In this document: one piece after another, positions 1 through 64,000 of the stretch
Numbering within the stretch: the first letter of the stretch is position 1
Layout: each line of letters starts with the position of its first letter
Virus record (IMG/VR): IMGVR_UViG_3300019776_000461
Span: 20,703-84,702 of that record
Source: a virus
DNA length: 64,000 bases
Reading direction: 5' to 3' (one strand)
Program-made: the position numbers and the translations under genes
The notes under the pieces: generated by a model
The model's database searches: none
What the model saw: only the letters and a program-made list of their open reading frames with translations
Told to the model about the DNA's origin: nothing

Positions 1-4
1 ACCT

Positions 5-3000
5 TTGTTTAATGACTTAAAACCACAATCGGTTTTAATAAATAAAGGTTTAGTATCCCCATTGAATAATATAGTTAATCCAGATATTGCTTTAGAGCGG
101 TCTGTTTTATCCTTTGAAAGAGCAACAGAATCACCAGAACTTGTAACTGATATACCAACAACCGATTACGTTACTATACCAGATACAAAGGTTTTTAGAG
201 TTGATTTAAAATCAAAATTAGAAAAAGATATAAGTGATTTGAATGTTGATGGAATACCTACAAAATATGTTCCTGTTTCAAAATTAATGGAAATGACTCC
301 AACTCAAATAGTTGATACCATTAGATACGACTTACAGTCATTGCAATTAGAAGACAACAGTAAATACAATTTGGATAAAGTTTTAAAAACTATACCATCT
401 GGTAGAAATGAAAATCCAGAAAAATCAAAATATTCTGTTATAGGAACTCAAGAATCTAATTTCTTTTCTAATGATTTTGCAGAAGGATTTACTGCAAGAC
501 AACAATTCGGTGATAGTAAATATGTTGGTGATTCAGCGTTTGGATGGCAAGGAAAAGCAAATGCAGCACCTGCCGTTAATTTTATACAAGACGTTAATAG
601 TCAAGGATTTCAAACATTTGCTCAGAACGGAAAAACTGCTTTCATTCTTAATAGTTCAAAATATGGTTTTGTAAATATACCAGAAACAGACTTTTTTGAT
701 GAAAATAACTTATATACAAAAGAAGGGTTCAAATCTTTTACGAGAAATTATGAATCTGCTTTTATAGAGAACTCATCTATATTCTCTTGGGATGGTAAAA
801 AAGATAAAGCACCAGAAGTAAATTATTTTGATATAGGTGGAATTAATACAACATCTGGCTTTACTAAATTAGCACAATTATATAATACCAATTATGTGTT
901 AGAATCTTCTCAATTTGATTGGGACGGAACTGCACCTGCTGTAAATTATTTTGATATTACAAATCAATACACTACTGATGGTTTTAAAACTTTATCTCAA
1001 CCATTTATATCGAGTTATATTCCTGACTCTTCTCAATATGATTGGGACGGAACACGTGATCAATCACCTGAAGTAAATTATTTTGATTTAATCGGTAGAT
1101 ATACTACTGCCGGATTTACAAAATTCGCACAGAACTATGACAGTAAATATATCCAAGATGCTTCACAATTCGACTGGGACGGTTCAAAAGAGCAGGTGCC
1201 AGTTGTAAACTACTTTGATATATCAAACGCCAATACAACCGATGGGTTTACGAAATTTGCACAAAATTTAGATACTAAATATATACCAGATTCTTCTATA
1301 TTCGATTGGGATGGCGCAAGAGCAGATGTTCCTGTTGTAAATTATTTTGACTTGACTAACACTTATACAAACGATGGATTTACTTCTTTCTCAAATTTGT
1401 ATGATAGTAAGTATATTCAAGATTCTTCACAATTCGACTGGAATGGTAAACGAGAAAATGTTCCAACTGTAAATTATTTTGATTTAACAAACGCACACAC
1501 TAATATTGGTTTTCATTCGTTTGCGGCTAAATTAGATTCTAAGTACATTAAAGAATCTTCTCAATTTGATTGGGATGGAACACGAGTTAAAGCACCGGCT
1601 GTTGATTACTTTGATTTAACAAAGAGAAACACAACATCTGGGTTCACAACATTTCATCAGCTGAATGATTCAAAATATGTAAAAGAATCTTCAATATTCG
1701 ATTGGGACGGTGTTCGTTCACAAGCACCTGCGGTAAACTATTTAGATTTATTGAAACAATATACAACCGAAGGATTCAACACCTTTACTCAGTTTGAAAT
1801 AACAAAATATATTCCTGATTCTTCTCAATTTGATTGGAATGGAACACGCTCAGATGCTCCAGCTGTGGATTACTTTGATGTTTCCAAAAAGAATACAACA
1901 GTTGGTTTCCATACGTTCGCAAGAAAATATGAGAGCAAATACGTACCAGAATCATCAGAATTTGATTGGGACGGAACAAAACAAAAAGCACCAGCGGTTG
2001 ATTACTTTGACTTAACTAAGAAATTTACTACGGTGGGTTTCCATACGTTTGCAAGAAAATTAGAAACAAAATATATACCAGAATCATCTGAGTTTGATTG
2101 GGATGGTAAGAAGCAAAAAGCTCCTGCGGTTAATTACTTTGACTTGAATAAAAGAAACACAACAATAGGGTTTCACACATTCGCACAACAGTATGATACA
2201 AAGTATATACCAGAATCTTCAATATTCGATTGGGATGGAAATAGAGGTAAAGCACCTGCTGTAAATTATTTTGATTTATCAAATATTGCAACATCAAAGG
2301 GTTTTCATATATTAGCACAACAACAAGAACCAACATCATATCAAACAACTGGTACTCGATTGAAAGATGGTGCATCTCGTTTTGATTGGGATGGTACACG
2401 AGATAAAGCACCCGAAGTAAATTATTTTGACGCTAATAAAATTGTAACTTCTAAAGGTTTCCATAAGTTTGCTGCCCCACTTGAACCAACAAAATATCAA
2501 AACGATGGTAAGTCATTGAAAGATGATGCTACTATTTTTGATTGGGATGGTTTACGTGATAAAGCAAATGAAATTGATTTTTTTGATTCAACTAAAAGAT
2601 TTACTAAAAAAGGTTTTCATAGGTTAGCACAACAGTTAGAACCAACCCAATACAATCACGAGGCTTCCGACTATACCTTTAAGGGAACTAAACCAGAAAC
2701 TGGTATTAACTATTTTGACTCTAATACAAGAAATGCATCTGGTTTCACACAAAAGGCAGAACCATTACAGACTGAATATAAGCACGAGTCTTCAAATTTT
2801 GGATTTACAGGTAAATTACCAAATCCGATTGATTTCTTTGATAACAAAGATTCAGATGGTTTTGTGTTAAATACAGAACCACTTCAAAGTAAATTTAAGG
2901 AAGACACTAGTAGGTTTACATTTGTAGGAAAAAGAAGTAATGCACCTGCAATTGATTATATAGAAAATAAAAATGCTCCAGGATTTAAGTCATTTCCTGC

Positions 3001-6000
3001 ATTACTTGAATCTAACTATGATTTAGATTCTACACAATTTGGTTGGAGAGGTGGACGTATAAATGCACCAGAAGTAGATTTCTTAGATAATGCTGCTTCG
3101 AGTGGTTTTACAACATTCGCACAGACATATCAAAGTTTTTATACTGAAGATTTTGGTAAATATAATTGGAAAGGAGCACGTTCAGAAGCACCAAATGTTA
3201 GTTGGTTTGGTATTACGCCAAAAAGAAAAATGCAACTACCAGATTTGGATTCTGCTACTCGTAGTGTTATGACTGACCAAGGGTTTAAAACTTTCTTTGA
3301 AAATAAAGAAAATACAAACTTAGCGTCAAGTTATTCAACACTATCAACTGAAAATGGACAAAATAAATCTGCGATTAATAATATTCCTATGACCAATTTC
3401 TTTGGTTATACTCCTTCTACAAGAAATGGCTTTATGATAAAAATGTCATCAACTAGTGATACTATGTACCCAATAGTTTCACCTATGATGAAATATGATT
3501 TACAGATTCAACAAAGAACTCCTATTCAAATATCAAGAGGTGAACTACAAGGTGGACTTGTTAAAGATAGAGAATTGTATGCACCTAACGCTTTTGGTAA
3601 AAAAATAGTAGGTTCAACTACATCTGGTAAATTGGCTTCATTGCAAAACCAAGTACCAGATTCTAAAGTTAAAACTGATGCTTCTTACTATGGAAGAACA
3701 TACGAAGAAAATGTAAGAAATTTTACTGATAAACAAGGTTATGTAAGTAAATGGGCATTAAAACGTAACTCACCGTCACCGTTGGATTTACAATACTCTA
3801 AGTTTAATTTAAGAGCGGATGCTTATAATCCAGACTTCTTAGGTTCAGCAGACCAACCATTCGTGTTGAGAGATATTGGACAGAGATGGGGATTTGGTGC
3901 AAACTTTGATGAAGGACTCGTTCGTGGTGGTGCTGTTACAATGGCAGACCGTATTCTCAATGACGTAATACGTGTTGGTAAATTCTTGGTAACGGGTAAA
4001 GGTTTACTGTTCTTAGCAAAACAAGTTGGTTTACAATTAATGAATCCGAATGTAGATGAAAGACCAGCGAACGGTATTATCGATTCATTAGCTTCAGCAA
4101 CTTCATTTGGAATGTCACCAACACAAATTTTCAATCCTGCTGCTTTAATTGCAAATACAGGTGGTGCACCAATTGGTTTAAGATTACCAAGACATAGTTT
4201 GTTGGGTGCTTTAGATTCATCGATGTTGAACAGATACGGTGATACTGCTATAAAAAGAGAATTTTTAGCTGATGGTACGCCTGCTGGTTCAAATTTCAAA
4301 GGATTAGAAGTACCAGAAAGTGATGGTGATCAAACAGATTACAGTAGATTAATCGGATTGATGAAAGAATTATTACCTAATTCATTCAAACCAAATGTTT
4401 CTGGTTTAACATTTGATCATGAACATTCAAAAATATACAGAGTTTCAAGTGGATTTGGTGGACCAGGTGCTCCATTGGGAATCGGTGGTACAAAAATAAG
4501 AAGAGCGAGACATCCGTACCTTACTTATTATACAACTAATGCGTTATTAACCGAACAACCTACACCACCACCATCAACATCAACAACGTCAGGTGGAGGT
4601 GCAGGTGCTGCAGCAGCAGCCGCAGCAGGAACAGCCGCAGCAGCAGCAGGTGTGGCATCCGTTGCAGGACTTGGGGCAAGTGGTAATCCAGCATACCAAA
4701 CAACTGCTTTAAGAAATCAATTTTATAGTTTGTCAGATAAAGAAGGTAATTCTTCTCCAGGTGGTTCTTATTCCGCTGAATTGTTGAGAGAGTATACTCA
4801 AAATGATAGAAAGATATTTGGTATGCTCCGAGGACTTGCAAACATGTTACCGAATGGTCCAAGTGAAACTGTAAGTGCAGCAGGTGGAACACCAACAAGT
4901 GCATCATCAGCACCATCTATGTCATTACACACTCAAACTATAACAAGAATTGGTGGTATGAATACTTTCAATCCTACCACTAAAATATTTTCAAGTAGGA
5001 TAAAACCATCAGATTTTAGTGCTGCTGCAAACAACAATGAGTTTCCTTTGGAGAGAAATAATCCAAATGAAACCGATCCATTGAAGAAGTATTTAACTGC
5101 AACTTATAGCAATTTAAGAAAGGCGGATGTTGGTAGTATATCCCGTTCTCGTAAGTACAATGATTTTAGATTTGATTTGTACAATAATCCAGTTGGTGCT
5201 GCTTCTGGTAGTACCGAAGTTGGAGACCAATTAAAGACACGTGAATATGTTATGAGTGACCCAAAATATGTTAATTATGATAAATTAAATTTAGAAAGAA
5301 ATTTTGGAATGGGTTCTCATGGTGAGCCAGGCACTCAAAGAAATTTACCATTTATAACAAATGTTCAATATAAAAAACACAAATTGACTGGTGCTACTGT
5401 TCCAACGGTAAAACCTGGTAGACAATTTAGAGGTGACCGAATAAACATAATTGATTATAAACGAGTATCAAAAGCAATTAGTAAAAATTTAGTATATGAG
5501 AAAGGGCAATACGGAGATGGTTCAGTTCCAGGCTCTGATGATTTAGTAGAATTTTACTTCACAGGTTTGAAAATTAGAGCAGGTGGTGTTAATAAACCTG
5601 CTGAAATTATAGCGTTTCGTGCTACATTTGATAATATTCAAGATACACATAGTCCAAAATGGAATGCCATAAAATACATGGGTAGAGGAGACCCACTCTA
5701 TACTTACGATGGTTATGAAAGAAGTATTTCATTTGGATTTACTGTGCACATTGGTTCTCGTGATGAAATGAAAGCATCATGGAGGAAGTTGAATTATCTT
5801 GCATCATGGACTGCTCCTGAATATACATCCGCTGGTTTAATACGTGGACCTGTTGTTCGTTTGAATATTGGCCATTTGTATCGTAAAATGCCAGGATTTA
5901 TAAGTTCATTATCATATACTTTTGACAATGCAGGTGGTGTATGGGAAACAGCAAACTTATCACAAGATAAGAATTTGAAAGTAAAGTCTGCTCCAAATGA

Positions 6001-6778
6001 TGCAAATCCTAATGTATTGCTTTCTTCACCTGGTGTCTTACAATTACCTAAAACTGTTCAAGTATCTGTTGGATTTACTCCGTTTGGTGTATATCGTCCA
6101 GAATACAATGGTGTTATGTACTCATTGTATGACGATGGTAATAGTACAGGTGATTCACCAGAGAGTGGATTGATGCCAACATCTAATACTAAGGTAAATT
6201 ACTTCAGAGCGTTTGACGCAGATGACGCTGGTAATGTAGTTGACGCATTGGATCCAGATAATGTAGTTCTATTGAATTCACCTAAACCAGACGGTAAAGA
6301 AGCAGAATTGGTAGAAGTTGTTACCGAGAAGCGAGATAATTTAACTGAAGCAGAAGATGATCCATCTACGAATCCAAAATCTCCAACAACAGTTGGAAGT
6401 GGTACAAATAATGCAGCACCAGCAACAACACCGGGTTCAGGTGTTCTGGCATCAGCAGCTAATCCAGAAAATACAACTCCTGATACAAATACACTATCTG
6501 CAAATAATTTAACTGGATTAGGAGCAACTTCACCAAATCCATTTACTCCTCAACCATTTAGAGTAGTACCAACAACTGCACCTGCTAACGTACCAACTCC
6601 AACAACTGGTTGGGAAAGTCTAAATAAGACTGGACAAACAAACTTACCAGTTGCTGGTTCTAATGCAACAGGTGGTACTGAACTCGGACTTGATTATCAA
6701 GATTTATATAAAAATGTAGGCGCTACTTCTGGATCTAGTGATAAGAAAGTAAGTAAAAAGAAGAAAAAGCGTGGATAA
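5..6778 (+). CDS. Large repeat-containing baseplate/tail-associated protein (5' partial; frame open at window edge)
   Basis: 2257-aa ORF with tandem 44-aa repeats in the N-terminal half. The C-terminal segment (WNAIKYMGRGDPLYTYDGYERSISFGF...PVVRLNIGHLY...GFISSLSYTF) resembles tail-tube-initiator/gp48-like domains. Followed by LysM and hub genes. Confidence 0.6.
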   Translation: MFNDLKPQSVLINKGLVSPLNNIVNPDIALERSVLSFERATESPELVTDIPTTDYVTIPDTKVFRVDLKSKLEKDISDLNVDGIPTKYVPVSKLMEMTPTQIVDTIRYDLQSLQLEDNSKYNLDKVLKTIPSGRNENPEKSKYSVIGTQESNFFSNDFAEGFTARQQFGDSKYVGDSAFGWQGKANAAPAVNFIQDVNSQGFQTFAQNGKTAFILNSSKYGFVNIPETDFFDENNLYTKEGFKSFTRNYESAFIENSSIFSWDGKKDKAPEVNYFDIGGINTTSGFTKLAQLYNTNYVLESSQFDWDGTAPAVNYFDITNQYTTDGFKTLSQPFISSYIPDSSQYDWDGTRDQSPEVNYFDLIGRYTTAGFTKFAQNYDSKYIQDASQFDWDGSKEQVPVVNYFDISNANTTDGFTKFAQNLDTKYIPDSSIFDWDGARADVPVVNYFDLTNTYTNDGFTSFSNLYDSKYIQDSSQFDWNGKRENVPTVNYFDLTNAHTNIGFHSFAAKLDSKYIKESSQFDWDGTRVKAPAVDYFDLTKRNTTSGFTTFHQLNDSKYVKESSIFDWDGVRSQAPAVNYLDLLKQYTTEGFNTFTQFEITKYIPDSSQFDWNGTRSDAPAVDYFDVSKKNTTVGFHTFARKYESKYVPESSEFDWDGTKQKAPAVDYFDLTKKFTTVGFHTFARKLETKYIPESSEFDWDGKKQKAPAVNYFDLNKRNTTIGFHTFAQQYDTKYIPESSIFDWDGNRGKAPAVNYFDLSNIATSKGFHILAQQQEPTSYQTTGTRLKDGASRFDWDGTRDKAPEVNYFDANKIVTSKGFHKFAAPLEPTKYQNDGKSLKDDATIFDWDGLRDKANEIDFFDSTKRFTKKGFHRLAQQLEPTQYNHEASDYTFKGTKPETGINYFDSNTRNASGFTQKAEPLQTEYKHESSNFGFTGKLPNPIDFFDNKDSDGFVLNTEPLQSKFKEDTSRFTFVGKRSNAPAIDYIENKNAPGFKSFPALLESNYDLDSTQFGWRGGRINAPEVDFLDNAASSGFTTFAQTYQSFYTEDFGKYNWKGARSEAPNVSWFGITPKRKMQLPDLDSATRSVMTDQGFKTFFENKENTNLASSYSTLSTENGQNKSAINNIPMTNFFGYTPSTRNGFMIKMSSTSDTMYPIVSPMMKYDLQIQQRTPIQISRGELQGGLVKDRELYAPNAFGKKIVGSTTSGKLASLQNQVPDSKVKTDASYYGRTYEENVRNFTDKQGYVSKWALKRNSPSPLDLQYSKFNLRADAYNPDFLGSADQPFVLRDIGQRWGFGANFDEGLVRGGAVTMADRILNDVIRVGKFLVTGKGLLFLAKQVGLQLMNPNVDERPANGIIDSLASATSFGMSPTQIFNPAALIANTGGAPIGLRLPRHSLLGALDSSMLNRYGDTAIKREFLADGTPAGSNFKGLEVPESDGDQTDYSRLIGLMKELLPNSFKPNVSGLTFDHEHSKIYRVSSGFGGPGAPLGIGGTKIRRARHPYLTYYTTNALLTEQPTPPPSTSTTSGGGAGAAAAAAAGTAAAAAGVASVAGLGASGNPAYQTTALRNQFYSLSDKEGNSSPGGSYSAELLREYTQNDRKIFGMLRGLANMLPNGPSETVSAAGGTPTSASSAPSMSLHTQTITRIGGMNTFNPTTKIFSSRIKPSDFSAAANNNEFPLERNNPNETDPLKKYLTATYSNLRKADVGSISRSRKYNDFRFDLYNNPVGAASGSTEVGDQLKTREYVMSDPKYVNYDKLNLERNFGMGSHGEPGTQRNLPFITNVQYKKHKLTGATVPTVKPGRQFRGDRINIIDYKRVSKAISKNLVYEKGQYGDGSVPGSDDLVEFYFTGLKIRAGGVNKPAEIIAFRATFDNIQDTHSPKWNAIKYMGRGDPLYTYDGYERSISFGFTVHIGSRDEMKASWRKLNYLASWTAPEYTSAGLIRGPVVRLNIGHLYRKMPGFISSLSYTFDNAGGVWETANLSQDKNLKVKSAPNDANPNVLLSSPGVLQLPKTVQVSVGFTPFGVYRPEYNGVMYSLYDDGNSTGDSPESGLMPTSNTKVNYFRAFDADDAGNVVDALDPDNVVLLNSPKPDGKEAELVEVVTEKRDNLTEAEDDPSTNPKSPTTVGSGTNNAAPATTPGSGVLASAANPENTTPDTNTLSANNLTGLGATSPNPFTPQPFRVVPTTAPANVPTPTTGWESLNKTGQTNLPVAGSNATGGTELGLDYQDLYKNVGATSGSSDKKVSKKKKKRG
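530..3210 (+). repeat. Intragenic tandem repeat, ~132 bp / 44 aa, ~14 conserved plus ~6 degenerate copies
   Basis: Consensus S(Q/I)FDWDGxxxxAPAVNYFDLxxxxTTxGFxxFAxxxxSKYIxES; W codons at 1571 and 1703 are 132 nt apart. Confidence 0.9.
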
Positions 6779-6781
6779 AGA

Positions 6782-6789
6782 TATTTATA
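6782..6789 (+). promoter_or_regulatory. Putative late promoter motif TATTTATA
   Basis: Same octamer recurs in intergenic gaps at 11544, 23231, 30534, 55450, 59254; 7-mer TATTTAT at 11104; variant TACTTATA at 19540 and 43693. Confidence 0.55.
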
Positions 6790-6826
6790 TATAATTAGTT
6801 TTATCTATAATCGTATTAGAGGATTT

Positions 6827-7162
6827 ATGTCAAAGCGATATAACGGAACGTACATAGTTAACAATGCAAGAAAAGAAGACTCGGATGGTAAAGTTCGCCT
6901 TATTAGGAGACTTTCTACTGTTTTTTATCCAAATTTTTCTAAAGCAGAAGATACACAAATTCTTTCACAAGAAGGTGATAGACTTGATATTATAGCTAAA
7001 GAATATTATGGTGATGAATCTCTTTGGTTTGTTATTGCTAAAGTAAATAATCTTGGAAAAGGTAGTTTAAATGTTCCAGCTGGTACAATTTTAAGAATAC
7101 CATATTACCAAGAAGACACAGGAATAGTATCGTTACTGAATAATTACAACAGTTGGAGATAA
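6827..7162 (+). CDS. LysM-domain baseplate protein (gp53/tail X-like)
   Basis: QEGDRLDIIAKEYYGDESLWFVIAKVNNL...GTILRIP is a typical LysM/tail-X pattern. Confidence 0.8.
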   Translation: MSKRYNGTYIVNNARKEDSDGKVRLIRRLSTVFYPNFSKAEDTQILSQEGDRLDIIAKEYYGDESLWFVIAKVNNLGKGSLNVPAGTILRIPYYQEDTGIVSLLNNYNSWR

Positions 7163-7166
7163 TATT

Positions 7167-9167
7167 ATGCCAACTTGGGGTGGAACATACGAAAATCCTT
7201 TCTACCATAACGTTAGAGGAAATGTAAAGGGTGAATTAAATGCAAGAGCAAAACATTACGGAACACGAGTAAGAGCAGGAAAAACTAATACATCATTAGA
7301 ATGGTCTTATGGAAAAACAGCATATGGTCATGTAAAAGGTGCATCAGGAGTTACACTTGGTTTCCCTGGTGCAAAAGTTATGTCTGATATGAGTGGTAAT
7401 ATTAAATTATATAATTCAAGAAATGTACCGAAGTTTCCACTTTTACAATCGATTGATGTTACAAACGATGGTACTGTTGGTTCTTTATTGCGTGGTAAAT
7501 TTGTATTTACATATTTTCCAGAACTTGGCTCTGGTGGATTTAATATGTCTGGTTTAGATAAAGCGTTCTTCACACCAGGCGTGGAAGTAAGTCTTTCTTG
7601 GGGTTGGAGTTATGGTGGACCATCTTGTAGACAATCATTTACAGGTATAGTAAATAACTTCAATTGGTCTTTTAATCCAGACCTTTCAATGACGGCTGAC
7701 TGTTCTGTTGTTTCCGCAGCAACACTCGCACTTGGTTTATCTGGTGATCAATCAATTAACATGGAAAATACAGGAACATCAACTGAGGTGAAAGATCCAG
7801 CAGAAGTACCCATTCAAGCAAGTAATCTTGCTTCTGTTATTGATGTGGATTTGGGATTGGGTAATAAGGATGAAGAGAAAACAGATTCCGAACAAACACC
7901 ACCACCACCACCCGATGCAAGTGCCGGAGGTGGAGGAGTTGTAACATGGGAAGCAGTTAAAGCTGGTGATATTACTACGATACCTGCTGGAAGTACAATA
8001 AACAAACTTTTAGATTATATAGGGATAGGTTGGCCATTCCAAGAAGAATCACCCGAAGAAGAAGAAGTTGATGGTAAAAAAGAAGAAACACCACCAGAGG
8101 GTGAAGCTCCTGTAAAAACATTTTGGTATATTACAATTGACTCACTTGTTGATTTTGGTAATAAACTCATAAAGGCTTTTGAAAAAGGTGGGAAGGGGTT
8201 GAGTCAAGTATTTACTTTACAAGTTGAAGGGAATTACACTTGTCTTGTGGATATACAATCAGCATACCCAATGGACGTAATATTTCCAAGTGCAACGATG
8301 GGTGTATATGGTGACTGCGCTCCAGCATATCCATTCCAATGGGATTCGAGTGGTAAAGGAGAAATTGGTAAAATTTTATTAGGCGTTGACCATGTAAAAA
8401 AGAGTTATAAAGAATTTGTAGCAGAAAATACTGCAAATATACCTTATAAGAATATAACTAAGTTTTTTGAAACTATATTGAAACAAGTAAACATTGCGTC
8501 AGGTGATATGTACCAGATAAGTGCTGTTTTATGTGAACCACCTTCAAACTTTGATGGAAATGTAGAATCAAAGTTAGCAAAATCGGTGGTATCAATTGAA
8601 GATAGTAATTTATGTAAAACATATACTGATAGTGTTAAACCATTAAAGTTTGAAGCAACTATATTCAAACCACTAATAAAATCTGTTAGTATATCATCAA
8701 AACCACCTGCTGCAATGACTGCTGCAGCGTATGTTCAACAAAGAGGTAATGCACCATCAAATACGGAAAATAAAGCAGACGCACCAAAGGGAGCGGAGGG
8801 TGAATTGACAAAAGCAAAAGACTCACGAACTAAAGCAGTTGAGAACTTTACTAAAACTGGTTTTAATCTAGCTTGGTGTGAAGGATTCCGTGGTATTCTA
8901 ACTACAATTAAAAAAAATTCAAGTAACCCTAAAGATGCACATTGGTTAAATCAAGCACTTTATCCAATAGACTTTACAGTTACGATAGATGGTGTAAGTG
9001 GATTTAGATTTGGCGATGTTGTTTCAACTTCACTCGTTCCAACTTCTTATATTAGAGCATCATTAGTTTTTGTTGTTACTAAAATAGATCATAAAATAAC
9101 AGCAGCGGCATGGGAAACAACATTACATACTGCTGCAAGAATTGCAATGGATGGAAGTACACTTTAA
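7167..9167 (+). CDS. Putative baseplate hub protein
   Basis: Follows the LysM gene; LSWGWS, GIVNNFNWSFN and the C-terminal TIDGVSGFRFGD...FVVTKIDHKITAAAWETTL resemble gp27/VgrG-like hub proteins. Confidence 0.55.
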   Translation: MPTWGGTYENPFYHNVRGNVKGELNARAKHYGTRVRAGKTNTSLEWSYGKTAYGHVKGASGVTLGFPGAKVMSDMSGNIKLYNSRNVPKFPLLQSIDVTNDGTVGSLLRGKFVFTYFPELGSGGFNMSGLDKAFFTPGVEVSLSWGWSYGGPSCRQSFTGIVNNFNWSFNPDLSMTADCSVVSAATLALGLSGDQSINMENTGTSTEVKDPAEVPIQASNLASVIDVDLGLGNKDEEKTDSEQTPPPPPDASAGGGGVVTWEAVKAGDITTIPAGSTINKLLDYIGIGWPFQEESPEEEEVDGKKEETPPEGEAPVKTFWYITIDSLVDFGNKLIKAFEKGGKGLSQVFTLQVEGNYTCLVDIQSAYPMDVIFPSATMGVYGDCAPAYPFQWDSSGKGEIGKILLGVDHVKKSYKEFVAENTANIPYKNITKFFETILKQVNIASGDMYQISAVLCEPPSNFDGNVESKLAKSVVSIEDSNLCKTYTDSVKPLKFEATIFKPLIKSVSISSKPPAAMTAAAYVQQRGNAPSNTENKADAPKGAEGELTKAKDSRTKAVENFTKTGFNLAWCEGFRGILTTIKKNSSNPKDAHWLNQALYPIDFTVTIDGVSGFRFGDVVSTSLVPTSYIRASLVFVVTKIDHKITAAAWETTLHTAARIAMDGSTL

Positions 9168-9175
9168 TAAGAATT

Positions 9176-9871
9176 ATGCCAAGAAAAAAAATATATTACC
9201 CAGATGAACAGATTCAAAAAAACCTTTTTACAGAAGGTAGAGAATACATGTTCTTAGATGATTGGCAAGAATATACTGGTTATTACCATAAATATTCTAC
9301 TGGTGAGGTATATACTGAAAAAGAATGGGATGCTCAAAAGTCAAAGAGATTAATCAGATTCAAAGCAGGTAGTGATAGTTATTTCAAATATTTAGATTTG
9401 AAGCAATTTACCGTATTTCAAAACGGTGACAAGAAAAAAATAGCAGGTGGTGCTCAAAATCAATATTACAGATACGCTTCTCCTCGTGTTGTTAAAATAG
9501 TACCAAATCAGTCTGAATTAAATACTGGACTTGTAATGCGATACTTTGTTTATAAAAGAAATGAACCAGAGCGTGTGTTTTTTGAGATAGATAAAAAACA
9601 AGTTAAAGATTATAAATCTACAAACAGAGGAATTAACCATTTATTGTATGGGGTGATTACAATAGGTTGGAAAACGGGTGGACCAGAGTATGATGTATAT
9701 GATGGTGATATATTGGTTACACCAGGAGTTGTTGATACTAATAAAAGAATTATTAAGAGATATTCAAAAAAATTCCCTATGTTAGCTAAATTCATAACCA
9801 ATTACAGAAAATTCTCAAAGTATGATACAGGATTTTCAAATTTAACTACTGGTTGCATTAATTGTAAATAA
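9176..9871 (+). CDS. Hypothetical phage protein (start moved to MPRKK)
   Basis: ATG 9176 lies just after the upstream stop; the longer start overlaps the previous gene. Confidence 0.6.
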   Translation: MPRKKIYYPDEQIQKNLFTEGREYMFLDDWQEYTGYYHKYSTGEVYTEKEWDAQKSKRLIRFKAGSDSYFKYLDLKQFTVFQNGDKKKIAGGAQNQYYRYASPRVVKIVPNQSELNTGLVMRYFVYKRNEPERVFFEIDKKQVKDYKSTNRGINHLLYGVITIGWKTGGPEYDVYDGDILVTPGVVDTNKRIIKRYSKKFPMLAKFITNYRKFSKYDTGFSNLTTGCINCK

Positions 9872-9877
9872 AATATT

Positions 9878-11098
9878 ATGTTTCAAAATAAACCATGCGT
9901 TTGTGTTCCACTATTTTCAAATGTGAACAAACATTCATCGGATACAGCAATAATAGGTATGTATTTTCTATTTACCGATGGAACTGATAGATATATAAAC
10001 TTTACGCATCCCGATGAACTTGAATCCGATATTGATTTATTGGAAATTAAGTTAACCCCAACTTCTCTTGTGTTTAATAAGAAAGGTATGCTTTATCATG
10101 GGTTCAATGAAGGAATTGACTTGAATTCATACTTACATTATTATATGAGTGATAATATAAATTCAAGAGAATTTTATCCAAAGGGTATGGAGATTTTATC
10201 CACCAAGTTCTTTAGAATAGAAGATTTAGGCCATGTTATACCGTTGGCAAATCAATTAGAGTGGGCAAAGAAGATTGGGGAATATGTTTTACAATTTAAC
10301 CCATTCGGTGATGATAAAGTAATAACCGAACAATGTATTGATTATTGCAATGACTTTACGAATGTTTTTTACCAAATAGAAAAGAATGAAATTCTTGTTG
10401 GTGATGAACGTAAAAAGCAAAACTATATGTGGTACACCGCAACAAGTAGACCGAGTAATGCTTGGAACAACTTTAACTTCTCAGCATTAAATAAAAAAGA
10501 CGGTACAAGAAATAAAATTCATTCAAGATTTGAAGGTGGTAAGATTGTTCAATTTGACTATGACGCTTTCCATATTAAACTATTAGCAAAAATGTTGGAT
10601 TATACATTCGACTACCACCCGTATGAACAAATAAAAAATGAATTGGGAATTGATGGGGAGTATGACGCATTCAAAACAAAAGTGTTCCAAAACATTTACG
10701 GTAGAATAACACCTGACTTTATTCAACATCCATTCTTTCAAAGTGTACAAGCGGTTATAGATGAGTTGTGGGAAGGGTATGAAAAGGATGGTTATGTTAA
10801 TTCACATTTCTATGGTAAACTATTCAGAGGTATTCAAGATCCAACACCGAATAAAGTATTTAATTATATACTTCAATCGTTGGAAACTGAATATAATGTG
10901 AAAAAGATTAAAAATGTTTTACCTGTTATTAACGATAAAAAGTCCATTTTCTCTATGTATTTGTACGATGCGTTCGTGTTTGATATACATCCAGACGAAG
11001 AAAACCTAATAAATTTATTAAAAAATATTTTTGAAACTGATGAAATGACAGTAAAAGTTTATGTTGGTGACGACTTTGGTGCTATTAAAAGAATTTAA
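9878..11098 (+). CDS. Short, divergent family A DNA polymerase-like protein
   Basis: ATSRPSN (~TGRLSS), QFDYDAFHIKLLA (motif A), KTKVFQNIYG (motif B), NYILQS, YLYDAFVFD (motif C with HDE->YDA). Confidence 0.7.
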   Translation: MFQNKPCVCVPLFSNVNKHSSDTAIIGMYFLFTDGTDRYINFTHPDELESDIDLLEIKLTPTSLVFNKKGMLYHGFNEGIDLNSYLHYYMSDNINSREFYPKGMEILSTKFFRIEDLGHVIPLANQLEWAKKIGEYVLQFNPFGDDKVITEQCIDYCNDFTNVFYQIEKNEILVGDERKKQNYMWYTATSRPSNAWNNFNFSALNKKDGTRNKIHSRFEGGKIVQFDYDAFHIKLLAKMLDYTFDYHPYEQIKNELGIDGEYDAFKTKVFQNIYGRITPDFIQHPFFQSVQAVIDELWEGYEKDGYVNSHFYGKLFRGIQDPTPNKVFNYILQSLETEYNVKKIKNVLPVINDKKSIFSMYLYDAFVFDIHPDEENLINLLKNIFETDEMTVKVYVGDDFGAIKRI

Positions 11099-11146
11099 TT
11101 TGATATTTATGTAAGTACAATTTATGTAAAAATCGAGAGAGAATTA

Positions 11147-11536
11147 TTGAAAACACAGTTAGTATGTACTTTTGCTAAAAAATATCAAATAGAAAGAACG
11201 CTGGATAACATAAAAGAAAATTTTAATGTATTAAACAACAAAGTTTTCTTATTCCGTTCTTTTGATGTTAAAGATGAATGCATCCTTTCTTATAATATTA
11301 TAATGGATACATACAAAAAGTTTTTACCCAATTCAATCATGGTTCATCAGAAGAAAGAAACAAATACGATATATACGATAAATGCCTTAAATGAACTGAT
11401 TATGAACTTAAATAATGGTGTATTGGATAAAAAGTACCCTATTGAATGGGAAAGATATAGAAATTGTGCTTTGTTGAAAAATAAAGACGGTTTCAAGGTT
11501 GTTAAAATAATACTAGTTAATATATATAATTTATAA
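11147..11536 (+). CDS. Hypothetical phage protein
   Basis: 129-aa ORF, TTG start with GAGAG upstream and TATTTAT at 11104. Confidence 0.7.
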   Translation: MKTQLVCTFAKKYQIERTLDNIKENFNVLNNKVFLFRSFDVKDECILSYNIIMDTYKKFLPNSIMVHQKKETNTIYTINALNELIMNLNNGVLDKKYPIEWERYRNCALLKNKDGFKVVKIILVNIYNL

Positions 11537-11543
11537 ACAATTA

Positions 11544-11551
11544 TATTTATA
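11544..11551 (+). promoter_or_regulatory. Putative late promoter TATTTATA
   Basis: Intergenic; heads the 11585-15086 block, which ends at a hairpin terminator. Confidence 0.55.
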
Positions 11552-11584
11552 GTATATGTATTACATTATATATTAGAAGAAAAT

Positions 11585-11902
11585 ATGAAAAAAGAAGAAC
11601 TTGTAGAAGTAATTACACAGAGAGTGATTGAAAAGCTCAACGAACGAATTTCATTATTGGAATCGAGCGGATTTGATATTATATTCAGTTCTCTTAGAAA
11701 AGAGTTGAATAAAATAGCTATATTACCAGATAATGTAATTGACGCAAGTCAGTATAAAGAACACGAAATAGTCGATGCTTTGAAGAAAATTGGTTATGAG
11801 TATAAAAAACCAATGGGTAATAAACTACATTTTTTTAATAAAAAAACAAGTATAAGTCTTTATCTAATTCAGAAAACTTTGAAAATAACACTTATGCCAT
11901 AA
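11585..11902 (+). CDS. Hypothetical protein
   Basis: 105-aa ORF in tight operon. Confidence 0.7.
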   Translation: MKKEELVEVITQRVIEKLNERISLLESSGFDIIFSSLRKELNKIAILPDNVIDASQYKEHEIVDALKKIGYEYKKPMGNKLHFFNKKTSISLYLIQKTLKITLMP

Positions 11903-11912
11903 GAGACATTAA

Positions 11913-12833
11913 ATGAAAAAAACACAGACTAACAAAGTAAGTATTATTAAAGAAGATGTTTCTTCTGCAAATATAAGCCCCATAAGTTACATGGTGTTTA
12001 TAGATATTTCTAGTTATCTATCAAAAGGGCGTGGTTTATTAAGTTCTATGTTTGCCGCTAAACCAAGTGAATCTATTACAAAATGGTTTGGTAAAGTAAA
12101 AGAAGATGAAACTTATAAGGAAAATGAAGAGGCATTCAAAGCTATTTCTTCAAGATTTATGGGCAATCCTATTTTGAAAAAACTTTATAGTTCAATAGAC
12201 AAACTTAAAACTGTTTCAACAGGGGAAACAGATCAAAGTGAAAGAGATAAAGATATTGAAAAATTATTGGGTAAAATTAGTTTATTTATTAAAAATAGAC
12301 TTACAAAAAAAGAAAGGGAACTTATTGGTAAAATGTCAACCGTAGTTAATTCAATTGGTAATAATATTTCCTCTGCAATAAAATCAGACTTAGAAGCAAT
12401 GGCAAAAGCAGAAGAACCAGAAAAACCAAAAGAAGAACCGAAGGAAGAACCCAAGAAAGAACCAGTAAAACCAATTGAAGCTCCAAAAGTAGAAGGAAAA
12501 GTAAATGAGCGATTGAAAAATAAAATTCAACCTACGAATGAAAACTTTCCAGGTCCAGGAGAAATAGTAGGTGCTAAGGATCTAGATTATGATATGTTGA
12601 GTTATTTTAATAGAATGAATAAAAAATTATCAATAGATACCAAGACCAAGAAAGGAATCTACGGTTCAGTTGCCAAGATGTATGGCAATTTTGTTTTCAA
12701 TGGAGATACCATAGATAAAAAAGATATATTACAAGTAAAGATACTAGAGTCTAATGTAAATGAGCGATTGAAGAACAAACTTCGTAAGAAAATCAAAGAA
12801 ATAATTAGAACACATATTATTAAATTAAAGTAA
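11913..12833 (+). CDS. Hypothetical (possible virion internal) protein with internal duplication
   Basis: 306-aa ORF; EPKEEP linker; VNERLKNK occurs twice. Confidence 0.7.
   Translation: MKKTQTNKVSIIKEDVSSANISPISYMVFIDISSYLSKGRGLLSSMFAAKPSESITKWFGKVKEDETYKENEEAFKAISSRFMGNPILKKLYSSIDKLKTVSTGETDQSERDKDIEKLLGKISLFIKNRLTKKERELIGKMSTVVNSIGNNISSAIKSDLEAMAKAEEPEKPKEEPKEEPKKEPVKPIEAPKVEGKVNERLKNKIQPTNENFPGPGEIVGAKDLDYDMLSYFNRMNKKLSIDTKTKKGIYGSVAKMYGNFVFNGDTIDKKDILQVKILESNVNERLKNKLRKKIKEIIRTHIIKLK
12501..12772 (+). repeat. 17-bp perfect direct repeat GTAAATGAGCGATTGAA (12501-12517, 12756-12772)
   Basis: Read directly; offset 255 nt = 85 codons, in frame. Confidence 0.85.
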
Positions 12834-12849
12834 ATTTGGAGTTTTTAAA

Positions 12850-13542
12850 ATGAAAAAGCAAAAAGACTTGGTAAACGAAGGTAGAAGAATCCAAGAAACT
12901 TTTTTGAAAAAAGTTAATGAGGGGTTTTTTGACAAAATAAAAGATGTATTCAGAGATTCAGAAGATTTTACAGCATTGATAAAGCAGTTTGCACCACTTG
13001 ACAGAGAAAAGGTGTTGAAAAAATCAGATGGTACAGTTGATGTTGCAGATAACTTTTGGGTTGATGGTACTAAAGAATGGATGGACGCTGACAAAAAAGG
13101 TTTAGCACTTGCAGTTAATAAAATTTTAAATAAAGGAATTTTACACATAATGAATATTACAGGACAACCAACTCTTTTCAAATTAGAAAGATGGCCAAAA
13201 ATATGTTCTGAAGTTAAGATTAGTAAATGTGACTTGGTTAGTTTTGAGGGATTTTCAATTCAACTTGAAGGTGGCGGTAAGGTAGAAGTAACTGAATGTG
13301 ATAATTTAAAATCTTTAAAAGGTCTTCCGTCATCACTAAAAGACTTCAGTTTTGGGTATGGTCTTTTCAAAAATTTTGAAGATTTTGGTGATGTTAAGCC
13401 AGCTCGAATAGTAACTTTACCTGGTACAACTAAGATGGCGGTTGAAGCATTAAAAGCAAGTAACAATGATGTTAAGGCAGCAGAAGCGGCGTTAAAGAAA
13501 CAAACAGGTATAACAATCAGTCTTCTTGTTCCTAAACAATAA
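12850..13542 (+). CDS. Hypothetical protein with LRR-like segment and UBA/EF-Ts-N-like C-terminus
   Basis: ECDNLKSLKGLP (LRR-like); AVEALKASNNDVKAAEAALKK (UBA-like). Confidence 0.55.
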   Translation: MKKQKDLVNEGRRIQETFLKKVNEGFFDKIKDVFRDSEDFTALIKQFAPLDREKVLKKSDGTVDVADNFWVDGTKEWMDADKKGLALAVNKILNKGILHIMNITGQPTLFKLERWPKICSEVKISKCDLVSFEGFSIQLEGGGKVEVTECDNLKSLKGLPSSLKDFSFGYGLFKNFEDFGDVKPARIVTLPGTTKMAVEALKASNNDVKAAEAALKKQTGITISLLVPKQ

Positions 13543-13548
13543 CTGTAC

Positions 13549-14178
13549 GTGATAAAGTTAATAGATATATTAAAAGAAATGGGTATCGATAAAGGCGCAT
13601 TTCATGGATTTGGAATGAAGCCAAAAGATATGAGGGTTGATACTTGTAATGTTGAATGGACAAGTCCAGACCAAGATACAGGCTGCCCTGCATTTTCTGA
13701 TTCAACTAAGATAACAGAAGAGGATATTACTAAGGCTATTGAATATCTAAATGAAGAAAAATTGAAAACATTAATAGCATATTCAAGAGGTGGTGCAATA
13801 TTATTACAAGCGTTATCGATGGGAGCTATGAAACCATCTACGGTTTATTTGGTAGCACCTGCTTGGAATAGACAATGGCCAACTGTTTCATTAACAGGTG
13901 GAGAAGTGAATGGTAGTGGAGCTATAATACACGGTGGTAGTGATAATATAGTTCCACTAAAACATTCTGTAATTTTGTCCAAAGCAAGTGGTATGCCGTT
14001 GTATGTGTTCCCTGGAATGAATCATGTTAATATATTAAAAAATAAAGATAATCCAACTTCTGGAATACTATTGAAAAACTTAGAAGATGCCATGGGAGTT
14101 TTACCAGATTGGGGTGAAAGTGGAAAAGCAACGGAGGAAGAGTTAAAAATGCAAGAAGAGTTTGTAAATAATATTTGA
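13549..14178 (+). CDS. Alpha/beta hydrolase
   Basis: AYSRGG nucleophile elbow, HGGSDNIVP (Asp), GMNH (His). Confidence 0.75.
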   Translation: MIKLIDILKEMGIDKGAFHGFGMKPKDMRVDTCNVEWTSPDQDTGCPAFSDSTKITEEDITKAIEYLNEEKLKTLIAYSRGGAILLQALSMGAMKPSTVYLVAPAWNRQWPTVSLTGGEVNGSGAIIHGGSDNIVPLKHSVILSKASGMPLYVFPGMNHVNILKNKDNPTSGILLKNLEDAMGVLPDWGESGKATEEELKMQEEFVNNI

Positions 14179-14186
14179 GAAACAGG

Positions 14187-15086
14187 ATGAGTAAATTAAG
14201 TGTATTATTGGATGAAGTTAGAGATTTCAAAAAAAATGCAATATACAATGCTAAACTTCGTCTTAGAGAAACACTCATTAACGAAGAGGGTGAAGATGAA
14301 GCACAAGATGAAATAAAAGCAATTCTTAAAAAAGATTACTCTACATTTGTTAAAGAGTTGGGTGACAATATAAAAGATGAAAAATTTCTAAATGCTATAA
14401 AATCACTTTCTGATAAACAACCTGTTAAAGTATCAGGAATGTCTCCAGGAGTTACAGATTTACAACCAACACAGAATGAAGTTGTAATGGATAAATCTTT
14501 AAGTTATCCGCTAACAGATGTACCAAGTGCTGAACAATACTTAAAAGGCGGAGTTGTTGCAGTTGCAGGAAAATCAATTATAACATCAGGCGGTGGCAAG
14601 TATGTAATAGATGGACACCACAGATGGTCACAAGTTTTGTGTATTAATCCCGATGCTAAAATTAAAGCGTTAGATTTAACAGACATTAAAAATCCGATTG
14701 ACGCATTAAAAGCAACACAGATTGGAATAGCTGCACAAGCAGGTACAGTTCCAACCGCAGCAGGTGGTGGTGTAAATCTCTTCACAGTTAGTGAAGGTGA
14801 GTTAAAAAAATATGTTCTTGATAAAATAAAAGAGCCAGTTGTTGCTGTATTTGAAAAATATGGTAAAGGTGATACACCAGAAGCAATTGCAGATTATATT
14901 TGGGAAAATGTTCAGGTACTTAAAAAACAATCTCCGCCAGTAGCAGGTGCACCTAAGCGCGATGTGATGCCACAAACAGATGATGCACCACAATGGGTTG
15001 ATAATACTTTCAATGTAGAAAAATTACCTGAAGAATTAACTAATCGCTTCAAAGAACTATTACGATATAACAACAGAGATAAATAA
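14187..15086 (+). CDS. ParB/Srx-like N-terminal domain protein
   Basis: LQPTQ...YVIDGHHRW motif; ATG 14187 has AGG upstream. Confidence 0.7.
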   Translation: MSKLSVLLDEVRDFKKNAIYNAKLRLRETLINEEGEDEAQDEIKAILKKDYSTFVKELGDNIKDEKFLNAIKSLSDKQPVKVSGMSPGVTDLQPTQNEVVMDKSLSYPLTDVPSAEQYLKGGVVAVAGKSIITSGGGKYVIDGHHRWSQVLCINPDAKIKALDLTDIKNPIDALKATQIGIAAQAGTVPTAAGGGVNLFTVSEGELKKYVLDKIKEPVVAVFEKYGKGDTPEAIADYIWENVQVLKKQSPPVAGAPKRDVMPQTDDAPQWVDNTFNVEKLPEELTNRFKELLRYNNRDK

Positions 15087-15092
15087 AAATAC

Positions 15093-15120
15093 TGGGGACA
15101 AACGTCCCCATATTTATTTT
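15093..15120 (+). terminator. Rho-independent terminator
   Basis: TGGGGAC-AAAC-GTCCCCA followed by TATTTATTTT. Confidence 0.75.
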
Positions 15121-15128
15121 ATATAAAA

Positions 15129-15160
15129 TTTGAATATTAAACATTAAAACATTATATTTG
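15129..15160 (+). promoter_or_regulatory. Bacteroidota/FCB-type promoter (TTTG-N20-TATATTTG) for the replication operon
   Basis: Matches the -33 TTTG / -7 TAnnTTTG consensus. Confidence 0.75.
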
Positions 15161-15220
15161 TACTAACATATTGAACGATATGAGTTCAACATTATTTATT
15201 ATTTATTAAGGAGTTACATC

Positions 15221-15994
15221 ATGGCTATCAATCTTGATGCAATTAAAAATCGTTTGTCTTCATTAAAAAACACAAACAATCGTGTTTCAAACATTTGGAA
15301 ACCAGAACCAGGTGAACATCAAATTAGAATTGTTCCCTACGTTCACAACTTAGAAAATCCATTCATTGACCTTTACTTTCATTACAACATAGGGAAGCGT
15401 TCAGTTCTTTCTCCTGTAACATACGGTCGTCCTGACCCTATCCTTGAGTTTGCTGAGAAGTTAAAACAAACAGGTGACAAAGAAGATTGGCTAATGGGGA
15501 GAAAACTTGAACCAAAAATGAGAACATATTTACCAGTTATTATTCGTGGGCAAGAATCAGAGGGTGTAAAGTTTTGGGGATTCGGTAAACAAATTTATGA
15601 AGAATTATTAACATTCTTCGCTGATGAAGATTACGGTGATTTATCAGATCCTAAAAGTGGCCGTGATATTGTAGTTACTGTTAAGTCAGCGGAAGAAGTC
15701 GGTAAGTCTTATGCAGAAACATCTATTCGTGTTAAACCAAAACAAACACCACTTACAGAAAATCCTGCAGTCCTTGAAAAAGTTAAACAGCAACCAAAAA
15801 TGACTGAACTTTATCCAGAGCCTTCTTATGATGAACTTAAATCACAACTTCATTCTTGGATGGGTTCTAACCAAGAAGAATCAGAAGACGTTGTAAAAAA
15901 ATCTACAAAAAGTACACAAACTAAATCTGTAACTGGTGATGAACCTGTAAAGGCAACTGCTAGTGTTGCTTCTTCTTTTGATGACTTATTTTAA
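15221..15994 (+). CDS. Single-stranded DNA-binding protein (gp32-like)
   Basis: WKPEPGEHQIRIVP, YFHY, GVKFWGFGKQIY, DPKSGRD and acidic SFDDLF tail; directly precedes recA. Confidence 0.75.
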   Translation: MAINLDAIKNRLSSLKNTNNRVSNIWKPEPGEHQIRIVPYVHNLENPFIDLYFHYNIGKRSVLSPVTYGRPDPILEFAEKLKQTGDKEDWLMGRKLEPKMRTYLPVIIRGQESEGVKFWGFGKQIYEELLTFFADEDYGDLSDPKSGRDIVVTVKSAEEVGKSYAETSIRVKPKQTPLTENPAVLEKVKQQPKMTELYPEPSYDELKSQLHSWMGSNQEESEDVVKKSTKSTQTKSVTGDEPVKATASVASSFDDLF

Positions 15995-16008
15995 TAGGGA
16001 TACACGTT

Positions 16009-17154
16009 ATGGCAAAATCAAAGAGTGATTTATCCGATGAACTCGGTGGAGTCATTGCAGAAACAATAAATAAAAAGTTCAAAGAACAAAACTACAAGAC
16101 TGCTTATTTTCTTGAGGGTGATAGTGACGCACCTACAATTGTAAAAGAGTGGGTTGGAACTGGTTCAACAATTCTTGATTTGGCAATTTCAAATCGTAAG
16201 AATGGTGGATTTCCAGTCGGTAGAGTGTGTGAAATAACAGGACTTGAGCAATCAGGTAAATCATTGTTAGCAGCACATGCATTACTAAACACTCAAAGAA
16301 AAGGCGGACTTGCTGTTTACATAGATACAGAAAATGCTATCTCTACTGAATATCTAACCGCAATTGGTTTGAACCTTAAAGATATGCTCTACATTCCATT
16401 GGAAACCGTAGAGGATGTGTTTGAAGCAGTTGAGGTTATTATTGAGAAGGTTCGTTCTTCCGATAAAAATAAATTGGTTACGATAGTTATTGATTCTATT
16501 GCAGGTGCATCTACTAAAACAGAGATGGCTGCAGATTTTGATAAAGATGGTTATGCTACGGCAAAGGCACTTATCATTTCAAAAGCAATGAGAAAAATAA
16601 CAAATTTAATCGGTAGAGAACGCATTTGTCTTATTATCACAAATCAACTTCGTCAAAAACTAAATGCTCCTGCATTCTCTGACCCATGGACAACACCAGG
16701 TGGTAAAGGCATTCCTTTCCATGCTTCTGTTCGTCTTCGTCTTTCATCAGTCGGTGCTATTAAAGCTAAGATTGAAGGACACGATGAAGTAGTGGGTTCG
16801 AGAGTAAAAGCAAAATTAGTAAAGAACAGAGTTGGTCCACCATTACGAGAATGTGAATATGAGATTTATTTTGATTCGGGTATTGACGATTATAGCAGTT
16901 GGCTTACTACGATGAAGGATTATAATCTTGTTGCACAAGCAGGTGCTTGGTATTCATGGACAAACAAAGAAACGGGTGAAGTTATTAAATTTCAATCGAA
17001 AGACTTTGTTGAAAAAATCATGAACGTTCCAAAATTAAAGGAAATGGTTTATGATGAAATTGCCGAGAAGGTAATTATGAAATACCAACAACTCGATGCT
17101 GCTCGTATTGATGAAGTAGTTATTTCAAATCAATCAATTGATGATGAAATATAA
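16009..17154 (+). CDS. recA: RecA/UvsX recombinase
   Basis: GLEQSGKS Walker A, YIDTE, VIDSIA, NQLRQK, TPGGKGIPFHASVRL, KNRVGPP. Confidence 0.95.
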   Translation: MAKSKSDLSDELGGVIAETINKKFKEQNYKTAYFLEGDSDAPTIVKEWVGTGSTILDLAISNRKNGGFPVGRVCEITGLEQSGKSLLAAHALLNTQRKGGLAVYIDTENAISTEYLTAIGLNLKDMLYIPLETVEDVFEAVEVIIEKVRSSDKNKLVTIVIDSIAGASTKTEMAADFDKDGYATAKALIISKAMRKITNLIGRERICLIITNQLRQKLNAPAFSDPWTTPGGKGIPFHASVRLRLSSVGAIKAKIEGHDEVVGSRVKAKLVKNRVGPPLRECEYEIYFDSGIDDYSSWLTTMKDYNLVAQAGAWYSWTNKETGEVIKFQSKDFVEKIMNVPKLKEMVYDEIAEKVIMKYQQLDAARIDEVVISNQSIDDEI

Positions 17155-18197
17155 TGAACAAGTATCAGAAACTACTTCAAGAAATTGAAACCGAGAAAGA
17201 ACTACAAGATAGTTTACACCGTGATAGTAAGGTTTTGATCGTAGATGGAATGAACTTATTTATAAGAACATTCTCAGCTATTCCTACTCTTAACGAGGAT
17301 GGGCAACACATTGGCGGTCTCTCTGGTTTTCTCCAATCATTGGCTGCAACAGTCCGCATGGTTAATCCCACGCGGGTTGTTGTAGTGTTTGATGGGAAGG
17401 GTGGTTCACAAAGAAGAAAGAAAATATATTCAAATTACAAGGAAGGCAGGGCAATCAAATCTAAATTGAATAGGGTTGCGGGTTTTGAGAATCTTGAGGA
17501 TGAACAAAAGTCTATGAGGTTTCAGCTGTTTCGTCTGTTTTCATATTTACAGAATTTGCCATTAACCATTATATCGATGGATAATATTGAGGCGGATGAT
17601 GTGATTGCTTACCTTTCCTTTTATTTCAAAGAAAAATCTATTATATTATCGAACGATAGAGATTTTTTACAGTTGGTATCGGAACAAGTTTCTGTTTATT
17701 TACCAACGAAAAAAAAGTTATATACACCAGAAAATCTGTTAGAAGAAACTGGAGTATGGTGTGAGAATTTTATTTTATTCAAAGCATTATTAGGTGATAA
17801 AAGCGATAACATTAAAGGTATTAATGGACTCGGTGAAAAAACAATATTGAAACATTTTCCAATGCTTTCAGAAAAAAGAAAAATTGATTTAGATATGTTC
17901 GTAGAATTTTGTAAATTGTATGATAATAAATCTAAAGCAATCAATGAACTCAAGAATAATATTAGTATATTAGAAACTAACTATGAGATTATGCAATTAC
18001 ATGATGTTGATATTTCACAAAGTTTCAAATCATCTATACGTGGCATGGTTGATGGAGAAATCCAAGTACTAAATAAAATTGAGTTAGATAAATTATTTAT
18101 AGCAGATAAATTATACGCTGCTATACCTAATTTTGAATATTGGTTACAAAGAAATTTTGGAAATCTAAATACGATTCGGAATATATATGCAGGATAA
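17154..18197 (+). CDS. 5'-3' exonuclease / T4 RNase H-like (FEN family)
   Basis: IVDGMN, VFDG, YKEGR, EADDVI, SNDRDFLQL, GDKSDNIKGINGLGEKT. Confidence 0.92.
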   Translation: MNKYQKLLQEIETEKELQDSLHRDSKVLIVDGMNLFIRTFSAIPTLNEDGQHIGGLSGFLQSLAATVRMVNPTRVVVVFDGKGGSQRRKKIYSNYKEGRAIKSKLNRVAGFENLEDEQKSMRFQLFRLFSYLQNLPLTIISMDNIEADDVIAYLSFYFKEKSIILSNDRDFLQLVSEQVSVYLPTKKKLYTPENLLEETGVWCENFILFKALLGDKSDNIKGINGLGEKTILKHFPMLSEKRKIDLDMFVEFCKLYDNKSKAINELKNNISILETNYEIMQLHDVDISQSFKSSIRGMVDGEIQVLNKIELDKLFIADKLYAAIPNFEYWLQRNFGNLNTIRNIYAG

Positions 18198-19539
18198 TTT
18201 ATCCCAATACGGTCAAACATTTCAAACTAAAGTAATTATATCACTATTAAAAGACAGAGAATTCCTACAACAAGTGTCAGACCTTATAGATCCAACTTAT
18301 TTTGAATCACAGGCAAACTCTTGGTTGGTTGAGAAGATTATTTCTTATTATGAGAAATATAAAAGTCCACCAACATCAGATGTATTCAAGTCTGAATTAC
18401 TAACGGTAGACGATAAAATATTGAAAACAACGGTAGTTGATGCACTTAAACAGGTAAAAAAGTACACAGACAATTCCGATGATGAATATGTTAAAAATAC
18501 CGTACTTGAATTTTGTAAAAATCAAAAGATGAAAATAGCGATATTAGAATCAGTTGATTTGTTAAGAAGTGGTAAGTATGATTTGATTAAAAAGAAAGTT
18601 GATAATGCACTCAAAGCAGGTGCTGATAAAGATATTGGACATGAGTATAAGATAGATGTTATATCTCGCTATGCAGAAGGTGCAAGAGAATGTATTAAAA
18701 CTGGTTGGAATGTTATTGATGACATTATGAGTGGTGGATTGGCAGCAGGAGAACTTGGTGTGTTAGTTGCTCCAGCAGGTGGTGGTAAGTCATGGGGCTT
18801 AGTAAGTTTGGCTGCAAACGCTGTGAAGAACGGTAAGCGTGTTATTTACTATACACTTGAACTGAATCAACATTATGTTGCAAGAAGATTCGATGCTTAC
18901 TTCACAAAGATTGCTTTCCAAAACTTAGGTGAAGAACACGCACAAGAAAAAATTAAAACGGCTATGGAGAACTTAGCAGGTGAATTAGTTGTTAAGTATT
19001 ATCCAACAAAAACACCGTCAATCAATACACTAACTTCTCATATTGAGAAATGTATCAGTCAAGGTAAACCACCTGATTTGATTATTATTGATTATGCAGA
19101 CTTGATTAAACCAGCAAAAGCAGGCGATAAGAGATTAGAACTGAATGATATTTACGAAGATATACGTGGTATTGCAGGTTTATATAAAATTCCAATTTGG
19201 ACTGCTTCACAAGCAAATCGTTCTTCATTAGAAGACGATGTTATTGAAGGCGGTAAAGTTTCAGAATCATATAATAAAATGATGATTGCTGACTTTGTAA
19301 TGTCATTGTCAAGAAAGTTGGATGATAAAGTTGGTGGCACAGGTAGATGGCATATTATTAAAAATAGATTTGGTCCAGATGGAATGACGTTTCCAAGTAA
19401 GGTAAATACAATGACTGGCCACATAGATATATACGAACCGAACTCTGATATGGGTAAAACGGTAACGGTTACTATGAAAGGCGAAAAGAATGTAAAGAAA
19501 GCACTTTCACAAAAATTCAAAGAATTAGAAGGATTCTAA
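18187..19539 (+). CDS. DnaB-like replicative helicase (gp41-like)
   Basis: APAGGGKS Walker A, YTLEL, IIDYADL, WTASQANR, KNRFG. Confidence 0.92.
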   Translation: MQDNLSQYGQTFQTKVIISLLKDREFLQQVSDLIDPTYFESQANSWLVEKIISYYEKYKSPPTSDVFKSELLTVDDKILKTTVVDALKQVKKYTDNSDDEYVKNTVLEFCKNQKMKIAILESVDLLRSGKYDLIKKKVDNALKAGADKDIGHEYKIDVISRYAEGARECIKTGWNVIDDIMSGGLAAGELGVLVAPAGGGKSWGLVSLAANAVKNGKRVIYYTLELNQHYVARRFDAYFTKIAFQNLGEEHAQEKIKTAMENLAGELVVKYYPTKTPSINTLTSHIEKCISQGKPPDLIIIDYADLIKPAKAGDKRLELNDIYEDIRGIAGLYKIPIWTASQANRSSLEDDVIEGGKVSESYNKMMIADFVMSLSRKLDDKVGGTGRWHIIKNRFGPDGMTFPSKVNTMTGHIDIYEPNSDMGKTVTVTMKGEKNVKKALSQKFKELEGF

Positions 19540-19620
19540 TACTTATATAACGCAATCGTTTTATATTCATGTTTCGTTGTTACGAATAATAACATGATTA
19601 TTCACAAACGAGAGTTGAGA

Positions 19621-20196
19621 ATGAAAACAAAAATAAGTCATGTAAACGGTAAGTATGACTTAGAAAGTGGCTCCGCCTTATGCGAAGTGTTTTGTTTTCC
19701 AAATGGGGAATCCCATCAAGAATTGTTTGAAAATGGTTGGTTACCAACCCGTGATGGAAAGTGGTATCAGTCTAGATCATCGAGAGTAAAAATCGAACCT
19801 ATTTCTGGCAACAGAAGGCGTAAGTTGAAAAAGATAAACATATCAACTAACGGTGATTATAAACAGATATTAGAAAGATGTAAACATTTATACCCTGCTG
19901 TAATCTTAGATGAGGTAGCGTATACTGTTTCATTTCCACACGAAATATATTATTTCAACGATTCTGTTTTTGCGATATTGCTTTGGTTTGATAATATACC
20001 ATTCGTATCTACCTTAATTGGTGGTCGATTGGATAAGAACGGTGTTACACCGATGGTTCATTACTTCTTCTTGGAGAAGTTACGTGAGCATTCTTATCCA
20101 TATATGTACATTTCAGAGTGGTATGATGAATTCGCATATAAGGCAGAATTGCCTGGTTTTGAGTGGTGGGACGGTGAAAAATGGGTTATAAAATAA
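19621..20196 (+). CDS. Putative aminoacyl-tRNA--protein transferase (Bpt/Ate1-like)
   Basis: ELFENGW near the N-terminus and C-terminal YPYMYISEWY...AYKAELPGFEWWDGEKW resemble the Bpt/ATE C-terminal Y.YLGYWI...M.YK...P.E....W motif. Confidence 0.5.
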   Translation: MKTKISHVNGKYDLESGSALCEVFCFPNGESHQELFENGWLPTRDGKWYQSRSSRVKIEPISGNRRRKLKKINISTNGDYKQILERCKHLYPAVILDEVAYTVSFPHEIYYFNDSVFAILLWFDNIPFVSTLIGGRLDKNGVTPMVHYFFLEKLREHSYPYMYISEWYDEFAYKAELPGFEWWDGEKWVIK

Positions 20197-20222
20197 TTTT
20201 GTTAAAACCCAATTTTTTTAAT

Positions 20223-20260
20223 CAAAACCATATACTTATTTGTGTATGGTTTTGTTTTTT
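20223..20260 (+). terminator. Rho-independent terminator
   Basis: CAAAACCATATAC-TTATTT-GTGTATGGTTTTG (13 bp, one G-U) followed by T6. Confidence 0.7.
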
Positions 20261-20304
20261 ACAATAAAAATGACGTTTTCAATAAAAAAATGATGGAGAT
20301 AAAA

Positions 20305-22158
20305 ATGGATATTAGTAATCGAATTCTTTCTGAAATAACTGTGTATATGAAATACGCTCGTTATTTACCAGAATTGAATAGAAGAGAAACTTGGAATGAG
20401 TTAGTAACAAGAAACAAAGAAATGCACCAACGTAAGTACCCACAGTTAGTAGACGAAATTGAAAACGTCTATAAGTTCGTTTACGATAAAAAGGTACTTC
20501 CATCAATGCGTTCACTTCAGTTTGGTGGTAAACCAATTGAAATTTCACCTAATCGTATTTACAATTGTGCTTATTTGCCTATTGATGATTGGCGTGCATT
20601 CGGTGAAGTAATGTTTCTTTTACTCGGTGGAACTGGCGTAGGTTACTCAGTTCAAAAGCACCACGTAGAACAACTTCCACCTATCCATAAACCAAAATCC
20701 AAAGAACGTCGTTATCTTATTGGAGATTCAATTGAAGGTTGGGCAGATGCAGTTAAAGCACTTGTTAAGTCTTATTTCACAGGTGGTTCATCGATTCACT
20801 TTGATTATTCAGATATTCGTCAGAAAGGTTCTCGTTTAATTACAAGTGGTGGTAAAGCTCCTGGTCCAGAACCGCTTCGTATTTGTATTGAGAAAATTCG
20901 TGCTATTCTTGACTTGAAAGGCGATGGTGAACAACTTTCACCGATTGAAGTACATGATATTGTTTGTCATGTTGCAGACGCAGTTCTTGCAGGTGGTATT
21001 CGTCGTGCTGCTCTCATTTCTCTTTTCTCTGCTGATGATGACGATATGATTTCATGTAAGTTTGGAAATTGGTGGGAATTGAATCCGCAACGTGGTAGAG
21101 CAAATAATTCAGCAGTTCTTCTTCGTAGTAAAGTATCTGAAGAATTTTTCAAATCACTTTGGAAGAAAATAGAATTATCTAATGCAGGTGAACCTGGTAT
21201 TTATCTTTCAAACGATAAAGATTGGGGAACAAACCCATGTTGTGAAATTGCACTTCGTCCATTTCAATTTTGTAACTTATGTGAAGTAAATGTATCAGAT
21301 GTTGTTGACCAAGAAGATTTAGAAGCAAGAGTTCGTGCTGCTACATTCATTGGTACACTTCAAGCTGGTTATACAGACTTCCATTATCTTCGCCCTATTT
21401 GGCAAAGAACTACCGAGAAAGACGCATTACTTGGAGTTGGTATGACAGGTATTGGTTCTGGTAAAGTAATGAAAATGGATTTAAAAGCAGCAACTAAAGT
21501 ATCAAGAGAAGAAAATGAAAGAGTTGCTTCCATACTTGGTATTAACAAATCTGCTCGTACAACTACAATTAAACCAGCAGGTACATCATCTTTAACTCTT
21601 GGGTGTTCATCTGGTATTCATGCATGGCACAATGATTTTTATTTACGTAGAGTTCGTGTTGGAAAGAATGAATCAATTTATTCTTATCTTGCAATCAATC
21701 ACCCAGAGTTGGTTGAAGATGAATACTTCCGTCCACACGATACTGCGGTAATTGGTGTTCCACAAAAAGCCCCCGAACACTCAATACTTCGTAGTGAATC
21801 ACCATTACAATTATTAGAAAGAGTAAAATGGTTTAACCAAAATTGGATTAAGCCAGGTCATCGCACTGGTATGAACACTCATAATATTTCTGCAACAGTT
21901 TCTATTCGTGAACATGAATGGGATGCGGTAGGTAATTGGATGTGGGAAAACAAAGAACACTTCAACGGTTTATCAGTATTACCATATGATGGTGGAACAT
22001 ATATTCAAGCTCCTTTTGAAGATATTACAAAAGAAGAGTACGAAAGATTATTAGAAACTTTACATGATGTTGATTTATCAAAGATTGTAGAAATGGATGA
22101 TAATACTGATTTGTCTGGCGAACTTGCTTGTGCAGGTGGTGCGTGTGAAATTAAATAG
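20305..22158 (+). CDS. nrdJ: Class II (adenosylcobalamin-dependent) ribonucleotide reductase
   Basis: NCAY, GGIRRAALI, NPCCEI, FCNL, KPAGTSS and C-terminal ACAGGACE; no beta subunit nearby; start after GGAG. Confidence 0.88.
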   Translation: MDISNRILSEITVYMKYARYLPELNRRETWNELVTRNKEMHQRKYPQLVDEIENVYKFVYDKKVLPSMRSLQFGGKPIEISPNRIYNCAYLPIDDWRAFGEVMFLLLGGTGVGYSVQKHHVEQLPPIHKPKSKERRYLIGDSIEGWADAVKALVKSYFTGGSSIHFDYSDIRQKGSRLITSGGKAPGPEPLRICIEKIRAILDLKGDGEQLSPIEVHDIVCHVADAVLAGGIRRAALISLFSADDDDMISCKFGNWWELNPQRGRANNSAVLLRSKVSEEFFKSLWKKIELSNAGEPGIYLSNDKDWGTNPCCEIALRPFQFCNLCEVNVSDVVDQEDLEARVRAATFIGTLQAGYTDFHYLRPIWQRTTEKDALLGVGMTGIGSGKVMKMDLKAATKVSREENERVASILGINKSARTTTIKPAGTSSLTLGCSSGIHAWHNDFYLRRVRVGKNESIYSYLAINHPELVEDEYFRPHDTAVIGVPQKAPEHSILRSESPLQLLERVKWFNQNWIKPGHRTGMNTHNISATVSIREHEWDAVGNWMWENKEHFNGLSVLPYDGGTYIQAPFEDITKEEYERLLETLHDVDLSKIVEMDDNTDLSGELACAGGACEIK

Positions 22159-22164
22159 TTAAAG

Positions 22165-22512
22165 GTGTTATAGTTCTTTGGAATAATGAAGGAGTATAGT
22201 TATGGATATTACATCATTTTTTATGGGTATATGTGCAGTTACAGTTTTAACAGCAGTTGCAGTTGTAGTTGTGGGTATGTTCAGAATAAACAAAACAAAC
22301 AAAGAACTAAATGATTTAGTTAGAAACCAAGATACGATGGATAGAATTATTGTTGATAATGAAAGAGAAATCAGAAGAACAATAGATTCCAGAATTGACA
22401 GTTTCGGTTCAAAGATTGAAAAAGAAATAAAATTCTTACATGAAAGAATTGATGGATTGAATAAAGTAAAATAAATAATAATTTTTAAAATGAATCCATA
22501 GAACTATAACAC
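22165..22512. repeat. 18-bp inverted repeat (17/18) flanking ORF 22202-22474
   Basis: GTGTTATAGTTCTTTGGA (22165-22182) vs TCCATAGAACTATAACAC (22495-22512). Confidence 0.8.
22202..22474 (+). CDS. Small membrane-anchored coiled-coil protein
   Basis: N-terminal hydrophobic helix then charged heptads; AAGGAG RBS. Confidence 0.7.
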   Translation: MDITSFFMGICAVTVLTAVAVVVVGMFRINKTNKELNDLVRNQDTMDRIIVDNEREIRRTIDSRIDSFGSKIEKEIKFLHERIDGLNKVK

Positions 22513-22541
22513 ACATTTTTTTATAAGTTAGGAGACTTGTT

Positions 22542-22727
22542 ATGACTAAACAAGAATTGTTTGAACAGATTTCAAATTTGTTCAATGAGTTTGTGGTAGC
22601 CCACAACTCAACAAAAAAGAAAGACGCTGCGATTGCTCGTAAAGCAGCAGGTGGGATTAAGAAATTAATTACACCTTATAATCAAGCTTCTGTGGCGGAA
22701 GCCAAAGAAGCAAAATCATCTAATTAA
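22542..22727 (+). CDS. Histone H1-like (Hc1 family) small basic protein
   Basis: KKDAAIARKAAGGIKKLITPYNQASV resembles the Hc1 KAAGTRARKASLELEKL...RK.SV pattern. Confidence 0.55.
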   Translation: MTKQELFEQISNLFNEFVVAHNSTKKKDAAIARKAAGGIKKLITPYNQASVAEAKEAKSSN

Positions 22728-22759
22728 TTTTTTCAATGTTATTTTAGGAGGTTGTTATT

Positions 22760-23176
22760 ATGTTAACCAATTCAATTCTTAAACGAGAGAATGATTTGTT
22801 TAATGAACTCGTGAACAGTTTATCTCGTCCAGTTAGTTTACTACACACAGGAAAAGGATTAAAATCATCCGTTGATTTTAATAATTGGACACACGCTATT
22901 GCCAATGAAAACTCATTGGATATTTATGCAGAAGTTCCTGGCTTCTCAAAGGAAGACATTAGTATTACTGTAAAAGAAAAGCTGCTTCGCATCGAAGGTA
23001 AAAGAAAAGGAGTAAATCAATTTGTTACAGAGAAAACTCTAAAATTGAATTATGAACTTTCTAAACCATACGATGTAAAAGGTATTACCGCATCAGTTGA
23101 AAACGGTATTCTTCATGTTTCTGTTCCAAATATAAAACCGGCAGAGCCCGAAGAAGTAACTATTAAAATTAAATAA
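22760..23176 (+). CDS. Small heat shock protein (Hsp20)
   Basis: AEVPGFSKEDISI...LRIEGKR...ASVENGILHVSVP alpha-crystallin signature. Confidence 0.9.
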   Translation: MLTNSILKRENDLFNELVNSLSRPVSLLHTGKGLKSSVDFNNWTHAIANENSLDIYAEVPGFSKEDISITVKEKLLRIEGKRKGVNQFVTEKTLKLNYELSKPYDVKGITASVENGILHVSVPNIKPAEPEEVTIKIK

Positions 23177-23193
23177 GGTTAGATGAAACAAAT

Positions 23194-23221
23194 GGGGTGG
23201 TGGAAACATCACCCTTTTTTA
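23194..23221 (+). terminator. Rho-independent terminator
   Basis: GGGTGGTG-GAAA-CATCACCC followed by a T run. Confidence 0.85.
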
Positions 23222-23287
23222 TTTATTCCATATTTATATTTACAATAGTATTTTTCACATCAAGGCAAATATAAATGGGATGGCGTA

Positions 23288-23494
23288 ATGTCAGGAAAAA
23301 AACAAAGAGAATACAGAAGTGTATTGGCAAAAATATGTTTAGTACTTGGGACATTCTTCAATCCTCTTGGATTCGATGCGGCATTTGCTTTAGTGATGAA
23401 ATTTACAGAGAGCTACATACTTACCGATATTATATTTTACTCGGTAGCTCTATTATTTTTTGGACTTTATTTTATCTTATCTCGTAGGAGTTAA
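23288..23494 (+). CDS. Small two-TM membrane protein
   Basis: Two hydrophobic segments around FFNPLGFD; downstream of TATTTATA at 23231. Confidence 0.65.
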   Translation: MSGKKQREYRSVLAKICLVLGTFFNPLGFDAAFALVMKFTESYILTDIIFYSVALLFFGLYFILSRRS

Positions 23495-23496
23495 AA

Positions 23497-23850
23497 ATGA
23501 ACATATCATCAAGAAAACAACTGTTAGCAGAAGCAGGTGATGTATTAAAACAGATTCGTGAAGAAGTTGAAGGCATCGATAAAAAAGTAGAAACTGCTGT
23601 TAAAAAAATGACTAAGTGCTGTGAAGAAGACAAAGATTTAGTATCTGGCTTAGTTGAACTTGCAAAATTAGTTGGTGATAAAAAATACCAAAAAGTATTA
23701 GAAGCTATAAAAGATATTGAAAAAGCAGAAGAAGGTAGACACTATTTCATAGATCAATACATAGCAGAGATTCAAAAGATCTTATTATCTACTGCAAAAG
23801 AACAATTTAGCTCACAAGAGTTCGGTGTAATATATTCTGCAATCGGTTAA
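23497..23850 (+). CDS. Hypothetical protein
   Basis: 117-aa ORF with AGGAG RBS. Confidence 0.7.
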   Translation: MNISSRKQLLAEAGDVLKQIREEVEGIDKKVETAVKKMTKCCEEDKDLVSGLVELAKLVGDKKYQKVLEAIKDIEKAEEGRHYFIDQYIAEIQKILLSTAKEQFSSQEFGVIYSAIG

Positions 23851-23886
23851 GTACAAATCGTTACATTATAAAACAATAGGATAACA

Positions 23887-26583
23887 ATGGCAAGACGTAA
23901 GGTTATATATGCAAATGGAGTTCAAGTTGAAGAAGAATTCTTACCCCAAGGTCCAAATGGTGCTGTGCTTTGGAATGGGAAAGAATATGGTACTGCAGAA
24001 AAAACAGGTATGCAAGCACTCAATGAAAAGGGTGAGTTAGTTGATGTATATAACATAACTGATATACCATCGTGTGATACAACTCTTTGGAAACAAGTAA
24101 GTAAGACATATAGACAGGATGTACTTAAAGATAGACCAGTTGGTTTCTTTAAGTATAGACTAAAACTCATATATGATAAAGCTAATCAGAGACTAAAAGA
24201 AACTCCAAACTATCCATTGAATATTGACTTCACACAACCTACCGCTCAAATAAAACAAGTTATACTTATAGATAATCTACGTGAAACCGCTTTAATTGAG
24301 GGGTTTCACTATACAGTTTCAGGAAGGGGATATGTTTGGTTTAATGGTACTTGGCCTTATCCAGAAATAAAAATGATGGTTGACTGGATAGATACAACTA
24401 CTAAAGAAGCGAAAACATCAGAGTACATAACAAACCCAGTTTTAGATAATGGATATGGTGGTGCAGCAGAGAAACGAAGTAACACATTCACAATAACTCA
24501 AAGCGGTCAGTCAGCCTTATTTTCTGAGAACTTAAATTTTGTTGCAAGTTTATATGGAACTCCTGGAATAAATTCAATTATTTCAAGTAACCCACTCGGT
24601 ATGTGGAAAGAACCACTTATATATACTATCAATGAAGGCGAGTGTTTTGTTGAAGTTGACATAGACGGTACATTAAAGTATTTTGATTCAGACATGATTG
24701 AAACAACCGCACAAGAAATATTAGATAATAGTAGGTATGGTAATTCGCTTGCAACTGGTTTGAATCTTAATCATAAGAGTGTAACGGAGTTTAAAACTGG
24801 AGAATATATATCTGGTAAGCCTGCGATTGGTTTATTTCAAGTTGTTATTCCCGATGAACCAAGACTAAATTTTAATATTAAAAACAGTAATTTAACCGCA
24901 TTATCTGGTATAGAATATGTAACTGTAAAACCAAAAGGTTCTGCTTTCAGAACATATTTATCCATACCAGTTAACACACCAGATACCGCTCTTGATGTTG
25001 GTACAACATTTTATGTTGATAACAGAAGAATAGAACCAGTTCCATATAGAAGATGTTTTGAAGGACTTAGAACTGAGTATGTTATACGAGAAGAATTTGA
25101 AGTGTTGTGGGAAAGAGAACAACCATGTATTTCTGATATAGCAAATCCACCTGTTATGCAATATTCTTCTAGTATAGAAACGGAAGAAATTTTAATAGTT
25201 GATTGGGAAGGACAACGTGCAAATAGAGAATTACCAGATTGTGAATGTTTACAAGTAAGAGTATTAAAAGAACCAGTTGAGGAACAAAATGATCAATGTG
25301 GTTGTAGGCAAATAACACGTGCAGACATATACACGATTTGTCCAGATACTATGAATGAAACTTTATACGCTCAATATGAATCTCGCATTAGAGTTGATGG
25401 TGGAACTACATTTTTAATTCCACCGCCTAATATGAGTCCAACACTAACGAGAATAGAAAAAGTAGAAAAATGTAAAGATAAACCAATGGACGAGCGAACT
25501 GAATTCGCATATCATAAAATTGATGCTAAAGATATTTTAATCGGTAATATGGAAAATGTTGTAACTGGTTTATTTAATATTTCTGGATCATTAGATTGTT
25601 ATGTAACTAATTCAATACAAACTGGATCAACGGATTATTACTATAATATAACAGGGTGTGATACTTGTGGAAGTGGTTCTTACTTTGCAGTTTCTTATGG
25701 TCACTATCAAGGTTCTGGATCAACATACGATTCTCAATACCAATATGAGTCACCATCAAAAGTAGTATACAGTCAGAATAAATTGATAGCCTTAGAGGAT
25801 ACTGAAACTAAATTCACTTTTTATAATACTGGTAGTGTTGAAACACCAAAAGATGTTTACTTCATAAGATTTTATCGTGAATCGTTTGATGATAGTTTAG
25901 ACCCAGGTAACTTTGAATTTTCATTACGAGAGTTAAATGGGAAGTTATACGCTAATAATGTTTATACTGGTAGTAATGTTGCAGTAAGTTCTTCTAATAA
26001 AATTATAACTCTTATAGATAACTCCGCTTATATTAATGAAAACATTTGTAAAGAAGACCCATATGCTTCTTATGATTTGGTGAGTGGTAGTTTAAGTAAC
26101 GGTGCTTATATAACTGGCACTGGCAGTTTAGAAACAAACGCACAATATACGGTATATGGTAAAGTATATCCATCGCTTGGCTTAATAGCTTTGAACGGAA
26201 ATAGATTGAATCAGGAATTATCATTTAATAGTGTGAGTGGTAGTAATGTTGTTGGAGACAATTCATACAAATTATTTACTGCAATAAGTGGTGCTGCTTC
26301 TCTTGGTTATTCAATGAAGGCACGAAAAGTAAGAGATTATGGTGTATCCCATTATTTAATTAGAGTTCCACATTCTGAAGCAACTTTTACTAATAACCCA
26401 AGTTCACTAACAACAAATGGACGATTAAAATTTGAATGTATGGCACAAAATCCAACAACATACATTTCATCAATTGGTTTATATAATGACAATAAAGAAT
26501 TATTAGCTATTGCTAAATTCAATAGACCAGTTAGAAAAGAATACGATGATGATTTGTTTATAAAAATAAAAATGGCTAAATAA
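23887..26583 (+). CDS. Virion structural protein with C-terminal tail-collar-fibre-like motif
   Basis: C-terminal PTTYISSIGLYNDNKELLAIAKFNRPVRK resembles tail-fibre attachment (DUF3751-like) ends; S/G/T-rich, Cys clusters. Confidence 0.6.
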   Translation: MARRKVIYANGVQVEEEFLPQGPNGAVLWNGKEYGTAEKTGMQALNEKGELVDVYNITDIPSCDTTLWKQVSKTYRQDVLKDRPVGFFKYRLKLIYDKANQRLKETPNYPLNIDFTQPTAQIKQVILIDNLRETALIEGFHYTVSGRGYVWFNGTWPYPEIKMMVDWIDTTTKEAKTSEYITNPVLDNGYGGAAEKRSNTFTITQSGQSALFSENLNFVASLYGTPGINSIISSNPLGMWKEPLIYTINEGECFVEVDIDGTLKYFDSDMIETTAQEILDNSRYGNSLATGLNLNHKSVTEFKTGEYISGKPAIGLFQVVIPDEPRLNFNIKNSNLTALSGIEYVTVKPKGSAFRTYLSIPVNTPDTALDVGTTFYVDNRRIEPVPYRRCFEGLRTEYVIREEFEVLWEREQPCISDIANPPVMQYSSSIETEEILIVDWEGQRANRELPDCECLQVRVLKEPVEEQNDQCGCRQITRADIYTICPDTMNETLYAQYESRIRVDGGTTFLIPPPNMSPTLTRIEKVEKCKDKPMDERTEFAYHKIDAKDILIGNMENVVTGLFNISGSLDCYVTNSIQTGSTDYYYNITGCDTCGSGSYFAVSYGHYQGSGSTYDSQYQYESPSKVVYSQNKLIALEDTETKFTFYNTGSVETPKDVYFIRFYRESFDDSLDPGNFEFSLRELNGKLYANNVYTGSNVAVSSSNKIITLIDNSAYINENICKEDPYASYDLVSGSLSNGAYITGTGSLETNAQYTVYGKVYPSLGLIALNGNRLNQELSFNSVSGSNVVGDNSYKLFTAISGAASLGYSMKARKVRDYGVSHYLIRVPHSEATFTNNPSSLTTNGRLKFECMAQNPTTYISSIGLYNDNKELLAIAKFNRPVRKEYDDDLFIKIKMAK

Positions 26584-26614
26584 AAATAGACGGTAATATC
26601 TAAAATATTTTTCG

Positions 26615-26622
26615 TATATTTG
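26615..26622 (+). promoter_or_regulatory. TAnnTTTG (-7) promoter element upstream of the trx/TS-like operon
   Basis: TTCGTATATTTGTA, same context as other copies. Confidence 0.65.
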
Positions 26623-26643
26623 TATAAATAATTGATTTTCAAC

Positions 26644-26662
26644 CCGTGACAATTTGTCACGG
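26644..26662. promoter_or_regulatory. Perfect palindrome CCGTGACAA-T-TTGTCACGG (operator or hairpin)
   Basis: 9-bp arms between the promoter and the thioredoxin RBS. Confidence 0.5.
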
Positions 26663-26695
26663 TTTCACTACCATCTATTTTCTTAAAGGACGGAC

Positions 26696-26953
26696 ATGAT
26701 TACCGTTAAACATTACACAGCTTCTTGGTGTATGCCATGTAAACAACTTAAACCCATTATGAGTGAAATATTACTTAAACGGCCAAACATAAATTACAAA
26801 CTTATTGATGTGGATAATGATCCAGATGAAGCATCGATGTATGGTGTTCGTGGAGTTCCTACTGTGATATTTATGAAAGATGGTGTTGAAGTAAATAGAA
26901 TTACTGGTTTGGTTTCAAGAAAAAATTACGAAATGGCAATTGATAATTTATAA
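26696..26953 (+). CDS. trxA: Thioredoxin
   Basis: WCMPC active site; YGVRGVPT cis-Pro motif. Confidence 0.92.
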   Translation: MITVKHYTASWCMPCKQLKPIMSEILLKRPNINYKLIDVDNDPDEASMYGVRGVPTVIFMKDGVEVNRITGLVSRKNYEMAIDNL

Positions 26954-26962
26954 TGGTGAAGT

Positions 26963-27661
26963 ATGACAGTTATAGAAGCGGTTTCTCCCGGTGACGCTTG
27001 GGTAAAAGTTTCTAAGCATTTGTTAGAGAAAGGGGAAAAAGTCGGTGAACTAATTGAAGAATTAAATGTAATGATGGAAATTACTCAGTTTGAAAGTGAT
27101 GATTGGTTTGATTCACACTTCAGAGAAGTAATGGGTGATGATAGAATTGATTTTGCTTCTTCTGTTACTTTCGTAGAACCTAAACCAAAAAAACCAATTA
27201 ACGATTTCTTTCAAGTAGAAGAAGGATTGGAATACCAATTCATTAAAGATCATTGGCATCAGTCCTATTGGGGAAGAATGATTAGTTGGCAAGGTACATT
27301 TAATCAAGTAGAAAACGTTATTAAAATTTTGAAACAAGGTAAAGCAGTTAAACGTTGTGAGTTAATTATATTTGACCCATCACGTGATTCACGCAATCCA
27401 TATTCTCAACCTTGTATGTTGATGATTGACTTGAAGCCACGTAATGGTAAGTTGTATTTAACTTCTGTTCTACGTTCTAATCGTGTTTCTAAAAGTGGTT
27501 ATGCTGATTATTCTGCTTTAGTTAATATGGGTAAGTTCTTAGCTAAAGAAAGTGATTTAGAGTTGGGAAAGGTTAGTGTATTAGCTTGTTCCTGCCACAT
27601 CGGTAAGATGAACAATGAACTTAAAAAAACAAAAGAATTGTTAAACATACTCAATAAATAA
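26963..27661 (+). CDS. Divergent thymidylate synthase / dNMP hydroxymethylase-family protein
   Basis: SYWGRM, NQVENVIKIL, catalytic PC (QPCML), LRSNRVSKSGYADY, SCHI. Confidence 0.75.
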   Translation: MTVIEAVSPGDAWVKVSKHLLEKGEKVGELIEELNVMMEITQFESDDWFDSHFREVMGDDRIDFASSVTFVEPKPKKPINDFFQVEEGLEYQFIKDHWHQSYWGRMISWQGTFNQVENVIKILKQGKAVKRCELIIFDPSRDSRNPYSQPCMLMIDLKPRNGKLYLTSVLRSNRVSKSGYADYSALVNMGKFLAKESDLELGKVSVLACSCHIGKMNNELKKTKELLNILNK

Positions 27662-27662
27662 T

Positions 27663-29168
27663 ATGTGCGGTATAATAGCAACCGTCGGTTATACTAAAAC
27701 TGACGTTGATAATATGTTGGAAACCATCGCTCACCGTGGTAAAGATAACCGTGGTATAAAAGAATTTTCTTGGGGCGATAGAAAAGTTATACTCGGACAC
27801 AATCGCCTTGCTATTAACGATACTTCTGCTGCAGGAAATCAACCGATGGAATGGGAAGGTATTCACTTAGTAGTTAACGGTGAAATATGGAATTATCCCG
27901 AACTAAGAAAAGAATACGAAGAAAGAGGATATGAGTTCAAATCAAATTCAGATTCAGAACTTATACTGTTTGTGTACAAAGAACAAGAATTGAAAAGACT
28001 TAACGGTATGTTTTCTTTTGTTATTTGGGATAACGGAAAGCTAATTCTTTCTCGTGATTGGGTTGGTAAGTTACCGCTCTATATTTTTAACAATAACACT
28101 TACATTATTGCAAGTGAAATAAAATCTATTGTTGAACAATTACCCAATGCTGAAATTAAATTTGTACCGAAAAATTCTTTGATTGAAATAGATGTAAGTA
28201 CAGATAAAATAACAGTTCATAAAGATTACTATTTTAACTTTTCAAATGAAACAACTTCACCTGAAACACATGAAGAATGCAGTATAACCACGTACAATCT
28301 ACTGGAGAACGCGGTAAGTAAAAGATTGTTATCTGATGTACCTATTGCAACTTCGTTGAGTGGTGGGATTGATTCCGCTGTTATAACGTATTTATTATCT
28401 ACTAAAATACCGAACTTAAAAGCATATACAATTGCTTTTGATGAAGATTCGCCTGACTTGAAGTACGCAAGAATAGTTGCAAAACATTTGGGTATTCAAT
28501 TAGTTGAAGTTTTAGTTCCAAGAAATGTAGAACTATTAAAACAAAGATTTTTGGAATCGATAAGAGTTATTGAATATCCATCTACCGTTCAAATGCAAGT
28601 TGGTATTCTACAATCGTTTATAGCAGAACAGATGGCAAAGGATGGAATAAAAGTTGCTTTTAGTGGTGAAGGTTCTGATGAAGCATACGGTTCTTATGGA
28701 ATGATAAGAATGTTCAGTAAGAAACCAGACTGGTCGGATATTAGAAAGAAATTATTTGAAAAGCAATACTATGGTAATTTATTACGCGGTAATACTATTT
28801 TCATGTATTATGGAACAATAGAATTACGTTGTCCGTTTTTCGATATTGATTTTCTAAATTACACTACTAACTTAACGAACGAATTTCTATCTGATAAATC
28901 TCAATGGAAACTTCCACTTGCAGATGCATTCAGACCGTACTTGCCTAAAGAAGTTATTGAACAAGAGAAACGTGCTTTTCAAAAAGGTACAAACTTCAAA
29001 GGATATATTGAAGATATAATTCTAAATGATAAAGAAATAAACTTTCGTAATAGAAAAAAGATGCTTCATGTAATTGGTGATAACTTTGAAAAGATTCATG
29101 GATTCTCACATAAGAAGATGAAGGGCGAACTTATTGGTAATAATGGTGGAATATTCAAATGGATTTAA
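27663..29168 (+). CDS. asnB: Asparagine synthetase B-like glutamine amidotransferase
   Basis: N-terminal MCGI Ntn nucleophile, HRGKD, GHNRLAI, NGEIWN, SDSE, LSGGIDS PP-loop, SGEGSDE. Confidence 0.88.
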   Translation: MCGIIATVGYTKTDVDNMLETIAHRGKDNRGIKEFSWGDRKVILGHNRLAINDTSAAGNQPMEWEGIHLVVNGEIWNYPELRKEYEERGYEFKSNSDSELILFVYKEQELKRLNGMFSFVIWDNGKLILSRDWVGKLPLYIFNNNTYIIASEIKSIVEQLPNAEIKFVPKNSLIEIDVSTDKITVHKDYYFNFSNETTSPETHEECSITTYNLLENAVSKRLLSDVPIATSLSGGIDSAVITYLLSTKIPNLKAYTIAFDEDSPDLKYARIVAKHLGIQLVEVLVPRNVELLKQRFLESIRVIEYPSTVQMQVGILQSFIAEQMAKDGIKVAFSGEGSDEAYGSYGMIRMFSKKPDWSDIRKKLFEKQYYGNLLRGNTIFMYYGTIELRCPFFDIDFLNYTTNLTNEFLSDKSQWKLPLADAFRPYLPKEVIEQEKRAFQKGTNFKGYIEDIILNDKEINFRNRKKMLHVIGDNFEKIHGFSHKKMKGELIGNNGGIFKWI

Positions 29169-29998
29169 TACAAACACCCATTGAAGAATATGAACTCAAA
29201 GGAAAAAAAGTTTGGGTTAAACGTGATGATTTAGTAGGTGATGGAATAAATTATCCAAGGTGGGCAAAGATAGAAGGAATTAAACAAATTCTAAGAAGCC
29301 CTGCCATTGATAAAAACAAACCATTAACGCACCTTTCAGTATATGGTAGTTGGACAGGTTGGGTTTTATCTAAACTCTGTAAAGAAGAAGGTATAGAATT
29401 TATTTCTTCTTATCCAGATACAAAGAAATTCCCAGTGAGTTTAATTGAAAGAGTAATGATAAATGGTGGAAAATTAAATCCACTAAAACCAAATATAATG
29501 GCGATACTAAATAATCGTGTAAAGAAACAAGCAATGGAAAACGGGTGGCAAATGTTACCGTATGCGTTCAATCATCCAATGTATATTGCATACATGGGTA
29601 GTAGAATGAAACAAGTATTGGAGGATAATGATTTTAACCACTTAGTTGTTTCGATGGGAAGCGGTGTAACGTGTTCTGGACTTATAAATTCATTCTTACA
29701 TTATACAGATTGGCGAGATGTTGTTAGTAACAGACGGCAAGTTCATGGCATTACAATGTCATCGATAAAATCAACGAGAAAAATATTAGAACAAAATGGA
29801 GCAGGTGGTAATAATAATATTCACATTTATAAATCGCCATTTGCTTTTGACGATATGATGTTGGATTATTCAGTACCGTTTGATTGTAATGAGTTTTGGG
29901 ATAAAAAAATGTGGTTCTGGTTAGAAGAAAACATTGAGAAATTAGACGGAAAAGTATTATTTTGGAATATTGGTGGTTCATATTTACAATCGATTTAA
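29159..29998 (+). CDS. PLP-dependent enzyme, fold type II (ACC deaminase / D-Cys desulfhydrase / TrpB-like)
   Basis: TPIE...VWVKRDDL...K, VVSMGSGVTCSG phosphate-binding loop, LFWNIGG. Confidence 0.75.
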   Translation: MDLIQTPIEEYELKGKKVWVKRDDLVGDGINYPRWAKIEGIKQILRSPAIDKNKPLTHLSVYGSWTGWVLSKLCKEEGIEFISSYPDTKKFPVSLIERVMINGGKLNPLKPNIMAILNNRVKKQAMENGWQMLPYAFNHPMYIAYMGSRMKQVLEDNDFNHLVVSMGSGVTCSGLINSFLHYTDWRDVVSNRRQVHGITMSSIKSTRKILEQNGAGGNNNIHIYKSPFAFDDMMLDYSVPFDCNEFWDKKMWFWLEENIEKLDGKVLFWNIGGSYLQSI

Positions 29999-30020
29999 TA
30001 TAAATAAAGGAGTTATGAAA

Positions 30021-30527
30021 ATGGCACAGACGTGGCATAGAAGATGGGATGATAGTTATGCTGAGGAAGCATTCAAGAACAGATTAAATTTACCTATTAA
30101 GTATGTAAAGTTAAGTAAAGACGCAGTTAAACCAGAATACTCACAAGACGGTGATGCTGGTATGGACTTAACAGCGACTTCATTTAGAGTTACAGATACT
30201 TTCATGGAATTTGGAACTGGTATTGCGGTACAGATTCCAGAGAATCATGTTGGACTTTTATTTCCAAGAAGTTCAATTACAAAATCTTCACCAGGCGTTT
30301 CTCTAAAAAATTCAGTTGGTGTTATAGATTCAAATTATCGTGGTGAAATTCTTGTGAGATTTGAATTACCTTACTCAGGAGAGGTGGGTGAAAATATTCC
30401 AGTTGTTGGTGATAGAGTTGCACAATTGGTTATTATTCCATACCCAAGAGTGAAATTCGTAGAAGTAGAGAAACTACCCGATACAAACCGTGGTCAAGGC
30501 GGATTTGGTTCAACAGATAAACAGTAA
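30021..30527 (+). CDS. dut: Trimeric dUTPase
   Basis: AGMDL, PRSS, GVIDSNYRGE, RVAQL, RGQGGFGST (alternative start 30015). Confidence 0.95.
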   Translation: MAQTWHRRWDDSYAEEAFKNRLNLPIKYVKLSKDAVKPEYSQDGDAGMDLTATSFRVTDTFMEFGTGIAVQIPENHVGLLFPRSSITKSSPGVSLKNSVGVIDSNYRGEILVRFELPYSGEVGENIPVVGDRVAQLVIIPYPRVKFVEVEKLPDTNRGQGGFGSTDKQ

Positions 30528-30533
30528 CTTATA

Positions 30534-30541
30534 TATTTATA
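30534..30541 (+). promoter_or_regulatory. Putative late promoter TATTTATA
   Basis: Intergenic, 33 nt before ATG 30575. Confidence 0.55.
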
Positions 30542-30574
30542 GTAAACAAATTCGTTTACTTATAGAGAAGCACA

Positions 30575-31204
30575 ATGTCAAAATTAACTAATATATTAAA
30601 AGAAAGTGGTTTATCGAGATTGGTTTACCACATGGAAATGCACGATTGCGGTACAATTACAGCCTTCCGTTCTAAAGAAGGCTGTGGTTTACCTGAAGAT
30701 TTACCGTACGCTCTACAAGATAACAAAAAAAGAAATGCTCAATTAAAAGCAAAACTTGAAATGATGGGGTACGGAACAACCGCAGTTAAAGGTGCTTATA
30801 TTGAAAACTACGGAACACCTGAAGCAATTGAAGTACGTGAAGATGTTTTCTTTGTTGTGGATTTACAAGACAAAGGAAACCTTGAAGCAGATTTAAGAAG
30901 ATTAGGTGAAGAGTATATGCAAGATTCTATTTTGTTTATACCAAGAGGTGGTAGAGGTTCTGTTCTCATCGGTACAAACCATTGTTCAGATTATCCAGGA
31001 TATGGCAGAACAATGCAATTCAATGATAGACAAATGGGCAAAGGTGGTCAGTTCATGACAAAAGTAAATGGTAGACCTTTTATATTTGAATCTAATTTAC
31101 TTGAACAAGTTGGAAACCATAACTATTATAGTGTTGCAAACAACATGGGTAAGTGGGCAATGAAAACTATTGCAAATAAAGATTGGAAAGATATTGAAAT
31201 TTAA
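30575..31204 (+). CDS. Putative S-adenosylmethionine lyase (T3 SAMase-like)
   Basis: ITAFRS...NKKRNAQL...GAYIE...RED...LGEEYMQDSILF matches in order the T3 SAMase VSAFRS...NMSRH...GCYRE...EEK...NEWEQDCVLV as recalled. Confidence 0.6.
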   Translation: MSKLTNILKESGLSRLVYHMEMHDCGTITAFRSKEGCGLPEDLPYALQDNKKRNAQLKAKLEMMGYGTTAVKGAYIENYGTPEAIEVREDVFFVVDLQDKGNLEADLRRLGEEYMQDSILFIPRGGRGSVLIGTNHCSDYPGYGRTMQFNDRQMGKGGQFMTKVNGRPFIFESNLLEQVGNHNYYSVANNMGKWAMKTIANKDWKDIEI

Positions 31205-31226
31205 TTTTAATCGTAAAGGTATTATT

Positions 31227-31511
31227 ATGAGTCGTTCATATAGAAAAACTTCCATAATTGGAAATGCTGGTTCTTCTGAAAAAATGGATAAAATTATAGC
31301 TCATCGTAAGAGTAGAAAATATATTAAAGACCACATTACTGCTACTCATGGTGATTTGGAATTGTTAGAAGAAATTCTAATGCCAAAAGAAGATGAAATA
31401 TCTGATAATTGGAATACATCGAAAGATGGAAAAACTTATTGGAATACAAATGAAAATGAAAATGATTCAGATTGGTTAAAGCGATTTAAGAAAAAAATGA
31501 TGAGGAAATAA
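31227..31511 (+). CDS. Hypothetical basic protein (MSRSYRK...)
   Basis: ATG 31227 after AAGG; avoids overlap with the previous gene. Confidence 0.65.
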   Translation: MSRSYRKTSIIGNAGSSEKMDKIIAHRKSRKYIKDHITATHGDLELLEEILMPKEDEISDNWNTSKDGKTYWNTNENENDSDWLKRFKKKMMRK

Positions 31512-31516
31512 ATGTT

Positions 31517-31816
31517 ATGGACGTTTTATTAGTAGAACCAAAAACAAATAAGTTTACCGCTTATTTATACGATGGCACAACAGCAGCAGCGAATGAAGCA
31601 TGCTCAAAGTGGCCATGCATTATGACTGCAAGTAACAGTTATAAGGATAAGTGGGTTTTGAAGTTTGAAGCATCGAAAGAAGAGTGCTTACCTGGCCAAT
31701 ATATTGTTAACGAAAGTAAGGGGTATTCCATTTATACTCAAGCGGAATTCTTAGAAAAGTATGATGTAGTTTACGATAACCGAAACAAAATCGGTAATTT
31801 TTTATCCGAAGATTAA
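31517..31816 (+). CDS. Hypothetical protein
   Basis: 99-aa ORF in operon. Confidence 0.65.
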   Translation: MDVLLVEPKTNKFTAYLYDGTTAAANEACSKWPCIMTASNSYKDKWVLKFEASKEECLPGQYIVNESKGYSIYTQAEFLEKYDVVYDNRNKIGNFLSED

Positions 31817-31828
31817 TTTAGGAATGTT

Positions 31829-32989
31829 ATGTATTTAGATTACTTTGACAAGTTCAAAGGAATGAGTCCTTACCTTGCGATTGATGAAATAGAATGGAAG
31901 TATATTCAAGAAACATTTGAGAAGGAAGATGTTTTAGAATCGATGGCAACACTTTTAATGACTTATGATTTACCATACGCTGACATTTCTATTGAAGATA
32001 CAACTTCTGAGTTTCAAAAGTTGAAGGCGATTAAGTGGAAAGAAATGTTAAAAGAAGGTAAGTGGAAAGCCAGACATAGTTACAATTTAGATTTTGAATG
32101 GAACGGAAAACCATTATTCTTTTCAAGAAGTAATGTAGGTAACTCTGCATCAAATTACTTTCAACAGGTAAACCGTTGGAAAGTTGATGCTGCATACTCA
32201 CCTGGTCCAGCAAGAAGTTGGACTTCTCTTCGTTCTATGATTTCTATATCAAAAGCGTTCTATACATTGAAATTTAAAAAGATTGATAAAGCAGCAGTTC
32301 GTTCTGCACTAAGTCTTAGAAAATATGTTTGCTCTCAATTCAAACCAAATGTTGCAAAGGCATTATACGATATGTATGGTGCTAAAACAATATTAGACTT
32401 CTCGGCAGGATGGGGTGATAGATTATGTGGATTCTATGCATCGGATAAAGCAGAAACATATATTGGAATAGACCCTGCTCCAAATAATCATTCTGTTTAT
32501 CATGAACAAGCAGATTTTTATTCTAAACAATTAGGTTGGTTTGATACGAAAAAATCAGTACATTTATACGAAGCACCCGCGGAAGATTGGGATAATTCAG
32601 AGTGGATAGGTAAAGTTGATTTAATATTTACATCGCCTCCTTACTTTGATACCGAACGATATTCAAACGATGATAAACAAAGTTGGGTTAGGTACAAGAA
32701 TATAGATTCTTGGAACAAAGACTTTTTACATAAGGCATTGGATAATGTATGGGAAACTCTTAAATCTGGTGGTACAATGATTATAAACATTGCAGACATT
32801 TATAATAGACCAGCAAAATCATATTTGAAAATATGTGAACCTATGGTAGAATACATGAAAGAAAAAGTGGATTGTATATACGAAGGTGCGATGGGTATGG
32901 AAATGGCAGTACGGCCGTCCGATACTGGAATAGATTATGATGATAAAGCAAAATTTGCAGAACCAATGTGGGTATTCAAAAAGGCATAA
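31829..32989 (+). CDS. DNA amino-methyltransferase (SPPY; m4C or m6A)
   Basis: LDFSAGWGDRL (motif I), FTSPPYF (motif IV), LKSGG. Confidence 0.8.
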   Translation: MYLDYFDKFKGMSPYLAIDEIEWKYIQETFEKEDVLESMATLLMTYDLPYADISIEDTTSEFQKLKAIKWKEMLKEGKWKARHSYNLDFEWNGKPLFFSRSNVGNSASNYFQQVNRWKVDAAYSPGPARSWTSLRSMISISKAFYTLKFKKIDKAAVRSALSLRKYVCSQFKPNVAKALYDMYGAKTILDFSAGWGDRLCGFYASDKAETYIGIDPAPNNHSVYHEQADFYSKQLGWFDTKKSVHLYEAPAEDWDNSEWIGKVDLIFTSPPYFDTERYSNDDKQSWVRYKNIDSWNKDFLHKALDNVWETLKSGGTMIINIADIYNRPAKSYLKICEPMVEYMKEKVDCIYEGAMGMEMAVRPSDTGIDYDDKAKFAEPMWVFKKA

Positions 32990-32990
32990 A

Positions 32991-35507
32991 ATGTATCAAA
33001 ATATATTTGTTAAAACAAACACAAAAGAAGCATGGGTATGGGATGATACTAAAGGACTTTTGTATTTTAATTATACTCCATACGCTTACCGTAGAGATTC
33101 AAACGGTAAGTTTGTTTCGTTATATGGAGACAAATTATCTAAGGTAACTGAATTCACAAAGAATGATCCAGACTTATTTGAATCTGATGTTGCTGAAACT
33201 ACACGCATTCTTGTTGATATGTACCATGAATCCGATATTCCATCGAAAGCGATTGTTACAATGGCGTTCGATATTGAGGTTGAAATGATTACAGGTACGC
33301 CAGATCCAACCGAAGGTAACAATGAAATAACTTCTATCGCTTATCATGATTCAGCAACTAACCACTACACTATGTTGGTGTTGGATAAACAGAAGCGATT
33401 GAAAAATAGAACTACGGATAATAAAACAATAGTTTCTTGTCCAGATGAAAAAACACTTCTACTTAAATTCTTAGCAGGTATAGAAGAAATTCAACCGCAT
33501 ATTATGACTGGTTGGAATTGTGATGCATTCGATATTCCATATTTGTATAATAGAATAAAGAGAGTTCTTGGTAAGAAGCAAGCACATCGTATGTCACCTA
33601 TAAATGAAATGTTTTTTTCTCCTTATAGAAATCGATGGAGTATTGCTGGTATTTCTGTATTGGATTACATGACTGTTTATAAAAAGTTCTCATATAAAGA
33701 GTTACCATCGTACGCACTTAATGCAGTTTGTATGACCGAGTTAGGTCGTGGTAAGGTTGAGTATGAAGGTAACTTAGATGATTTGATGGAAAACGATATT
33801 GAAACGTTTATCGAATACAATATAACTGACGTTGAACTTGTTCTTGAATTAGACAAGAAGTTGCAGTATATAGACTTAGTGCGTGGTATTTGCCACGTTG
33901 GTCATGTTCCATACGAGGATTTTGTTTACTCTTCAAAGTATCTTGAGGGTGCTTTGTTATCGTACCTTAAAAATGTTGGAGGTATAGTTGCACCAAATAA
34001 ACCAGCTGATAGACAAGAAAAAATGGCAGAGTTACGAGAGAGCGGTGAACAAGGATTCATTGGTGCTTTCGTTAAAGACCCAATTCCTGGCCGTTACGAG
34101 TGGATGTATGACTTAGATTTAACTTCTCTGTATCCATCTATTATTATGACTTTGAATATTTCTCCTGAAACAAAGATTGCTAAAATAGATAACTGGTCTG
34201 CTGAGGATTTTATTCGTGGTAAGAATGATGAATATTTCGTTGCAGGTGAAATGGTTTCAAAAGAAAAGTTAAAAGCGTTTTTGGATAAATACAAATACAC
34301 CGTTGCTTCCAATGGTGTGATGTATAGTTCCGATAAGGTTGGATTGATTCCTGCTATTCTAAACGATTGGTTTGATAAACGTGTTCAGTATAAAGATGAA
34401 ATGAAAAAATGGGGTAAAGAAGGCGATACAGAGAAGTATGAGTTCTATAAGAAAAGACAACTTGTTCAAAAGATTCTTCTTAATTCATTGTATGGTGTAT
34501 TAGGTTTACCTGCATTTCGTTTCTATGATATTGATAATGCAGAAGCGGTTACACTTTCTGGTCAAACTGTAATTAAGAAAACAGAAGCAGCGATTAACAT
34601 GAAGTATAATAAAGAGTTGGGTTCAGACAATGTTGATTACGTACAATATGTTGATACCGATTCTGTGTTTGTTTCTTGTTTACCGTTGGTAAAGAATAGA
34701 TTTCCTGGTATTGATACTAACAATATTGAGTTGATGACTCCAAAGATTTACGAGATTGCAACGGAAGTACAAGATTATGTAAATGAGTTCTACAATATAT
34801 TTGCAAAGAAAGTATTCAACACAGACAAACATCGCTTAGAAATTAAACAAGAGATGATTGGACGTACAGGTTTTTGGCAAAAGAAAAAAAGATATGCATT
34901 ATGGATTATTTCTGACAACGGTGTTCAGATGGATAAGTTGGAAGTTAAAGGGTTGGACATTGTTCGCTCTTCATTTCCAAAATCATTTCAGAAGTTTATG
35001 AAGGCGGTACTAATTGATATTCTGAAAGGTAGAGAAAAAGTAGAATTAGATGAAGATATTCTAAAATTCAAACGAGACTTAGGTACAGTTCTATATGCTG
35101 AATTGGCTAAGAACTCTTCTATAAAAGACATTAAAAAATATCAAGAGCGTTTAACAGTTGATGTGTTAGGTAAGTTTGGTAAAGGAACGCCTGCTCATAT
35201 TAAAGCAGCGATGAATTACAATAACCTATTAAAGTTATTTAATTGTCCACCGAAGTTTCCAGCAATTAAAAACGGTGATAAGGTTAAAGTTGTTTACTTG
35301 AAAAACAATCGGTACGGTTTAGAAGAGCTAGCATTCAGAGGAGATTCAGATCCAGAAGAAATTATAGAATTTATCAAGGAGAACTTTGATGCTGACGAGT
35401 TGTTTATGTCAGAATTGGATTCAAAGTTACGTGGGTTCTATGAATCAATGAAGTGGGAGTTCCCAACGGAAAGTAAAAAGGTTGCACAGAAGTTTTTTTC
35501 TTTCTAA
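32991..35507 (+). CDS. polB: Family B DNA polymerase
   Basis: Exo FDIEV, GWNCDAFDIPY, YNITD; Pol DLTSLYPS, KILLNSLYG, YVDTDS, KKRY; start moved to MYQN. Confidence 0.97.
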   Translation: MYQNIFVKTNTKEAWVWDDTKGLLYFNYTPYAYRRDSNGKFVSLYGDKLSKVTEFTKNDPDLFESDVAETTRILVDMYHESDIPSKAIVTMAFDIEVEMITGTPDPTEGNNEITSIAYHDSATNHYTMLVLDKQKRLKNRTTDNKTIVSCPDEKTLLLKFLAGIEEIQPHIMTGWNCDAFDIPYLYNRIKRVLGKKQAHRMSPINEMFFSPYRNRWSIAGISVLDYMTVYKKFSYKELPSYALNAVCMTELGRGKVEYEGNLDDLMENDIETFIEYNITDVELVLELDKKLQYIDLVRGICHVGHVPYEDFVYSSKYLEGALLSYLKNVGGIVAPNKPADRQEKMAELRESGEQGFIGAFVKDPIPGRYEWMYDLDLTSLYPSIIMTLNISPETKIAKIDNWSAEDFIRGKNDEYFVAGEMVSKEKLKAFLDKYKYTVASNGVMYSSDKVGLIPAILNDWFDKRVQYKDEMKKWGKEGDTEKYEFYKKRQLVQKILLNSLYGVLGLPAFRFYDIDNAEAVTLSGQTVIKKTEAAINMKYNKELGSDNVDYVQYVDTDSVFVSCLPLVKNRFPGIDTNNIELMTPKIYEIATEVQDYVNEFYNIFAKKVFNTDKHRLEIKQEMIGRTGFWQKKKRYALWIISDNGVQMDKLEVKGLDIVRSSFPKSFQKFMKAVLIDILKGREKVELDEDILKFKRDLGTVLYAELAKNSSIKDIKKYQERLTVDVLGKFGKGTPAHIKAAMNYNNLLKLFNCPPKFPAIKNGDKVKVVYLKNNRYGLEELAFRGDSDPEEIIEFIKENFDADELFMSELDSKLRGFYESMKWEFPTESKKVAQKFFSF

Positions 35508-35516
35508 ATAATTTAG

Positions 35517-35524
35517 TATATTTG
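35517..35524 (+). promoter_or_regulatory. TAnnTTTG promoter element
   Basis: GTATATTTGT upstream of the clamp gene. Confidence 0.6.
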
Positions 35525-35555
35525 TGGAAATTATTATTATAAAAGGATTCGTGTT

Positions 35556-36275
35556 ATGGAAAAATCAAAGTTATTAAACTTCATTAGCAAATATCACTTG
35601 GGTAAATTAGTTCAATCTGTTGCTTGGAATGCAAACGGTGGATTAACAACTCGTTTTATTTCTGATGACAAATGTGTTGTGGGAGAAATTAAACTAAAAA
35701 GTTTCAGCGGTCAAGTAGCAAAGTTTGGTGTGTACGATACAAACTTACTTACAAGTCTTCTTGGTGTTCTTGGTAACACTATTGACTTCAAAATTAACGG
35801 TGCAGACGATAAAGCATTCGCTTTAACATTAAGTGATAAATCTACAACTGTTAATTATATGTTAGCTGATTTGGCAGTAATTCCACCTGCACCAGAGTTG
35901 AAAGAACTTCCACCATTTGAATTAGAAATGTCAATTACAAAAGATTTTATTGATAAGTTTATCAAAGCTAAATCTGCTTTATCTGATATTGAAAAGTTTA
36001 CTATTCTTAAAAACGGTAAGACTGATAAATGGCAAATTGTAATTGGTTATGCTAATACAAACTCTAATAGAATTTCAATCGATATTGATTGTACTTGCGA
36101 ACAAGATTTTGAACCAATTTCTTTTTCAGCAAAGTATTTCAAAGAAATTCTATCGGCAAATAAAGATTTGAACGGTGGTTCAATGAAAGTTTCCTCACAA
36201 GGTTTAGCAAAAGTTGAATTTGATATTGACGATTTTGAATCAAGATATTTCTTAGTAAAATTGGAAAACAACTAA
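35556..36275 (+). CDS. DNA polymerase sliding clamp (gp45/PCNA-like)
   Basis: 239 aa, two-domain alpha/beta pattern, between PolB and clamp loader; ends KVSSQGLAKVEF...SRYFLV. Confidence 0.75.
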   Translation: MEKSKLLNFISKYHLGKLVQSVAWNANGGLTTRFISDDKCVVGEIKLKSFSGQVAKFGVYDTNLLTSLLGVLGNTIDFKINGADDKAFALTLSDKSTTVNYMLADLAVIPPAPELKELPPFELEMSITKDFIDKFIKAKSALSDIEKFTILKNGKTDKWQIVIGYANTNSNRISIDIDCTCEQDFEPISFSAKYFKEILSANKDLNGGSMKVSSQGLAKVEFDIDDFESRYFLVKLENN

Positions 36276-37909
36276 TGAAAAAGTATTTCTATGAAAAAAG
36301 TGATATTCTGTCCTGGCCATCGAACATAACGTATGGCGAACTGGTTACGTTTGACGATAACAGGTTTTATGAATGGGCAGAAGATTTACGAATGAGGATT
36401 CTAACTGATTGGGATAATAATGGGAAACCACCAGTCGTTGGAAGAACTGAGGAAGAGATTAATCAATCATTCTCGAAACTCCGTCAGTTTAACGCTTCAT
36501 CTATTTTTCATAGTGTGGAAGATGGCAATGACTCTGACATGATTGGAGTCATTGCTAATTTCACAAAAGTTGGTTCTGCTGCAAATCAATTCTTTCCAAC
36601 AATGCTAAAAACTAAAATTGCATCTGGCATGGGAAGTGATTCTGGTAAATCGATTTACGATTATTTTACAGACTCTATGAAAGAAACATTTCATCATATT
36701 ATGAAGAGAAGTGTTTACAACGATTCTATGTATTTGTACAGTAAGTCTTTATCTTCAAATCAAGTAAAGAATCCTTACTTCAAAGAAGGTGAAACTCTTC
36801 GTGATTTCTTCATGGCGTATAAAAATGGTGATGGAAGATTCGATGGACAAGGTGTTCGTATTTCTAAAATATCGTGCACTCTACAAACTCAAAGTAAGAA
36901 ATATAAAAAGTATTTAACTATAAAGGCAGATGAGATTAGACAGTTCTTAGCGGAAGGTTTGATTGATGACTTCATGTTATTTACTTTGGGTAATCCAGAA
37001 GATTTAACTGATACATTTAATATACAAAAAGAAGGTTCTGAACCGAGGGCAAATGTTTATATTGTTCGTGTTTACGAAAAGAATATAAAACTATTTCCAA
37101 GTGCAATACAAGTATTTCGTATGTCATTCTGTCAGCCAGCGGTAAACTTTCCGCCTATGACCGCAAAGTTTCTTTATGAACACTTTACACAACATATACC
37201 TGCAAGTGAAACAGTAACAGTATATGACCCAAGTTCTGGCTGGGGTGGTCGTATTTTAGGTGCAATGTCTGTTGGTCGCCCAATACATTATGTTGGAACA
37301 GACCCAAATACAGATAACTTTATTGATGAATTAGGAATAAGTCGTTATGAATACCTTGCAGACTTTTTTCTAAAATCAATAGGCGAGCGAGGTACAAATG
37401 TATCTTCAAAGTTTTTTGTTACAAATGAAAATCATACATACGAACTTTTCCAAGATGGTTCGGAAACAATTCAATTTAATCCTAAATTTCAAAAGTATAA
37501 AGGTAAGTTAGATTTTGTTTTTACTTCACCTCCATACTTTAATAGAGAAATGTATTCTGATGATGCAACTCAATCGTATAAAGCACATAGTGAGTATGCT
37601 GATTGGCGTGATAACTTTTTACGCCCAACATTAGAAACAGCGGTTGCTTATTTGAAATCAGATCGTTATCTTTGTTGGAATATAGCTGATATTAGAATTT
37701 CAACTAACAAAATAGTTCACCTTGAAAAAGATTCAATTGATATATTAGAATCATTGGGAATGGAGTATGTAGGTAAATTTGGAATGGCAATGGGTAGAAT
37801 GATTGGTAACTCAGACCAAGAAAAATTGGCTGAAAGAACTTCTAATAAAGTTTTTCACAAAGGTCAATGGTGGAAACAAGAACCTATTTTTATATTTAAA
37901 AAACCATAA
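36275..37909 (+). CDS. DNA amino-methyltransferase (SPPY)
   Basis: VNFPPMTAK, YDPSSGWGGR, GTDPN, FTSPPYFNRE. Confidence 0.8.
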   Translation: MKKYFYEKSDILSWPSNITYGELVTFDDNRFYEWAEDLRMRILTDWDNNGKPPVVGRTEEEINQSFSKLRQFNASSIFHSVEDGNDSDMIGVIANFTKVGSAANQFFPTMLKTKIASGMGSDSGKSIYDYFTDSMKETFHHIMKRSVYNDSMYLYSKSLSSNQVKNPYFKEGETLRDFFMAYKNGDGRFDGQGVRISKISCTLQTQSKKYKKYLTIKADEIRQFLAEGLIDDFMLFTLGNPEDLTDTFNIQKEGSEPRANVYIVRVYEKNIKLFPSAIQVFRMSFCQPAVNFPPMTAKFLYEHFTQHIPASETVTVYDPSSGWGGRILGAMSVGRPIHYVGTDPNTDNFIDELGISRYEYLADFFLKSIGERGTNVSSKFFVTNENHTYELFQDGSETIQFNPKFQKYKGKLDFVFTSPPYFNREMYSDDATQSYKAHSEYADWRDNFLRPTLETAVAYLKSDRYLCWNIADIRISTNKIVHLEKDSIDILESLGMEYVGKFGMAMGRMIGNSDQEKLAERTSNKVFHKGQWWKQEPIFIFKKP

Positions 37910-37910
37910 A

Positions 37911-38996
37911 ATGAAAATTGATATTGAAAGTTTTGGAAAATTTATAAATGCTGACCCACTTGAAATTCGTTTGTGGAAAGAAACAGATGAATTTTTTAGT
38001 GACAAGCGTACGTTAGATGATACAATAGATTGTGTTTTTCAGTATTACCGTAAACATGGTTATCCATATATGAGTATTACTGATGAAGAAAAACATGAAC
38101 ACATGAAGAAACTTCAAAAATATGACTACGATAAACTGTTTAAGAATAATGATATTATTCAAACAATGCATGGACTTCGCTTGGCTTGGTCTTATTTTCC
38201 ACATGGAATGGAAGTGAAATGTGGTAATTCTAAAATGTCTCCTATGGATAATTTTTTGAATGACCATACATTTAAGATGACAATACGTAAGTGCTTGAAA
38301 TGGTTATATAAGCACACGGGCAATGGAAGTTGGCAAGAAAACCGTTTACGTCAATCATTAAAAATATATTCTGGTGTTCAAGGTGTTTCAAACTTTAGAC
38401 CAACTGCTGCAGGTGCTATATATAAAAGATTTGGTGGCAATGGTGTAATGTGGGATATGTCATGTGGTTGGGGTGGTAGATTAGTTGGTGCATTAGCATC
38501 ACCGTATATCGAAACATATATTGGAACAGAACCATCAACGAAAACATTTGAAGGACTTTGTAAACTACGTGATGATTTCTCGTATCTTGGTAAAGATATT
38601 CAACTACACATGATGGGTTCAGAAGATTTTATTCCAGAGAAAGAAAGTTTAGATTTGTGTTTTACTTCACCACCATATTTCGATACAGAAAAATATGCAG
38701 ATGAAGAAACTCAATCGTATAACAAGTTTCCAACTCGTGATACTTGGGGTTCTGGCTTTCTTTTTGGAACATTTAAGAATTGTTTCCATGGGTTGAAGCC
38801 AGGTGGTTATATGTTAATAAACATTGCTAATACACCGAAGTATAAAGACTTAGAAGAAATGACAATTCATTATGCAAAAGAAGCTGGATTTATTGAAGAA
38901 AATACTATAAATCTTATTCTTTCTTCTGTAATGGGTGCTGGTTATAAAAGAGAACCTATTTTTATATTTCGGAAGCCGTTGGTAGATAAGGAATAA
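37911..38996 (+). CDS. DNA amino-methyltransferase (SPPY)
   Basis: SNFRPTAA, WDMSCGWGGR, FTSPPYFDTE, LKPGG; start moved to MKIDIE. Confidence 0.8.
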   Translation: MKIDIESFGKFINADPLEIRLWKETDEFFSDKRTLDDTIDCVFQYYRKHGYPYMSITDEEKHEHMKKLQKYDYDKLFKNNDIIQTMHGLRLAWSYFPHGMEVKCGNSKMSPMDNFLNDHTFKMTIRKCLKWLYKHTGNGSWQENRLRQSLKIYSGVQGVSNFRPTAAGAIYKRFGGNGVMWDMSCGWGGRLVGALASPYIETYIGTEPSTKTFEGLCKLRDDFSYLGKDIQLHMMGSEDFIPEKESLDLCFTSPPYFDTEKYADEETQSYNKFPTRDTWGSGFLFGTFKNCFHGLKPGGYMLINIANTPKYKDLEEMTIHYAKEAGFIEENTINLILSSVMGAGYKREPIFIFRKPLVDKE

Positions 38997-39001
38997 GTTC
39001 G

Positions 39002-39009
39002 TATATTTG
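39002..39009 (+). promoter_or_regulatory. TAnnTTTG promoter element
   Basis: TTCGTATATTTGTA with TTGG 19 nt upstream. Confidence 0.6.
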
Positions 39010-39041
39010 TAGAAATTAATTATTAAAAATATAGGTTATGT

Positions 39042-39986
39042 ATGTTTAACACATCTCATACAATTTGGAACGAGAAGTATCGTCCCGAAACACTTGAAAC
39101 TTACGTTGGGAATCCAACAGTTAAAGAAACTTTTCAACAATATATTAAAACAAATGATGTACCGCACTTACTTTTACATGGTGATGCTGGTAGCGGTAAA
39201 ACAACTCTTGCTAAAATTGTTGCTAACACCATCGCAAAAGATAACTACATTTATATCAACGCATCAGATGAAAACTCAGTAGATACTGTTCGTGATAAGA
39301 TTAAACAGTTTGCTTCTTCAATTGGATTTGGTGGATTAAAACTTATTATTCTTGATGAGTGTGATTACATGACACCGAATGCACAAGCAGCGTTACGGAA
39401 TGTTATTGAAACATTTAGTAAAACTACTCGTTTCATTTTAACTTGCAACTATGTTGAAAAGATTATTGACCCGATTCAATCTCGTTGTCAGATATTTAAC
39501 ATAGTACCACCATCGAAGAAAGAAGTTGCACAACACCTCGTAAATATTTTGGAGAGCGAGAAAGTTACATACAACAAAGAACATCTTGTTAGTATTATCA
39601 ATTCAAACTATCCTGATATTCGTAGAGTTATTAATACAACTCAACGATGCGTAATCGATGGTAAACTGAAATTAGATGAATCAACATTAGTGGAAACTAA
39701 CTACTTTTCAACTATTGTTGATTTATTGAAATCAGATAAAAACAAAAGAGAGAAGTTTGAAGGTATTCGTCAGATACTTGCAGACAATCATGCGAGAGAT
39801 TTTAATCAACTGTTTCGTTATCTCTATGATAATGTAGATAGTTACGCAAGCGGTTTCGTATCAACTATTATTTTAATCATTGCAGAAACACAATATAAAG
39901 ATAGTTTTGTGGTTGACCACGAAATAAATGCAATGGCAATGTTTATTCAAATTATTATGGAAATTGAACAAAGGAGGAAAGGATGA
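39042..39986 (+). CDS. Clamp loader AAA+ subunit (gp44/RFC-like)
   Basis: EKYRP, GDAGSGKTT, INASD, ILDECD, SRC motif. Confidence 0.93.
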   Translation: MFNTSHTIWNEKYRPETLETYVGNPTVKETFQQYIKTNDVPHLLLHGDAGSGKTTLAKIVANTIAKDNYIYINASDENSVDTVRDKIKQFASSIGFGGLKLIILDECDYMTPNAQAALRNVIETFSKTTRFILTCNYVEKIIDPIQSRCQIFNIVPPSKKEVAQHLVNILESEKVTYNKEHLVSIINSNYPDIRRVINTTQRCVIDGKLKLDESTLVETNYFSTIVDLLKSDKNKREKFEGIRQILADNHARDFNQLFRYLYDNVDSYASGFVSTIILIIAETQYKDSFVVDHEINAMAMFIQIIMEIEQRRKG

Positions 39987-40252
39987 GTGTATTTGATATT
40001 AATGGAGGTGGGCAACCATCAGGACAAGAACCACAGAGAGTTAATGTTGACTTGAATCAAGCAAGTGATATTGTTTGTTCAAATTGTGGCGGAAAGTTTT
40101 TTCATGAAGTAACATTCTTCAAAAAGATTTCTGCACTACTTTCTCCAACAGGACAAGAAGGAATTATTCCAATTCCAACTTACGCTTGCCTTGAGTGTGG
40201 AAATATTAATGAAGAGTTTTTACCAACAAGAAGACAACAACTAAACGGTTAA
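39983..40252 (+). CDS. Zn-finger hypothetical protein
   Basis: CSNC...CLEC. Confidence 0.7.
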   Translation: MSVFDINGGGQPSGQEPQRVNVDLNQASDIVCSNCGGKFFHEVTFFKKISALLSPTGQEGIIPIPTYACLECGNINEEFLPTRRQQLNG

Positions 40253-40265
40253 TAGGATTTTAATA

Positions 40266-40721
40266 ATGGCTGCTAAGAATATATTCGACCACTTAAAAGG
40301 TGTTACACTTCGTAAAACCAAGTGGGAATCCTTATCTGAAGAAGATAAGAAGAGTTGGAACAATTATATGATTTCACGTTTCTTCTCTATGGAGATGGAA
40401 CTAACGGACGTAATAAATGAGTTTCAGAAATACTCAAATGGAATATTATCATCGGAGGATTATTATAAACTATTATCGGACGCCTTACCAAAACATTCGT
40501 TCTTTCTAAAGTATGTTAAAGCTAAGAACAGAGTTGACATAGATGCAGAACTAATTACTTTATTTTGTAATCATTTCCAACTTGGAAAGAACGAAGTGTT
40601 TGAGTATATTCGTTTTCTTAAAAGAGAAAACCCAATTGAACTAACTAACATTTTGAAAAAGTACGGCACAAAAGAAGATGTAATAAAAGATTTTGAAAAG
40701 AAACTGAAGACAATTAAATGA
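40266..40721 (+). CDS. Clamp loader small subunit (gp62-like)
   Basis: NNYMISRFFSM...INEFQ...YYKLL...LKYVK resembles gp62; downstream of the gp44-like gene. Confidence 0.6.
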   Translation: MAAKNIFDHLKGVTLRKTKWESLSEEDKKSWNNYMISRFFSMEMELTDVINEFQKYSNGILSSEDYYKLLSDALPKHSFFLKYVKAKNRVDIDAELITLFCNHFQLGKNEVFEYIRFLKRENPIELTNILKKYGTKEDVIKDFEKKLKTIK

Positions 40722-41101
40722 GGAATAAAATGGCTATTAAAGAAATAGATTTAGGGCGGAAACAAAATGGGGCTGTATCTGAAATTGAAGAGAAGTTTCC
40801 TAATATGACCAAGGAGTTCAAACGTATTCAACAAGAACAGTATGAACTCTTCTGTGCAAAGCAAAAGAACTATGGCCCAGATAATATTTCCATGGGAAGT
40901 AATCTCGAACGAGAAGACGATCGTAAACTTTCTTTGCAGGGTTTATTCTTTCGTATTAACGATAAGATAAACAGATACAAACAAATGATTATGTTTGGTT
41001 CACAAGACGCAGTTGGTGAATCTCTAAATGATACATTCAAAGATATTTCTGTTTATGGAATTATCGCACAACTTGTTCAATCTGGTAAATGGGGGAAATA
41101 A
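40718..41101 (+). CDS. DUF1599 / nucleotide-modification-associated domain 1 (Nmad1)
   Basis: KQKNYG, RINDKINR, ESLNDTFKDISVYGII. Confidence 0.7.
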   Translation: MRNKMAIKEIDLGRKQNGAVSEIEEKFPNMTKEFKRIQQEQYELFCAKQKNYGPDNISMGSNLEREDDRKLSLQGLFFRINDKINRYKQMIMFGSQDAVGESLNDTFKDISVYGIIAQLVQSGKWGK

Positions 41102-42258
41102 TGAGTATATATATTTGGACTTCGGAATATGTAAGTGAAGGTCATCCTGATAAAATAGCTGACCAAATTTCAGATGCAGTTCTTGATTGGTACTTACAAA
41201 GAGACCCAGATGCAAAGGTTGCGTGTGAGGTTATGGTAAAGGATAGTGATATTTATGTTTCTGGTGAAATAAAATCAACGGTTGATAAAGATAAAAGAAC
41301 TTTAGAATTATCACTAACTCGATTAATTAGAGGACTTATAAAAGATATTGGATACACAAAAGAAGAATCCCCTTTCTTTAATTCAGACTATTGCCGTATT
41401 CATTTCAATATATCAACTCAATCATCAGAGATTAATCAAGCAGTTGATAAAGGAGATGTTGTTACAGCAGGAGACCAAGGTATTATGTTTGGTTATGCAA
41501 CTCGTGAAACTCCAACGTATATGCCGGTAGCAATTTACTTAGCTAAAAAACTAATTGAAGTTGCAACGGATATTAGAAAGAAAGGTAGTAAACTTGGACA
41601 TGTACAAAAACTTCGTCCTGATATGAAGAGTCAGGTGTCTGTTGCGTATAGTGGTAATGAAGCAGTTGGTATTCATTCTGTTGTATTTTCAACTTGTCAT
41701 TCTGAGTTGATTTCACTTGAAGAACTTAGAAAGTATTTCCACTCTGATATTTTACCAAAGGTATTAGAAAGTATTCCAGAAGAACTTGCTAAACTGTTTA
41801 CAGATAAAACTGTTTACCATATAAATCCTGCTGGTGAATGGAACATAGGTGGTCCAGTTTCTGATTGTGGATTAACTGGTAGAAAGATTGTGGTTGACCA
41901 ATATGGTGCTGATTGTGAAATTGGTGGCGGTGCTTTCTCAGGCAAAGACCCAAGTAAAGTTGATAGAAGTGCAGCATATATGGCTCGTCATATTGCCTTA
42001 AAAACACTTCATGAAAATGAAGAAGCAAATAAAATTAAAGTTCAATTAGCATATGTAATCGGTGAAGAGTTTCCTGTTTCATATCGTATATTTGACCCAA
42101 CAACTGGAAAAGAATATGGACTTGGTAAATTTAGTTTCAATGATTTAACCCCAAATAAAATCATTGAAAGATTAAAATTAAAAACTCCTATTTATTTACA
42201 GACTGCTAAGTACGGTCATTTTGGAAATAAAGATTTAGAATGGGAGAAAATTGGATGA
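41101..42258 (+). CDS. metK: S-adenosylmethionine synthetase
   Basis: TSEYVSEGHPDKIADQISD, AGDQGIMFGYA, RPDMKSQV, DCGLTGRKIVVD, GGGAFSGKDPSKVDRSAAY, YGHFG. Confidence 0.97.
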   Translation: MSIYIWTSEYVSEGHPDKIADQISDAVLDWYLQRDPDAKVACEVMVKDSDIYVSGEIKSTVDKDKRTLELSLTRLIRGLIKDIGYTKEESPFFNSDYCRIHFNISTQSSEINQAVDKGDVVTAGDQGIMFGYATRETPTYMPVAIYLAKKLIEVATDIRKKGSKLGHVQKLRPDMKSQVSVAYSGNEAVGIHSVVFSTCHSELISLEELRKYFHSDILPKVLESIPEELAKLFTDKTVYHINPAGEWNIGGPVSDCGLTGRKIVVDQYGADCEIGGGAFSGKDPSKVDRSAAYMARHIALKTLHENEEANKIKVQLAYVIGEEFPVSYRIFDPTTGKEYGLGKFSFNDLTPNKIIERLKLKTPIYLQTAKYGHFGNKDLEWEKIG

Positions 42259-42746
42259 AACTAAAAGACTTGATAATGGAAGCGTTTACTCTTAACGGTA
42301 GAGTTATGTTATATCACTTTTCAAAAGAAGATTTAGGAAATGTAGCGATTCTCGATCCAGCATTATCAAGTCAACGTCCATCCTCTTGGTCACGTAACGA
42401 TTATAAACTATCTAAAGTACCAAGAGTATTTTACTATACAGACTTAAATAAAATTGAGCGTATGGTTAAAAGTCATAATTTATATGCAGCAGAATATGAT
42501 GGTACTAGAATATTAAATGTACCGCAGGTATTGAAGGAGTATCAAACAAATCCAGATTCACTTGCTATCAAAAATCCAAACGCTTTCAAGATAATGCAAT
42601 CGTCCGTAAACCAATATGGTGCAATAGATTATGATGCAATGTTAAGAGCAGCAGGACAATTCTTTGATGGTGTATTCTACGATACTGGTAACTTACCAAT
42701 TGTCAATTTATTTGTACCATTAAGAGCAAAAAAACAAAATGTCTGA
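42255..42746 (+). CDS. Hypothetical protein, possible ADP-ribosyltransferase-like fold
   Basis: LYHFS...VFYYTD...FDGVFY strand pattern; N-terminal MKLKDLIME. Confidence 0.4.
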   Translation: MKLKDLIMEAFTLNGRVMLYHFSKEDLGNVAILDPALSSQRPSSWSRNDYKLSKVPRVFYYTDLNKIERMVKSHNLYAAEYDGTRILNVPQVLKEYQTNPDSLAIKNPNAFKIMQSSVNQYGAIDYDAMLRAAGQFFDGVFYDTGNLPIVNLFVPLRAKKQNV

Positions 42747-43650
42747 TAAAAAAATATCCTTTTCACAATATCAAATGTGGAAGGGTTGCCCACACAGATG
42801 GAAACTTGTTTACAAAGATAAGGTTGGAATTTTTTCTCCAAACATAGCAATGTTGTTTGGAACGGTAATGCATGAAGTTCTACAAGAATATGTAAAGACT
42901 ATATATGAAAAATCAATCAATGAGGCTAACGCTTTAGAATTAGATACTATGCTTCAGAATGGTTTGAAAGAACATTATAAGAAATTACTTACAGAAGCAA
43001 ATGGTGTTCACTTCTCGAATCAAAATGAACTTGCTGAGTATTGTAATGACGGTATTGAGATTCTCAAATGGTTCAAAGCTCATAGAGCAGACTTCTTCTT
43101 AAAGAAAGATTATGAGTTGGTTGGAATAGAATTACCAATTAATATAATTCCACTCGAAACGCATTCAAGTGTAAGACTTGTTGGGTTTTTGGATTTGGTT
43201 ATAAAGAATACAAAAACAGATGAGATTTATATTTACGATTTCAAAACAAGCACAGGTGGATGGGGTAAGTATCATAAAAATGATAGAACAAAAGTATCGC
43301 AACTTGTTTTATATAAAACATATTATGCAAAACAATACAATGTTAGTCCTGATAGTATTCACGTTGAATATCTTATTCTAAGAAGAAAGATAAGGGAAGA
43401 CGCTGAATATGAAGCAATGAAAAGAAGAGTTCAGAGATTTGAACCATCGAATGGAAAAGTTTCTCAAAATCAAATTCAAAAAGAAATACATGAATTTATA
43501 ACAACCAACTTCACAGAAGAAGGTGAATTTAAGTTAGATGTTATTTACACACCAGAAGGTGGCAATGAATATTCTAATTGTAAATTTTGTGAATTCAAAG
43601 ATTCAGAAGAACTATGTCCAAAAGAAAAAAGAAACACCCTCCCTTTCTAA
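42739..43650 (+). CDS. PD-(D/E)XK exonuclease (Cas4/RecB/AddB-like, Fe-S cysteines)
   Basis: SFSQ...CPHRW, GTVMH, GFLDLV, YDFKT, QLVLY, CKFC...C. Confidence 0.85.
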   Translation: MSDKKISFSQYQMWKGCPHRWKLVYKDKVGIFSPNIAMLFGTVMHEVLQEYVKTIYEKSINEANALELDTMLQNGLKEHYKKLLTEANGVHFSNQNELAEYCNDGIEILKWFKAHRADFFLKKDYELVGIELPINIIPLETHSSVRLVGFLDLVIKNTKTDEIYIYDFKTSTGGWGKYHKNDRTKVSQLVLYKTYYAKQYNVSPDSIHVEYLILRRKIREDAEYEAMKRRVQRFEPSNGKVSQNQIQKEIHEFITTNFTEEGEFKLDVIYTPEGGNEYSNCKFCEFKDSEELCPKEKRNTLPF

Positions 43651-43700
43651 AATAATTTCTACTATTTTCTAATGTTTTCTACAATTACTCCATACTTATA
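43644..43700 (+). promoter_or_regulatory. TTTCTA direct repeats (10-bp phase) plus TACTTATA promoter motif
   Basis: TTTCTA at 43644, 43656, 43666, 43676; TACTTATA at 43693. Confidence 0.45.
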
Positions 43701-43734
43701 TGTATGAAGTTTATTGGAACGAACGGAGAAAATT

Positions 43735-43884
43735 GTGGATGAAAAATCAAAATATTCAAGTATTCAAATTCGGCAATCTATAAAAGAAGATTTATTAAAG
43801 TATTGTACGGAAAATGGTTATAAATTAAGTGGACTTGTTGAAAAACTAATTCAAACACACTTATCTGGTAGTTTATCTATCTGA
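43735..43884 (+). CDS. Small ribbon-helix-helix-like DNA-binding protein (not in ORF track)
   Basis: GTG start after GGAG; 49 aa MDEKSKYSSIQIRQSIKEDLLKYCTENGYKLSGLVEKLIQTHLSGSLSI has a strand-helix-G-x-x-S-helix pattern. Confidence 0.65.
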   Translation: MDEKSKYSSIQIRQSIKEDLLKYCTENGYKLSGLVEKLIQTHLSGSLSI

Positions 43885-43914
43885 AAAAATAAATTAAATT
43901 TATAAAGGTTTTGT

Positions 43915-45339
43915 ATGGCAAAGAAAAAAATATTATTACTATCTGACGATTTAAGATTAACGTCTGGTATAGCAACTGTTTCTCGTGATTTAGTTCTCGG
44001 TACAGTAAAAGATTTTGATTGGATTCAAGTGGGTGCTGCTATTAATCACCCAGACAAAGGGAAGATATTCGATTTATCTCAAGACGCAAGAGAACGTAGT
44101 GGTGATGAAACAGCTAGTGTTAGAGTTTTTTGTAATGATGGATACGGTGATCCATTTCTCATTCGTAGGTTGATTGATATAGAAAAACCAGATGCTATAT
44201 TACATTTTACAGACCCAAGATTTTGGGGATGGTTATATAATATGGAACATGAAATCCGTAAAAAAATTCCATTGATGTATTTGAATATATGGGATGGTGC
44301 TGGATTAATTGGAAATACCCCAACAGACCCAATGTGGAATAAAGAAGCGTATGCTAGTTGTGATTTATTAATGTCAATTTCAAAACAAACTTATGGTATA
44401 AATCATAGAGTTTTAAAAAGATTCAATGAAGAAATTGGTGAGCATAGAATAACTTATGTTCCACACGGAATCGATACTGATATGTTTTTCCCAATTAATA
44501 ATACGCATAGTGATTGGGGCAAACTACAAGAAGAACGTAAAAAAATTCGTAATGGTAATGAAGATAAGTTCGTTGTTATGTGGAATAACAGAAATATTCA
44601 TAGGAAACACCCAGGTGATGTTGTACTCGCATATAAACATTTTTGCCAACTCGTAGATAAAAATGGTGGTAATGCAGCAGAAGATTGTTCACTACTAATG
44701 CATACCCAACCAATAGACCCAAATGGAACTGACTTGGTAGCTTTAGTTGGTGAGTTATGTAATGAGTATACAGTTTTGTTTGATGATAAAATAGTTCCAT
44801 CACCACAATTGAATATTATTTACAATTCAGCTGATGTTGTTGTTAACATGGCTTCAAATGAAGGGTTTGGATTGGGAACAGCGGAAGCAGTTGCAGCAGG
44901 TGTACCTATCGTTGTTAATGTAACAGGTGGACTTCAAGACCAATGTGGTTTCATTAATCCAGAAACCAATCAATACTTTACACCAGATGATTATTTGAAA
45001 GTACACACACTCCATAGGAAAGATGAATGGGGACATTTGCAACACGGTGAATGGGTAAAACCAGTTTGGCCATCAAACATTTCAATACAAGGTTCAGTAC
45101 CAACTCCTTATATTTTTGATGATAGAGCAGATTTCCGAGATGTTGGACAAGCATTATATGAATGGTATAAGACTTCTAAATCAGATAGAGTATTCGCTGG
45201 ATTAAAAGGAAGAGAATTTATGATGAAGCCAGAAGTTGGAATGTCTCGTTTTAATATGTGTGAAAGAATTTCAAAAAGTATTAATGATACGTTTGAAAAT
45301 TTTGTTCCTAGAAAAAGTTTTGAATTATATTTAGTGTGA
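43915..45339 (+). CDS. Glycosyltransferase, GT-B (GT4-like)
   Basis: SGIAT, VPHGID, NRNIHRK, EGFGLGTAEA. Confidence 0.88.
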   Translation: MAKKKILLLSDDLRLTSGIATVSRDLVLGTVKDFDWIQVGAAINHPDKGKIFDLSQDARERSGDETASVRVFCNDGYGDPFLIRRLIDIEKPDAILHFTDPRFWGWLYNMEHEIRKKIPLMYLNIWDGAGLIGNTPTDPMWNKEAYASCDLLMSISKQTYGINHRVLKRFNEEIGEHRITYVPHGIDTDMFFPINNTHSDWGKLQEERKKIRNGNEDKFVVMWNNRNIHRKHPGDVVLAYKHFCQLVDKNGGNAAEDCSLLMHTQPIDPNGTDLVALVGELCNEYTVLFDDKIVPSPQLNIIYNSADVVVNMASNEGFGLGTAEAVAAGVPIVVNVTGGLQDQCGFINPETNQYFTPDDYLKVHTLHRKDEWGHLQHGEWVKPVWPSNISIQGSVPTPYIFDDRADFRDVGQALYEWYKTSKSDRVFAGLKGREFMMKPEVGMSRFNMCERISKSINDTFENFVPRKSFELYLV

Positions 45340-45346
45340 GGAAATA

Positions 45347-46648
45347 ATGAGTTATAGACCAAAATTAGTTTTTTGTGGACCAGTTACAACTATGAGTGGA
45401 TATGGATCTCATGCGAGAGATTTACTTTTATCACTTATAGAAATGGATAAGTTTGATGTTCAAGTAATATCAATAAATTGGGGAGAAACTCCAATGGATG
45501 CATTGGAATCCGATAATCCAGATATGAAAAAAATTAAAGACTTAATAATTCCAGGCTTACAATCACAGCCAGATATTTGGATGCAATGTACTATTCCAAA
45601 CGAATTTCAACCAGTTGGTAAATATAACATAGGAATTACTGCTGGTGTTGAAACCGATGCGTGTTCTCCTGAATGGGTTGATGGTTGCAATCGTATGAAC
45701 TTAATCATAGTTCCATCTAAACATGCTAAATGGGTATTTGAAAATACACAATATGATAAAATGGATAAACAAACAAATCAGAAAATAGGAACACTTAGTG
45801 TAACAGTACCAGTTGAGGTATTACACGAAGGCGTGAGAACTGATATATATGGAACAGATTTAGAGAAAGATTCTAATATAGTAGAAACATTAGATTCTAT
45901 TCCTAACGATTTCGTATATTTGTTTGTTGGACATTGGCTTAAAGGAGATTTCGGTCAAGATAGAAAAGATATTTCTGGACTAATTTATACTTTCTGTGAA
46001 ACATTTGGTGATACACCAAATCCACCAGCACTTCTTTTGAAATGTACAAGTGGAACATTTTCTATATCCGATAGAAGCAGAGTAATGGATAAAATAAATC
46101 TTATTAAAAAAATGAGTACAAAAAGAAATCTACCTGAAATTTATCTATTGCACGGTGAACTAACTGATAGTCAAATGAATTCTCTTTACAATCATAATAA
46201 AATAAAGGCTATGGTTTCATTTACAAAAGGTGAAGGATACGGAAGACCAATTGCAGAATTTATGGCATCTGGCAAACCTATTCTTGTTTCTGGTTGGAGT
46301 GGACACATGGACTTTATTAGTGAAAAGTTTCACATTCCATTAAAAGGTAAACTATTAGAGGTTCATCATAGTGCAGTTTGGGATACTATTATAAACAAAG
46401 GTACACGTTGGTTTACAGTAGATTATCAAAGTGCAGCAGAAACACTTGATAAAGTTCATAAAAACTATAACAAATATCTACAAAATTCTAAAATTGGAAT
46501 TCGTGAATTAAAAAGTATATGGTCATATACTTCCATGTGTAAAAAGTTTGAAGATATGTTAGATAAAAAACTTCCAAAGTTTGCAGAGAAAGTTACTCTT
46601 AGTTTACCTAAGCTAAGAAAAATTAGTAGTTCAGGAGAAACAAAATGA
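45347..46648 (+). CDS. Glycosyltransferase, GT-B (GT4-like)
   Basis: SGYG, DRKD, GEGYGRPIAEFMASGKP. Confidence 0.85.
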   Translation: MSYRPKLVFCGPVTTMSGYGSHARDLLLSLIEMDKFDVQVISINWGETPMDALESDNPDMKKIKDLIIPGLQSQPDIWMQCTIPNEFQPVGKYNIGITAGVETDACSPEWVDGCNRMNLIIVPSKHAKWVFENTQYDKMDKQTNQKIGTLSVTVPVEVLHEGVRTDIYGTDLEKDSNIVETLDSIPNDFVYLFVGHWLKGDFGQDRKDISGLIYTFCETFGDTPNPPALLLKCTSGTFSISDRSRVMDKINLIKKMSTKRNLPEIYLLHGELTDSQMNSLYNHNKIKAMVSFTKGEGYGRPIAEFMASGKPILVSGWSGHMDFISEKFHIPLKGKLLEVHHSAVWDTIINKGTRWFTVDYQSAAETLDKVHKNYNKYLQNSKIGIRELKSIWSYTSMCKKFEDMLDKKLPKFAEKVTLSLPKLRKISSSGETK

Positions 46649-47268
46649 TTTCGTACACTATAACTGCTTGTAACGAATACAATCAGTTAAACATTTTATT
46701 AAATTATTTAAACTCAAAGATTTCTAATAAAGATGAAATTGTTTTACAATTAGATAGTTTGTCTGTAACAGAAGCAGTACGAGACGTCGCAGATACTTAC
46801 AAACGTAAAATATCTAATCTAACAGTAATAGAATTCCCATTGAATAATGATTTTTCTGAGTTCAAGAATAATTTGAAAAAGTATTGTACTAAAGAATGGA
46901 TTTTTAATATTGATGCAGATGAAATTCCTGCTGAGATTTTAATGTTAGATATACATGAAATTCTAACAGAAAATAAAGAAGTGGATATGTTTTTAGTTCC
47001 AAGATGGAATACCGTTGAAGGTATAACTGAGGATCATATAAAAGAATGGCATTGGAACTATGATAAAGAAGGCAGAGTTAATTGGCCAGATTTGCAAACA
47101 AGAATTTATAAAAACAAAGAATCTATTGTTTGGAAAAACAAAGTACATGAGCGATTGATAGGTTTTACAACGTATGCTGTTCTACCTGAAGAAGTTGAGT
47201 ATTGTTTATTCCACCCAAAGACAATAGAACGTCAAGAAAAGCAAAATGAATTTTATACAACTATTTAA
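46645..47268 (+). CDS. Glycosyltransferase family 2
   Basis: ISYTITACNE, IDADE, WPDLQTR, VHERL. Confidence 0.8.
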   Translation: MISYTITACNEYNQLNILLNYLNSKISNKDEIVLQLDSLSVTEAVRDVADTYKRKISNLTVIEFPLNNDFSEFKNNLKKYCTKEWIFNIDADEIPAEILMLDIHEILTENKEVDMFLVPRWNTVEGITEDHIKEWHWNYDKEGRVNWPDLQTRIYKNKESIVWKNKVHERLIGFTTYAVLPEEVEYCLFHPKTIERQEKQNEFYTTI

Positions 47269-47276
47269 CATGAATC

Positions 47277-48041
47277 ATGGATAATCTTTTAATCGGTGCA
47301 ATAAGTGGCAATTATAATGTAAGCGATATTAGTAAGTGGGTTGAAACATCAAACACTATATCAGCTAAAAGAATATTATTGTTATATAATAACAACCCAC
47401 ATTCAGAGTTAGTACCGTACTTAACAAAAAACGGGGTTGAAGTTATTTTACCAGAGCATAACATGTATGGTGAATTTACAATACAGTTTCCAACAAACAC
47501 AGGAACAATGGACATAAATTCATCCTATGACTTAGTTCATAATTTAAGGTTCTTTCATATATGGCAAATACTAAATGAAAGTGAATTTGATAAAGTTCTG
47601 ATTACAGATGTTAGAGATGTATATTTTAACAGAGACCCATTTGCAGATATACCAGCAAATAAGATACTTGCTTCAAGTGAAGTAATTAAATATAAAAATG
47701 AGGATTGGAATAAAAGACATTTGTTTGTAAATTTAGGAGGAATGGGTGTAGAAACATTATTAGATAAAGAAGTTTATAACGTTGGTGTATTCGGTGGTGC
47801 TGCACATTGTGTTAAAGATATATGTAGAGATATATATTTGATTTCAATTGGTAAACGATTGGTAGCAGACCAAACTTCTTTTAATTATTTAATACAAACT
47901 TCTTATAAAGACAATGTAATGTTTACAGACTTGAATGATAAATTCGCTGTACATTTACATGTTATAGCCAATGGGCTTGTAGAATTTGATTTGAATGATT
48001 TGAGTAATTATGCAATAGTGCATCAATACGATAGACTTTAA
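47277..48041 (+). CDS. Putative GT-A fold glycosyltransferase
   Basis: ITDVRDVYF, NVGVFGG, DQTSFNY, HQYDR. Confidence 0.6.
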   Translation: MDNLLIGAISGNYNVSDISKWVETSNTISAKRILLLYNNNPHSELVPYLTKNGVEVILPEHNMYGEFTIQFPTNTGTMDINSSYDLVHNLRFFHIWQILNESEFDKVLITDVRDVYFNRDPFADIPANKILASSEVIKYKNEDWNKRHLFVNLGGMGVETLLDKEVYNVGVFGGAAHCVKDICRDIYLISIGKRLVADQTSFNYLIQTSYKDNVMFTDLNDKFAVHLHVIANGLVEFDLNDLSNYAIVHQYDRL

Positions 48042-48108
48042 TTTGGGAGAGAGGGAATGTAAGTTAGAGGTTAGGGAATTTTAATTTTATAAAAGGGAGA
48101 GACTCAGG

Positions 48109-48780
48109 ATGTTAGAAGCAATAGTTAGGGTAAAGGAATTAGGGTTAGATTTTGACCATGCAGAACATAAAATTTTATATGATGCTGCAAAAGACATTGT
48201 TGGTGTAGATGGTATAGTGTGTGAAGTTGGATTAAGACAGGGTGGCGGAATGGGAATTATGATACTTGGTTGTATTGATACTGAAAATACTAACCGCCCA
48301 TTTATAGCGATTGACCCATACGGTAATTTGATGTACAATGCACAAGAGGGATTGAATGTTAGATATGACTACACAAACGATATGAAGTATGAAACATTGA
48401 TTGCTTTATGTAAAGTTTCTTTACAAAACAATCTTTACTTTGATTTAATATGTTTGGAAGACACAACTTTCTTTAGTAAATATGAAAGTGGTATTCCAAT
48501 TTATAATTTACATACAACAGTTGTAAATACTTACGCATTAGTTCATCTGGATGGTCCACATGCACTACAAGACGTTTTAATGGAAGTTGAGTTCTTTATG
48601 GATAGAATTGCAAATGATGGTTACATAGTTCTTGATGATGTTAAGTATTATGATTTATCAAAAATTGAACCATTACTTATAAATAACAGTTTCAAATTAG
48701 TAGCAAATGATGGTAAAAAAGCATCATACAAAAAGGTAAATAAAGATGAAATACTCAATAATAATACCGTATCGGAATAG
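48109..48780 (+). CDS. Class I SAM-dependent methyltransferase (TylF/Methyltransf_24-like)
   Basis: CEVGLRQGGG, AIDPY, HLDGPH, IVLDD. Confidence 0.75.
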   Translation: MLEAIVRVKELGLDFDHAEHKILYDAAKDIVGVDGIVCEVGLRQGGGMGIMILGCIDTENTNRPFIAIDPYGNLMYNAQEGLNVRYDYTNDMKYETLIALCKVSLQNNLYFDLICLEDTTFFSKYESGIPIYNLHTTVVNTYALVHLDGPHALQDVLMEVEFFMDRIANDGYIVLDDVKYYDLSKIEPLLINNSFKLVANDGKKASYKKVNKDEILNNNTVSE

Positions 48781-49477
48781 AGAAGAACATTTAGAAATAC
48801 TATTACCTACACTTCAAGATTTTTTTAAGAATGAATCTTATGAAATTATTGTTTCAGAACAAAATAACAATGATAACTTCCAAATATCTTGTGTGCAAAA
48901 TATAGCATACAATTATGCGAAAGGTGACATAGTAATTTTTCATCAAGTCGATTATGTTCCATCAGCAGATGTTTCATATGATGTAATAGATTGTCCAGTA
49001 CTTCCTGCTAAAAAAGGAATATTTTTAGATAAAGATAACTCCACAACACGTGACTACTTAGACATACCAGGTGGATATAGAAACTGGCACGAAGAAATAG
49101 ATCCAAGGTTTTATGGTGGAGTTATTTGTATGAAGAGAGAACACTTTGAAGCAATAAATGGATTTAATCCTTTATACAAAGGATGGGGTAATGAAGATGA
49201 AGACTTGCGTGAAAGATTTGTTTGGGCTAATATTTCAGTTAAAAGAAATGAAGTTGGAACTTTCTATTGTCTTTATCATGAGGATAATGGTGATATGAGT
49301 AAGAAAAACGAAGATGGACAAAAAGACTTTTTTGAAGGTAGAAGATATTTTCACGAGAGGGCTTTTGAAGATAGACACATAGGTTACAAAAATTTAATAG
49401 CAGATGTGATTGAGGTTACAACTGATATTGAAAATGTTAGATGGATTAAGAGTACAAACTATAAAGTTATAAAATGA
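48746..49477 (+). CDS. Beta-1,4-galactosyltransferase-like (GT7)
   Basis: IIPYRNREEHL, FYGGV, INGFNPLYKGWGNEDEDL. Confidence 0.8.
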   Translation: MKYSIIIPYRNREEHLEILLPTLQDFFKNESYEIIVSEQNNNDNFQISCVQNIAYNYAKGDIVIFHQVDYVPSADVSYDVIDCPVLPAKKGIFLDKDNSTTRDYLDIPGGYRNWHEEIDPRFYGGVICMKREHFEAINGFNPLYKGWGNEDEDLRERFVWANISVKRNEVGTFYCLYHEDNGDMSKKNEDGQKDFFEGRRYFHERAFEDRHIGYKNLIADVIEVTTDIENVRWIKSTNYKVIK

Positions 49478-50439
49478 AAAAATTAAATCTATATTCGTTT
49501 CATAGAGGTATTGCAAATCATAGATTTGACGCTCAAAATACATCTCACTTATTAGAAGAACTAAAAAAACGGTATGATGTAAAATGGTTTGATTTGAACG
49601 GTGATGATAAATTTGTATATAAAAATGACTGCGATGTTTTAATAAACCAAGGTTCAATACTAATATTTGAATTCGATGATACAAAAAAATTCAAAACATT
49701 TGATTTTGGTGACGCACCAACTACTACTATTGATTTATCTAAATCAAATAATTTCATTGGTGCAGCAATAGGTCAATACAACAAAGCACTATGGGACACA
49801 TTAGTAAAAGATGATTCAGTTAGAAAAGAAATAAAGCCAAGTGTTTATCCCGAATCATATTGGAATCTTGGGGTTGAGAATTTTAATAATATAAATGAAT
49901 ATAGAAATTCAATTGAATTAGATAAAAGATTATATTGGCGTGGTAGCGTTTATAAAAATATGTCAAATATTAATTATAACGATACACGATTAACAATAGA
50001 TTTTTTAAGAGATAAATTGGATAGTTTCCATTACGGTAATTACCCAATTCCATTTGAGAGTTATATTTCAGAGTCAATTGAATTTAAACTTGCTTTATGT
50101 TTTGGCGGAGGCGGTGGATGGTCTTGTGGAGATTTCTGCTTTAGAGATATAGAAATGTATGGATTAGGCATTCCAACCATAAGACCTACATACGTTGTAG
50201 AATCAGATGATCAATTATTACCTAATGTACATTATGTTGCTGTTGATTGTGAATTCGATGATGTTTTCAAATATAAAAATCAAGATATTTTAGCTGATAA
50301 GATTATTCAAAGATACCACGAAGTTATAGATGATGATAAGTTTTTAAATTATATACGTGATAATGCTAGAGAGTGGTATATGAGAAATGCATCTGGACCT
50401 AATATTACACATAAAATTATTAATACACTTGGATTGTAA
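49474..50439 (+). CDS. Putative glycosyltransferase
   Basis: LYWRGS, ALCFGG, CFRDIEMYGLG, LLPNVHYV, IRDNAREWY; located in GT island. Confidence 0.5.
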   Translation: MKKLNLYSFHRGIANHRFDAQNTSHLLEELKKRYDVKWFDLNGDDKFVYKNDCDVLINQGSILIFEFDDTKKFKTFDFGDAPTTTIDLSKSNNFIGAAIGQYNKALWDTLVKDDSVRKEIKPSVYPESYWNLGVENFNNINEYRNSIELDKRLYWRGSVYKNMSNINYNDTRLTIDFLRDKLDSFHYGNYPIPFESYISESIEFKLALCFGGGGGWSCGDFCFRDIEMYGLGIPTIRPTYVVESDDQLLPNVHYVAVDCEFDDVFKYKNQDILADKIIQRYHEVIDDDKFLNYIRDNAREWYMRNASGPNITHKIINTLGL

Positions 50440-50440
50440 T

Positions 50441-50818
50441 ATGCTAATTGAAGTTTCAAATGGTGAGATATTAGATAAGTTTTCTATTCTAAAGATAAAG
50501 CTTGCTAACATAACAGATTATGACAAAATTAAAAATGTAGAAAAAGAAATTGAAATAATAGAACCTATGTTCGATTCAATTTGCAAAGATTTGAAAATAA
50601 AAGACTTGTTTGAAATGCTCTTAGAAGTTAATAAAAAACTTTGGGGGATTGAAGATAATATCAGACAACACGAAAGAGAAAAAAACTTTGATGAAGAATT
50701 TATACAATTGGCAAGAAATGTTTATATTACAAACGATATACGCGCTACTATAAAAAAAGAAATCAATTTGTTATCAAACTCAAATATAGTTGAGGAAAAA
50801 TCTTATGAAAAATACTAA
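50441..50818 (+). CDS. DUF6165-like protein
   Basis: EVSNGEILDKFSILKIK...VNKKLWGIEDNIR...FIQLARNVYITNDIR...EEKSY. Confidence 0.75.
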   Translation: MLIEVSNGEILDKFSILKIKLANITDYDKIKNVEKEIEIIEPMFDSICKDLKIKDLFEMLLEVNKKLWGIEDNIRQHEREKNFDEEFIQLARNVYITNDIRATIKKEINLLSNSNIVEEKSYEKY

Positions 50819-51704
50819 GTGTCTTGTAGTTACACACGGATTCTTTGGGGATATTGCTTTTGCAAGTTCAATTGCAGAACAACTAAAATCTGAAAATCAA
50901 TTTAATCAAGTTGATTATCTTATTGGATTTCCACAAATGAAAAGTTTGTTGGAAAATAATCCTCATATTCATAGTGTATTTGTATCGAAAACTCCAACGC
51001 CTTTACCTGATGTAAGTTCAATTGATTTGGTATATGATAAGATTATAACCTTACCCGCTTTATCTTTCGTAGAACCACCAACAATAGAATTCCAAAAGTT
51101 TGCAGGAGTTAAAAATCCTAAATCAGAATACAGACTTTATACGAATGGTACATATGACTTACACGCAAAAGAAACATTGGATACTCAGTTTCGTAATGTT
51201 AATAATAAGAAAATAATAGCTGTATTAAAAACATGGGAAGAGAAAAGCTACTTGTTTACACAAGAGGAGTATGATAGAGGAATCGATGTTCCTAACTTAG
51301 GCTACGGTGGTAAACATAGAAATATAAATTATATTGTAGATAAGTTAAACGAGTTGTATAATATAATTTATGTTGGTTTTCCGATGCAAGTTTCACAACA
51401 TGATAGTGCAATTATAGAAGATGATTATATGGAATCTATTTTATATACCGCTTCAATTCTAAAAAACTGTGATGCATTTGTTGGAACTGAAGGTGGGTTG
51501 TGTAACATAGCAGCAGGAGTTGGTACAAAAACAATTATCACAGGTGATTTTGTTCATCAACTCTATGGTGCAAATGGTGTTATTAGAAAAATTAAAGAAC
51601 CAAAGTTGGGACCAAAGTATTACTTTCCCAATTCCAATCATGTAACTCTAAATCCATTTTTAACTGATGATGAAGTTTTCAATGAGATTGTAAATAATTT
51701 ATAA
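50805..51704 (+). CDS. GT9 (heptosyltransferase-like) glycosyltransferase
   Basis: GFFGDI, LLENNPHI, FVGTEGGLCNIAAGVGTKTI. Confidence 0.7.
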   Translation: MKNTKCLVVTHGFFGDIAFASSIAEQLKSENQFNQVDYLIGFPQMKSLLENNPHIHSVFVSKTPTPLPDVSSIDLVYDKIITLPALSFVEPPTIEFQKFAGVKNPKSEYRLYTNGTYDLHAKETLDTQFRNVNNKKIIAVLKTWEEKSYLFTQEEYDRGIDVPNLGYGGKHRNINYIVDKLNELYNIIYVGFPMQVSQHDSAIIEDDYMESILYTASILKNCDAFVGTEGGLCNIAAGVGTKTIITGDFVHQLYGANGVIRKIKEPKLGPKYYFPNSNHVTLNPFLTDDEVFNEIVNNL

Positions 51705-51713
51705 GGATACTAT

Positions 51714-52445
51714 ATGAAAGAACTAAGCATATGCATGACCCATGTTAATAGAAAAAATCAATTGTTAAATACATTACAAAGTATTCAGGATCAACCAAAT
51801 GCAAAAGAGTTAACCGAAATTATTATAGTCGATGATGTTAGTGTAGAGCCATTATCGTATAAAGATATTGAAGATTTTGATTTAGATATAAAGTTAGTAA
51901 CAATACACACAAAAAATAAATGGTGGGTTAATCCTGTTGTTGCTTTCAATACTGCTTTTCACTTTATACACGGTAAGCGAACTATAATTCAAAATGCAGA
52001 ATGTTTGCATGGTACAGATATTATTCAATTTACTATTGATAATCTGAAGAAAAATCAGTATATTGCTATGAGTGCATTGAGTTTATCGAGAGATTCTTCA
52101 AGTAAAATAACAAGAAACATTAATTTAGAAGAGATTGATTTAAGTAATTCAGAATGGTATTGTCATTCTATTCACAGACCACAGCCATTTAATTTTTGTG
52201 CAGCACTTTTCACAGAAGATTTAAAACGTGTTGGTGGATTCGATAATAGATATGCAGAAGGAATGTGGTCAGATGATGATGCATTCATTGTGACGTTAGA
52301 AAGAAATGGTGTTGAAATAATTATTGAAGATTCACAGTTAGTGTTTCATCAATGGCATGAAGACCTTTGGCATAGTAGAACAGATATGCCAATGTTAGTA
52401 GCAAAAAATAGAGTTTTAATAGATGCATTAAAAGCAGGAGTTTAA
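51714..52445 (+). CDS. Glycosyltransferase family 2
   Basis: IIIVDDVS, VGGFDNRY, DDD, HQWH. Confidence 0.8.
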   Translation: MKELSICMTHVNRKNQLLNTLQSIQDQPNAKELTEIIIVDDVSVEPLSYKDIEDFDLDIKLVTIHTKNKWWVNPVVAFNTAFHFIHGKRTIIQNAECLHGTDIIQFTIDNLKKNQYIAMSALSLSRDSSSKITRNINLEEIDLSNSEWYCHSIHRPQPFNFCAALFTEDLKRVGGFDNRYAEGMWSDDDAFIVTLERNGVEIIIEDSQLVFHQWHEDLWHSRTDMPMLVAKNRVLIDALKAGV

Positions 52446-52447
52446 GT

Positions 52448-52999
52448 ATGTCTTATACTGATTGGCAGGATATTGTTGAACCTACACTTAAAAACAAAAA
52501 CGAATTATCTATTTTAGAATTTGGTTTGGGCGATGGAACTAAATATCTGTTGGATAAATTCAAATACGTTTATTCATATGAACTTATTGATGAAAATGAT
52601 TATTCGTTAATTAATTGGTATAACCAAGCAGAAGAACGATTCAAATCGTATTCAAATTGGGGTAGTGAAGTTGTAATGTGGCAAGACATTGACTTCGTTG
52701 ATCCAGGACCTCTTTACACAGGAACAACACCACCAGTTTTACCAACTGGTTTATTATCACGCATAGATGAATTATTTTCCAAATACAAATTCAATGCTGT
52801 TTTAGTTGACGGTGGATTTCATGTAAGAGGAGATATTGCAAGTTATATATTAAATAAGTTTCCCGTAGAGTATGTTATAATACACGATACTAATGATAAT
52901 TTCTACGTCGATGGTTACCATAGAATTAACCTACCAGAAAATTATGAAACCGTAAAATATACAGAGGGAAATGGAACTTATGTTTTTGTTAAAAAGTAA
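52448..52999 (+). CDS. SAM-dependent methyltransferase
   Basis: ILEFGLGDGT, LVDGG, IIHDT. Confidence 0.7.
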   Translation: MSYTDWQDIVEPTLKNKNELSILEFGLGDGTKYLLDKFKYVYSYELIDENDYSLINWYNQAEERFKSYSNWGSEVVMWQDIDFVDPGPLYTGTTPPVLPTGLLSRIDELFSKYKFNAVLVDGGFHVRGDIASYILNKFPVEYVIIHDTNDNFYVDGYHRINLPENYETVKYTEGNGTYVFVKK

Positions 53000-53014
53000 A
53001 ATGGAGATTATGTT

Positions 53015-53956
53015 ATGCGAATTTTAGTAACAGGTGTTTTGGGTACAGTTGGTTCTATACTAAAAAACAAACTTGTAGATAAGGGACACGAAGTATTTGG
53101 AATTGATTTACCGCACTCCGCTGGCGAACAAGGTTTTGTTCAATCAATGAGTTCTGAAAATCAAAGTTATTGTAGATGTGATATTGGAGATTATAGACAA
53201 ATACAACGTGTTATAGAAAACTTTGGTCCATTTGATTTGGTATATAATTGTGCAGCAGAATTTGGTAGATGGAATGGTGAAGATTATTATGAACAACTTT
53301 GGAGAACCAATGCAATCGGTTTGAAAAACATAATACGTTTGCAAGAAGAACATTCTTTCAAGTTAGTTCATTTCTCAAGTTCAGAGGTGTATGGTGACTA
53401 TGAAGGTGTTATGTCAGAAGATGTAATGGACAAAATAGAAATAAAACAAATGAATGATTATGCTATTTCAAAATGGGCAAATGAAATGCAAATTAGAAAC
53501 TCACGTATAATGGAAGGTACACAAACTGTTATTGTTAGATTATTTAACACATACGGTCCAGGAGAATTTTATCATCCGTATCGTTCTGTTAATTGTAAGT
53601 TTTGTTATCATGCATTAAATAACTTACCAATAACGGTTTACACTGGTCACCATCGTTCGAGTACATACATTGATGACGCAGTTTCTGCAATAGCAAACAT
53701 TTCAGATAATTTTATCGATGGAAGAGTTTACAATATTGGAAGTAATGAATATCATAGTATAGAAGATTTAGCAAATATAATTTGGGATTATGTTGGTGCT
53801 GATAAGAATTTAATAACTTACAAAAGTTCTGAAGTTCTTACAACTAAAACAAAAACTCCAGATATTAGTTTATCAGTAAATGAATTAGGTTATACTTCTA
53901 CGTTCTCTTTGAAGGACGGTGTTCACAAAACTATTGATTGGATGAAATCAGTTTAA
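53015..53956 (+). CDS. NAD-dependent epimerase/dehydratase (NDP-sugar)
   Basis: TGVLGTVG, FSSSEVYG, YAISK, RLFNTYGPGE. Confidence 0.9.
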   Translation: MRILVTGVLGTVGSILKNKLVDKGHEVFGIDLPHSAGEQGFVQSMSSENQSYCRCDIGDYRQIQRVIENFGPFDLVYNCAAEFGRWNGEDYYEQLWRTNAIGLKNIIRLQEEHSFKLVHFSSSEVYGDYEGVMSEDVMDKIEIKQMNDYAISKWANEMQIRNSRIMEGTQTVIVRLFNTYGPGEFYHPYRSVNCKFCYHALNNLPITVYTGHHRSSTYIDDAVSAIANISDNFIDGRVYNIGSNEYHSIEDLANIIWDYVGADKNLITYKSSEVLTTKTKTPDISLSVNELGYTSTFSLKDGVHKTIDWMKSV

Positions 53957-53957
53957 T

Positions 53958-54656
53958 ATGAAAATCATTTATAGAATATCGGATGCTGGTTACAACAAAG
54001 TAAAACCACCATATATTAACAATGAGAATTGTTTGAAGAATGCAGTAAGAGTTTTTGGTAAAGAAAACTTTCATGTGATTGCAGATAATGTTTCTGAAGA
54101 AACAAAGCGTATTATTTTGGATTGTGAAATTGAAGATAAACAAATTGATTATGTTTCTGTTGGACATGGTGCAGGAACTTTTAATTTGGCATTGAATTGG
54201 GCATTGAAACAGAATGATAGTGAAATTGTTTACTTCTTAGAGAATGACTATTTACATAAATCAGAATCGGAAAACGTATTGGTTGAAGGAATAAATTTGG
54301 GCGGTGACTATGTTAGTTTATACGATCACCCAGATAAGTATATTCCAGCAAGTCGTGGTGGTAATCCATACATAGAAGATGATGGTGGAGAAGTAACAAA
54401 AGTTTATTTGTCAAACTCATGCCATTGGAAACTAACAAACAGTACTACAATGACATTTGCTTCCAAAGTTAGTACACTAAAAGAAGATGAAGTAGTTCTT
54501 CGTAAATGGACAAACATGGGCAATTATCCAAGAGACTTTGATATGTTCCTGGAACTTAGAGAAAAAGGAAAATCATTAATGACTTCAATTCCTGGTTATT
54601 CAACTCACGGTGAAACTGCTTGGTTATCGCCACTTACTGATTGGGGTAACTTATGA
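53958..54656 (+). CDS. Putative GT-A glycosyltransferase
   Basis: IADN, YFLENDYLH, YDHPDKY; located in GT island. Confidence 0.6.
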   Translation: MKIIYRISDAGYNKVKPPYINNENCLKNAVRVFGKENFHVIADNVSEETKRIILDCEIEDKQIDYVSVGHGAGTFNLALNWALKQNDSEIVYFLENDYLHKSESENVLVEGINLGGDYVSLYDHPDKYIPASRGGNPYIEDDGGEVTKVYLSNSCHWKLTNSTTMTFASKVSTLKEDEVVLRKWTNMGNYPRDFDMFLELREKGKSLMTSIPGYSTHGETAWLSPLTDWGNL

Positions 54657-55444
54657 TTTCGGTAATAATACCTACATACAAAGCTCCTGAATCATTGGAC
54701 TTATGTTTGACTTCCATAATACAAGGTCAATCAGAGAAGAATGAGATAATCGTAGTTGTTGACGGTACATACGATATTAATAAAGATGTTTTAGAAAAGC
54801 ACGGTGATGACATTCTCATTTTGAATTTAGAAACAAATGTTGGTACTTGCCGTGCTACTAACTTGGGTGTGTATAATTCTACACATGATAAAATTATAAT
54901 AGCAAATGATGATAATGTTTTCCCTAAAAATTGGAATGATAAATTAGAAAAATCGTTTGAGGAAAATTCAATAATTGCACCGAACCAAATTGAACCATAC
55001 CCAAGTATGTTCAGGCAGTTTGTAATAAATGATTTAGGTAGAATTCCTAATAGTTTTGATTTAGAAAAGTTTTGGGAATTTTCTGAAATGATTTCAAAAT
55101 CTGTTAAAGATGATTCTGGTTCAACATTTCCAATTTTTATTTCAAAGAAAGATTTTTTAAAAGTCGGTGGGTTTGATGAAAGCTATCCATCACAGGCAGG
55201 ATATGTTGCAGATTGGGATTTCTTTTTGAAATGCGAGTTGAGTGGTATGAAAATGCTAAGAGACTATTCTACACATTTTTATCATTTTGTTTCTGTTTCT
55301 GCTAAATCAGATGAGCAAATAAATAAGTCTCGTATGGAAGAAGAGGATTGCCATGAGTATTTTAATTACAAATGGGGACAAAGAGCAGAACATAACCCAA
55401 TAAATAATTCAAAAATGTTGAGAAAATACATCGTTTCAAAATAA
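54653..55444 (+). CDS. Glycosyltransferase family 2
   Basis: ISVIIPTY, VVVDG, ANDD, GGFDESY, DWDF. Confidence 0.85.
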   Translation: MISVIIPTYKAPESLDLCLTSIIQGQSEKNEIIVVVDGTYDINKDVLEKHGDDILILNLETNVGTCRATNLGVYNSTHDKIIIANDDNVFPKNWNDKLEKSFEENSIIAPNQIEPYPSMFRQFVINDLGRIPNSFDLEKFWEFSEMISKSVKDDSGSTFPIFISKKDFLKVGGFDESYPSQAGYVADWDFFLKCELSGMKMLRDYSTHFYHFVSVSAKSDEQINKSRMEEEDCHEYFNYKWGQRAEHNPINNSKMLRKYIVSK

Positions 55445-55449
55445 GACTA

Positions 55450-55457
55450 TATTTATA
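55450..55457 (+). promoter_or_regulatory. Putative late promoter TATTTATA
   Basis: Intergenic, directly after the GT island. Confidence 0.55.
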
Positions 55458-55490
55458 GTTATATGTTCTAAAAAAATATGGGAGAGATTG

Positions 55491-55847
55491 ATGCATCAAA
55501 TAGCAGCGCAATTAGTTCAAGTTGAAGTACAACTTCGTTTTTTTCATTGGCAAACTAAGTCATATGCACGCCATCAAGCGTACGGTGGTACTTATGACGC
55601 AATTAATGATTTAATTGATACATTTGTAGAAGTATTGATGGGTAAATATGGACGTGTTCCTGCAATGCCTATGAAGATTTATAATAGCAATGAGAAAGAT
55701 ATAAATTCTTTTATAGAAGAAACTATTGCGTTTTTGATTGGATTTTCTACTATGTTAGATCCAAAAGCAGATACAGACTTATTGAATATAAGAGACGAAA
55801 TGTTAGCAGAGTTTAATAAACTCAAATATTTAATTACATTAAAATAA
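55491..55847 (+). CDS. Ferritin/Dps-like four-helix protein (DUF5856-like)
   Basis: FHWQTKSYARHQA...YD...LIDTFVE..MGKYGR...DLLNIRDEML...KLKYLITL. Confidence 0.7.
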   Translation: MHQIAAQLVQVEVQLRFFHWQTKSYARHQAYGGTYDAINDLIDTFVEVLMGKYGRVPAMPMKIYNSNEKDINSFIEETIAFLIGFSTMLDPKADTDLLNIRDEMLAEFNKLKYLITLK

Positions 55848-55861
55848 TAAGAGGTGTTACT

Positions 55862-56041
55862 ATGAGTTCCGAGACAACAAATGAAAAATCACAGGGTTTA
55901 GGTGATACAGTAGCAAAAGTTACAAGTGCATTGGGCTTAGATAAATTAGCAGAATCAGTTGCCCATGCAGCAGGTAAAGAAGATTGTGGTTGCAATAAAA
56001 GAAAGAAAAAATTAAATGATATGTTTCCTTATAATAGATGA
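55862..56041 (+). CDS. Small phage protein with GLGDT...CGC motif (not in ORF track)
   Basis: 59 aa MSSETTNEKSQGLGDTVAKVTSALG...EDCGCNKRKKKLNDMFPYNR; GAGGTG RBS; ATGA overlap with next gene. Confidence 0.75.
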   Translation: MSSETTNEKSQGLGDTVAKVTSALGLDKLAESVAHAAGKEDCGCNKRKKKLNDMFPYNR

Positions 56042-56232
56042 AACCGAATCAAGTACATAAGATAGCAGATAAAATGGGTATACCATGGGATGGAGATAGA
56101 AACTTCATCTCATGGTGTAAACAAGTAGTTGGTAAGGGACATTTGGACGATATGTCAGAGGTTGAACTTATTATGATATATAACAGATTAAAAAACGGTA
56201 AATACCCAGAATCACTAAAAGCAAATGTCTAA
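56038..56232 (+). CDS. Hypothetical protein
   Basis: 64-aa ORF, coupled overlaps on both sides. Confidence 0.65.
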   Translation: MKPNQVHKIADKMGIPWDGDRNFISWCKQVVGKGHLDDMSEVELIMIYNRLKNGKYPESLKANV

Positions 56233-56656
56233 CATAAATCACATATCGCCATCTGAGTTATCTAACATAACAAAACCAGCTGCGGCAGGTGTACTTGTTA
56301 TGAATAGTGCAGGTGAGTTTCTTTTAACAAAGAGAACTTCAAAGGCAGAGTACCTCGGTGGATATTGGTCAGTACCATCAGGTGAATCAAATGTAAACGA
56401 ATTAGAGTCATTAGAAGATTGTGCTCGTAGAGAGTTCTTTGAAGAAACAACATATGATATACCTAAGAGTGAAAGGTTAACATGCATTGATAGGTATTAT
56501 GCAGACCAAAGATTGTATTTTTTATTTGTATATAGAACAAAAGGCAGATTTTTTGTAAAGATAGATTGGGAACATGAAGATTTAGGTTGGTTTACTAAAT
56601 ACAATTTACCTCAACCGATTGCTCCTCAAATTTTAGATGCAATTAATAGGATATAA
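56225..56656 (+). CDS. NUDIX hydrolase
   Basis: WSVPSGE...ESLEDCARREFFEET Nudix box; EHEDLGWF. Confidence 0.88.
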   Translation: MSNINHISPSELSNITKPAAAGVLVMNSAGEFLLTKRTSKAEYLGGYWSVPSGESNVNELESLEDCARREFFEETTYDIPKSERLTCIDRYYADQRLYFLFVYRTKGRFFVKIDWEHEDLGWFTKYNLPQPIAPQILDAINRI

Positions 56657-56657
56657 T

Positions 56658-57002
56658 ATGAAGAAGAAAAATCCATATAAAGAAATAAATGACGCTAATT
56701 ATATAATGGATATGATGAGAGAGGATGTATTTGGACATAGAGTAACTATGGTAACTGCTAAAGATACTAACAGATTGAAAAATAAGTTGTATCAGCCAAC
56801 TACTGACGCAGAGAAAGAAGATTTTGTTGCAATGGTTGAACCATTAATGATGAGAAAATCTTTTATTTCTAAAGATAAAGATCCACATTTAGATTCTTTT
56901 CTTGATATGGATACGCGAGTAAGTCAAAACGATTTTACAGGTGAGCCTGATACGGATGAATTAGATTTTGATGAATTGCTTGGTGATGAAGATTTAGATT
57001 AA
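56658..57002 (+). CDS. Hypothetical protein
   Basis: ORF from MKKKNP; acidic C-terminus. Confidence 0.6.
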   Translation: MKKKNPYKEINDANYIMDMMREDVFGHRVTMVTAKDTNRLKNKLYQPTTDAEKEDFVAMVEPLMMRKSFISKDKDPHLDSFLDMDTRVSQNDFTGEPDTDELDFDELLGDEDLD

Positions 57003-57031
57003 GATGTATTGTTTATTTCATAAATTTTTAG

Positions 57032-57039
57032 TATATTTG
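57032..57039 (+). promoter_or_regulatory. TAnnTTTG promoter element
   Basis: TTG-N20-TATATTTG. Confidence 0.6.
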
Positions 57040-57059
57040 TAACCTCATTGGAGAGTATA

Positions 57060-57653
57060 ATGAGCGAAGTTAAAAAGTTCGTAATAAAAGAAATACGAGA
57101 TGTATTACGAGAAGAAAAACACAAACAGAAAATTAAAGAATTATCTGGCATACTTTTTGAAGCTATTGAAACAGCAAACGCTGTTAAGAGCAATCCAAAA
57201 AGATTTGGAATTGCAAAAAAAGTTATTAAAATAGCAGAAGGTAATTTGATAAAAGAATATCATAAAGAAGGTGAAGGTAAAATGTTCAAAGCGCAATTAC
57301 TTTCTATTATGAATAATGCAAAAGAAATTTATGAAATGATTGATGAACACGATCAATTTGAAGATTGGTTACAATCGAAAGTAACAATAGCAGAAGATTA
57401 TTTAAGAGCAATTCACGGTTATATTAAGTATTATAATGGAGACGAAGACATGGGTACTGAGTTTGAAGACGAGATTGAATTAGACGGTGAGGATATGGAC
57501 TTCAGCGATGAAGAAACAGCAGAGCACGGAGAGTGGCCAGAAGAAGCGTTTGATGACGAGGATATGGTAACAGGCGAAGAATTTTGGGCTGACGATGAAG
57601 GTGAGGACTTTGATTACTTCATAGAAGATGAAGAAGACACTTTAGACTTATAG
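57060..57653 (+). CDS. Hypothetical protein with very acidic C-terminal tail
   Basis: GGAG RBS; last ~70 aa dominated by D/E. Confidence 0.7.
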   Translation: MSEVKKFVIKEIRDVLREEKHKQKIKELSGILFEAIETANAVKSNPKRFGIAKKVIKIAEGNLIKEYHKEGEGKMFKAQLLSIMNNAKEIYEMIDEHDQFEDWLQSKVTIAEDYLRAIHGYIKYYNGDEDMGTEFEDEIELDGEDMDFSDEETAEHGEWPEEAFDDEDMVTGEEFWADDEGEDFDYFIEDEEDTLDL

Positions 57654-57659
57654 GATAAT

Positions 57660-57866
57660 ATGATAACTACATTTTTAATTTCGGACGGTTGGCGTTTTAT
57701 TTCGAGTGATGGTAGTTATATAAACATTTCAAAAGATGAATTAGAAAATTATAGACTCAACGGAATTACAGACGATGAGATAAAAGCGTTATGTTATGGT
57801 TATATTACTGGAAAATCATTTTTGAATTTTTCAACAGAAGGAATTGAACAGAGTTATGAATTTTGA
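57660..57866 (+). CDS. Hypothetical protein
   Basis: 68-aa ORF with AGGA RBS. Confidence 0.55.
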   Translation: MITTFLISDGWRFISSDGSYINISKDELENYRLNGITDDEIKALCYGYITGKSFLNFSTEGIEQSYEF

Positions 57867-58143
57867 TACAAGAACTGTTATTGATTTAATTGGGCTTGAC
57901 GATGACTTGAAAAACAAGTTGAGTAGAATAGTTGATGATGAGAAACTATTCTTACTTAATATGGAAGATAGTTCAATCGATGAAGCTGAATTTGTTGCGT
58001 CGGTATCCCCATTGGTAAACGATAATCTTAAACGATATATTAAAATCGATTTAAGAGGTACGGATTTAAGTTTTTTGAAAGGAATGATCAATCTAAATAA
58101 GGTTGATTACAAATTGGTTTTTGATATTATTACACAGGTGTAA
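57856..58143 (+). CDS. Hypothetical protein
   Basis: ORF in operon; ATG start chosen. Confidence 0.55.
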   Translation: MNFDTRTVIDLIGLDDDLKNKLSRIVDDEKLFLLNMEDSSIDEAEFVASVSPLVNDNLKRYIKIDLRGTDLSFLKGMINLNKVDYKLVFDIITQV

Positions 58144-58148
58144 TTGTT

Positions 58149-58331
58149 ATGATGAACAGATTGTTAGAGTTTATAGGTGTTGGTATAGCAACGCCTATCG
58201 TATACTTCTTCTATTTTGTATTAATGGTACTTGCTACATTTATAGCATTTCTTCCAATAGGAGTGGGTATTTATCTTATTGATTTAGCAATAAAATGGAT
58301 GGTCGGAGGTTTAGGTTATGCCAATTTATGA
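58149..58331 (+). CDS. Small membrane protein
   Basis: Almost entirely hydrophobic 60 aa. Confidence 0.6.
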   Translation: MMNRLLEFIGVGIATPIVYFFYFVLMVLATFIAFLPIGVGIYLIDLAIKWMVGGLGYANL

Positions 58332-58506
58332 TTTTAAGTGTGAAGAGTGTGGAGTGATAAAAGAATATTATGTACCAACAACAACTTCAGTTCCAGAAAA
58401 TCGTACTTGTGCTAAGAAATGTGAATTAACAAAAGTGGAATCGTTTAGTTCAAGTAAACCCATACTAAAGGGAAATGGATTTTACGAAACCGATTATAAA
58501 AAATAA
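58318..58506 (+). CDS. FmdB-family zinc-ribbon protein
   Basis: MPIYDFKCEECG...KGNGFYETDY. Confidence 0.85.
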   Translation: MPIYDFKCEECGVIKEYYVPTTTSVPENRTCAKKCELTKVESFSSSKPILKGNGFYETDYKK

Positions 58507-58518
58507 ACAGAGGTTGTT

Positions 58519-58851
58519 ATGAATTATCCTAAGTATAGGACAGGTAAAAATATTCAAGTAAAATTAGCACCACAAGTTGCGGTTATGGGTTGTGATTATA
58601 AGCACTTAGTTAGAGCGTTTGGTAATCCAAATTTGGCAGCAGATTATGGTGATGAATTCGATGGTGTGGAAAAATGTGCTTGGCATCTTCAATTTGAAAC
58701 AGGTCAAGTTGCTATAATTTCAGATGTTCGCCCATTCGGTATTCATGATATGGATTATAGAACTGTAAAAGAATGGCGAGTAAACACACATGACGTACGT
58801 GTTTACGATTGGATAAAAGAGATAATTAGGGATATGAACCCAAATCCATAA
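58519..58851 (+). CDS. Hypothetical protein
   Basis: 110-aa ORF with GAGG RBS. Confidence 0.65.
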   Translation: MNYPKYRTGKNIQVKLAPQVAVMGCDYKHLVRAFGNPNLAADYGDEFDGVEKCAWHLQFETGQVAIISDVRPFGIHDMDYRTVKEWRVNTHDVRVYDWIKEIIRDMNPNP

Positions 58852-58879
58852 ACAATATTAATTAAAAGGAGATAATAAA

Positions 58880-59170
58880 ATGTACGAACCATTTTTAGGC
58901 ATGATAGTTCAATTTCCATACAATTTTCCTCCACAAAACTGGACATTTTGTCATGGACAAATAATGGACATTCAACATAATACAGCGCTGTTTTCATTAA
59001 TTGGAACTACATATGGTGGTGATGGTATTCATAATTTTAAATTACCAGATTTAAGACCAAGGAATGAGCACGGTGATTTATTGAACATACAAATAGGAGA
59101 TATTTATCAAGGGAAACCTTACATTGAATATTCCATTTGTCTCAACGGTATTTTCCCATCAAGAAATTAA
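58880..59170 (+). CDS. Stand-alone phage tail collar domain protein
   Basis: FLGMIVQFPYNFPPQNWTFCHGQ...NTALFSLIGTTYGGDG..NFKLPDLR...ICLNGIFPSR. Confidence 0.85.
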   Translation: MYEPFLGMIVQFPYNFPPQNWTFCHGQIMDIQHNTALFSLIGTTYGGDGIHNFKLPDLRPRNEHGDLLNIQIGDIYQGKPYIEYSICLNGIFPSRN

Positions 59171-59201
59171 TATCTCAATAACCATGTGTTAATAGAGTTA
59201 C

Positions 59202-59248
59202 GAGATCGCTAGATATTATGTCTGGCGATTTCTGTTTATTTTAATTTT
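59202..59248 (+). terminator. Probable terminator hairpin
   Basis: GAGATCGCTAGATA / TGTCTGGCGATTTC 14-bp stem with G-U pairs, then a T-rich tract. Confidence 0.55.
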
Positions 59249-59253
59249 GATTA

Positions 59254-59261
59254 TATTTATA
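59254..59261 (+). promoter_or_regulatory. Putative late promoter TATTTATA
   Basis: Between the terminator and ATG 59296. Confidence 0.55.
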
Positions 59262-59295
59262 GGTATGTTCCTCGTTTACATTGGAGATATTTTAC

Positions 59296-60522
59296 ATGAA
59301 TAGGTACAAAGTATTATTAGAAAATGAAAGAAAGATATTAACTTCTGTTAACAGATTAATACATGAAGGTAGAAAATTAACCGATGATGAAAGGGCTGAA
59401 AGAGAAGCTGAAAAAGCAGCTAAAAAAGCAGCTAGATTAACTGCAGCAGAATCGGAAAATGTTATAGTTGATATGTGGAATACTGCTGCTAAAGGTAAAG
59501 ATATACCACAGAAATATGCAGATAGAGGACTTGAACCATTGTTCAATTCTGTAAAACCGTATGCTAAAAGTCCGGCTACTGTATATGGAAAAAAGAAATT
59601 AGCAACTTCTGAATTATGGAAAGATGTAACTGGTAAGAAGAATGATACATCGAAAACGGATGTTATCGGGGATAAAAACTATTCGGTTAAGTATGGACCA
59701 GCACAACTAATGTCAGGAGCTCCAAAAGAAGCAATAGCAACTTTACTAGCAGCATCAGAGAAGTCAGGACTTTCTGATAAAGCTCAGCAAAAAGCGCATG
59801 ATTTATTAGATGAGTTGAAAAGTTATTCGATAAGAACTATTGGTGAAACAATGAATCTCTCAGCTATTAGAACACTTGGGGATAAAGAATCGATTACCAA
59901 TGAATTAAATAAAAAGGCATACGGCTTTATTACAAAGGGAGAGGAACTACAAAAAAAACTAACAAGCGAAATGCAAAGTATGTTTGATAGTAGTCCAGAA
60001 TTTCAATTGGAATTTATATATGAAGCAATGACAGGCGCATCGAAATTCACAGATGCAAGCGCAATAGCAGATACCATGTTATGTATTGACAAAAATGCTC
60101 AGTATATAAAAATAGAATCTGTTGCTGACTCAAAAGCTCCGTATGTAAAAAAAGTTATGGGTGCTACAAGTATAAAAGCAAGTTATAAAGGATCTACATA
60201 TACATTGAAAACTGGTGTTAAAGGATATACATTTAACACTGCTTTGAGATTAATCACTAAAGATTTAACTATTGCAAAAAATGAATGTATAGCAGCGATT
60301 AATTCATATAATGGTAATATACTTAATGAAAACTTTTTCGATTTTGTTAAGAAAACATGGAACAAATTGAAAGGTGTTTTTGAAAAGATAAAACAATTTA
60401 TAGTAAAAGCTATTGAGTATATTAAATCTGGATTTAAAAAATTACTTGAATTCTTTTCAATAGATTTTAACGTGGAAGGTTGGCAAAAATTAGACACTAT
60501 TGATTTATATGATGTAGCATAA
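59296..60522 (+). CDS. Hypothetical protein, possible PD-(D/E)XK-fold nuclease
   Basis: AAESE...TSKTDV...YSVK motif; amphipathic C-terminal helix. Confidence 0.5.
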   Translation: MNRYKVLLENERKILTSVNRLIHEGRKLTDDERAEREAEKAAKKAARLTAAESENVIVDMWNTAAKGKDIPQKYADRGLEPLFNSVKPYAKSPATVYGKKKLATSELWKDVTGKKNDTSKTDVIGDKNYSVKYGPAQLMSGAPKEAIATLLAASEKSGLSDKAQQKAHDLLDELKSYSIRTIGETMNLSAIRTLGDKESITNELNKKAYGFITKGEELQKKLTSEMQSMFDSSPEFQLEFIYEAMTGASKFTDASAIADTMLCIDKNAQYIKIESVADSKAPYVKKVMGATSIKASYKGSTYTLKTGVKGYTFNTALRLITKDLTIAKNECIAAINSYNGNILNENFFDFVKKTWNKLKGVFEKIKQFIVKAIEYIKSGFKKLLEFFSIDFNVEGWQKLDTIDLYDVA

Positions 60523-60524
60523 TT

Positions 60525-60806
60525 ATGTTAGATTCGTTTTGGGCAAGTTTAGAAATAGATGATGTGTCTGATTTGAAATATACGGACTATGTTCAGTATA
60601 AAACTTCAGAGCAAAAACAGGAAGTGTTGGAAAAAATAGATTGGGTAATACTTAAATTACACAAGATTAAAGATATTAGAAAGTATGACTTTGATATTGT
60701 TAGTAGGATGAAAGATAAAATTAAATATGGTGATAGTTCTCTTACAATGAAAGGTATTGAATATTTGAATTTAATAACGGCAGATTTGAAACAAGATACA
60801 TTTTAA
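60525..60806 (+). CDS. Hypothetical protein
   Basis: 93-aa ORF in operon. Confidence 0.6.
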   Translation: MLDSFWASLEIDDVSDLKYTDYVQYKTSEQKQEVLEKIDWVILKLHKIKDIRKYDFDIVSRMKDKIKYGDSSLTMKGIEYLNLITADLKQDTF

Positions 60807-60816
60807 GGAAAATAAA

Positions 60817-62235
60817 ATGATAAGACTGAAAGACATATTGAATGGTAAAAAACCAATACTAAAAGAGAGTGGAATAAGAAACATTAACGCATTAACCGCA
60901 ACGAGAAAAGAGGCTGTTATATATTTCCACATGGACTTAGATGGTGTAACAACTGCAATCGGTATGAAAGCATATTTAGAAAGATATGGTGTTAAGTTAG
61001 TTGAATGCCACAAAATTCAATATGGTGGTATGGAATACGCAGTTCAAAAGCCACGTCCTGGTCTTTTAGTTGTTATCGTTGACTTTGCTCACGGTAAACC
61101 TATGGTGCATATTCACACAGATCACCATCAATCACAAGCAGGTGTTGCTCCAACTACATCGGGTGCATTCAAACACGCACCTTCAAATGTTGCAGCGATG
61201 TCTCAAGAAATTTCACCAACTGATTTATTCCCTGCACAAGATATTCAAATTATATCAACAGTTGATTCCGCTGACTTTGCTTCTCAAGGTATTAATCCAG
61301 AACAAGTAATGCGTTCTGTATTTGAGTTTGACCCAACTATGTCTGCCGTACCTAATAGACTTGCAATGGGATTGGTAGTAAACAAAGTTCTTCTTGCTTT
61401 CAAGAATAAACCTGGCTTCTTAGAAGCATTGGTAATGAAAGCACGTCCTTCATTAGTTTCTATCTACAATGTAATCAAACAAGAAGTAAAAGCTCGTGGT
61501 TTATCATGGGAAGATTTACCTGCTAAAACAGCAGCATACCTTGCTTCACAAGCACCTGATATAAAGATGAAACAAATAACAAATCCACGAGAAATACAAA
61601 CACTCGGTAATGGTGAATACGCAATGTTTGGAACTTGCTTAGTTCAATACGGTGGTGGTACAATGACTAAAGGTGGATACGATAGATACACGCCATTCAA
61701 GATGAACCCAACTGCTGAGTACCTTGTAATTGGTTGGCCAATGGGATTGGTACAAGCAGCGAAGAATCCATTCAAGAAAGGTGCAAACCCAATTAACTTA
61801 GGTGAATTGGCAATGGGTATATTGAATAAGCACAAATCAGAACTTCAAGCAATAAGACTTACAATGGGTGATGTTAAGAGAATGATGGAAATGGATATTG
61901 CTAAAAAAGGAAGTACAGAATCCGTTGGTTTCACTATGGATGACTTCATGGCTTTATTCGGTGAGGTTGCTGTAAATTTACCTAAGAGTCCAGGATTTGG
62001 AAATGTAGTAAAAGATATAGCTGGAAAACAATATAGATTCCTTTCACCAAAACAAAAGGCAATACTCGATAGTGTAACTACTACTGCTTACGATGTTATT
62101 GTAAAAGGTTCAGGTGGGCATCACGATATTACAAATATATCTGGCTTGAATTTTTTAGGTGGAGGCTATACAACATTCCTCAAACAATTGATGGGTGAAT
62201 TAGCAGAAGCATTGGCAGGTGCAAGATTACAATAA
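60817..62235 (+). CDS. DHH-family phosphoesterase-like protein
   Basis: FHMDLDG, VDF, TDHH, DSAD, C-terminal GGHH (DHHA1-like). Confidence 0.7.
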   Translation: MIRLKDILNGKKPILKESGIRNINALTATRKEAVIYFHMDLDGVTTAIGMKAYLERYGVKLVECHKIQYGGMEYAVQKPRPGLLVVIVDFAHGKPMVHIHTDHHQSQAGVAPTTSGAFKHAPSNVAAMSQEISPTDLFPAQDIQIISTVDSADFASQGINPEQVMRSVFEFDPTMSAVPNRLAMGLVVNKVLLAFKNKPGFLEALVMKARPSLVSIYNVIKQEVKARGLSWEDLPAKTAAYLASQAPDIKMKQITNPREIQTLGNGEYAMFGTCLVQYGGGTMTKGGYDRYTPFKMNPTAEYLVIGWPMGLVQAAKNPFKKGANPINLGELAMGILNKHKSELQAIRLTMGDVKRMMEMDIAKKGSTESVGFTMDDFMALFGEVAVNLPKSPGFGNVVKDIAGKQYRFLSPKQKAILDSVTTTAYDVIVKGSGGHHDITNISGLNFLGGGYTTFLKQLMGELAEALAGARLQ

Positions 62236-62250
62236 GAAATAAAGAATAGA

Positions 62251-62280
62251 AAAAAGCCTCACAAATTGTGAGGCTTTCTT
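62251..62280. terminator. Bidirectional terminator between convergent genes
   Basis: AAAGCCTCACAA-A-TTGTGAGGCTTT flanked by A and T runs. Confidence 0.85.
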
Positions 62281-62290
62281 ATTTTATCTA

Positions 62291-62482
62291 TTATTGGAAA
62301 TTTGAAATAAAAGAAACAAACTCTGGGTTTATTAAGTTTGAAACACCAATTGCTCTTTTAATTGCGGTCTTTGAAGAATTAGCAACTACGGTAATAATTT
62401 CTGTTGCTTTTTCTGGACCAAATTCACCTTCTTCAATACCGCTAACAACTACGTCAAATTCTTTTTCACCAACTCTTTTCAT
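62291..62482 (-). CDS. Hypothetical protein
   Basis: AAGGAAATAAATGTT-ATG leader, like the cassette leaders. Confidence 0.7.
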   Translation of the reverse strand: MKRVGEKEFDVVVSGIEEGEFGPEKATEIITVVANSSKTAIKRAIGVSNLINPEFVSFISNFQ

Positions 62483-62514
62483 AACATTTATTTCCTTATT
62501 GATTTATAGTACTA

Positions 62515-62754
62515 TTATCTTTCACCAGTATACTTTGAAATTGGTTGTAATGTATCACACATAACATGACCATCTGGAACTTTATGCAATGTTGTCATGA
62601 GTTTTAAGAATGGTGCTGATGACTCAAACTCAAATTCAACATCAGGAATTATAGTGTTTCCATGAATGGTGTAGTTGCTGATAGAACGTCCAGCAAGTTT
62701 CATAAATTCAAAAACATCATTCATACCTTCGGCTCTCAATTTATACTTTTCCAT
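62515..62754 (-). CDS. Hypothetical protein (start MEKYKL)
   Basis: The N-terminal extension in the track is the translated promoter repeat. Confidence 0.7.
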   Translation of the reverse strand: MEKYKLRAEGMNDVFEFMKLAGRSISNYTIHGNTIIPDVEFEFESSAPFLKLMTTLHKVPDGHVMCDTLQPISKYTGER

Positions 62755-62761
62755 TTTTGTG

Positions 62762-62824
62762 TTTCCTTTATTGGTTGTTCTTAATCTTACATACAAATAT
62801 ACGAAATTTATTTCAAATACCAAA
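62762..62824 (-). repeat. Promoter-leader-RBS cassette copy A
   Basis: TTTG-N19-TATATTTGTATGTAAGATTAAGAACAACCAATAAAGGAAA on the - strand. Confidence 0.9.
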
Positions 62825-62828
62825 CGTT

Positions 62829-63041
62829 TTATTTAATTTTATTCCAAAAATAATTTACTACTGCCGGAATATGTTTCTTGTAACCTGATTGATTATCTTT
62901 ACACCATTGTTTCAATTCTTCTTTGGACTGAAATGGTTTCTGCCAAGATTGTCCTCTCATAATCATGTTGAAGATAGGTTCTAGGTCATCTACGAAGTCT
63001 TGGACTGTCCATCCTTCCCAAATATGTTTGCTCATGCTCAT
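62829..63041 (-). CDS. Hypothetical protein
   Basis: 70-aa ORF directly downstream of cassette copy B. Confidence 0.75.
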   Translation of the reverse strand: MSMSKHIWEGWTVQDFVDDLEPIFNMIMRGQSWQKPFQSKEELKQWCKDNQSGYKKHIPAVVNYFWNKIK

Positions 63042-63047
63042 AACTAA

Positions 63048-63109
63048 TTTCCTTGTTGGTTGTTCTTAATCTTACATACAAATATACGGAATTTATTTGA
63101 AATACCAAA
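63048..63109 (-). repeat. Promoter-leader-RBS cassette copy B
   Basis: About 60 bp nearly identical to copy A. Confidence 0.9.
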
Positions 63110-63120
63110 ATGAATTTTTA

Positions 63121-63152
63121 TTTGGTTGTGAACGGAAAAAATCTTATATTTG
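63121..63152 (+). promoter_or_regulatory. TTTG-N20-TATATTTG promoter, divergent from copy B
   Basis: Exact consensus match upstream of 63183. Confidence 0.7.
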
Positions 63153-63182
63153 TGTGTTGATGTTTAACACTATTAGGAAACA

Positions 63183-63401
63183 ATGAAAAACGTATTTAAT
63201 ATATTTACACTTGGTTTAACTCTCGGAGTTGTAATAACTTTGATTATCTGTTATCAGAATCATGTGTTAGGTAACTTGATTAACACCAATGACTTAAATA
63301 AAAAGTTGAGAGTTCTTCAAGCAGCTTCACGTAAGTCGTTGGTAGAGGAAGTAGTTCAATCTGCTCCTCGTGTTTATAATTCAGAATATATTTCTAAATA
63401 A
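63183..63401 (+). CDS. Small membrane-anchored protein
   Basis: N-terminal TM helix; AGGA RBS. Confidence 0.65.
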   Translation: MKNVFNIFTLGLTLGVVITLIICYQNHVLGNLINTNDLNKKLRVLQAASRKSLVEEVVQSAPRVYNSEYISK

Positions 63402-63422
63402 TTTGTGTATAAGGATTTAAGT

Positions 63423-63518
63423 ATGAACAAGATTAAAGATTTAGCAATGGGTATTGGTATGGCAATATTATTTTATTGTGTACTTTACTTTTTTATGATG
63501 TTTGATGTTATCGGATAA
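63423..63518 (+). CDS. 31-aa membrane peptide (not in ORF track)
   Basis: MNKIKDLAMGIGMAILFYCVLYFFMMFDVIG; AAGGA RBS upstream. Confidence 0.5.
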   Translation: MNKIKDLAMGIGMAILFYCVLYFFMMFDVIG

Positions 63519-63561
63519 TTTCGTATATTTGTATGTAAGATTAAGAACAACCAACAAGGAA
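63501..63561 (+). repeat. Promoter-leader-RBS cassette copy C
   Basis: TTTG-N19-TATATTTGTATGTAAGATTAAGAACAACCAACAAGGAA. Confidence 0.9.
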
Positions 63562-63567
63562 TATGAA

Positions 63568-63879
63568 ATGAAAAACCAAACAGACTTTAAGGTAGGACAA
63601 GTAGTTACATTCAAAGGTGCTCTTGGGTTCAATGTAATCCTTGAAATTAAAGGTTCGTATGCTCTAACATTAGACTTAAATAGAATGGCCTTTACTTATC
63701 GTAAAAGATTAAGTAGCTTGCAAAATTGTGTATTGCCAGTATTATGCTATACCGAAGATGAAATAAAAAAATTCAAAACATCACCTTATTTCTGGAATGA
63801 TCAGGATATAGTAAAGTTAATAAAAAATAACAGCGTTCATAGTGTATGGCGATACAATGGCAATCAAAAAATCAAATAG
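63568..63879 (+). CDS. Hypothetical protein (start MKNQTD)
   Basis: Downstream of cassette C; the extension in the track is the repeat. Confidence 0.7.
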   Translation: MKNQTDFKVGQVVTFKGALGFNVILEIKGSYALTLDLNRMAFTYRKRLSSLQNCVLPVLCYTEDEIKKFKTSPYFWNDQDIVKLIKNNSVHSVWRYNGNQKIK

Positions 63880-63894
63880 ATATAAAAATAATGC

Positions 63895-63956
63895 TTTGAT
63901 ATAATTGCGGAAATGGGTATATTTGTATGTAAGATTAAAAACAACCAATAAGGAAA
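63895..63956 (+). repeat. Promoter-leader-RBS cassette copy D
   Basis: TTTG-N19-TATATTTGTATGTAAGATTAAAAACAACCAATAAGGAAA (one mismatch in the 32-bp core). Confidence 0.9.
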
Positions 63957-63964
63957 TAAAAGTT

Positions 63965-64000
63965 ATGTTAAGAGAAATTAAAAACTTCGTTGAGATATTA
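63965..64000 (+). CDS. Start of a gene running off the window (MLREIKNFVEIL...)
   Basis: ATG at the usual distance after cassette D. Confidence 0.55.
   Translation, partial: MLREIKNFVEIL

What the first reader, a model, noticed from the sequence alone, without database searches (positions are those of the whole stretch)
11585..62235. Unrelated proteins share an N-terminal MxKLxx(I/L)LxE peptide: a likely capsid-targeting/cleavage signal for injected cargo
Seen: MIKLIDILKE (hydrolase 13549), MSKLSVLLDE (ParB-like 14187), MSKLTNILKE (SAMase-like 30575), MKLKDLIME (42255), MIRLKDILNGKKPILKE (DHH 60817). Looser matches: MNRYKVLLE (59296), RKQLLAE (23497), QKDLVNE (12850), VSIIKE (11913). Most lie downstream of a TATTTATA motif, and most replication and GT genes lack the peptide. 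Known: T4 internal proteins carry a ~10-aa capsid targeting sequence ending in Glu that the prohead protease cleaves at (L/I)xE. Inference: a modular address label that loads diverse enzymes into the head for injection. Caveats: the exonuclease at 17154 starts MNKYQKLLQE, 42255 has no late motif of its own, and K/L/E are common in this proteome.
Basis: partly seen in the sequence, partly recalled or inferred. Interest (0 to 1): 0.8.

Follow-up and report, generated by a model that had tools for sequence, protein, structure and literature searches.

The report
T4-style capsid-cargo leader peptides
An uncultured, distantly T4-like phage puts a short N-terminal tag ending in (Leu/Ile)-x-Glu on about ten unrelated late-expressed proteins. 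It is most likely the same "load into the head, then clip" signal that T4 uses for its injected internal proteins, but neither cutting nor packaging has been shown.

Summary
In my 91-protein gene set, [LI][LI]-x-E occurs in the first 20 residues of 13 proteins against 1.7 expected. It is the most enriched of 732 gapped patterns (p 1e-9). The enrichment recurs in a complete 177 kb relative, including among genes with no homologue in this contig. T4 shows it too; Staphylococcus phage K does not.

The phage has a T4 gp23-type capsid protein. Four relatives encode the gp21-family (Peptidase_S77) prohead protease; this contig is truncated and lacks that region.

In orthologues the h-x-E boundary is kept while the rest of the leader changes in sequence and length. 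Examples are ...E|SGLSR on a SAM-lyase-like protein and ...E|SGIRN on a DHH phosphoesterase. Most carriers sit in terminator-bounded cassettes behind ATATTTATA, the motif that also precedes tail and baseplate genes.

The best reading (about 0.7) is T4-type capsid-targeting propeptides on packaged, probably injected enzymes.
- Core set: 11585, 11913, 12850, 13549, 14187, 30575, 60817.
- Probable: 59296, 23497, 31517.
- Doubtful: 42255 and the exonuclease at 17154.
- Rejected: ribonucleotide reductase at 20305 and the PhoH-like protein.

This is a new member of a known kind. Other agents in this scan reached the same reading on related and other T4-like phage DNA.

The parts
11543..11551 (+). 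Late-type promoter ATATTTATA heading the cassette 11585-15086
   Evidence: PWM score 15.6, 41 nt upstream of the start. The same motif precedes sheath, tube, baseplate and giant virion genes.
11585..11902 (+). 105-aa protein. Leader of about 26 aa, MKKEELVEVITQRVIEKLNERISLLE|SSGFD (core set).
   Evidence: The boundary h-x-E|[SG][SGT]GF[DE] is kept in 12 diverged orthologues. First gene of the late cassette.
11913..12833 (+). 306-aa protein of unknown function. Basic leader MKKTQTNKVSIIKE|D (core set).
   Evidence: [LIV]-x-E is present in all 12 distinct orthologue N-termini, while leader length varies from 7 to 14 aa.
12850..13542 (+). 230-aa protein of unknown function. Leader MKKQKDLVNE|G (core set).
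   Evidence: Lies in the late cassette. In relatives L091 and L104 it is fused in frame behind the 11913-like gene, so the site is internal there.
13549..14178 (+). 209-aa protein, weakly alpha/beta-hydrolase-like. GTG start, leader (M)IKLIDILKE|M (core set).
   Evidence: Start confirmed by ATG in orthologues with MIKLSDILKE|I and MIKIRDILTE|I. Abhydrolase_1 E 4.6e-4, below the Pfam cut-off.
14187..15086 (+). 299-aa protein with an invariant DGHHRW motif, probably a ParB/sulfiredoxin-type domain. Leader MSKLSVLLDE|V (core set).
   Evidence: L-x-x-[LI]-[LIV]-x-E is kept in orthologues whose N-termini differ in length. Paralogue of the gene next to the capsid gene (E 1e-7). Top Foldseek hits are all ParB/Srx but weak, E 0.1-1.
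15093..15110 (+). Intrinsic terminator closing the late cassette
17154..18197 (+). 5'-3' exonuclease/FEN beginning MNKYQKLLQE|I. Ambiguous member.
   Evidence: The h-h-x-E is kept down to 44% identity in a variable extension of about 25 aa, and it resembles T4 IPIII MKTYQEFIAE. Against: no late promoter, and T4 RNase H also starts MDLEMMLDE.
20305..22158 (+). Class II ribonucleotide reductase beginning MDISNRILSE. Rejected as a member.
   Evidence: The Pfam RNR_Alpha match starts at residue 8. Orthologues have ILSD as well as ILSE. No late promoter.
23194..23238 (+). Terminator (23194-23215) directly followed by late promoter (TATTTATA at 23231-23238)
23497..23850 (+). 117-aa coiled-coil protein. 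Leader MNISSRKQLLAE|A (probable member).
   Evidence: Second gene behind the late promoter. LLxE is kept in closer orthologues but reads KLMKD in three distant ones.
30533..30541 (+). Late promoter ATATTTATA, 41 nt upstream of 30575
   Evidence: PWM score 18.3.
30575..31204 (+). SAM-lyase-like protein (209 aa). Leader MSKLTNILKE|SGLSR (core set).
   Evidence: PF23780 E 2.5e-10, domain from residue 47. Orthologue leaders MAKLKDLLPKKSMNE|, MRFKDYINE|, MVSTFSEYLQE| and, in Mel-JY01, MQFKQYILGE| all end at the same boundary.
31517..31816 (+). 99-aa protein beginning MDVLLVE|P (probable member)
   Evidence: h-h-x-E is kept in orthologues at 36-42% identity (MDFVMVE, MNFMMVE). Same late unit as 30575.
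42255..42746 (+). 163-aa protein beginning MKLKDLIME|A. Doubtful member.
   Evidence: The leader is of the consensus type, but there is no late promoter, the gene overlaps the end of metK, and only orthologues above 90% identity were found.
59202..59261 (+). Terminator (59202-59232) followed by late promoter (TATTTATA at 59254-59261)
59296..60522 (+). 408-aa protein of unknown function beginning MNRYKVLLE|N (probable member)
   Evidence: First gene of the late cassette. The motif is kept in 3 orthologues, the most distant at 46% identity.
60817..62235 (+). DHH/DHHA1 phosphoesterase (472 aa). Leader of 17 aa, MIRLKDILNGKKPILKE|SGIRN (core set).
   Evidence: 35 Foldseek hits at E<=1e-3, all DHH enzymes, with the DHH motif invariant. 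Residues 1-21 have pLDDT below 50. Orthologue leaders of 7-19 aa all end h-h-x-E|[STG]GIRN.
62253..62277 (.). Bidirectional terminator closing the 59254 late cassette

Best explanation
The window is half of a genome of about 177 kb belonging to a distantly T4-like myovirus.

Proposed mechanism:
1. About ten unrelated proteins are transcribed from late promoters (ATATTTATA) while proheads assemble.
2. Each carries an N-terminal leader of one of two types. One is M-x-K-L-x-x-[IL]-L-x-E, 9-10 aa and sometimes extended. The other is a basic MKK... stretch ending h-x-E.
3. As with T4's capsid targeting sequence, the leader is proposed to bind the scaffolding core, so the protein is built into the prohead.
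4. The gp21-family (S77) prohead protease then cuts after the Glu of (L/I/V)-x-E and frees the mature enzyme inside the capsid.
5. The enzyme leaves with the DNA at the next infection.

The cargo would include a SAM-lyase-like enzyme, a DHH phosphoesterase, a ParB/Srx-like protein and a weakly hydrolase-like protein. In relatives it also includes ART-like and Zeta-kinase-like proteins.

Shown: the motif, its enrichment, its conservation, the late-promoter context, and the homologous head machinery in relatives. Inferred: binding to the core, cleavage, packaging, injection, and what the enzymes do in the host.
For: Machinery:
- gp23-family capsid protein, sheath, gp19-like tube and T4 baseplate.
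- T4 portal and Peptidase_S77 in L005.
- S77 in 4 of 4 large related contigs, including the complete 177 kb G002, which carries the cargo orthologues.

Motif:
- Top of 732 patterns in this contig and top in G002. Second in T4. Absent in phage K.
- Holds among G002 genes with no homologue in this contig.

Same layout as T4 leaders read from the T4 genome: IPII/III MKTYQEFIAE|A, gp24 MAKINELLRE|S, gp22 MLKEQLIAE|A, gp21 MNEPQLLIE|T. In IPIII, residues 4 and 7 matter for targeting and residues 8 and 10 for processing (PMC9026906). The leaders here have L4, I/L7, L8 and E10.

Conservation:
- The h-x-E boundary is kept while leader sequence and length change. Apart from the candidates, only 2 of about 36 genes with diverged orthologue N-termini show such a column.
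- The leaders use different synonymous codons, so selection acts on the peptide.
- The capsid propeptide has an invariant Q-L-[IV]-x-E|[SA] site.

Context:
- Terminator-bounded late cassettes. Fisher p 0.007.
- A SAM lyase is useful early in infection, so a late promoter makes sense mainly if the enzyme is packaged for the next cell, as with T4 Alt.
- In both models the leader lies outside the confident fold.
- The cargo domain types (ParB/Srx next to the capsid gene, ART, kinase) match those described for proteins injected with DNA (PMC5512222).
Against: - There are no proteomic, N-terminal or expression data for this phage or any relative.
- The protease gene is not on this contig, which CheckV rates 48% complete.
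- In T4 the bare motif also occurs on DNA ligase, Dam and others not known to be packaged, so individual assignments can be wrong.
- The closest isolate, Mel-JY01, shows only weak enrichment: 2.4-fold in 12 residues, not significant in 20, and not among its top patterns.
- The promoter association is moderate. It is not significant for the looser h-h-x-E pattern (p 0.10) and marginal by distance in G002 (p 0.06).
- The residue after the Glu varies (S, G, A, V, I, M, D, N, K).
- 23497 has Asp in place of Glu in distant orthologues.
- 42255 and the exonuclease have no late promoter.
Confidence: 0.7

Rival explanations
1. The leaders are a generic N-terminal amphipathic helix, or a translation-friendly AT-rich gene start, common in AT-rich phage proteomes and with no role in the capsid.
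For: K, L and E are slightly enriched at N-termini. T4 proteins not known to be packaged also carry the motif. RNR and the exonuclease carry it as part of conserved family N-termini.
Against: - AT-rich phage K shows no enrichment.
- Composition-preserving shuffles never reach the observed count.
- Codon usage within the leaders varies.
- Glu and the hydrophobic residue two positions before it are exactly what is conserved while everything else drifts.
- Carriers cluster behind late promoters.
Confidence: 0.12
2. The tag is a shared recognition peptide for some other late process, without head packaging. Examples: keeping toxic enzymes inactive or unstable in the producing cell (a cleavable pro-sequence or degron), membrane or nucleoid localisation, or recognition by another modifying enzyme.
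For: Many carriers are potentially harmful enzymes: a SAM lyase and a nuclease-like protein here, and ART-like and Zeta-kinase-like proteins in relatives. A note from this scan on another phage (e1-127136) found a shared leader that served a radical-SAM enzyme and not the capsid.
Against: - The motif matches the known specificity of the homologous protease family.
- It also sits on scaffold-like, core and capsid proteins of relatives: MNDLLKE|...KKLKE|S, and QL[IV]xE|S in the capsid protein.
- No other candidate partner enzyme is linked to the cassettes.
Confidence: 0.1
3. The tagged proteins are head-internal core or scaffold-like components that are cleaved and largely expelled or degraded during maturation, as T4 gp22, gp67 and gp68 are. 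They would not be injected as functional enzymes.
For: Several carriers are small or coiled-coil proteins without enzyme domains (11585, 23497, and genome 2843/4147 next to the capsid gene).
Against: Others are clearly enzymes with intact catalytic motifs: a DHH protein with an invariant DHH motif and a SAM-lyase-like domain. They have a single N-terminal site, not many internal ones.
Confidence: 0.08

Closest known systems
Phage T4 capsid targeting sequence (CTS) of internal proteins IPI, IPII, IPIII and Alt, processed by prohead protease gp21 (Mullaney & Black 1996, as reviewed in PMC9026906 and PMC3012670)
   Same: - Homologous head machinery: gp23-type capsid protein, gp20-type portal and S77 protease in relatives.
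- N-terminal leader of 10-19 aa with hydrophobic residues at positions 4, 7 and 8 and Glu at about 10.
- Carried by unrelated, rapidly changing proteins scattered outside the head module.
- Late expression.
   Different: - The leader consensus differs: M-x-K-L-x-x-[IL]-L-x-E here, against MKTYQEFIAE in T4.
- The cargo is a broader set of recognisable enzymes (SAM-lyase-like, DHH, ParB/Srx-like; ART-like and Zeta-like in relatives), where T4 has small basic IPs plus Alt.
- The late promoter motif is ATATTTATA, not TATAAATA.
- Nothing has been shown experimentally.
Ejection/inner-body proteins of giant phages phiKZ, 201phi2-1 and SPN3US, processed by a gp21-related protease (PMC5694885)
   Same: Many head-packaged, ejected proteins have propeptides removed after a Glu by a related prohead protease.
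   Different: Those proteases cut at (S/A/G)-x-E or A-x-E, and the propeptides are often longer than 100 aa. Here the site is (L/I/V)-x-E with short, T4-length leaders.
Polyvalent proteins of phages and conjugative elements (Iyer et al. 2017, PMC5512222); P1 DdrB
   Same: - Overlapping domain repertoire thought to be delivered with the DNA: ParB/Srx-like, ART, kinases.
- The ParB-like gene sits next to virion structural genes.
   Different: The domains here are separate genes, each with its own leader, and are not fused in one giant polypeptide. One relative-specific fusion is the exception (11913-like with 12850-like).
T3 gp0.3 / Svi3-3 SAM lyase (Pfam PF23780)
   Same: The protein at 30575 matches the family above the Pfam cut-off.
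   Different: T3 SAMase is an early gene without a leader (from my own knowledge). This one has a late promoter, a 10-aa leader and an N-terminal extension of about 35 aa.

Membership tests
T4-type capsid targeting sequence / gp21-processed propeptide | The phage builds a T4-type head (gp23-family major capsid protein) | tested here: met
   PF07068 Gp23 E 7e-66. 27% identity to T4 gp23 over the full length, E 6e-33.
T4-type capsid targeting sequence / gp21-processed propeptide | A gp21-family (Peptidase_S77) prohead protease is encoded by the same phage | tested here: inconclusive
   Absent from this contig, which starts inside the capsid gene and is rated 48% complete. Present just upstream of the capsid gene in L005 (E 4e-32) and in all 4 large relatives, including complete G002, which carries the cargo orthologues at 89-95% identity.
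T4-type capsid targeting sequence / gp21-processed propeptide | N-terminal leader of about 10-19 residues ending in (L/I)-x-E | tested here: met
   Leaders of 7-26 aa, most of 9-17 aa. The boundary is conserved in orthologues.
T4-type capsid targeting sequence / gp21-processed propeptide | Targeting determinants at leader residues 4 and 7, processing determinants at residues 8 and 10 (IPIII mutagenesis, PMC9026906) | tested here: met
   The consensus leaders have L4, I/L7, L8 and E10 (MSKLTNILKE, MSKLSVLLDE, MIKLIDILKE), compared with the T4 leaders. This is resemblance of pattern only; function is untested.
T4-type capsid targeting sequence / gp21-processed propeptide | Carried by otherwise unrelated proteins | tested here: met
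   All-against-all BLASTP without the first 25 residues: only 2 paralogous pairs among 18 proteins.
T4-type capsid targeting sequence / gp21-processed propeptide | Synthesised late, together with prohead components | tested here: inconclusive
   The carriers share the ATATTTATA motif with structural genes and lie in terminator-bounded cassettes. There are no expression data, and a late sigma factor (gp55 homologue) was not sought.
T4-type capsid targeting sequence / gp21-processed propeptide | Cleaved after the Glu by the prohead protease | not testable with these tools
   Needs N-terminal or semi-tryptic mass spectrometry, or a cleavage assay.
T4-type capsid targeting sequence / gp21-processed propeptide | Present in mature virions and delivered to the host | not testable with these tools
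   No virion proteome exists for this clade.
Polyvalent proteins (PMC5512222) | Two or more disparate effector domains fused in one polypeptide | tested here: not met
   The cargo candidates are single-domain proteins encoded by separate genes. Only the domain repertoire overlaps.
DHH/DHHA1 phosphoesterases (for 60817) | DHH fold with a conserved DHH motif | tested here: met
   35 PDB hits at E<=1e-3, all DHH enzymes. H100, D102, H103 and H104 are invariant. The Pfam DHH match alone is below the cut-off.
ParB/sulfiredoxin superfamily (for 14187) | ParB/Srx fold with a conserved active-site Arg | tested here: inconclusive
   Invariant DGHHRW. Top Foldseek hits are all ParB/Srx but at E 0.1-1, on a model with mean pLDDT 61. 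No Pfam or PDB sequence match. The atlas gives leads at 0.79-0.87 only.

The most novel reading that the evidence does not exclude
This freshwater clade of distant T4 relatives uses one interchangeable 10-residue address label to turn almost any enzyme into an injected first-strike effector. That would give a sequence-readable 'injectome' of 10-20 proteins per phage: SAM lyase, DHH phosphodiesterase, ParB/Srx nuclease, ADP-ribosyltransferases, Zeta-type kinase, HAD phosphatase. It would include the first packaged SAM lyase and a packaged nucleotide phosphodiesterase that could pre-empt signalling-based defences.
Probability: 0.45. Interest if true: 0.6.

Novelty: new member of a known kind. 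Interest (0 to 1): 0.45.

Why it matters
If the leaders work as in T4, the proteins a phage delivers with its DNA could be predicted from sequence alone for a large uncultured clade. The capsid protein search found at least 597 related stretches in IMG/VR. It would show that T4's capsid-targeting principle reaches lineages with only about 28% capsid protein identity to T4. It would also point to new classes of pre-made counter-defence enzymes: SAM depletion, nucleotide phosphodiesterase, ParB-like nuclease, ADP-ribosylation. The leader could serve as a packaging tag in these phages, as the T4 CTS already does in T4.

Tried and rejected
- **PhoH-like protein (genome 6657, VLLNE at 18):** the motif is absent from several close orthologues. 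Dropped.
- **RNR at 20305:** the motif lies inside the conserved RNR_Alpha domain, and orthologues read ILSD as well. Dropped.
- **Recent DNA copying of leaders:** rejected, because codons differ.
- **Nucleotide-level similarity to known phages:** only a methylase fragment matched.
- **'ParB-like' by sequence:** no Pfam or PDB sequence hit. Only weak but consistent fold hits.
- **Looser h-h-x-E pattern against late units:** not significant (p 0.10).
- **Distance to late promoter in G002:** marginal (p 0.06).
- **Mel-JY01:** enrichment weak.
- **Pfam on 42255, 59296, 11913, 12850:** nothing credible.
- **Literature on Mel-JY01, the immuto phages, or processing in distant T4-like phages:** no proteomics found.
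- **Not attempted:** search for a gp55-type late sigma factor; RNA or read-level evidence.

Full report
**What the DNA is.** The window is bases 20703-84702 of an 84.7 kb viral contig. G+C is 33% and nearly all genes lie on the + strand.
- The contig starts inside a gp23-family major capsid gene. A contractile sheath, a gp19-like tube and a T4-type baseplate protein follow.
- The closest isolates by capsid protein are Microcystis phage Mel-JY01 (73%), the Flavobacterium 'immuto' phages (54.5%), Rhodothermus RM378 (38.6%) and T4 (about 28%).
- IMG/VR holds many relatives.
- In L005 (91% capsid identity) the genes upstream of the capsid gene are large terminase, T4-type portal, small ORFs, a Peptidase_S77 (gp21-family) prohead protease (E 4e-32) and scaffold-like proteins.
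- S77 is present in all four large related contigs tested. These include G002, a 177 kb record rated 100% complete, which carries orthologues of the exonuclease, SAM-lyase-like, DHH and 42255 genes at 89-95% identity. Our contig is rated 48% complete and lacks that region.

**The observation.**
- I built a gene set blind to the motif. [LI][LI]xE occurs in the first 20 residues of 13 of 91 proteins. Internal windows predict 1.7 (p 2e-8). Shuffling each N-terminus predicts 3.3 +/- 1.7, and 0 of 5000 shuffles reach 13.
- Enumerating all 732 reduced-alphabet patterns of the form a-b-x-c puts [LI][LI]xE first by five orders of magnitude (p 1.1e-9). It is also first in G002 (p 7.5e-9) and second in T4. 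It is not among the top eight in Staphylococcus phage K or in Mel-JY01.
- With the same caller, enrichment in the first 12 residues is about 7-fold here, 4.4-fold in T4, 2.4-fold in Mel-JY01 and 1.3-fold (not significant) in phage K.
- The pattern was defined on this window, so I tested it on the 117 G002 genes that have no homologue here. The count is 9 against 2.2 expected (p 4e-4).

**Calibration with T4.**
- T4 carriers include the known gp21 substrates Alt, gp24, gp22, gp21 and gp68. They also include DNA ligase, Dam and others not known to be packaged. The bare motif is therefore enriched but not sufficient.
- The T4 leaders read from the T4 genome have the same layout as the leaders here: MKTYQEFIAE|A, MAKINELLRE|S, MLKEQLIAE|A, MNEPQLLIE|T, MELITE|L, MEGLIE|A.
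- The literature describes 10-19-residue propeptides. In IPIII, residues 4 and 7 matter for targeting and residues 8 and 10 for processing (PMC9026906; PMC5694885).

**Orthologues.**
- The part of the leader that is conserved is the h-x-E boundary. The rest changes in sequence and length.
  - SAM-lyase-like: MSKLTNILKE|, MAKLKDLLPKKSMNE|, MRFKDYINE|, MVSTFSEYLQE|, all before SGLSR.
  - DHH: leaders of 7 to 19 aa, all ending h-h-x-E|[STG]GIRN.
  - 14187: MSKLSVLLDE|, MLSLKNILSE|, MSNKLPLLKSILNE|.
  - 11913: a basic stretch followed by [LIV]-x-E in all 12 distinct orthologue N-termini.
  - 13549: the GTG start is confirmed by ATG in relatives.
  - 11585: ...h-x-E|[SG][SGT]GF[DE].
  - The genes after the capsid gene: L-K-x-L-h-N-E|, LFE|DDE and h-N-E|.
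- Apart from the candidates, only 2 of about 36 genes with diverged orthologue N-termini show a conserved h-x-E column.
- The capsid propeptide itself has an invariant Q-L-[IV]-x-E|[SA] site upstream of the mature core.
- The leaders use different synonymous codons. Beyond residue 25 only two pairs of carriers are related.

**Late context.**
- ATATTTATA has 12 strong sites, all on the + strand and all intergenic, about 40 nt upstream of starts. They precede sheath, tube, baseplate and giant virion genes. In G002 they also precede the portal and scaffold genes, with 28 sites on + against 3 on -.
- Inside the replication region the motif heads terminator-bounded cassettes:
  - 11544 -> five tagged genes -> terminator at 15093.
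  - Terminator at 23194, then 23231 -> 23288 and 23497.
  - 30534 -> SAM-lyase-like gene and the genes that follow.
  - Terminator at 59202, then 59254 -> 59296, 60525 and the DHH gene -> terminator at 62253.
- [LI][LI]xE against membership of a late unit gives Fisher p 0.007, even with a lenient unit definition. The looser h-h-x-E pattern is not significant.

**What the carriers are.**

| Gene | Annotation | Basis |
|---|---|---|
| 30575 | SAM-lyase family, above the Pfam cut-off | |
| 60817 | DHH/DHHA1 fold, invariant DHH motif, leader disordered in the model | |
| 14187 | Invariant DGHHRW; weak but consistent ParB/Srx fold hits; paralogue next to the capsid gene | |
| 13549 | Weakly hydrolase-like | |

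- In G002 the same leader heads four consecutive genes behind a late promoter. Two are ART-PolyVal-like (below the Pfam cut-off) and one is HAD-like. A Zeta-toxin-like kinase elsewhere in G002 carries it too.
- These domain types are the ones described for proteins injected with phage or plasmid DNA (PMC5512222).

**Verdict.**
- Core set: 11585, 11913, 12850, 13549, 14187, 30575, 60817, plus genome 1746, 2843, 4147 and 5441 outside the window.
- Probable: 59296, 23497, 31517.
- Doubtful: 42255 and the exonuclease at 17154.
- Rejected: RNR at 20305 and the PhoH-like protein.

Cleavage, packaging and injection remain untested. The principle is known from T4, so this is a new member of a known kind with an unusually broad, enzyme-rich predicted cargo. 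Other agents in this scan reached the same reading on related and other T4-like phage DNA. Those notes agree with this report but are not independent evidence.

Noticed in passing
window 62773-62799(-), 63058-63084(-), 63526-63552(+), 63920-63946(+): Four copies of TATTTGTATGTAAGATTAAGAACAACC (0 expected by chance). Each lies just upstream of a small ORF, and they are arranged divergently after the bidirectional terminator at 62253-62277. This looks like a repeated early promoter plus 5' leader. It contains a TAnnTTTG-like box, which from memory resembles Bacteroidota -7 elements.
   Followed up: partly
L091:4410-5753 and L104:6584-7909 (relatives), against window 11913-13542: In two relatives the 11913-like and 12850-like genes are one fused ORF of 442-448 aa. 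The KDLVNE|G site is then internal, like a protease-cuttable joint in a small polyprotein.
   Followed up: partly
window 30575-31204 and 41101-42258: The phage encodes both a SAM-lyase-like protein (late promoter, leader) and a SAM synthetase MetK, alongside several methyltransferases. SAM destruction and SAM supply may be separated in time.
   Followed up: no
L005:7215-7448; Mel-JY01 22183-22410 (L210): A ribosomal protein S21 homologue sits inside the head-assembly module of relatives, between the prohead protease and the scaffold genes.
   Followed up: no
G002 (L231:6011-8767, L230:9412-10200): A late cassette of four consecutive genes with MIKLxxLLKE-type leaders. Two are ART-PolyVal-like (below the Pfam cut-off) and one is HAD/DUF2608-like. 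A Zeta-toxin-like kinase elsewhere in G002 has the leader MIKLKKIIEGILKE.
   Followed up: partly
window 55450-55847: A strong late promoter drives a DUF5856 protein (118 aa) that has no leader. Not every late non-structural gene is tagged.
   Followed up: no

Follow-up and report, generated by a model that had tools for sequence, protein, structure and literature searches.

A virus-only gene cassette of an uncultured freshwater phage that probably makes an undescribed modified base, most likely a cytosine

A block of five genes in an uncultured freshwater phage raises the question of what a thymidylate synthase (TS)-like enzyme, an AsnB-type enzyme and a PLP enzyme may make together. Within the stretch of 64,000 nucleotides analysed here (the window), the block encodes, all on the plus strand, a thioredoxin (26696-26953; 85 aa; PF00085, 56.6 bits), a TS-like enzyme of the thymidylate-synthase fold (26963-27661; 232 aa), an AsnB-type glutamine amidotransferase/PP-loop adenylating enzyme (27663-29168; 501 aa; GATase_7 and Asn_synthase), a fold-type II PLP enzyme (29159-29998; 279 aa) and a dUTPase (30018-30527; 169 aa from the ATG, with a TTG at 29970 likewise open upstream; PF00692; PRK00601, 103.5 against a cut-off of 103). 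ORF positions and spacings (from thioredoxin to dUTPase, gaps of 9 and 1 nt, then an overlap of 10 nt and a gap of 19 nt) both agree with the first-pass annotation, which had described these genes as one block behind one TAnnTTTG promoter. The word itself is present (TATATTTG, 26615-26622, plus strand), 74 nt before the thioredoxin start, and fits the Bacteroidota-type -7 promoter consensus, but it is a candidate only; because the window holds 136 copies against about 103 expected, a single copy is no promoter evidence.

The gene set was found in viruses only, and its content was counted in 42 well-flanked related loci. The PLP gene is accompanied by an AsnB-type gene in 39 of them, by a methyltransferase-like gene in 38, by a TS-like gene in 26 and by a gene for a 2-hydroxyacid dehydrogenase, of the same family as SerA, in 16, the last two being mutually exclusive alternatives. 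The conserved co-occurrence of the TS-like, AsnB-type and PLP genes, on which the first proposal of a pathway depended, is borne out in relatives with identities as low as about 47-70%. Their order and spacing are unchanged at 65-96% PLP identity and in three relatives at 48-49%, except where the AsnB slot holds a shorter gene for a PP-loop-only protein, and the TS-like gene is the most conserved of the block (98.7% identity where the PLP gene is 95% identical). In L074 a dehydrogenase cassette occupies this very site, flanked by thioredoxin and PolB, and one complete genome of the dehydrogenase type lacks the TS-like gene. Because this gene is missing from 16 of the 42 cassettes and from that genome, the shared enzymes cannot depend on it, and its replacement by the dehydrogenase rules it out as an attachment step common to all cassettes, the role it had been given. 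Of the two outer genes, also proposed as pathway members, the dUTPase is present in only 3 of the 42 loci and is therefore outside the core; the position after the cassette is a variable nucleotide-hydrolase slot, with an HD-domain hydrolase in another cassette type. The thioredoxin does lie upstream in 17 of the loci, but it is a loosely linked neighbour outside the core, and its identity is as low as 35-47% at the more distant loci.

The suggested relationship of the PLP enzyme to that of phage M6 is upheld, since the protein is a full-length homologue of M6 gp52 (29.6% identity, 96% coverage, 3e-22 in tblastn), for which biochemical work demonstrated decarboxylation of C-alpha-glycinylthymidine in DNA (PMC8989533). 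It also matches phrog_7093 (5e-26) and retains a GSGVT loop, and its invariant Lys37, which aligns with Lys36 of gp52 and with the PLP lysine of 1j0a, is the predicted Schiff-base lysine. Its PALP score (16.7 bits) is below the cut-off of 35, and with an identity to gp52 of about 30% its reaction type could differ. A profile search gave weak matches to metabolic enzymes, including cysteine synthases (E values of 7e-5 to 0.003).

In the AsnB-type enzyme, Cys2 and the SGGxDS and GEGxDE motifs are invariant, and its predicted product is a carboxamide. It passes the NCBIfam asparagine-synthase model (TIGR01536, 290.6 against a cut-off of 267.1) and shares the SGEGSDE motif with E. coli AsnB, so that its sequence is compatible with plain asparagine synthesis. 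Its closest cultured-phage match is TurkishDelight gp124, flanked by a C5-methylase and a CmoA-like methyltransferase in a cluster that also has ParB. In sister cassettes the AsnB slot is filled by a 308-aa PP-loop-only protein, which has no glutaminase domain and whose best cultured-phage matches are CmoY of S-B43 and, in a Staphylococcus phage, the same trio of genes; CmoY joins glycine to 5-carboxymethylcytosine in DNA (PMC12783734).

The match of the TS-like enzyme to PF00303 (26.5 bits, cut-off 24.3) spans the C-terminal half only, and its residues were placed on ThyA numbering through ungapped alignments to MilA and HY126 AfhB. The catalytic Cys is kept (C151 for ThyA C146), as are the phosphate-binding residues (R171 for R166; K130/R131 for R126/R127). 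Asp182, at the position of ThyA Asn177, is of the cytosine type; Ser148 replaces L143; and Arg174 is found at the Asp169 position, which is Asp in folate enzymes and Asn in 5-hydroxy-dCMP (5hodCMP) synthases. The latter are marked by D169N, with N177D and L143E accompanying it (PMC13326640). As read from the aligned residues, the signature is unlike those of both 5hodCMP synthases and folate-dependent hydroxymethylases, and the target base is most likely cytosine, to judge from one residue rule (Asp182). The best structural match is the HY126 dCMP hydroxylase (9iqu; VIA Z 18.7, 198 residues aligned), followed by MilA (18.1) and canonical TS (about 16), which places the fold closest to short cytosine-specific members. 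MilA is also the top PDB sequence match (3e-5), and the sequence similarity to the flavin-dependent 5-hydroxy-dCMP synthases is marginal (E 0.04, profile). In P0248, the TS-like protein is fused to a radical SAM domain.

Overlooked at first were the methyltransferase-like genes, which are as constant as AsnB (38 against 39 of the 42 loci). Three amino-methyltransferase-like paralogues are encoded on the plus strand, namely MT386 (31829-32989; motif I FSAGWG, motif IV SPPY), MT544 (36275-37909) and MT397 (37803-38996, with the true start probably downstream of the listed TTG). The model of MT386 has an amino-methyltransferase fold of the Trm11/METTL5 type, and its N-terminal 170 or so residues have no match. 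Its homologue lies directly 3′ of the PLP gene in relatives at 59-72% PLP identity and in a few more distant ones, and it has shrunk to 23 codons in a 96% relative (L004). In a second cassette type an MT544 homologue lies immediately 5′ of the TS-like gene, and in P0390 the PLP enzyme is naturally fused to an MT544-like protein. Dehydrogenase-type cassettes carry a methyltransferase-like gene 46% identical to MT397, located downstream of the PLP gene between the dehydrogenase and AsnB genes. ParB/DGQHR-like and DNA-methyltransferase-like genes are interleaved with the cassette. Further along the plus strand, MetK (41089-42258; with matches to each of the three S-AdoMet synthetase Pfam domains) is a possible SAM supplier for the three transferases, and a DUF1599/Nmad1 protein (40718-41101; PF07659, 22.2 bits against a cut-off of 25) is a possible nucleotide-pool enzyme. 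At 14 kb downstream there is a large glycosyltransferase island.

Complete relatives encode a separate canonical enzyme (ThyX in G001, 1.6e-47; ThyA in G002, 316 bits), which makes a housekeeping role of the TS-like gene unlikely. The block is very probably a base-modification module, as the first-pass annotation had proposed. The genome under-represents GATC (observed/expected 0.24) and CCGG (0.18) and has no GATATC or GGTACC (24.8 and 14.2 expected, respectively); such strong avoidance of restriction sites argues against blanket protection, or fully substituted DNA.

Each known system resembles the cassette in part. As in the gp52/gp226 thymidine system, the cassette pairs a TS homologue, predicted to modify a pyrimidine nucleotide ahead of replication, with a fold-II PLP enzyme from the gp52/gp226 family that would tailor an amino-acid adduct on DNA, and the genes are clustered near replication genes. 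However, the starters of that pathway are absent, as had been noticed: matches to the amino acid:DNA transferase (PF18724) and to the 5-hmdU DNA kinase (PF18748) are lacking from the 84.7-kb record and from the two complete relatives searched, and its radical SAM isomerase was not found in the complete relatives. Moreover, the TS homologue here is of the cytosine type and without the folate Asp, and in place of the missing enzymes there are genes for an AsnB-type amidotransferase and for amino-methyltransferase-like proteins. In Synechococcus phage S-B43, the CmoA/CmoX/CmoY pathway leads to 5-carboxymethylcytosine and its glycine amide, and a ligase subgroup that has a glutaminase and amidates with ammonia was already predicted (PMC12783734). 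There, too, an asparagine-synthetase-family ATP-dependent ligase adjoins a cytosine-C5-attacking enzyme, and the CmoY-like protein of the sister cassettes is a further likeness. In contrast to S-B43, there is no C5-methylase (CmoX) in the record or the complete relatives and no CmoA in the complete relatives; the C5-attacking enzyme would be of the TS fold and act on a mononucleotide, and a PLP enzyme is added. The flavin-dependent 5-hydroxy-dCMP synthases HY126 AfhB (PDB 9iqu/9iqc), RB69 gp48 and DLP3 gp80 (PMC13326640) share with the TS-like enzyme the compact fold of about 220-235 aa, the catalytic Cys, the N177D cytosine signature, nucleotide-level action (predicted here) and glycosyltransferases elsewhere in the genome, but differ in the diagnostic D169N and L143E (here Arg174 and Ser148) and in having adjacent arabinosyl-/glycosyltransferases rather than AsnB and PLP partners. 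T4 dCMP hydroxymethylase gp42 and the CMP hydroxymethylase MilA likewise have the TS fold, the catalytic Cys and Asp at N177, but both retain the folate-binding Asp169 and an acidic residue at L143.

We consider it fairly likely, from sequence comparison, that the block forms the core of a hypermodification cassette for DNA bases, confined to viruses, and that its product is an amide- or amine-bearing pyrimidine, probably a cytosine. The TS-fold enzyme would bind a cytosine mononucleotide, with Asp182 in place of the uracil-selecting Asn; Cys151 would add to C6, and C5 would then pick up a group from a co-substrate that is probably neither bound in the manner of folate (Arg174 replaces the pterin-binding Asp) nor used as in the flavin hydroxylases (Asn). 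PolB of the phage would put the modified nucleotide into phage DNA; a dNMP kinase or dCTPase for modified dCMP was not identified in this analysis. By homology, the AsnB-type enzyme may then adenylate a side-chain carboxylate and turn it into a carboxamide using ammonia from glutamine, in parallel with CmoY-type ligases acting on 5-carboxymethylcytosine in DNA, and the gp52-type PLP enzyme may trim an alpha-amino-acid-like adduct on DNA, possibly jointly with the amino-methyltransferase-like paralogues; in another phage, one of these is fused to PLP.

The first-pass annotation had placed all steps on free nucleotides: the PLP enzyme would make an electrophile such as aminoacrylate, the Cys adduct of the TS-like enzyme would attack it to give a C5 alanyl-type dCMP or dUMP, and AsnB would amidate this before polymerisation. 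Translational coupling of the three genes (1-nt gap, 10-nt overlap), a gene order fixed across all TS-type cassettes, the beta-replacement typical of fold-II PLP enzymes, with the weak profile matches to cysteine synthases, and the frequent presence of a dUTPase or HD-domain nucleotide hydrolase 3′ of the cassette would suit such a scheme. We nevertheless regard it as improbable, and attachment of a PLP-made unit through the Cys adduct is unsupported: CmoY and gp52, to which the two tailoring enzymes are closest among studied proteins, act on bases in DNA (PMC8989533, PMC12783734), the fusion of the PLP enzyme to a DNA-methyltransferase-like protein in P0390 is a misfit, 16 of 42 loci and one complete genome have PLP and AsnB genes but no TS-like gene, and two separate proteins would have to share an enzyme-bound aminoacrylate. 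Also unlikely, though less so, are two independent layers, in which the methyltransferase-like, PLP and AsnB-type proteins would build a SAM-derived adduct on an exocyclic base amine and the TS-like enzyme would make a simple C5-modified dCMP (e.g., hydroxylated or hydroxymethylated), unrelated to AsnB and PLP or a mere acceptor. The constancy of the methyltransferase-like genes and the fusion of one to PLP, the Trm11/METTL5-type fold of MT386, the phage-encoded MetK and the interchangeability of the TS-like and dehydrogenase genes as add-ons are in its favour; however, the TS-like gene always directly precedes the AsnB-slot gene, to which it is coupled, and is never elsewhere in the genome, MT386 is deleted in L004, and ordinary methyltransferases near replication genes are frequent in phages.

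There is also only a slight chance that these are neighbouring, unrelated auxiliary metabolic genes (a divergent TS, AsnB, a cysteine-synthase/dehydratase-type PLP enzyme, thioredoxin and dUTPase) that boost host nucleotide and amino-acid supply, or, in a variant, make a small-molecule cytosine nucleoside or glycan precursor. The TIGR01536 pass, annotated asparagine synthases in other phages too, the SerA-family alternative, the nucleoside-antibiotic enzyme MilA as top PDB match and the glycosyltransferase island are compatible with this reading. Against it stand the canonical ThyX or ThyA of complete relatives, the altered dUMP and folate active-site residues of the TS-like enzyme, the far greater nearness of the PLP enzyme to gp52 than to metabolic enzymes, strict coupling and order over deep divergence, the CmoY-like ligase that sometimes fills the AsnB slot without a glutaminase domain, and the interleaved DNA-methyltransferase-like and ParB/DGQHR-like genes.

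This enzyme combination has no description in the literature that could be searched. Because the nearest studied relatives of its enzymes all decorate bases of phage DNA, the hypermodification cassette of this phage probably makes a modified base that is undescribed, most likely a cytosine.

The five genes named by the first-pass annotation, and their spacing, are real: the ORF coordinates match and family scans agree with the names. In window positions, used throughout, they encode a thioredoxin (26696-26953), a TS-fold (thymidylate-synthase-like) protein (26963-27661), an AsnB-type amidotransferase (27663-29168), a PLP-like protein (29159-29998) and, last of the five, a dUTPase (30018-30527); the successive junctions are gaps of 9 and 1 nt, a 10-nt overlap and a gap of 19 nt. 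Pfam matches are weak both for the TS-fold protein (TS family, 26.5 bits, C-terminal half only) and for the PLP-like protein (PALP, 16.7 bits, under the model cut-off). The 84.7-kb IMG/VR record that contains the window has an estimated completeness of 48% and a G+C content of 32%, with nearly all genes on a single strand. The TATATTTG word, previously read as a single TAnnTTTG promoter of the block, is present at 26615. It occurs 136 times in the AT-rich window against about 103 expected, and because it is so common the copy at 26615 does not establish a promoter; the word was rejected as proof of one. Between this word and the start of the thioredoxin gene lies a near-perfect palindrome, CCGTGACAA-T-TTGTCACGG (26644-26662; arms of 9 bp, one central base), followed by TTTC; candidate roles for it are an operator, a hairpin in the 5' UTR or a terminator for the 898-aa gene upstream.

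With a PLP-protein profile, 80 related loci were recovered. Neighbours no more than 5 kb from the PLP gene were counted in the 42 loci that extend at least 4 kb to each side. The AsnB-type gene accompanies the PLP gene in 39 of the 42 loci and the TS-like gene in 26. An amino-methyltransferase-like gene is present in 38 loci, thioredoxin in 17 and a D-2-hydroxyacid dehydrogenase in 16. TS-like and dehydrogenase genes never occur together, and each of the 42 loci has one of them. This exclusivity extends genome-wide, in that no such dehydrogenase is found in three TS-type genomes that are 93-100% complete, and the TS-like gene is absent from one complete dehydrogenase-type genome. The related locus L074 has the backbone of the window, with thioredoxin upstream and PolB (55% identical) downstream, and carries at that site an HD-hydrolase/AsnB/dehydrogenase/PLP cassette; it is a cassette swap at the same backbone site. 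Dehydrogenase-type cassettes also carry a DGQHR/ParB-like gene, and a second TS-type arrangement has the order MT544-like (a methyltransferase-like gene of the window), TS-like, AsnB, PLP and HD hydrolase. The slot after the PLP gene holds a nucleotide hydrolase in about 12 of the 42 loci, nine of them HD-domain proteins and three dUTPases. Because only these three loci have a dUTPase, its earlier assignment to the pathway was rejected.

The TS-fold protein is the most conserved product of the block; in more than 100 protein clusters it keeps 66-96% identity. Its predicted model (pLDDT 79) adopts the TS fold, its catalytic Cys lies in a Pro-Cys motif, and the QPC151M motif shows no variation in 17 relatives. 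By VIA Z score, the model matches HY126 dCMP hydroxylase (18.7), MilA (18.1) and many ordinary ThyA structures (about 16), so that, as modeled, it is best matched by compact cytosine-specific members. An hhalign comparison of the TS-like profile with the canonical ThyA of G002, a complete relative genome, was set aside because its probability (1.1) was meaningless and a 3-residue gap in it arbitrary. Residues were mapped to E. coli ThyA numbering through HMMER alignments that run without gaps to MilA and 9iqc. In this mapping the catalytic Cys146 corresponds to Cys151, and the phosphate-binding Arg166 and Arg126/Arg127 to Arg171 and Lys130/Arg131. Thus the fold and the Pro-Cys cysteine are common to ThyA and the TS-fold protein, whereas two other ThyA residues are both replaced: the uracil-selecting Asn177 by Asp182, which is the cytosine state, and the pterin-contacting Asp169 by Arg174. 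Both replacements fall in the motif RSNRVSKSGYADY (Arg174 at position 169, Asp182 at position 177); in more distant relatives position 169 is Ala. Leu143 corresponds to Ser148.

Folate-dependent hydroxymethylases keep Asp169 and have an acidic residue at 143, and in flavin-dependent 5-hydroxy-dCMP synthases D169N is diagnostic and is accompanied by N177D and L143E (PMC13326640). The dCMP/CMP hydroxymethylases T4 gp42 and MilA combine N177D, an acidic residue at 143 and Asp169, whereas the TS-fold protein has N177D alone; it likewise shares N177D with the flavin-dependent synthases but has Arg (Ala in distant relatives) in place of D169N and Ser in place of L143E. By its predicted active-site residues, the protein fits neither description. 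Complete relatives encode a separate canonical enzyme, ThyX in G001 (a 177-kb genome) and ThyA in G002 (276 kb); therefore, judging from these relatives, since the window's own record is 48% complete, the TS-like gene is not the genome's source of dTMP. Outside the window, the 676-aa database protein P0248 is a fusion of a radical SAM domain and a TS-like domain that shares 49% identity with that of the window; its encoding contig was not found among the viral or metagenome contigs searched.

The AsnB-type protein has an N-terminal Cys nucleophile (Cys2), a PP-loop SGGIDS and a GEGSDE motif. It scores 290.6 against the broad NCBIfam asparagine-synthase model TIGR01536 (cut-off 267.1) and 248.6 against the AsnB-specific model PRK09431, far under the cut-off of 499, and by NCBI rules would be annotated as an asparagine synthase. 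Its closest cultured-phage match is gp124 of Streptomyces phage TurkishDelight, which has a C5 cytosine methylase on one side, a small methyltransferase on the other and two ParB-like genes adjacent; this is the gene context described for CmoX/CmoA/CmoY, the 5-carboxymethylcytosine pathway of Synechococcus phage S-B43 (PMC12783734). CmoY is an asparagine-synthetase homologue that joins glycine to 5-carboxymethylcytosine in DNA, and a glutaminase-bearing CmoY subgroup has been predicted to amidate with ammonia (PMC12783734). Several sister cassettes (L021, L022, L026, L029-L031 and L046) have, in place of the 501-aa AsnB, a 308-aa PP-loop-only protein (L021:9084-10010) that lacks the glutaminase domain. 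It is a distant relative of S-B43 CmoY, and its best cultured-phage matches are CmoY itself and, in a Staphylococcus phage, the same trio of genes. The cassette shares family homology with CmoY-type ligases but not their adjacency to CmoX (the C5-methylase) and CmoA.

The cultured-phage relatives of the PLP protein are solely the 'threonine dehydratase' genes of M6-like phages (tblastn). It aligns with gp52, the PLP enzyme of phage M6, over 96% of its length (29.6% identity, 3e-22); at about 30% identity, the reaction type of this putative PLP enzyme may differ. Purified gp52 decarboxylates C-alpha-glycinylthymidine in DNA in a PLP-dependent reaction, and Lys36 is its proposed Schiff-base lysine (PMC8989533). 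When 15 relatives and gp52 are aligned, Lys37 of the PLP protein is invariant and falls at gp52 Lys36; a profile search pairs it with the PLP lysine of 1j0a, an ACC-deaminase homologue. A C-terminal block, PFxCNxFWDxKxWxWL...FWNxGG, is also common to the PLP protein and gp52. Full-length homology and the Schiff-base lysine thus link the PLP protein to the DNA-adduct PLP decarboxylases of the M6 gp52/ViI gp226 kind; these co-occur with a 5-hmdU DNA kinase and an amino acid:DNA transferase, neither of which was found in the record or in complete relatives.

Three amino-methyltransferase-like paralogues, MT386, MT544 and MT397, start at 31829, 36275 and 37803. Each has the motif I (FSAGWG) and motif IV (SPPY) of the class I SAM fold, scores 26.8-29.6 bits against PF01555, barely over the cut-off, and belongs to clusters found in viruses only. 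As modeled, MT386 folds like amino-methyltransferases of the Trm11/METTL5 type; its structure search returned only generic class I methyltransferases, and nothing for the N-terminal 170 or so residues. In L004, a 96%-identical relative, only the first 23 codons of MT386 are left (L004:12671-12739), directly before polB, and therefore no single paralogue is indispensable. In the window, the polB ORF taken from its first listed ATG and the end of the MT386 gene share 53 nt (32937-32989), and the actual start of polB may lie further downstream. One fusion emerged when longer forms of the PLP protein were sought: in the natural 761-aa protein P0390, a Lys-rich linker connects the PLP enzyme (53% identity) to an MT544-like protein of full length; its contig was not found among the viral contigs searched. 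The genome of the window also encodes a complete SAM synthetase, MetK (41089-42258), and a SAM-lyase-family protein (30575-31204; PF23780, 40.9 bits).

The absence of known thymidine-pathway starters, already noticed in the window, extends to the whole record and the complete relatives: neither contains a match to the 5-hmdU DNA kinase (PF18748) or the amino acid:DNA transferase (PF18724). Searches for the C5-methylase (PF00145) in the record and three complete relatives, and for CmoA (TIGR00740) in those relatives, gave no match. The tailoring enzymes therefore lack every known starting step of their own pathways. Against 50,697 phage records, blastn with the block returned nothing relevant, and in the same scope the cassette was not found in any cultured phage. 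It is abundant, being represented by hundreds of protein clusters, and occurs in large freshwater and marine phages. Between 60 and 78% of sampled words of the phage sequence recur in metagenomes of aquatic, lake, freshwater and, in one case, marine origin; these come from at least eight studies in addition to the probable source, and all of the matches are assembled contigs. In two studies (X15 record 2, X17 record 14), RNA-library contigs of at least 99% identity span the TS/AsnB junction, which is only a weak hint of its transcription because DNA may be present in such libraries.

The best-supported reading is that these genes would constitute a modular, virus-only DNA hypermodification cassette; it draws on homology, conserved residues, synteny, fusions and absences, from which we infer all of the chemical steps. 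Most likely, the TS-like enzyme would functionalize C5 of a cytosine mononucleotide with a co-substrate not of the folate type, the AsnB-type enzyme would convert a side-chain carboxylate to an amide, and the PLP enzyme and methyltransferase-like transferases would trim an amino-acid-like adduct on DNA. Cytosine is the most likely target base by one residue rule. The first-pass annotation had placed all steps on free nucleotides, with the TS-like, PLP and AsnB enzymes building the C5 side chain there, a scheme that fits poorly with both the PLP-methyltransferase fusion P0390 and the TS-less cassettes. Another proposal, which we regard as improbable, is that a core of amino-methyltransferase-fold transferase, gp52-type PLP enzyme and AsnB, with phage MetK, puts not methyl but the 3-amino-3-carboxypropyl group of SAM, or aminopropyl after PLP-dependent decarboxylation, on DNA bases and then amidates or trims it; such a system would parallel, on DNA, the logic of acp3U, wybutosine and diphthamide, and either the TS-like enzyme or the dehydrogenase could be plugged in to vary its product.

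Palindromes are strongly avoided in the 84.7-kb record, which comprises the window and 20.7 kb upstream of it, with observed/expected ratios of 0.24 for GATC, 0.23 for CTAG, 0.18 for CCGG and 0.32 for TTTAAA, and with no GATATC (24.8 expected) or GGTACC (14.2 expected). This suggests that the phage DNA is not blanket-protected, and any modification may therefore be partial or sequence-specific. An 11.5-kb island of the window (43915-55444) contains at least eight glycosyltransferase-like genes (GT4, GT2 and GT7-like), together with a TylF-type methyltransferase, DUF6165 and an NDP-sugar epimerase/dehydratase.

Hypermodifications of phage DNA defeat restriction enzymes and CRISPR, and are a source of new enzymes and base chemistries for biotechnology. 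The cassette brings together components of three pathways that were discovered independently, and has none of the enzymes that start them. Should it be a modification pathway, it would represent a fourth reaction type of the thymidylate-synthase fold and a new route to side-chain attachment and amidation on DNA, and the exchange of TS-like and dehydrogenase genes would be a natural experiment for resolving each step.

Follow-up and report, generated by a model that had tools for sequence, protein, structure and literature searches.

A T3-type S-adenosylmethionine lyase-family gene with a candidate capsid-targeting leader in a T4-like phage, and a proposal for its delivery with the virion

Results

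Gene content of the locus

The window, by which we mean the whole 64,000-nucleotide stretch of DNA analysed here, comes from a freshwater, T4-like phage whose contig is about 48% complete and begins within the capsid gene. The locus of interest holds a single gene and its upstream signals, with the following features:

30533..30541, + strand: predicted late-type promoter motif ATATTTATA; the lyase ATG follows at 42 nt
30564..30570, + strand: purine-rich, ribosome-binding-like stretch AGAGAAG, read from the sequence and kept in close relatives
30575..31204, + strand: SAM lyase-family gene, 209 aa plus stop, ATG start (PF23780, AlphaFold, VIA-align)
30575..30604, + strand: leader MSKLTNILKE (residues 1–10), candidate capsid-targeting sequence and prohead-protease site, ending Leu-Lys-Glu
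30659..30673, + strand: TAFRS (residues 29–33), first beta strand
30713..31024, + strand: core matched by Pfam S-AdoMet_lyase (residues 47–150; profile positions 12–113 of 133)
30791..30805, + strand: G73-A-Y75-I-E77
30839..30844, + strand: acidic pair E89-D90
30920..30928, + strand: Q116-D117-S118
31100..31201, + strand: C-terminal helical extension (residues 176–209)

The sequence-only reading had assigned a SAM lyase-like protein to 30534–31204. The open reading frame is real, and position 30534 belongs to the upstream motif; the gene itself begins at 30575. Its translation starts with the reported MSKLTNILKE and contains all five of the motifs named in the sequence-only reading, in the order claimed: TAFRS (residues 29–33), NKKRN (50–54), GAYIE (73–77), RED (88–90) and EEYMQDSILF (111–120). 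In both clades, those with 95% and 67% identical lyases, the gene adjoins a dUTPase gene in a replication/nucleotide block. The lyase has a near-neutral isoelectric point (6.1–6.4).

Family membership, fold and conserved residues

The 209-residue product matches PF23780 with 40.9 bits (E 2.5e-10; Pfam cut-off 28), the family in which T3 SAMase scores 143 bits and which all 120 listed relatives carry. No SAM lyase came up when the PDB was searched by sequence, using either the lyase alone or a profile of 56 sequences; the relation is visible only through Pfam, profile–profile and fold comparison. By hhalign, the lyase profile aligns with T3 SAMase at E 2.8e-5 and all five motifs are paired, which bears out the likeness to the T3 enzyme that the sequence-only reading had pointed out. 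The structural comparison with T3 SAMase and Svi3-3 suggested at that stage gives the same answer. For an AlphaFold model with a pLDDT of 83.8, the best seven Foldseek matches in the PDB are all SAM lyases, and VIA-align places the model closest to T3 SAM lyase (Z 10.4 for 8bb1_E, rmsd 3.5 Å over 126 residues; Z 9.7 for 7ock_L), then to Svi3-3 (6zm9; Z 6.9), with unrelated folds at Z 5.0 or below. The model shows the ferredoxin/PII-like core with the additional strands of the T3 type.

Residue conservation was read from the 56-sequence subfamily alignment and compared with characterised enzymes. In TAFRS, which lies opposite T3 SAFRS, A30 is near-invariant and R32 is invariant. The G73-A-Y75-I-E77 segment, with an invariant G73 and an E77 kept in at least 90% of the sequences, corresponds to Gly56 and Tyr58 of Svi3-3, whose roles have been described (PMC7877911), and to G55 and Y57 of T3; hhalign pairs it with T3 GCYRE. 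The acidic pair E89-D90, of which E89 is at least 90% conserved, lies opposite E67-E68 of T3 (Glu69 of Svi3-3), in a register that may shift by one residue within alignment error (E89 against T3 E67, D90 against E68). The key glutamates of the two known enzymes are T3 E68 and Svi3-3 E69. Q116, D117 and S118, each at least 90% conserved, are the counterparts of Gln104-Glu105-Ser106 in Svi3-3 and of Q94-D95 in T3, where the SAMase variants Q94A and D95A are impaired. G73, E89 and Q116-D117-S118 match SAM-binding residues of both enzymes, and the Gly, Tyr, Glu and Gln-Asp-Ser positions that contact the substrate are near-invariant across the subfamily. Beyond model residue 175, where the T3 alignment stops, the C-terminal extension is predicted to form helices at 184–187 and 190–201 (pLDDT 89–96). 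Based on the Pfam match, the modelled fold and the conserved substrate-binding residues, 30575–31204 encodes a T3-type S-adenosylmethionine lyase-family protein, predicted to be catalytically active; as such, it would split SAM into methylthioadenosine and homoserine lactone.

An N-terminal leader shared with unrelated proteins

The leader ends in the L/I-x-E tripeptide that is the cleavage rule of T4-type prohead proteases (PMC9026906). The pattern KLxx[ILVM][ILVM]xE occurs five times in the 27,057-residue proteome of the source phage, each time within the first 14 residues of an open reading frame, and the complete relative G001 carries six to seven leaders of the same class. Four other genes in the window are relevant here:

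11913..12833, + strand: basic 306-aa protein, pI 9.6; in Microcystis phage Mel-JY01 its homologue follows the lyase domain as a fusion
13549..14178, + strand: unrelated protein with a leader of the same class, MIKLIDILKE; weak alpha/beta-hydrolase match
14187..15086, + strand: unrelated 299-aa protein with a leader of the same class, MSKLSVLLDE; 5' DNA and codons unlike those of the lyase
42255..42746, + strand: unrelated protein of 163 aa; its leader, MKLKDLIME, is related

We rejected the idea that the genes owe their leaders to a common DNA cassette, as upstream DNA and codon choice differ between them. Because the 5' DNA of the leader genes is unrelated, the likeness is one kept at the peptide level. 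Across the lyase family, 237 of 240 members have Glu as the P1 residue of the leader and 208 of 240 have Leu or Ile at P3, and many of the 10-residue leaders resemble that of T4 IPII/IPIII. The Paraglaciecola phage PANV1 homologue, gp48, begins with a near-exact copy (MKTFSEFLGE against MKTYQEFIAE in T4), and seven PANV1 open reading frames share this leader, gp48 and six others. After the (L/I)-x-Glu site the sequence continues as SGLSR in PANV1 gp48 and as SSLSR in the Mel-JY01 protein.

The sequence-only reading had also suggested that the leader might be an inhibitory pro-peptide. We rejected this idea for want of support: in the model the leader is a low-confidence, unstructured coil, and T4 leaders act in targeting and not in inhibition (PMC9026906).

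The protease that would act on such a leader, a Peptidase_S77 of the gp21 type, is encoded by the close relatives G001 and G002 and by Mel-JY01, PANV1, Slicko01, CP220 and Lak-C1. Its gene is not in the 48%-complete source contig, a fragment that begins inside the capsid gene, and is present in G001, a complete genome whose lyase is 95% identical. In Mel-JY01 the lyase is fused ahead of the homologue of the 11913 protein (BLASTP 36% identity, E 2e-29) within a late 'cargo' module, and the N-terminal IIKE of the 11913 protein aligns with IINE, an I-x-E site, at the fusion junction.

A late-type promoter motif upstream of the lyase

The lyase has its own upstream motif, as had been reported: TATTTATA lies at 30534–30541, and the extended form ATATTTATA at 30533–30541. 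The window holds six copies of ATATTTATA against 3.5 expected, and 13 of 100 shuffles reach six; because this raw count is not above chance, the evidential weight of the motif comes from strand and spacing only. The placement departs strongly from chance: all six copies are on the coding (+) strand, each 42–46 nt upstream of an ATG, and the other genes so preceded include those for the tail tube, baseplate hub, baseplate wedge and a giant baseplate protein. In G001, where 28 copies are on the coding strand and 3 on the other, the genes that follow the motif include those for the portal, baseplate wedge, tail fibre and fibre assembly. The copy upstream of the lyase is kept in the relatives with 95% and 67% identical lyases. 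Since the same motif stands at a fixed distance of about 42 nt before structural genes, it is predicted to be a late-type promoter, and the lyase has one of its own.

A terminator scan found no terminator between the upstream dUTPase operon and the lyase, so earlier, read-through expression is possible as well. The sigma-70 and terminator scans near the lyase and MetK were otherwise uninformative in this AT-rich DNA. A PANV1 'sigma factor' query found no gp55-like late sigma factor in G001 or Mel-JY01, proteins of this kind being too diverged for the result to carry weight. Metatranscriptome contigs from four studies overlap the lyase; they give no starts, strand or timing, and DNA carry-over may contribute to them.

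MetK and methyltransferases

The window encodes the following enzymes that would make or use SAM:

31829–32989: DNA methyltransferase, N6_N4_Mtase
36275–37909: DNA methyltransferase, N6_N4_Mtase
37803–38996: DNA methyltransferase, N6_N4_Mtase
41089..42258, + strand: complete phage MetK (SAM synthetase), 389 aa, three MetK domains, in a separate operon
48109–48780: sugar-type methyltransferase (Methyltransf_24/TylF)

The complete metK that had been placed at 41101 is the open reading frame at 41089–42258, whose product matches E. coli MetK over its full length (E 6.5e-89). Three DNA methyltransferases had been counted and are there; of the two sugar-type enzymes also claimed, one was found and the second was not (Pfam, E ≤ 1e-3).

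The further claim, that this MetK resupplies the SAM that the lyase destroys, fared less well. MetK lies 10 kb from the lyase in its own operon, which has no late motif; indeed, ATATTTATA does not occur between 31 kb and 55 kb of the window. The lyase and a phage MetK are found together in the source phage, G001, G002 and Mel-JY01, which form one lineage of six, and MetK is absent from the lyase-carrying PANV1, Slicko01, CP220, Lak-C1 and S-CREM2. We rejected MetK as an obligate partner of the lyase on this co-occurrence. The phage MetK is probably a separate gene that feeds the phage's own methyltransferases.

Homologues in virion proteomes

Gp6 of Synechococcus phage S-CREM2, a member of the same family by hhalign (98.8%, E 7.8e-17) and Pfam (70 bits), was detected by mass spectrometry with 19 peptides in CsCl-purified virions, and its authors already proposed that it enters the cell together with the DNA (Front Microbiol 2023, PMC10665884). 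The concept of a virion-associated SAM hydrolase is therefore known since that 2023 report. Among the papers searched, none combines SAM lyase with terms for capsid targeting or internal proteins, and the paper on PANV1 reports no virion proteomics. For Campylobacter phage IBB_35, a list of 38 virion proteins includes the products of neighbouring genes but not the homologue, gene 5-9 (PMC3322345, Table S2); the proteins were identified from gel bands, at limited depth, and this homologue has only 28% identity to the lyase.

Discussion

We propose that the lyase is made late, travels in the virion and enters the cell together with the DNA, and we give this reading a probability of about 60%. 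Made late in infection, the lyase would be brought into the prohead core by its leader. The gp21-type prohead protease would then cut the leader off after Glu10, and at the next infection the mature enzyme, starting at Ser11, would be injected along with the DNA. In the new host it would lower SAM ahead of phage gene reading, which may blunt defences that depend on SAM, namely type I/III restriction and BREX. The sequence-only reading had likewise pictured a late, virion-carried lyase, and this part of it stands as a reasonable one, given the late-type motif, the T4-type leader and the presence of S-CREM2 gp6 in virions.

In the main competing reading the protein is a SAM lyase of the ordinary cytoplasmic kind, which acts in the infected cell and does not enter the virion at all; it would be expressed by read-through from the upstream nucleotide-metabolism operon, late, or both. 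We consider this a minor though appreciable possibility. The (L/I)-x-E-S-x-L-S-R element stands before every lyase domain, including the internal ones of tandem proteins, so that it may belong to the fold itself, as a structural element at its start, instead of serving as a cleavage site. The position of the gene beside dUTPase in the 95% and 67% clades, the missing terminator after dUTPase and the failure to detect the IBB_35 homologue in virions would all fit such an enzyme. Against it, the first eight residues of the leader are common to unrelated proteins of the same genome, and in PANV1 the T4 internal-protein leader is found on gp48 and on six other open reading frames. If the element served in helix capping, Asp, Ser or Thr would be tolerated, yet the residue is almost always Glu. 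A cytoplasmic enzyme also leaves the lyase's own promoter motif of the structural-gene type and the occurrence of S-CREM2 gp6 in virions to be accounted for. A point against our own proposal is that an active lyase made late would compete with the phage's own three DNA methyltransferases.

That apparent conflict with MetK and the methyltransferases would be removed if the substrate were a SAM derivative and not free SAM, either SAM-AMP, the signal molecule of type III CRISPR, which would make the protein an anti-CRISPR like the candidate AcrIIIB4, or another sulfonium compound. SAM-AMP lyases have the same fold and the key glutamate, and there is a phage enzyme that acts on SAM-AMP and leaves SAM intact (PMC12255297); the sequence alone does not tell which substrate is used. 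The model nevertheless resembles T3 SAM lyase (Z 10.4) much more closely than it does the SAM-AMP lyase of C. botulinum (Z 4.6), and the Pfam and profile matches go to the T3 family; we hold a derivative to be a very unlikely substrate. Hardly better placed, and in our view quite improbable, is the sequence-only reading taken in full, in which the lyase is held inactive by its leader up to head maturation and depletes SAM once injected, after which a phage MetK that is insensitive to the lyase restores SAM for methylation of progeny DNA. It is true that lyase, MetK and three DNA methyltransferases coexist in the source phage, G001, G002 and Mel-JY01, and that the late motif is found on the lyase and on neither MetK nor the methyltransferases. 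MetK is missing from the five other lyase-carrying lineages, however, and a leader that is disordered in the predicted structure, of a kind that in T4 acts in targeting, argues against the inactivation step.

Late packaging and injection of the lyase could also be part of a larger scheme, which we put forward tentatively and think unlikely as a whole. Here the lyase would be one of a modular set of leader-addressed, injected cargo proteins, together with those encoded at 13549, 14187, 42255 and 11913, and would be coupled to a timed SAM switch: the injected lyase would collapse host SAM at entry, disarming SAM-dependent defences, and the phage MetK would then rebuild the SAM pool for the three phage DNA methyltransferases.

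If injected with the DNA, the lyase would act before any phage gene is read. This is the only time at which restriction and BREX can be pre-empted, and T3 secures this advantage by producing SAMase ahead of its other proteins. The leader also predicts which other proteins of the source phage are injected, and this lineage-specific variant could serve to bring foreign proteins into heads, an application already realised with the T4 leader. The subfamily is large, with 1041 clusters at 50% identity, nearly all labelled 'hypothetical', such that a correct name and delivery model would alter the annotation of many large aquatic, gut and Campylobacter phages.

Comparison with known systems

T3 gp0.3 SAMase (PDB 8BB1, 7OCK) belongs to the same Pfam family and is the best structural match, and its motifs pair with those of the lyase (T3/lyase: SAFRS/TAFRS, GCYRE/GAYIE, EE/ED, EQDCVL/MQDSIL). 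The two proteins are nonetheless only about 16% identical, and the lyase is longer (209 against 152 aa), adding the N-terminal leader and a helix, an inserted loop at 33–46 and the C-terminal helical extension. Whereas gp0.3 is the product of the first early gene, at about 10,000 copies per cell, the lyase has a predicted late-type promoter. Gp0.3 binds host MetK by its own N-terminal tail, which has no counterpart in the lyase; MetK binding and inhibition are known as properties of the T3 enzyme.

Svi3-3 (PDB 6ZM9, 6ZNB) shares the ferredoxin/PII-like core, and its Gly56, Tyr58, Glu69 and Gln104-Glu105-Ser106 all have counterparts in the lyase. It is a short, trimeric form with the active site between subunits, unlike the lyase with its longer, T3-type build, and its turnover is 9.5 per s (PMC7877911). 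The C. botulinum SAM-AMP lyase and AcrIIIB4 (PDB 9GAD; PMC12255297) have in common with the lyase the superfamily, the key glutamate and lyase chemistry, and differ in their substrate, in having no known leader and in structure, with a Z of only 4.6 to our model (9gad_E).

S-CREM2 gp6, annotated as 'SAM hydrolase (virion protein)', is homologous over residues 5–177, including the L-E-E/SSLSR element, and has a 10-residue leader that ends in L-E-E. It differs in its length of 414 aa, with a long basic C-terminal half, and in coming from a phage that has no MetK; the paper that describes it proposes neither a targeting nor a cleavage mechanism and does not analyse promoters (PMC10665884). A further parallel is with T4 IPII and IPIII. 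Their cargo is small and basic and the lyase, a predicted cargo, is a near-neutral enzyme whose leader is a lineage-specific variant, M-x-K-L-x-x-I/L-L-x-E. In T4, Asp in place of the final Glu of the leader allows targeting and blocks cleavage. The two systems have in common an N-terminal leader of 10 residues that closes with (L/I)-x-Glu, a gp21-type protease in the lineage, the recurrence of one leader on proteins that are otherwise unrelated, and genes grouped in variable loci; late expression, a feature of the T4 proteins, is predicted for the lyase from its promoter motif.

A divergent member of the T3-type SAM lyase family

The lyase gene comprises 209 codons on the + strand of the window. 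A sequence-only reading of this DNA had noted a resemblance of its product to the SAMase of phage T3, and all five motifs that it quoted are found in the translation in the order stated, whereas the start that it quoted, 30534, belongs to the upstream motif TATTTATA and not to the gene. The window protein scores 40.9 bits against Pfam PF23780 (E 2.5e-10; cut-off 28 bits), a model that gives 143 bits to T3 SAMase as taken from the T3 record. Profile alignment of 56 relatives with T3 SAMase (E 2.8e-5) pairs TAFRS with SAFRS, NKKRN with NMSRH, GAYIE with GCYRE, ED with EE and MQDSIL with EQDCVL, and the resemblance noted earlier is therefore correct.

Searches of the PDB by sequence alone, with the single protein and with the profile, missed the relation to SAM lyases. 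The AlphaFold model is confident (pLDDT 83.8, pTM 0.82), and phage SAM lyases fill the first seven places among its Foldseek matches in the PDB. VIA-align matches the model to T3 SAM lyase (Z 10.4, rmsd 3.5 Å over 126 residues, and Z 9.7) and to Svi3-3 (Z 6.9 and 6.5), with CutA/PII-like folds at Z ≤ 5.0 and C. botulinum SAM-AMP lyase at Z 4.6. SAM is held in Svi3-3 by Gly56, Tyr58, Glu69 and Gln104-Glu105-Ser106 (PMC7877911), and T3 counterparts are E68, Q94 and D95 (bioRxiv 10.1101/2023.02.27.530186). The corresponding residues of the window protein are G73, Y75, E89/D90, where the glutamate register is uncertain by one position, and Q116-D117-S118; among the 56 relatives G73 is invariant and E89, Q116, D117 and S118 are conserved at 90% or more. 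The protein thus belongs to the T3-type SAM lyase family as a divergent, long-form member and, we infer, is very probably active.

One database yielded 490 relatives, and a second yielded 1041 clusters at 50% identity. Carriers of the subfamily include Microcystis phage Mel-JY01, Paraglaciecola phage PANV1, Alishewanella phages, Lak megaphages and CP220-like Campylobacter phages, in all of which the members are annotated 'hypothetical'. Many of the longer members are tandem domain duplications.

Genomic setting

The contig carrying the window is viral (84.7 kb, 33% G+C, an estimated ~48% complete). It begins inside a T4-like major capsid gene and runs from capsid through sheath, tube, tape measure and baseplate genes to a replication and nucleotide-metabolism block. 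Mel-JY01 is the closest named phage (PolB 62% identical), and a complete 177-kb relative, G001, encodes a lyase 95% identical to the window protein. Near-identical DNA is present in freshwater, lake and river metagenomes from several independent studies.

Features in the window and in related phages
11543-15086: block headed by a late motif; genes 11585, 11913, 12850, 13549 and 14187 (named by window start)
26963-30527, directly 5' of the lyase: thymidylate-synthase-like protein, AsnB-type amidotransferase, 279-aa protein (no Pfam match), dUTPase
30575-31204, + strand: SAM lyase
40718-41101: DUF1599 ('nucleotide modification associated'), adjoining metK
43915-55444: sugar-modification block; at least six glycosyltransferases (GT1, GT2, GT7 types), DUF6165, TylF-like methyltransferase (48109), NAD-dependent epimerase/dehydratase (53015)
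55449-55847: DUF5856 protein (PHROG 'starvation-inducible transcriptional regulator'), also behind a late motif
Mel-JY01 record 22183-22410 (L007 8184-8411): annotated ribosomal protein S21 (RpsU) gene in the head-gene module, between prohead protease and capsid gene
Mel-JY01 record 52405-53691 (L001 7983-9269): 428-aa protein, lyase domain plus homologue of ORF 11913
PANV1 MW805361.1, starts 6388, 20162, 24784, 25612, 25842, 26618, 53022 (L034-L036): leader-bearing ORFs, all annotated hypothetical

The genes directly 5' of the lyase, together with DUF1599, make a base-modification pathway plausible, and the sugar-modification block suggests glycosylated DNA or virion proteins.

A late-type promoter motif precedes the lyase

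The motif upstream of the lyase ATG recurs as ATATTTATA six times in the window, in all six cases on the coding strand and 42-46 nt 5' of an ATG, a placement that exceeds chance although the bare count does not. It precedes the genes for tail tube, baseplate hub, a baseplate wedge/spike protein and a 2599-aa baseplate protein. G001 has 28 copies on the coding strand against 3 on the other, among them copies ahead of portal, baseplate wedge subunit, tail fibre and fibre-assembly protein; the motif was not found before PolB, helicase, RecA, MetK or the methyltransferases. Relatives with 95% identical lyases keep it ahead of the lyase, and those with 67% identical lyases keep a one-base variant. 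This pattern is the one expected of a late promoter, predicted here from placement, and the form of the motif is comparable to that of the T4 late promoter. In G001 the motif is tandemly duplicated ahead of the DUF5856 gene (reverse-complement coordinates 1618-1667).

No terminator was found between the dUTPase operon and the downstream lyase, so that earlier read-through into the lyase is possible. RNA-library contigs from four studies overlap the gene and are uninformative on starts or timing. One lake metatranscriptome contig (1411 nt, window 30495-31899), whose 92% likeness assigns it to a relative, starts ~40 nt ahead of the late motif and spans the lyase and two small downstream ORFs; shorter contigs from two other studies begin at 30555 and ~30572. 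Because contigs do not show transcript ends, these positions are only hints.

A candidate capsid-targeting leader

In T4, prohead loading needs no more than the first 10 residues of IPIII, after which the gp21 protease cuts behind L/I-x-Glu, a cut that Asp at position 10 blocks (PMC9026906; PMC3012670). The lyase leader, MSKLTNILKE, has exactly this length and type of ending. Its pattern, KLxx[ILVM][ILVM]xE, matches five times in the contig proteome (27,057 residues), always within the first 14 residues of an ORF; because this zone holds only 4.7% of the residues, the chance of five in five is ~2e-7. The carriers are the lyase, ORFs 13549 (weak alpha/beta-hydrolase match), 14187 (299 aa) and 42255 (163 aa), and one ORF that lies 5' of the window. 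These genes differ in 5' DNA and in codon choice, which indicates that the resemblance is maintained in the peptide and rules out a copied DNA cassette as its source. Leaders of this kind number six or seven in G001, where three neighbouring genes that follow a late motif each carry one.

Of 240 family members, whose leaders are mostly 5-20 residues long, 237 have Glu at P1 and the other 3 have Asp, and 208 have Leu or Ile at P3. Many 10-residue leaders, among them MKTYKDFLNE and MKRYKDFIKE, are similar to that of T4 IPII/IPIII, MKTYQEFIAE. PANV1 gp48, 41% identical to the window protein, begins MKTFSEFLGE, and six other PANV1 ORFs share this type of leader; all seven start M-K/Q-S/T-F/Y-x-E/Q-F/Y-L/I/V-x-E, almost the T4 sequence. 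Three of the six lie with gp48 in one small-gene cluster (4/7), and another immediately precedes the prohead protease gene. G001, its fellow close relative G002, Mel-JY01, PANV1, Slicko01, CP220 and Lak-C1 all encode a gp21-type protease (Peptidase_S77); none was found in the window contig, which is truncated. The earlier proposal that the leader keeps the lyase inactive is unsupported: the model shows residues 1-8 as low-confidence coil, and in T4 the leaders serve for targeting (PMC9026906).

Is the lyase delivered in the virion?

In Mel-JY01 the lyase domain forms the N-terminal half of the 428-aa protein at the end of the structural module. The C-terminal half is homologous to window ORF 11913-12833 (36% identity, E 2e-29), which occupies the same genomic slot directly behind a late motif, and IIKE near the N-terminus of that ORF aligns with IINE at the fusion junction. 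In this sister phage the lyase thus sits physically within the late 'cargo' locus, between two protease-type sites. The fusion has I-x-E sites at its N-terminus and domain junction and ends in a Pro/Glu/Lys-rich low-complexity tail. In the block at 11543-15086, the slot of the fusion, the encoded proteins carry short N-terminal segments that end in (I/L/V)-x-Glu (IIKE, LVNE, ILKE, LLDE); the block has the appearance of a variable cargo locus, similar to the internal-protein loci of T4.

An experimental precedent is gp6 of Synechococcus phage S-CREM2, an annotated SAM hydrolase detected in CsCl-purified virions (19 peptides, 26% coverage), which its authors propose enters the cell at infection (PMC10665884). 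By profile comparison gp6 is a true homologue of the lyase subfamily (hhalign 98.8%, E 7.8e-17 over window residues 5-177; Pfam 70 bits); the protein carries a 10-residue leader of its own that ends L-E-E, with another L-E-E immediately before SSLSR. As evidence on the other side, a gel-band study of Campylobacter phage IBB_35 listed 38 virion proteins, the products of genes 5-10, 5-12 and 5-13 included, without the homologue encoded by the neighbouring gene 5-9 (PMC3322345). Leaders of the CP220 type are long and end F-N-E.

Every lyase domain, even one internal to a tandem protein, is preceded by an (L/I)-x-E-S-x-L-S-R element, which may therefore belong to the lyase fold; this would weaken the packaging reading. 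The strong preference for Glu over Asp at P1 would favour a protease site, and polyproteins cut before each domain would also fit the pattern in tandem members. In the tandem SAM lyase/DUF3293 proteins (P0134, P0136, P0145, P0148, P0152, P0170, P0193, P0257), each domain has its own (L)-x-E-SSLSR wherever the element can be made out; these proteins may represent polyproteins or obligate pseudo-dimers. Overall, we put the probability of delivery of the lyase in the virion at about 0.6.

MetK and the supply of SAM

The complete phage metK reported earlier is present, as are three DNA methyltransferases and one TylF-like enzyme; a second sugar methyltransferase was not found with Pfam. MetK accompanies the lyase in G001, G002 and Mel-JY01 and was not found in the lyase carriers PANV1, Slicko01, CP220, Lak-C1 and S-CREM2. 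In the window it lies 10 kb from the lyase, in another operon and without a late motif. MetK is therefore not a general partner of the lyase; a timed scheme that destroys and then resupplies SAM is possible for this clade only.

Comparison with known systems

A single T4 head takes up tens to hundreds of leader-tagged molecules (PMC9026906). At the turnover measured for Svi3-3, 9.5 per s, 100 lyase molecules would cleave ~1000 SAM per second, by rough estimate enough to dent a pool of order 1e5 within minutes. This dose is far below the roughly 10,000 enzyme molecules made by T3 (bioRxiv 10.1101/2023.02.27.530186).

The enzyme family was already known, and a virion-associated member is already published (PMC10665884); our literature search found no paper linking SAM lyases with capsid-targeting sequences. 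What these data add is a lineage-specific leader variant with its statistics, evidence on the late motif drawn from a complete relative, the fusion in Mel-JY01, the family of leaders in PANV1 and Glu/Leu statistics for the whole lyase family.
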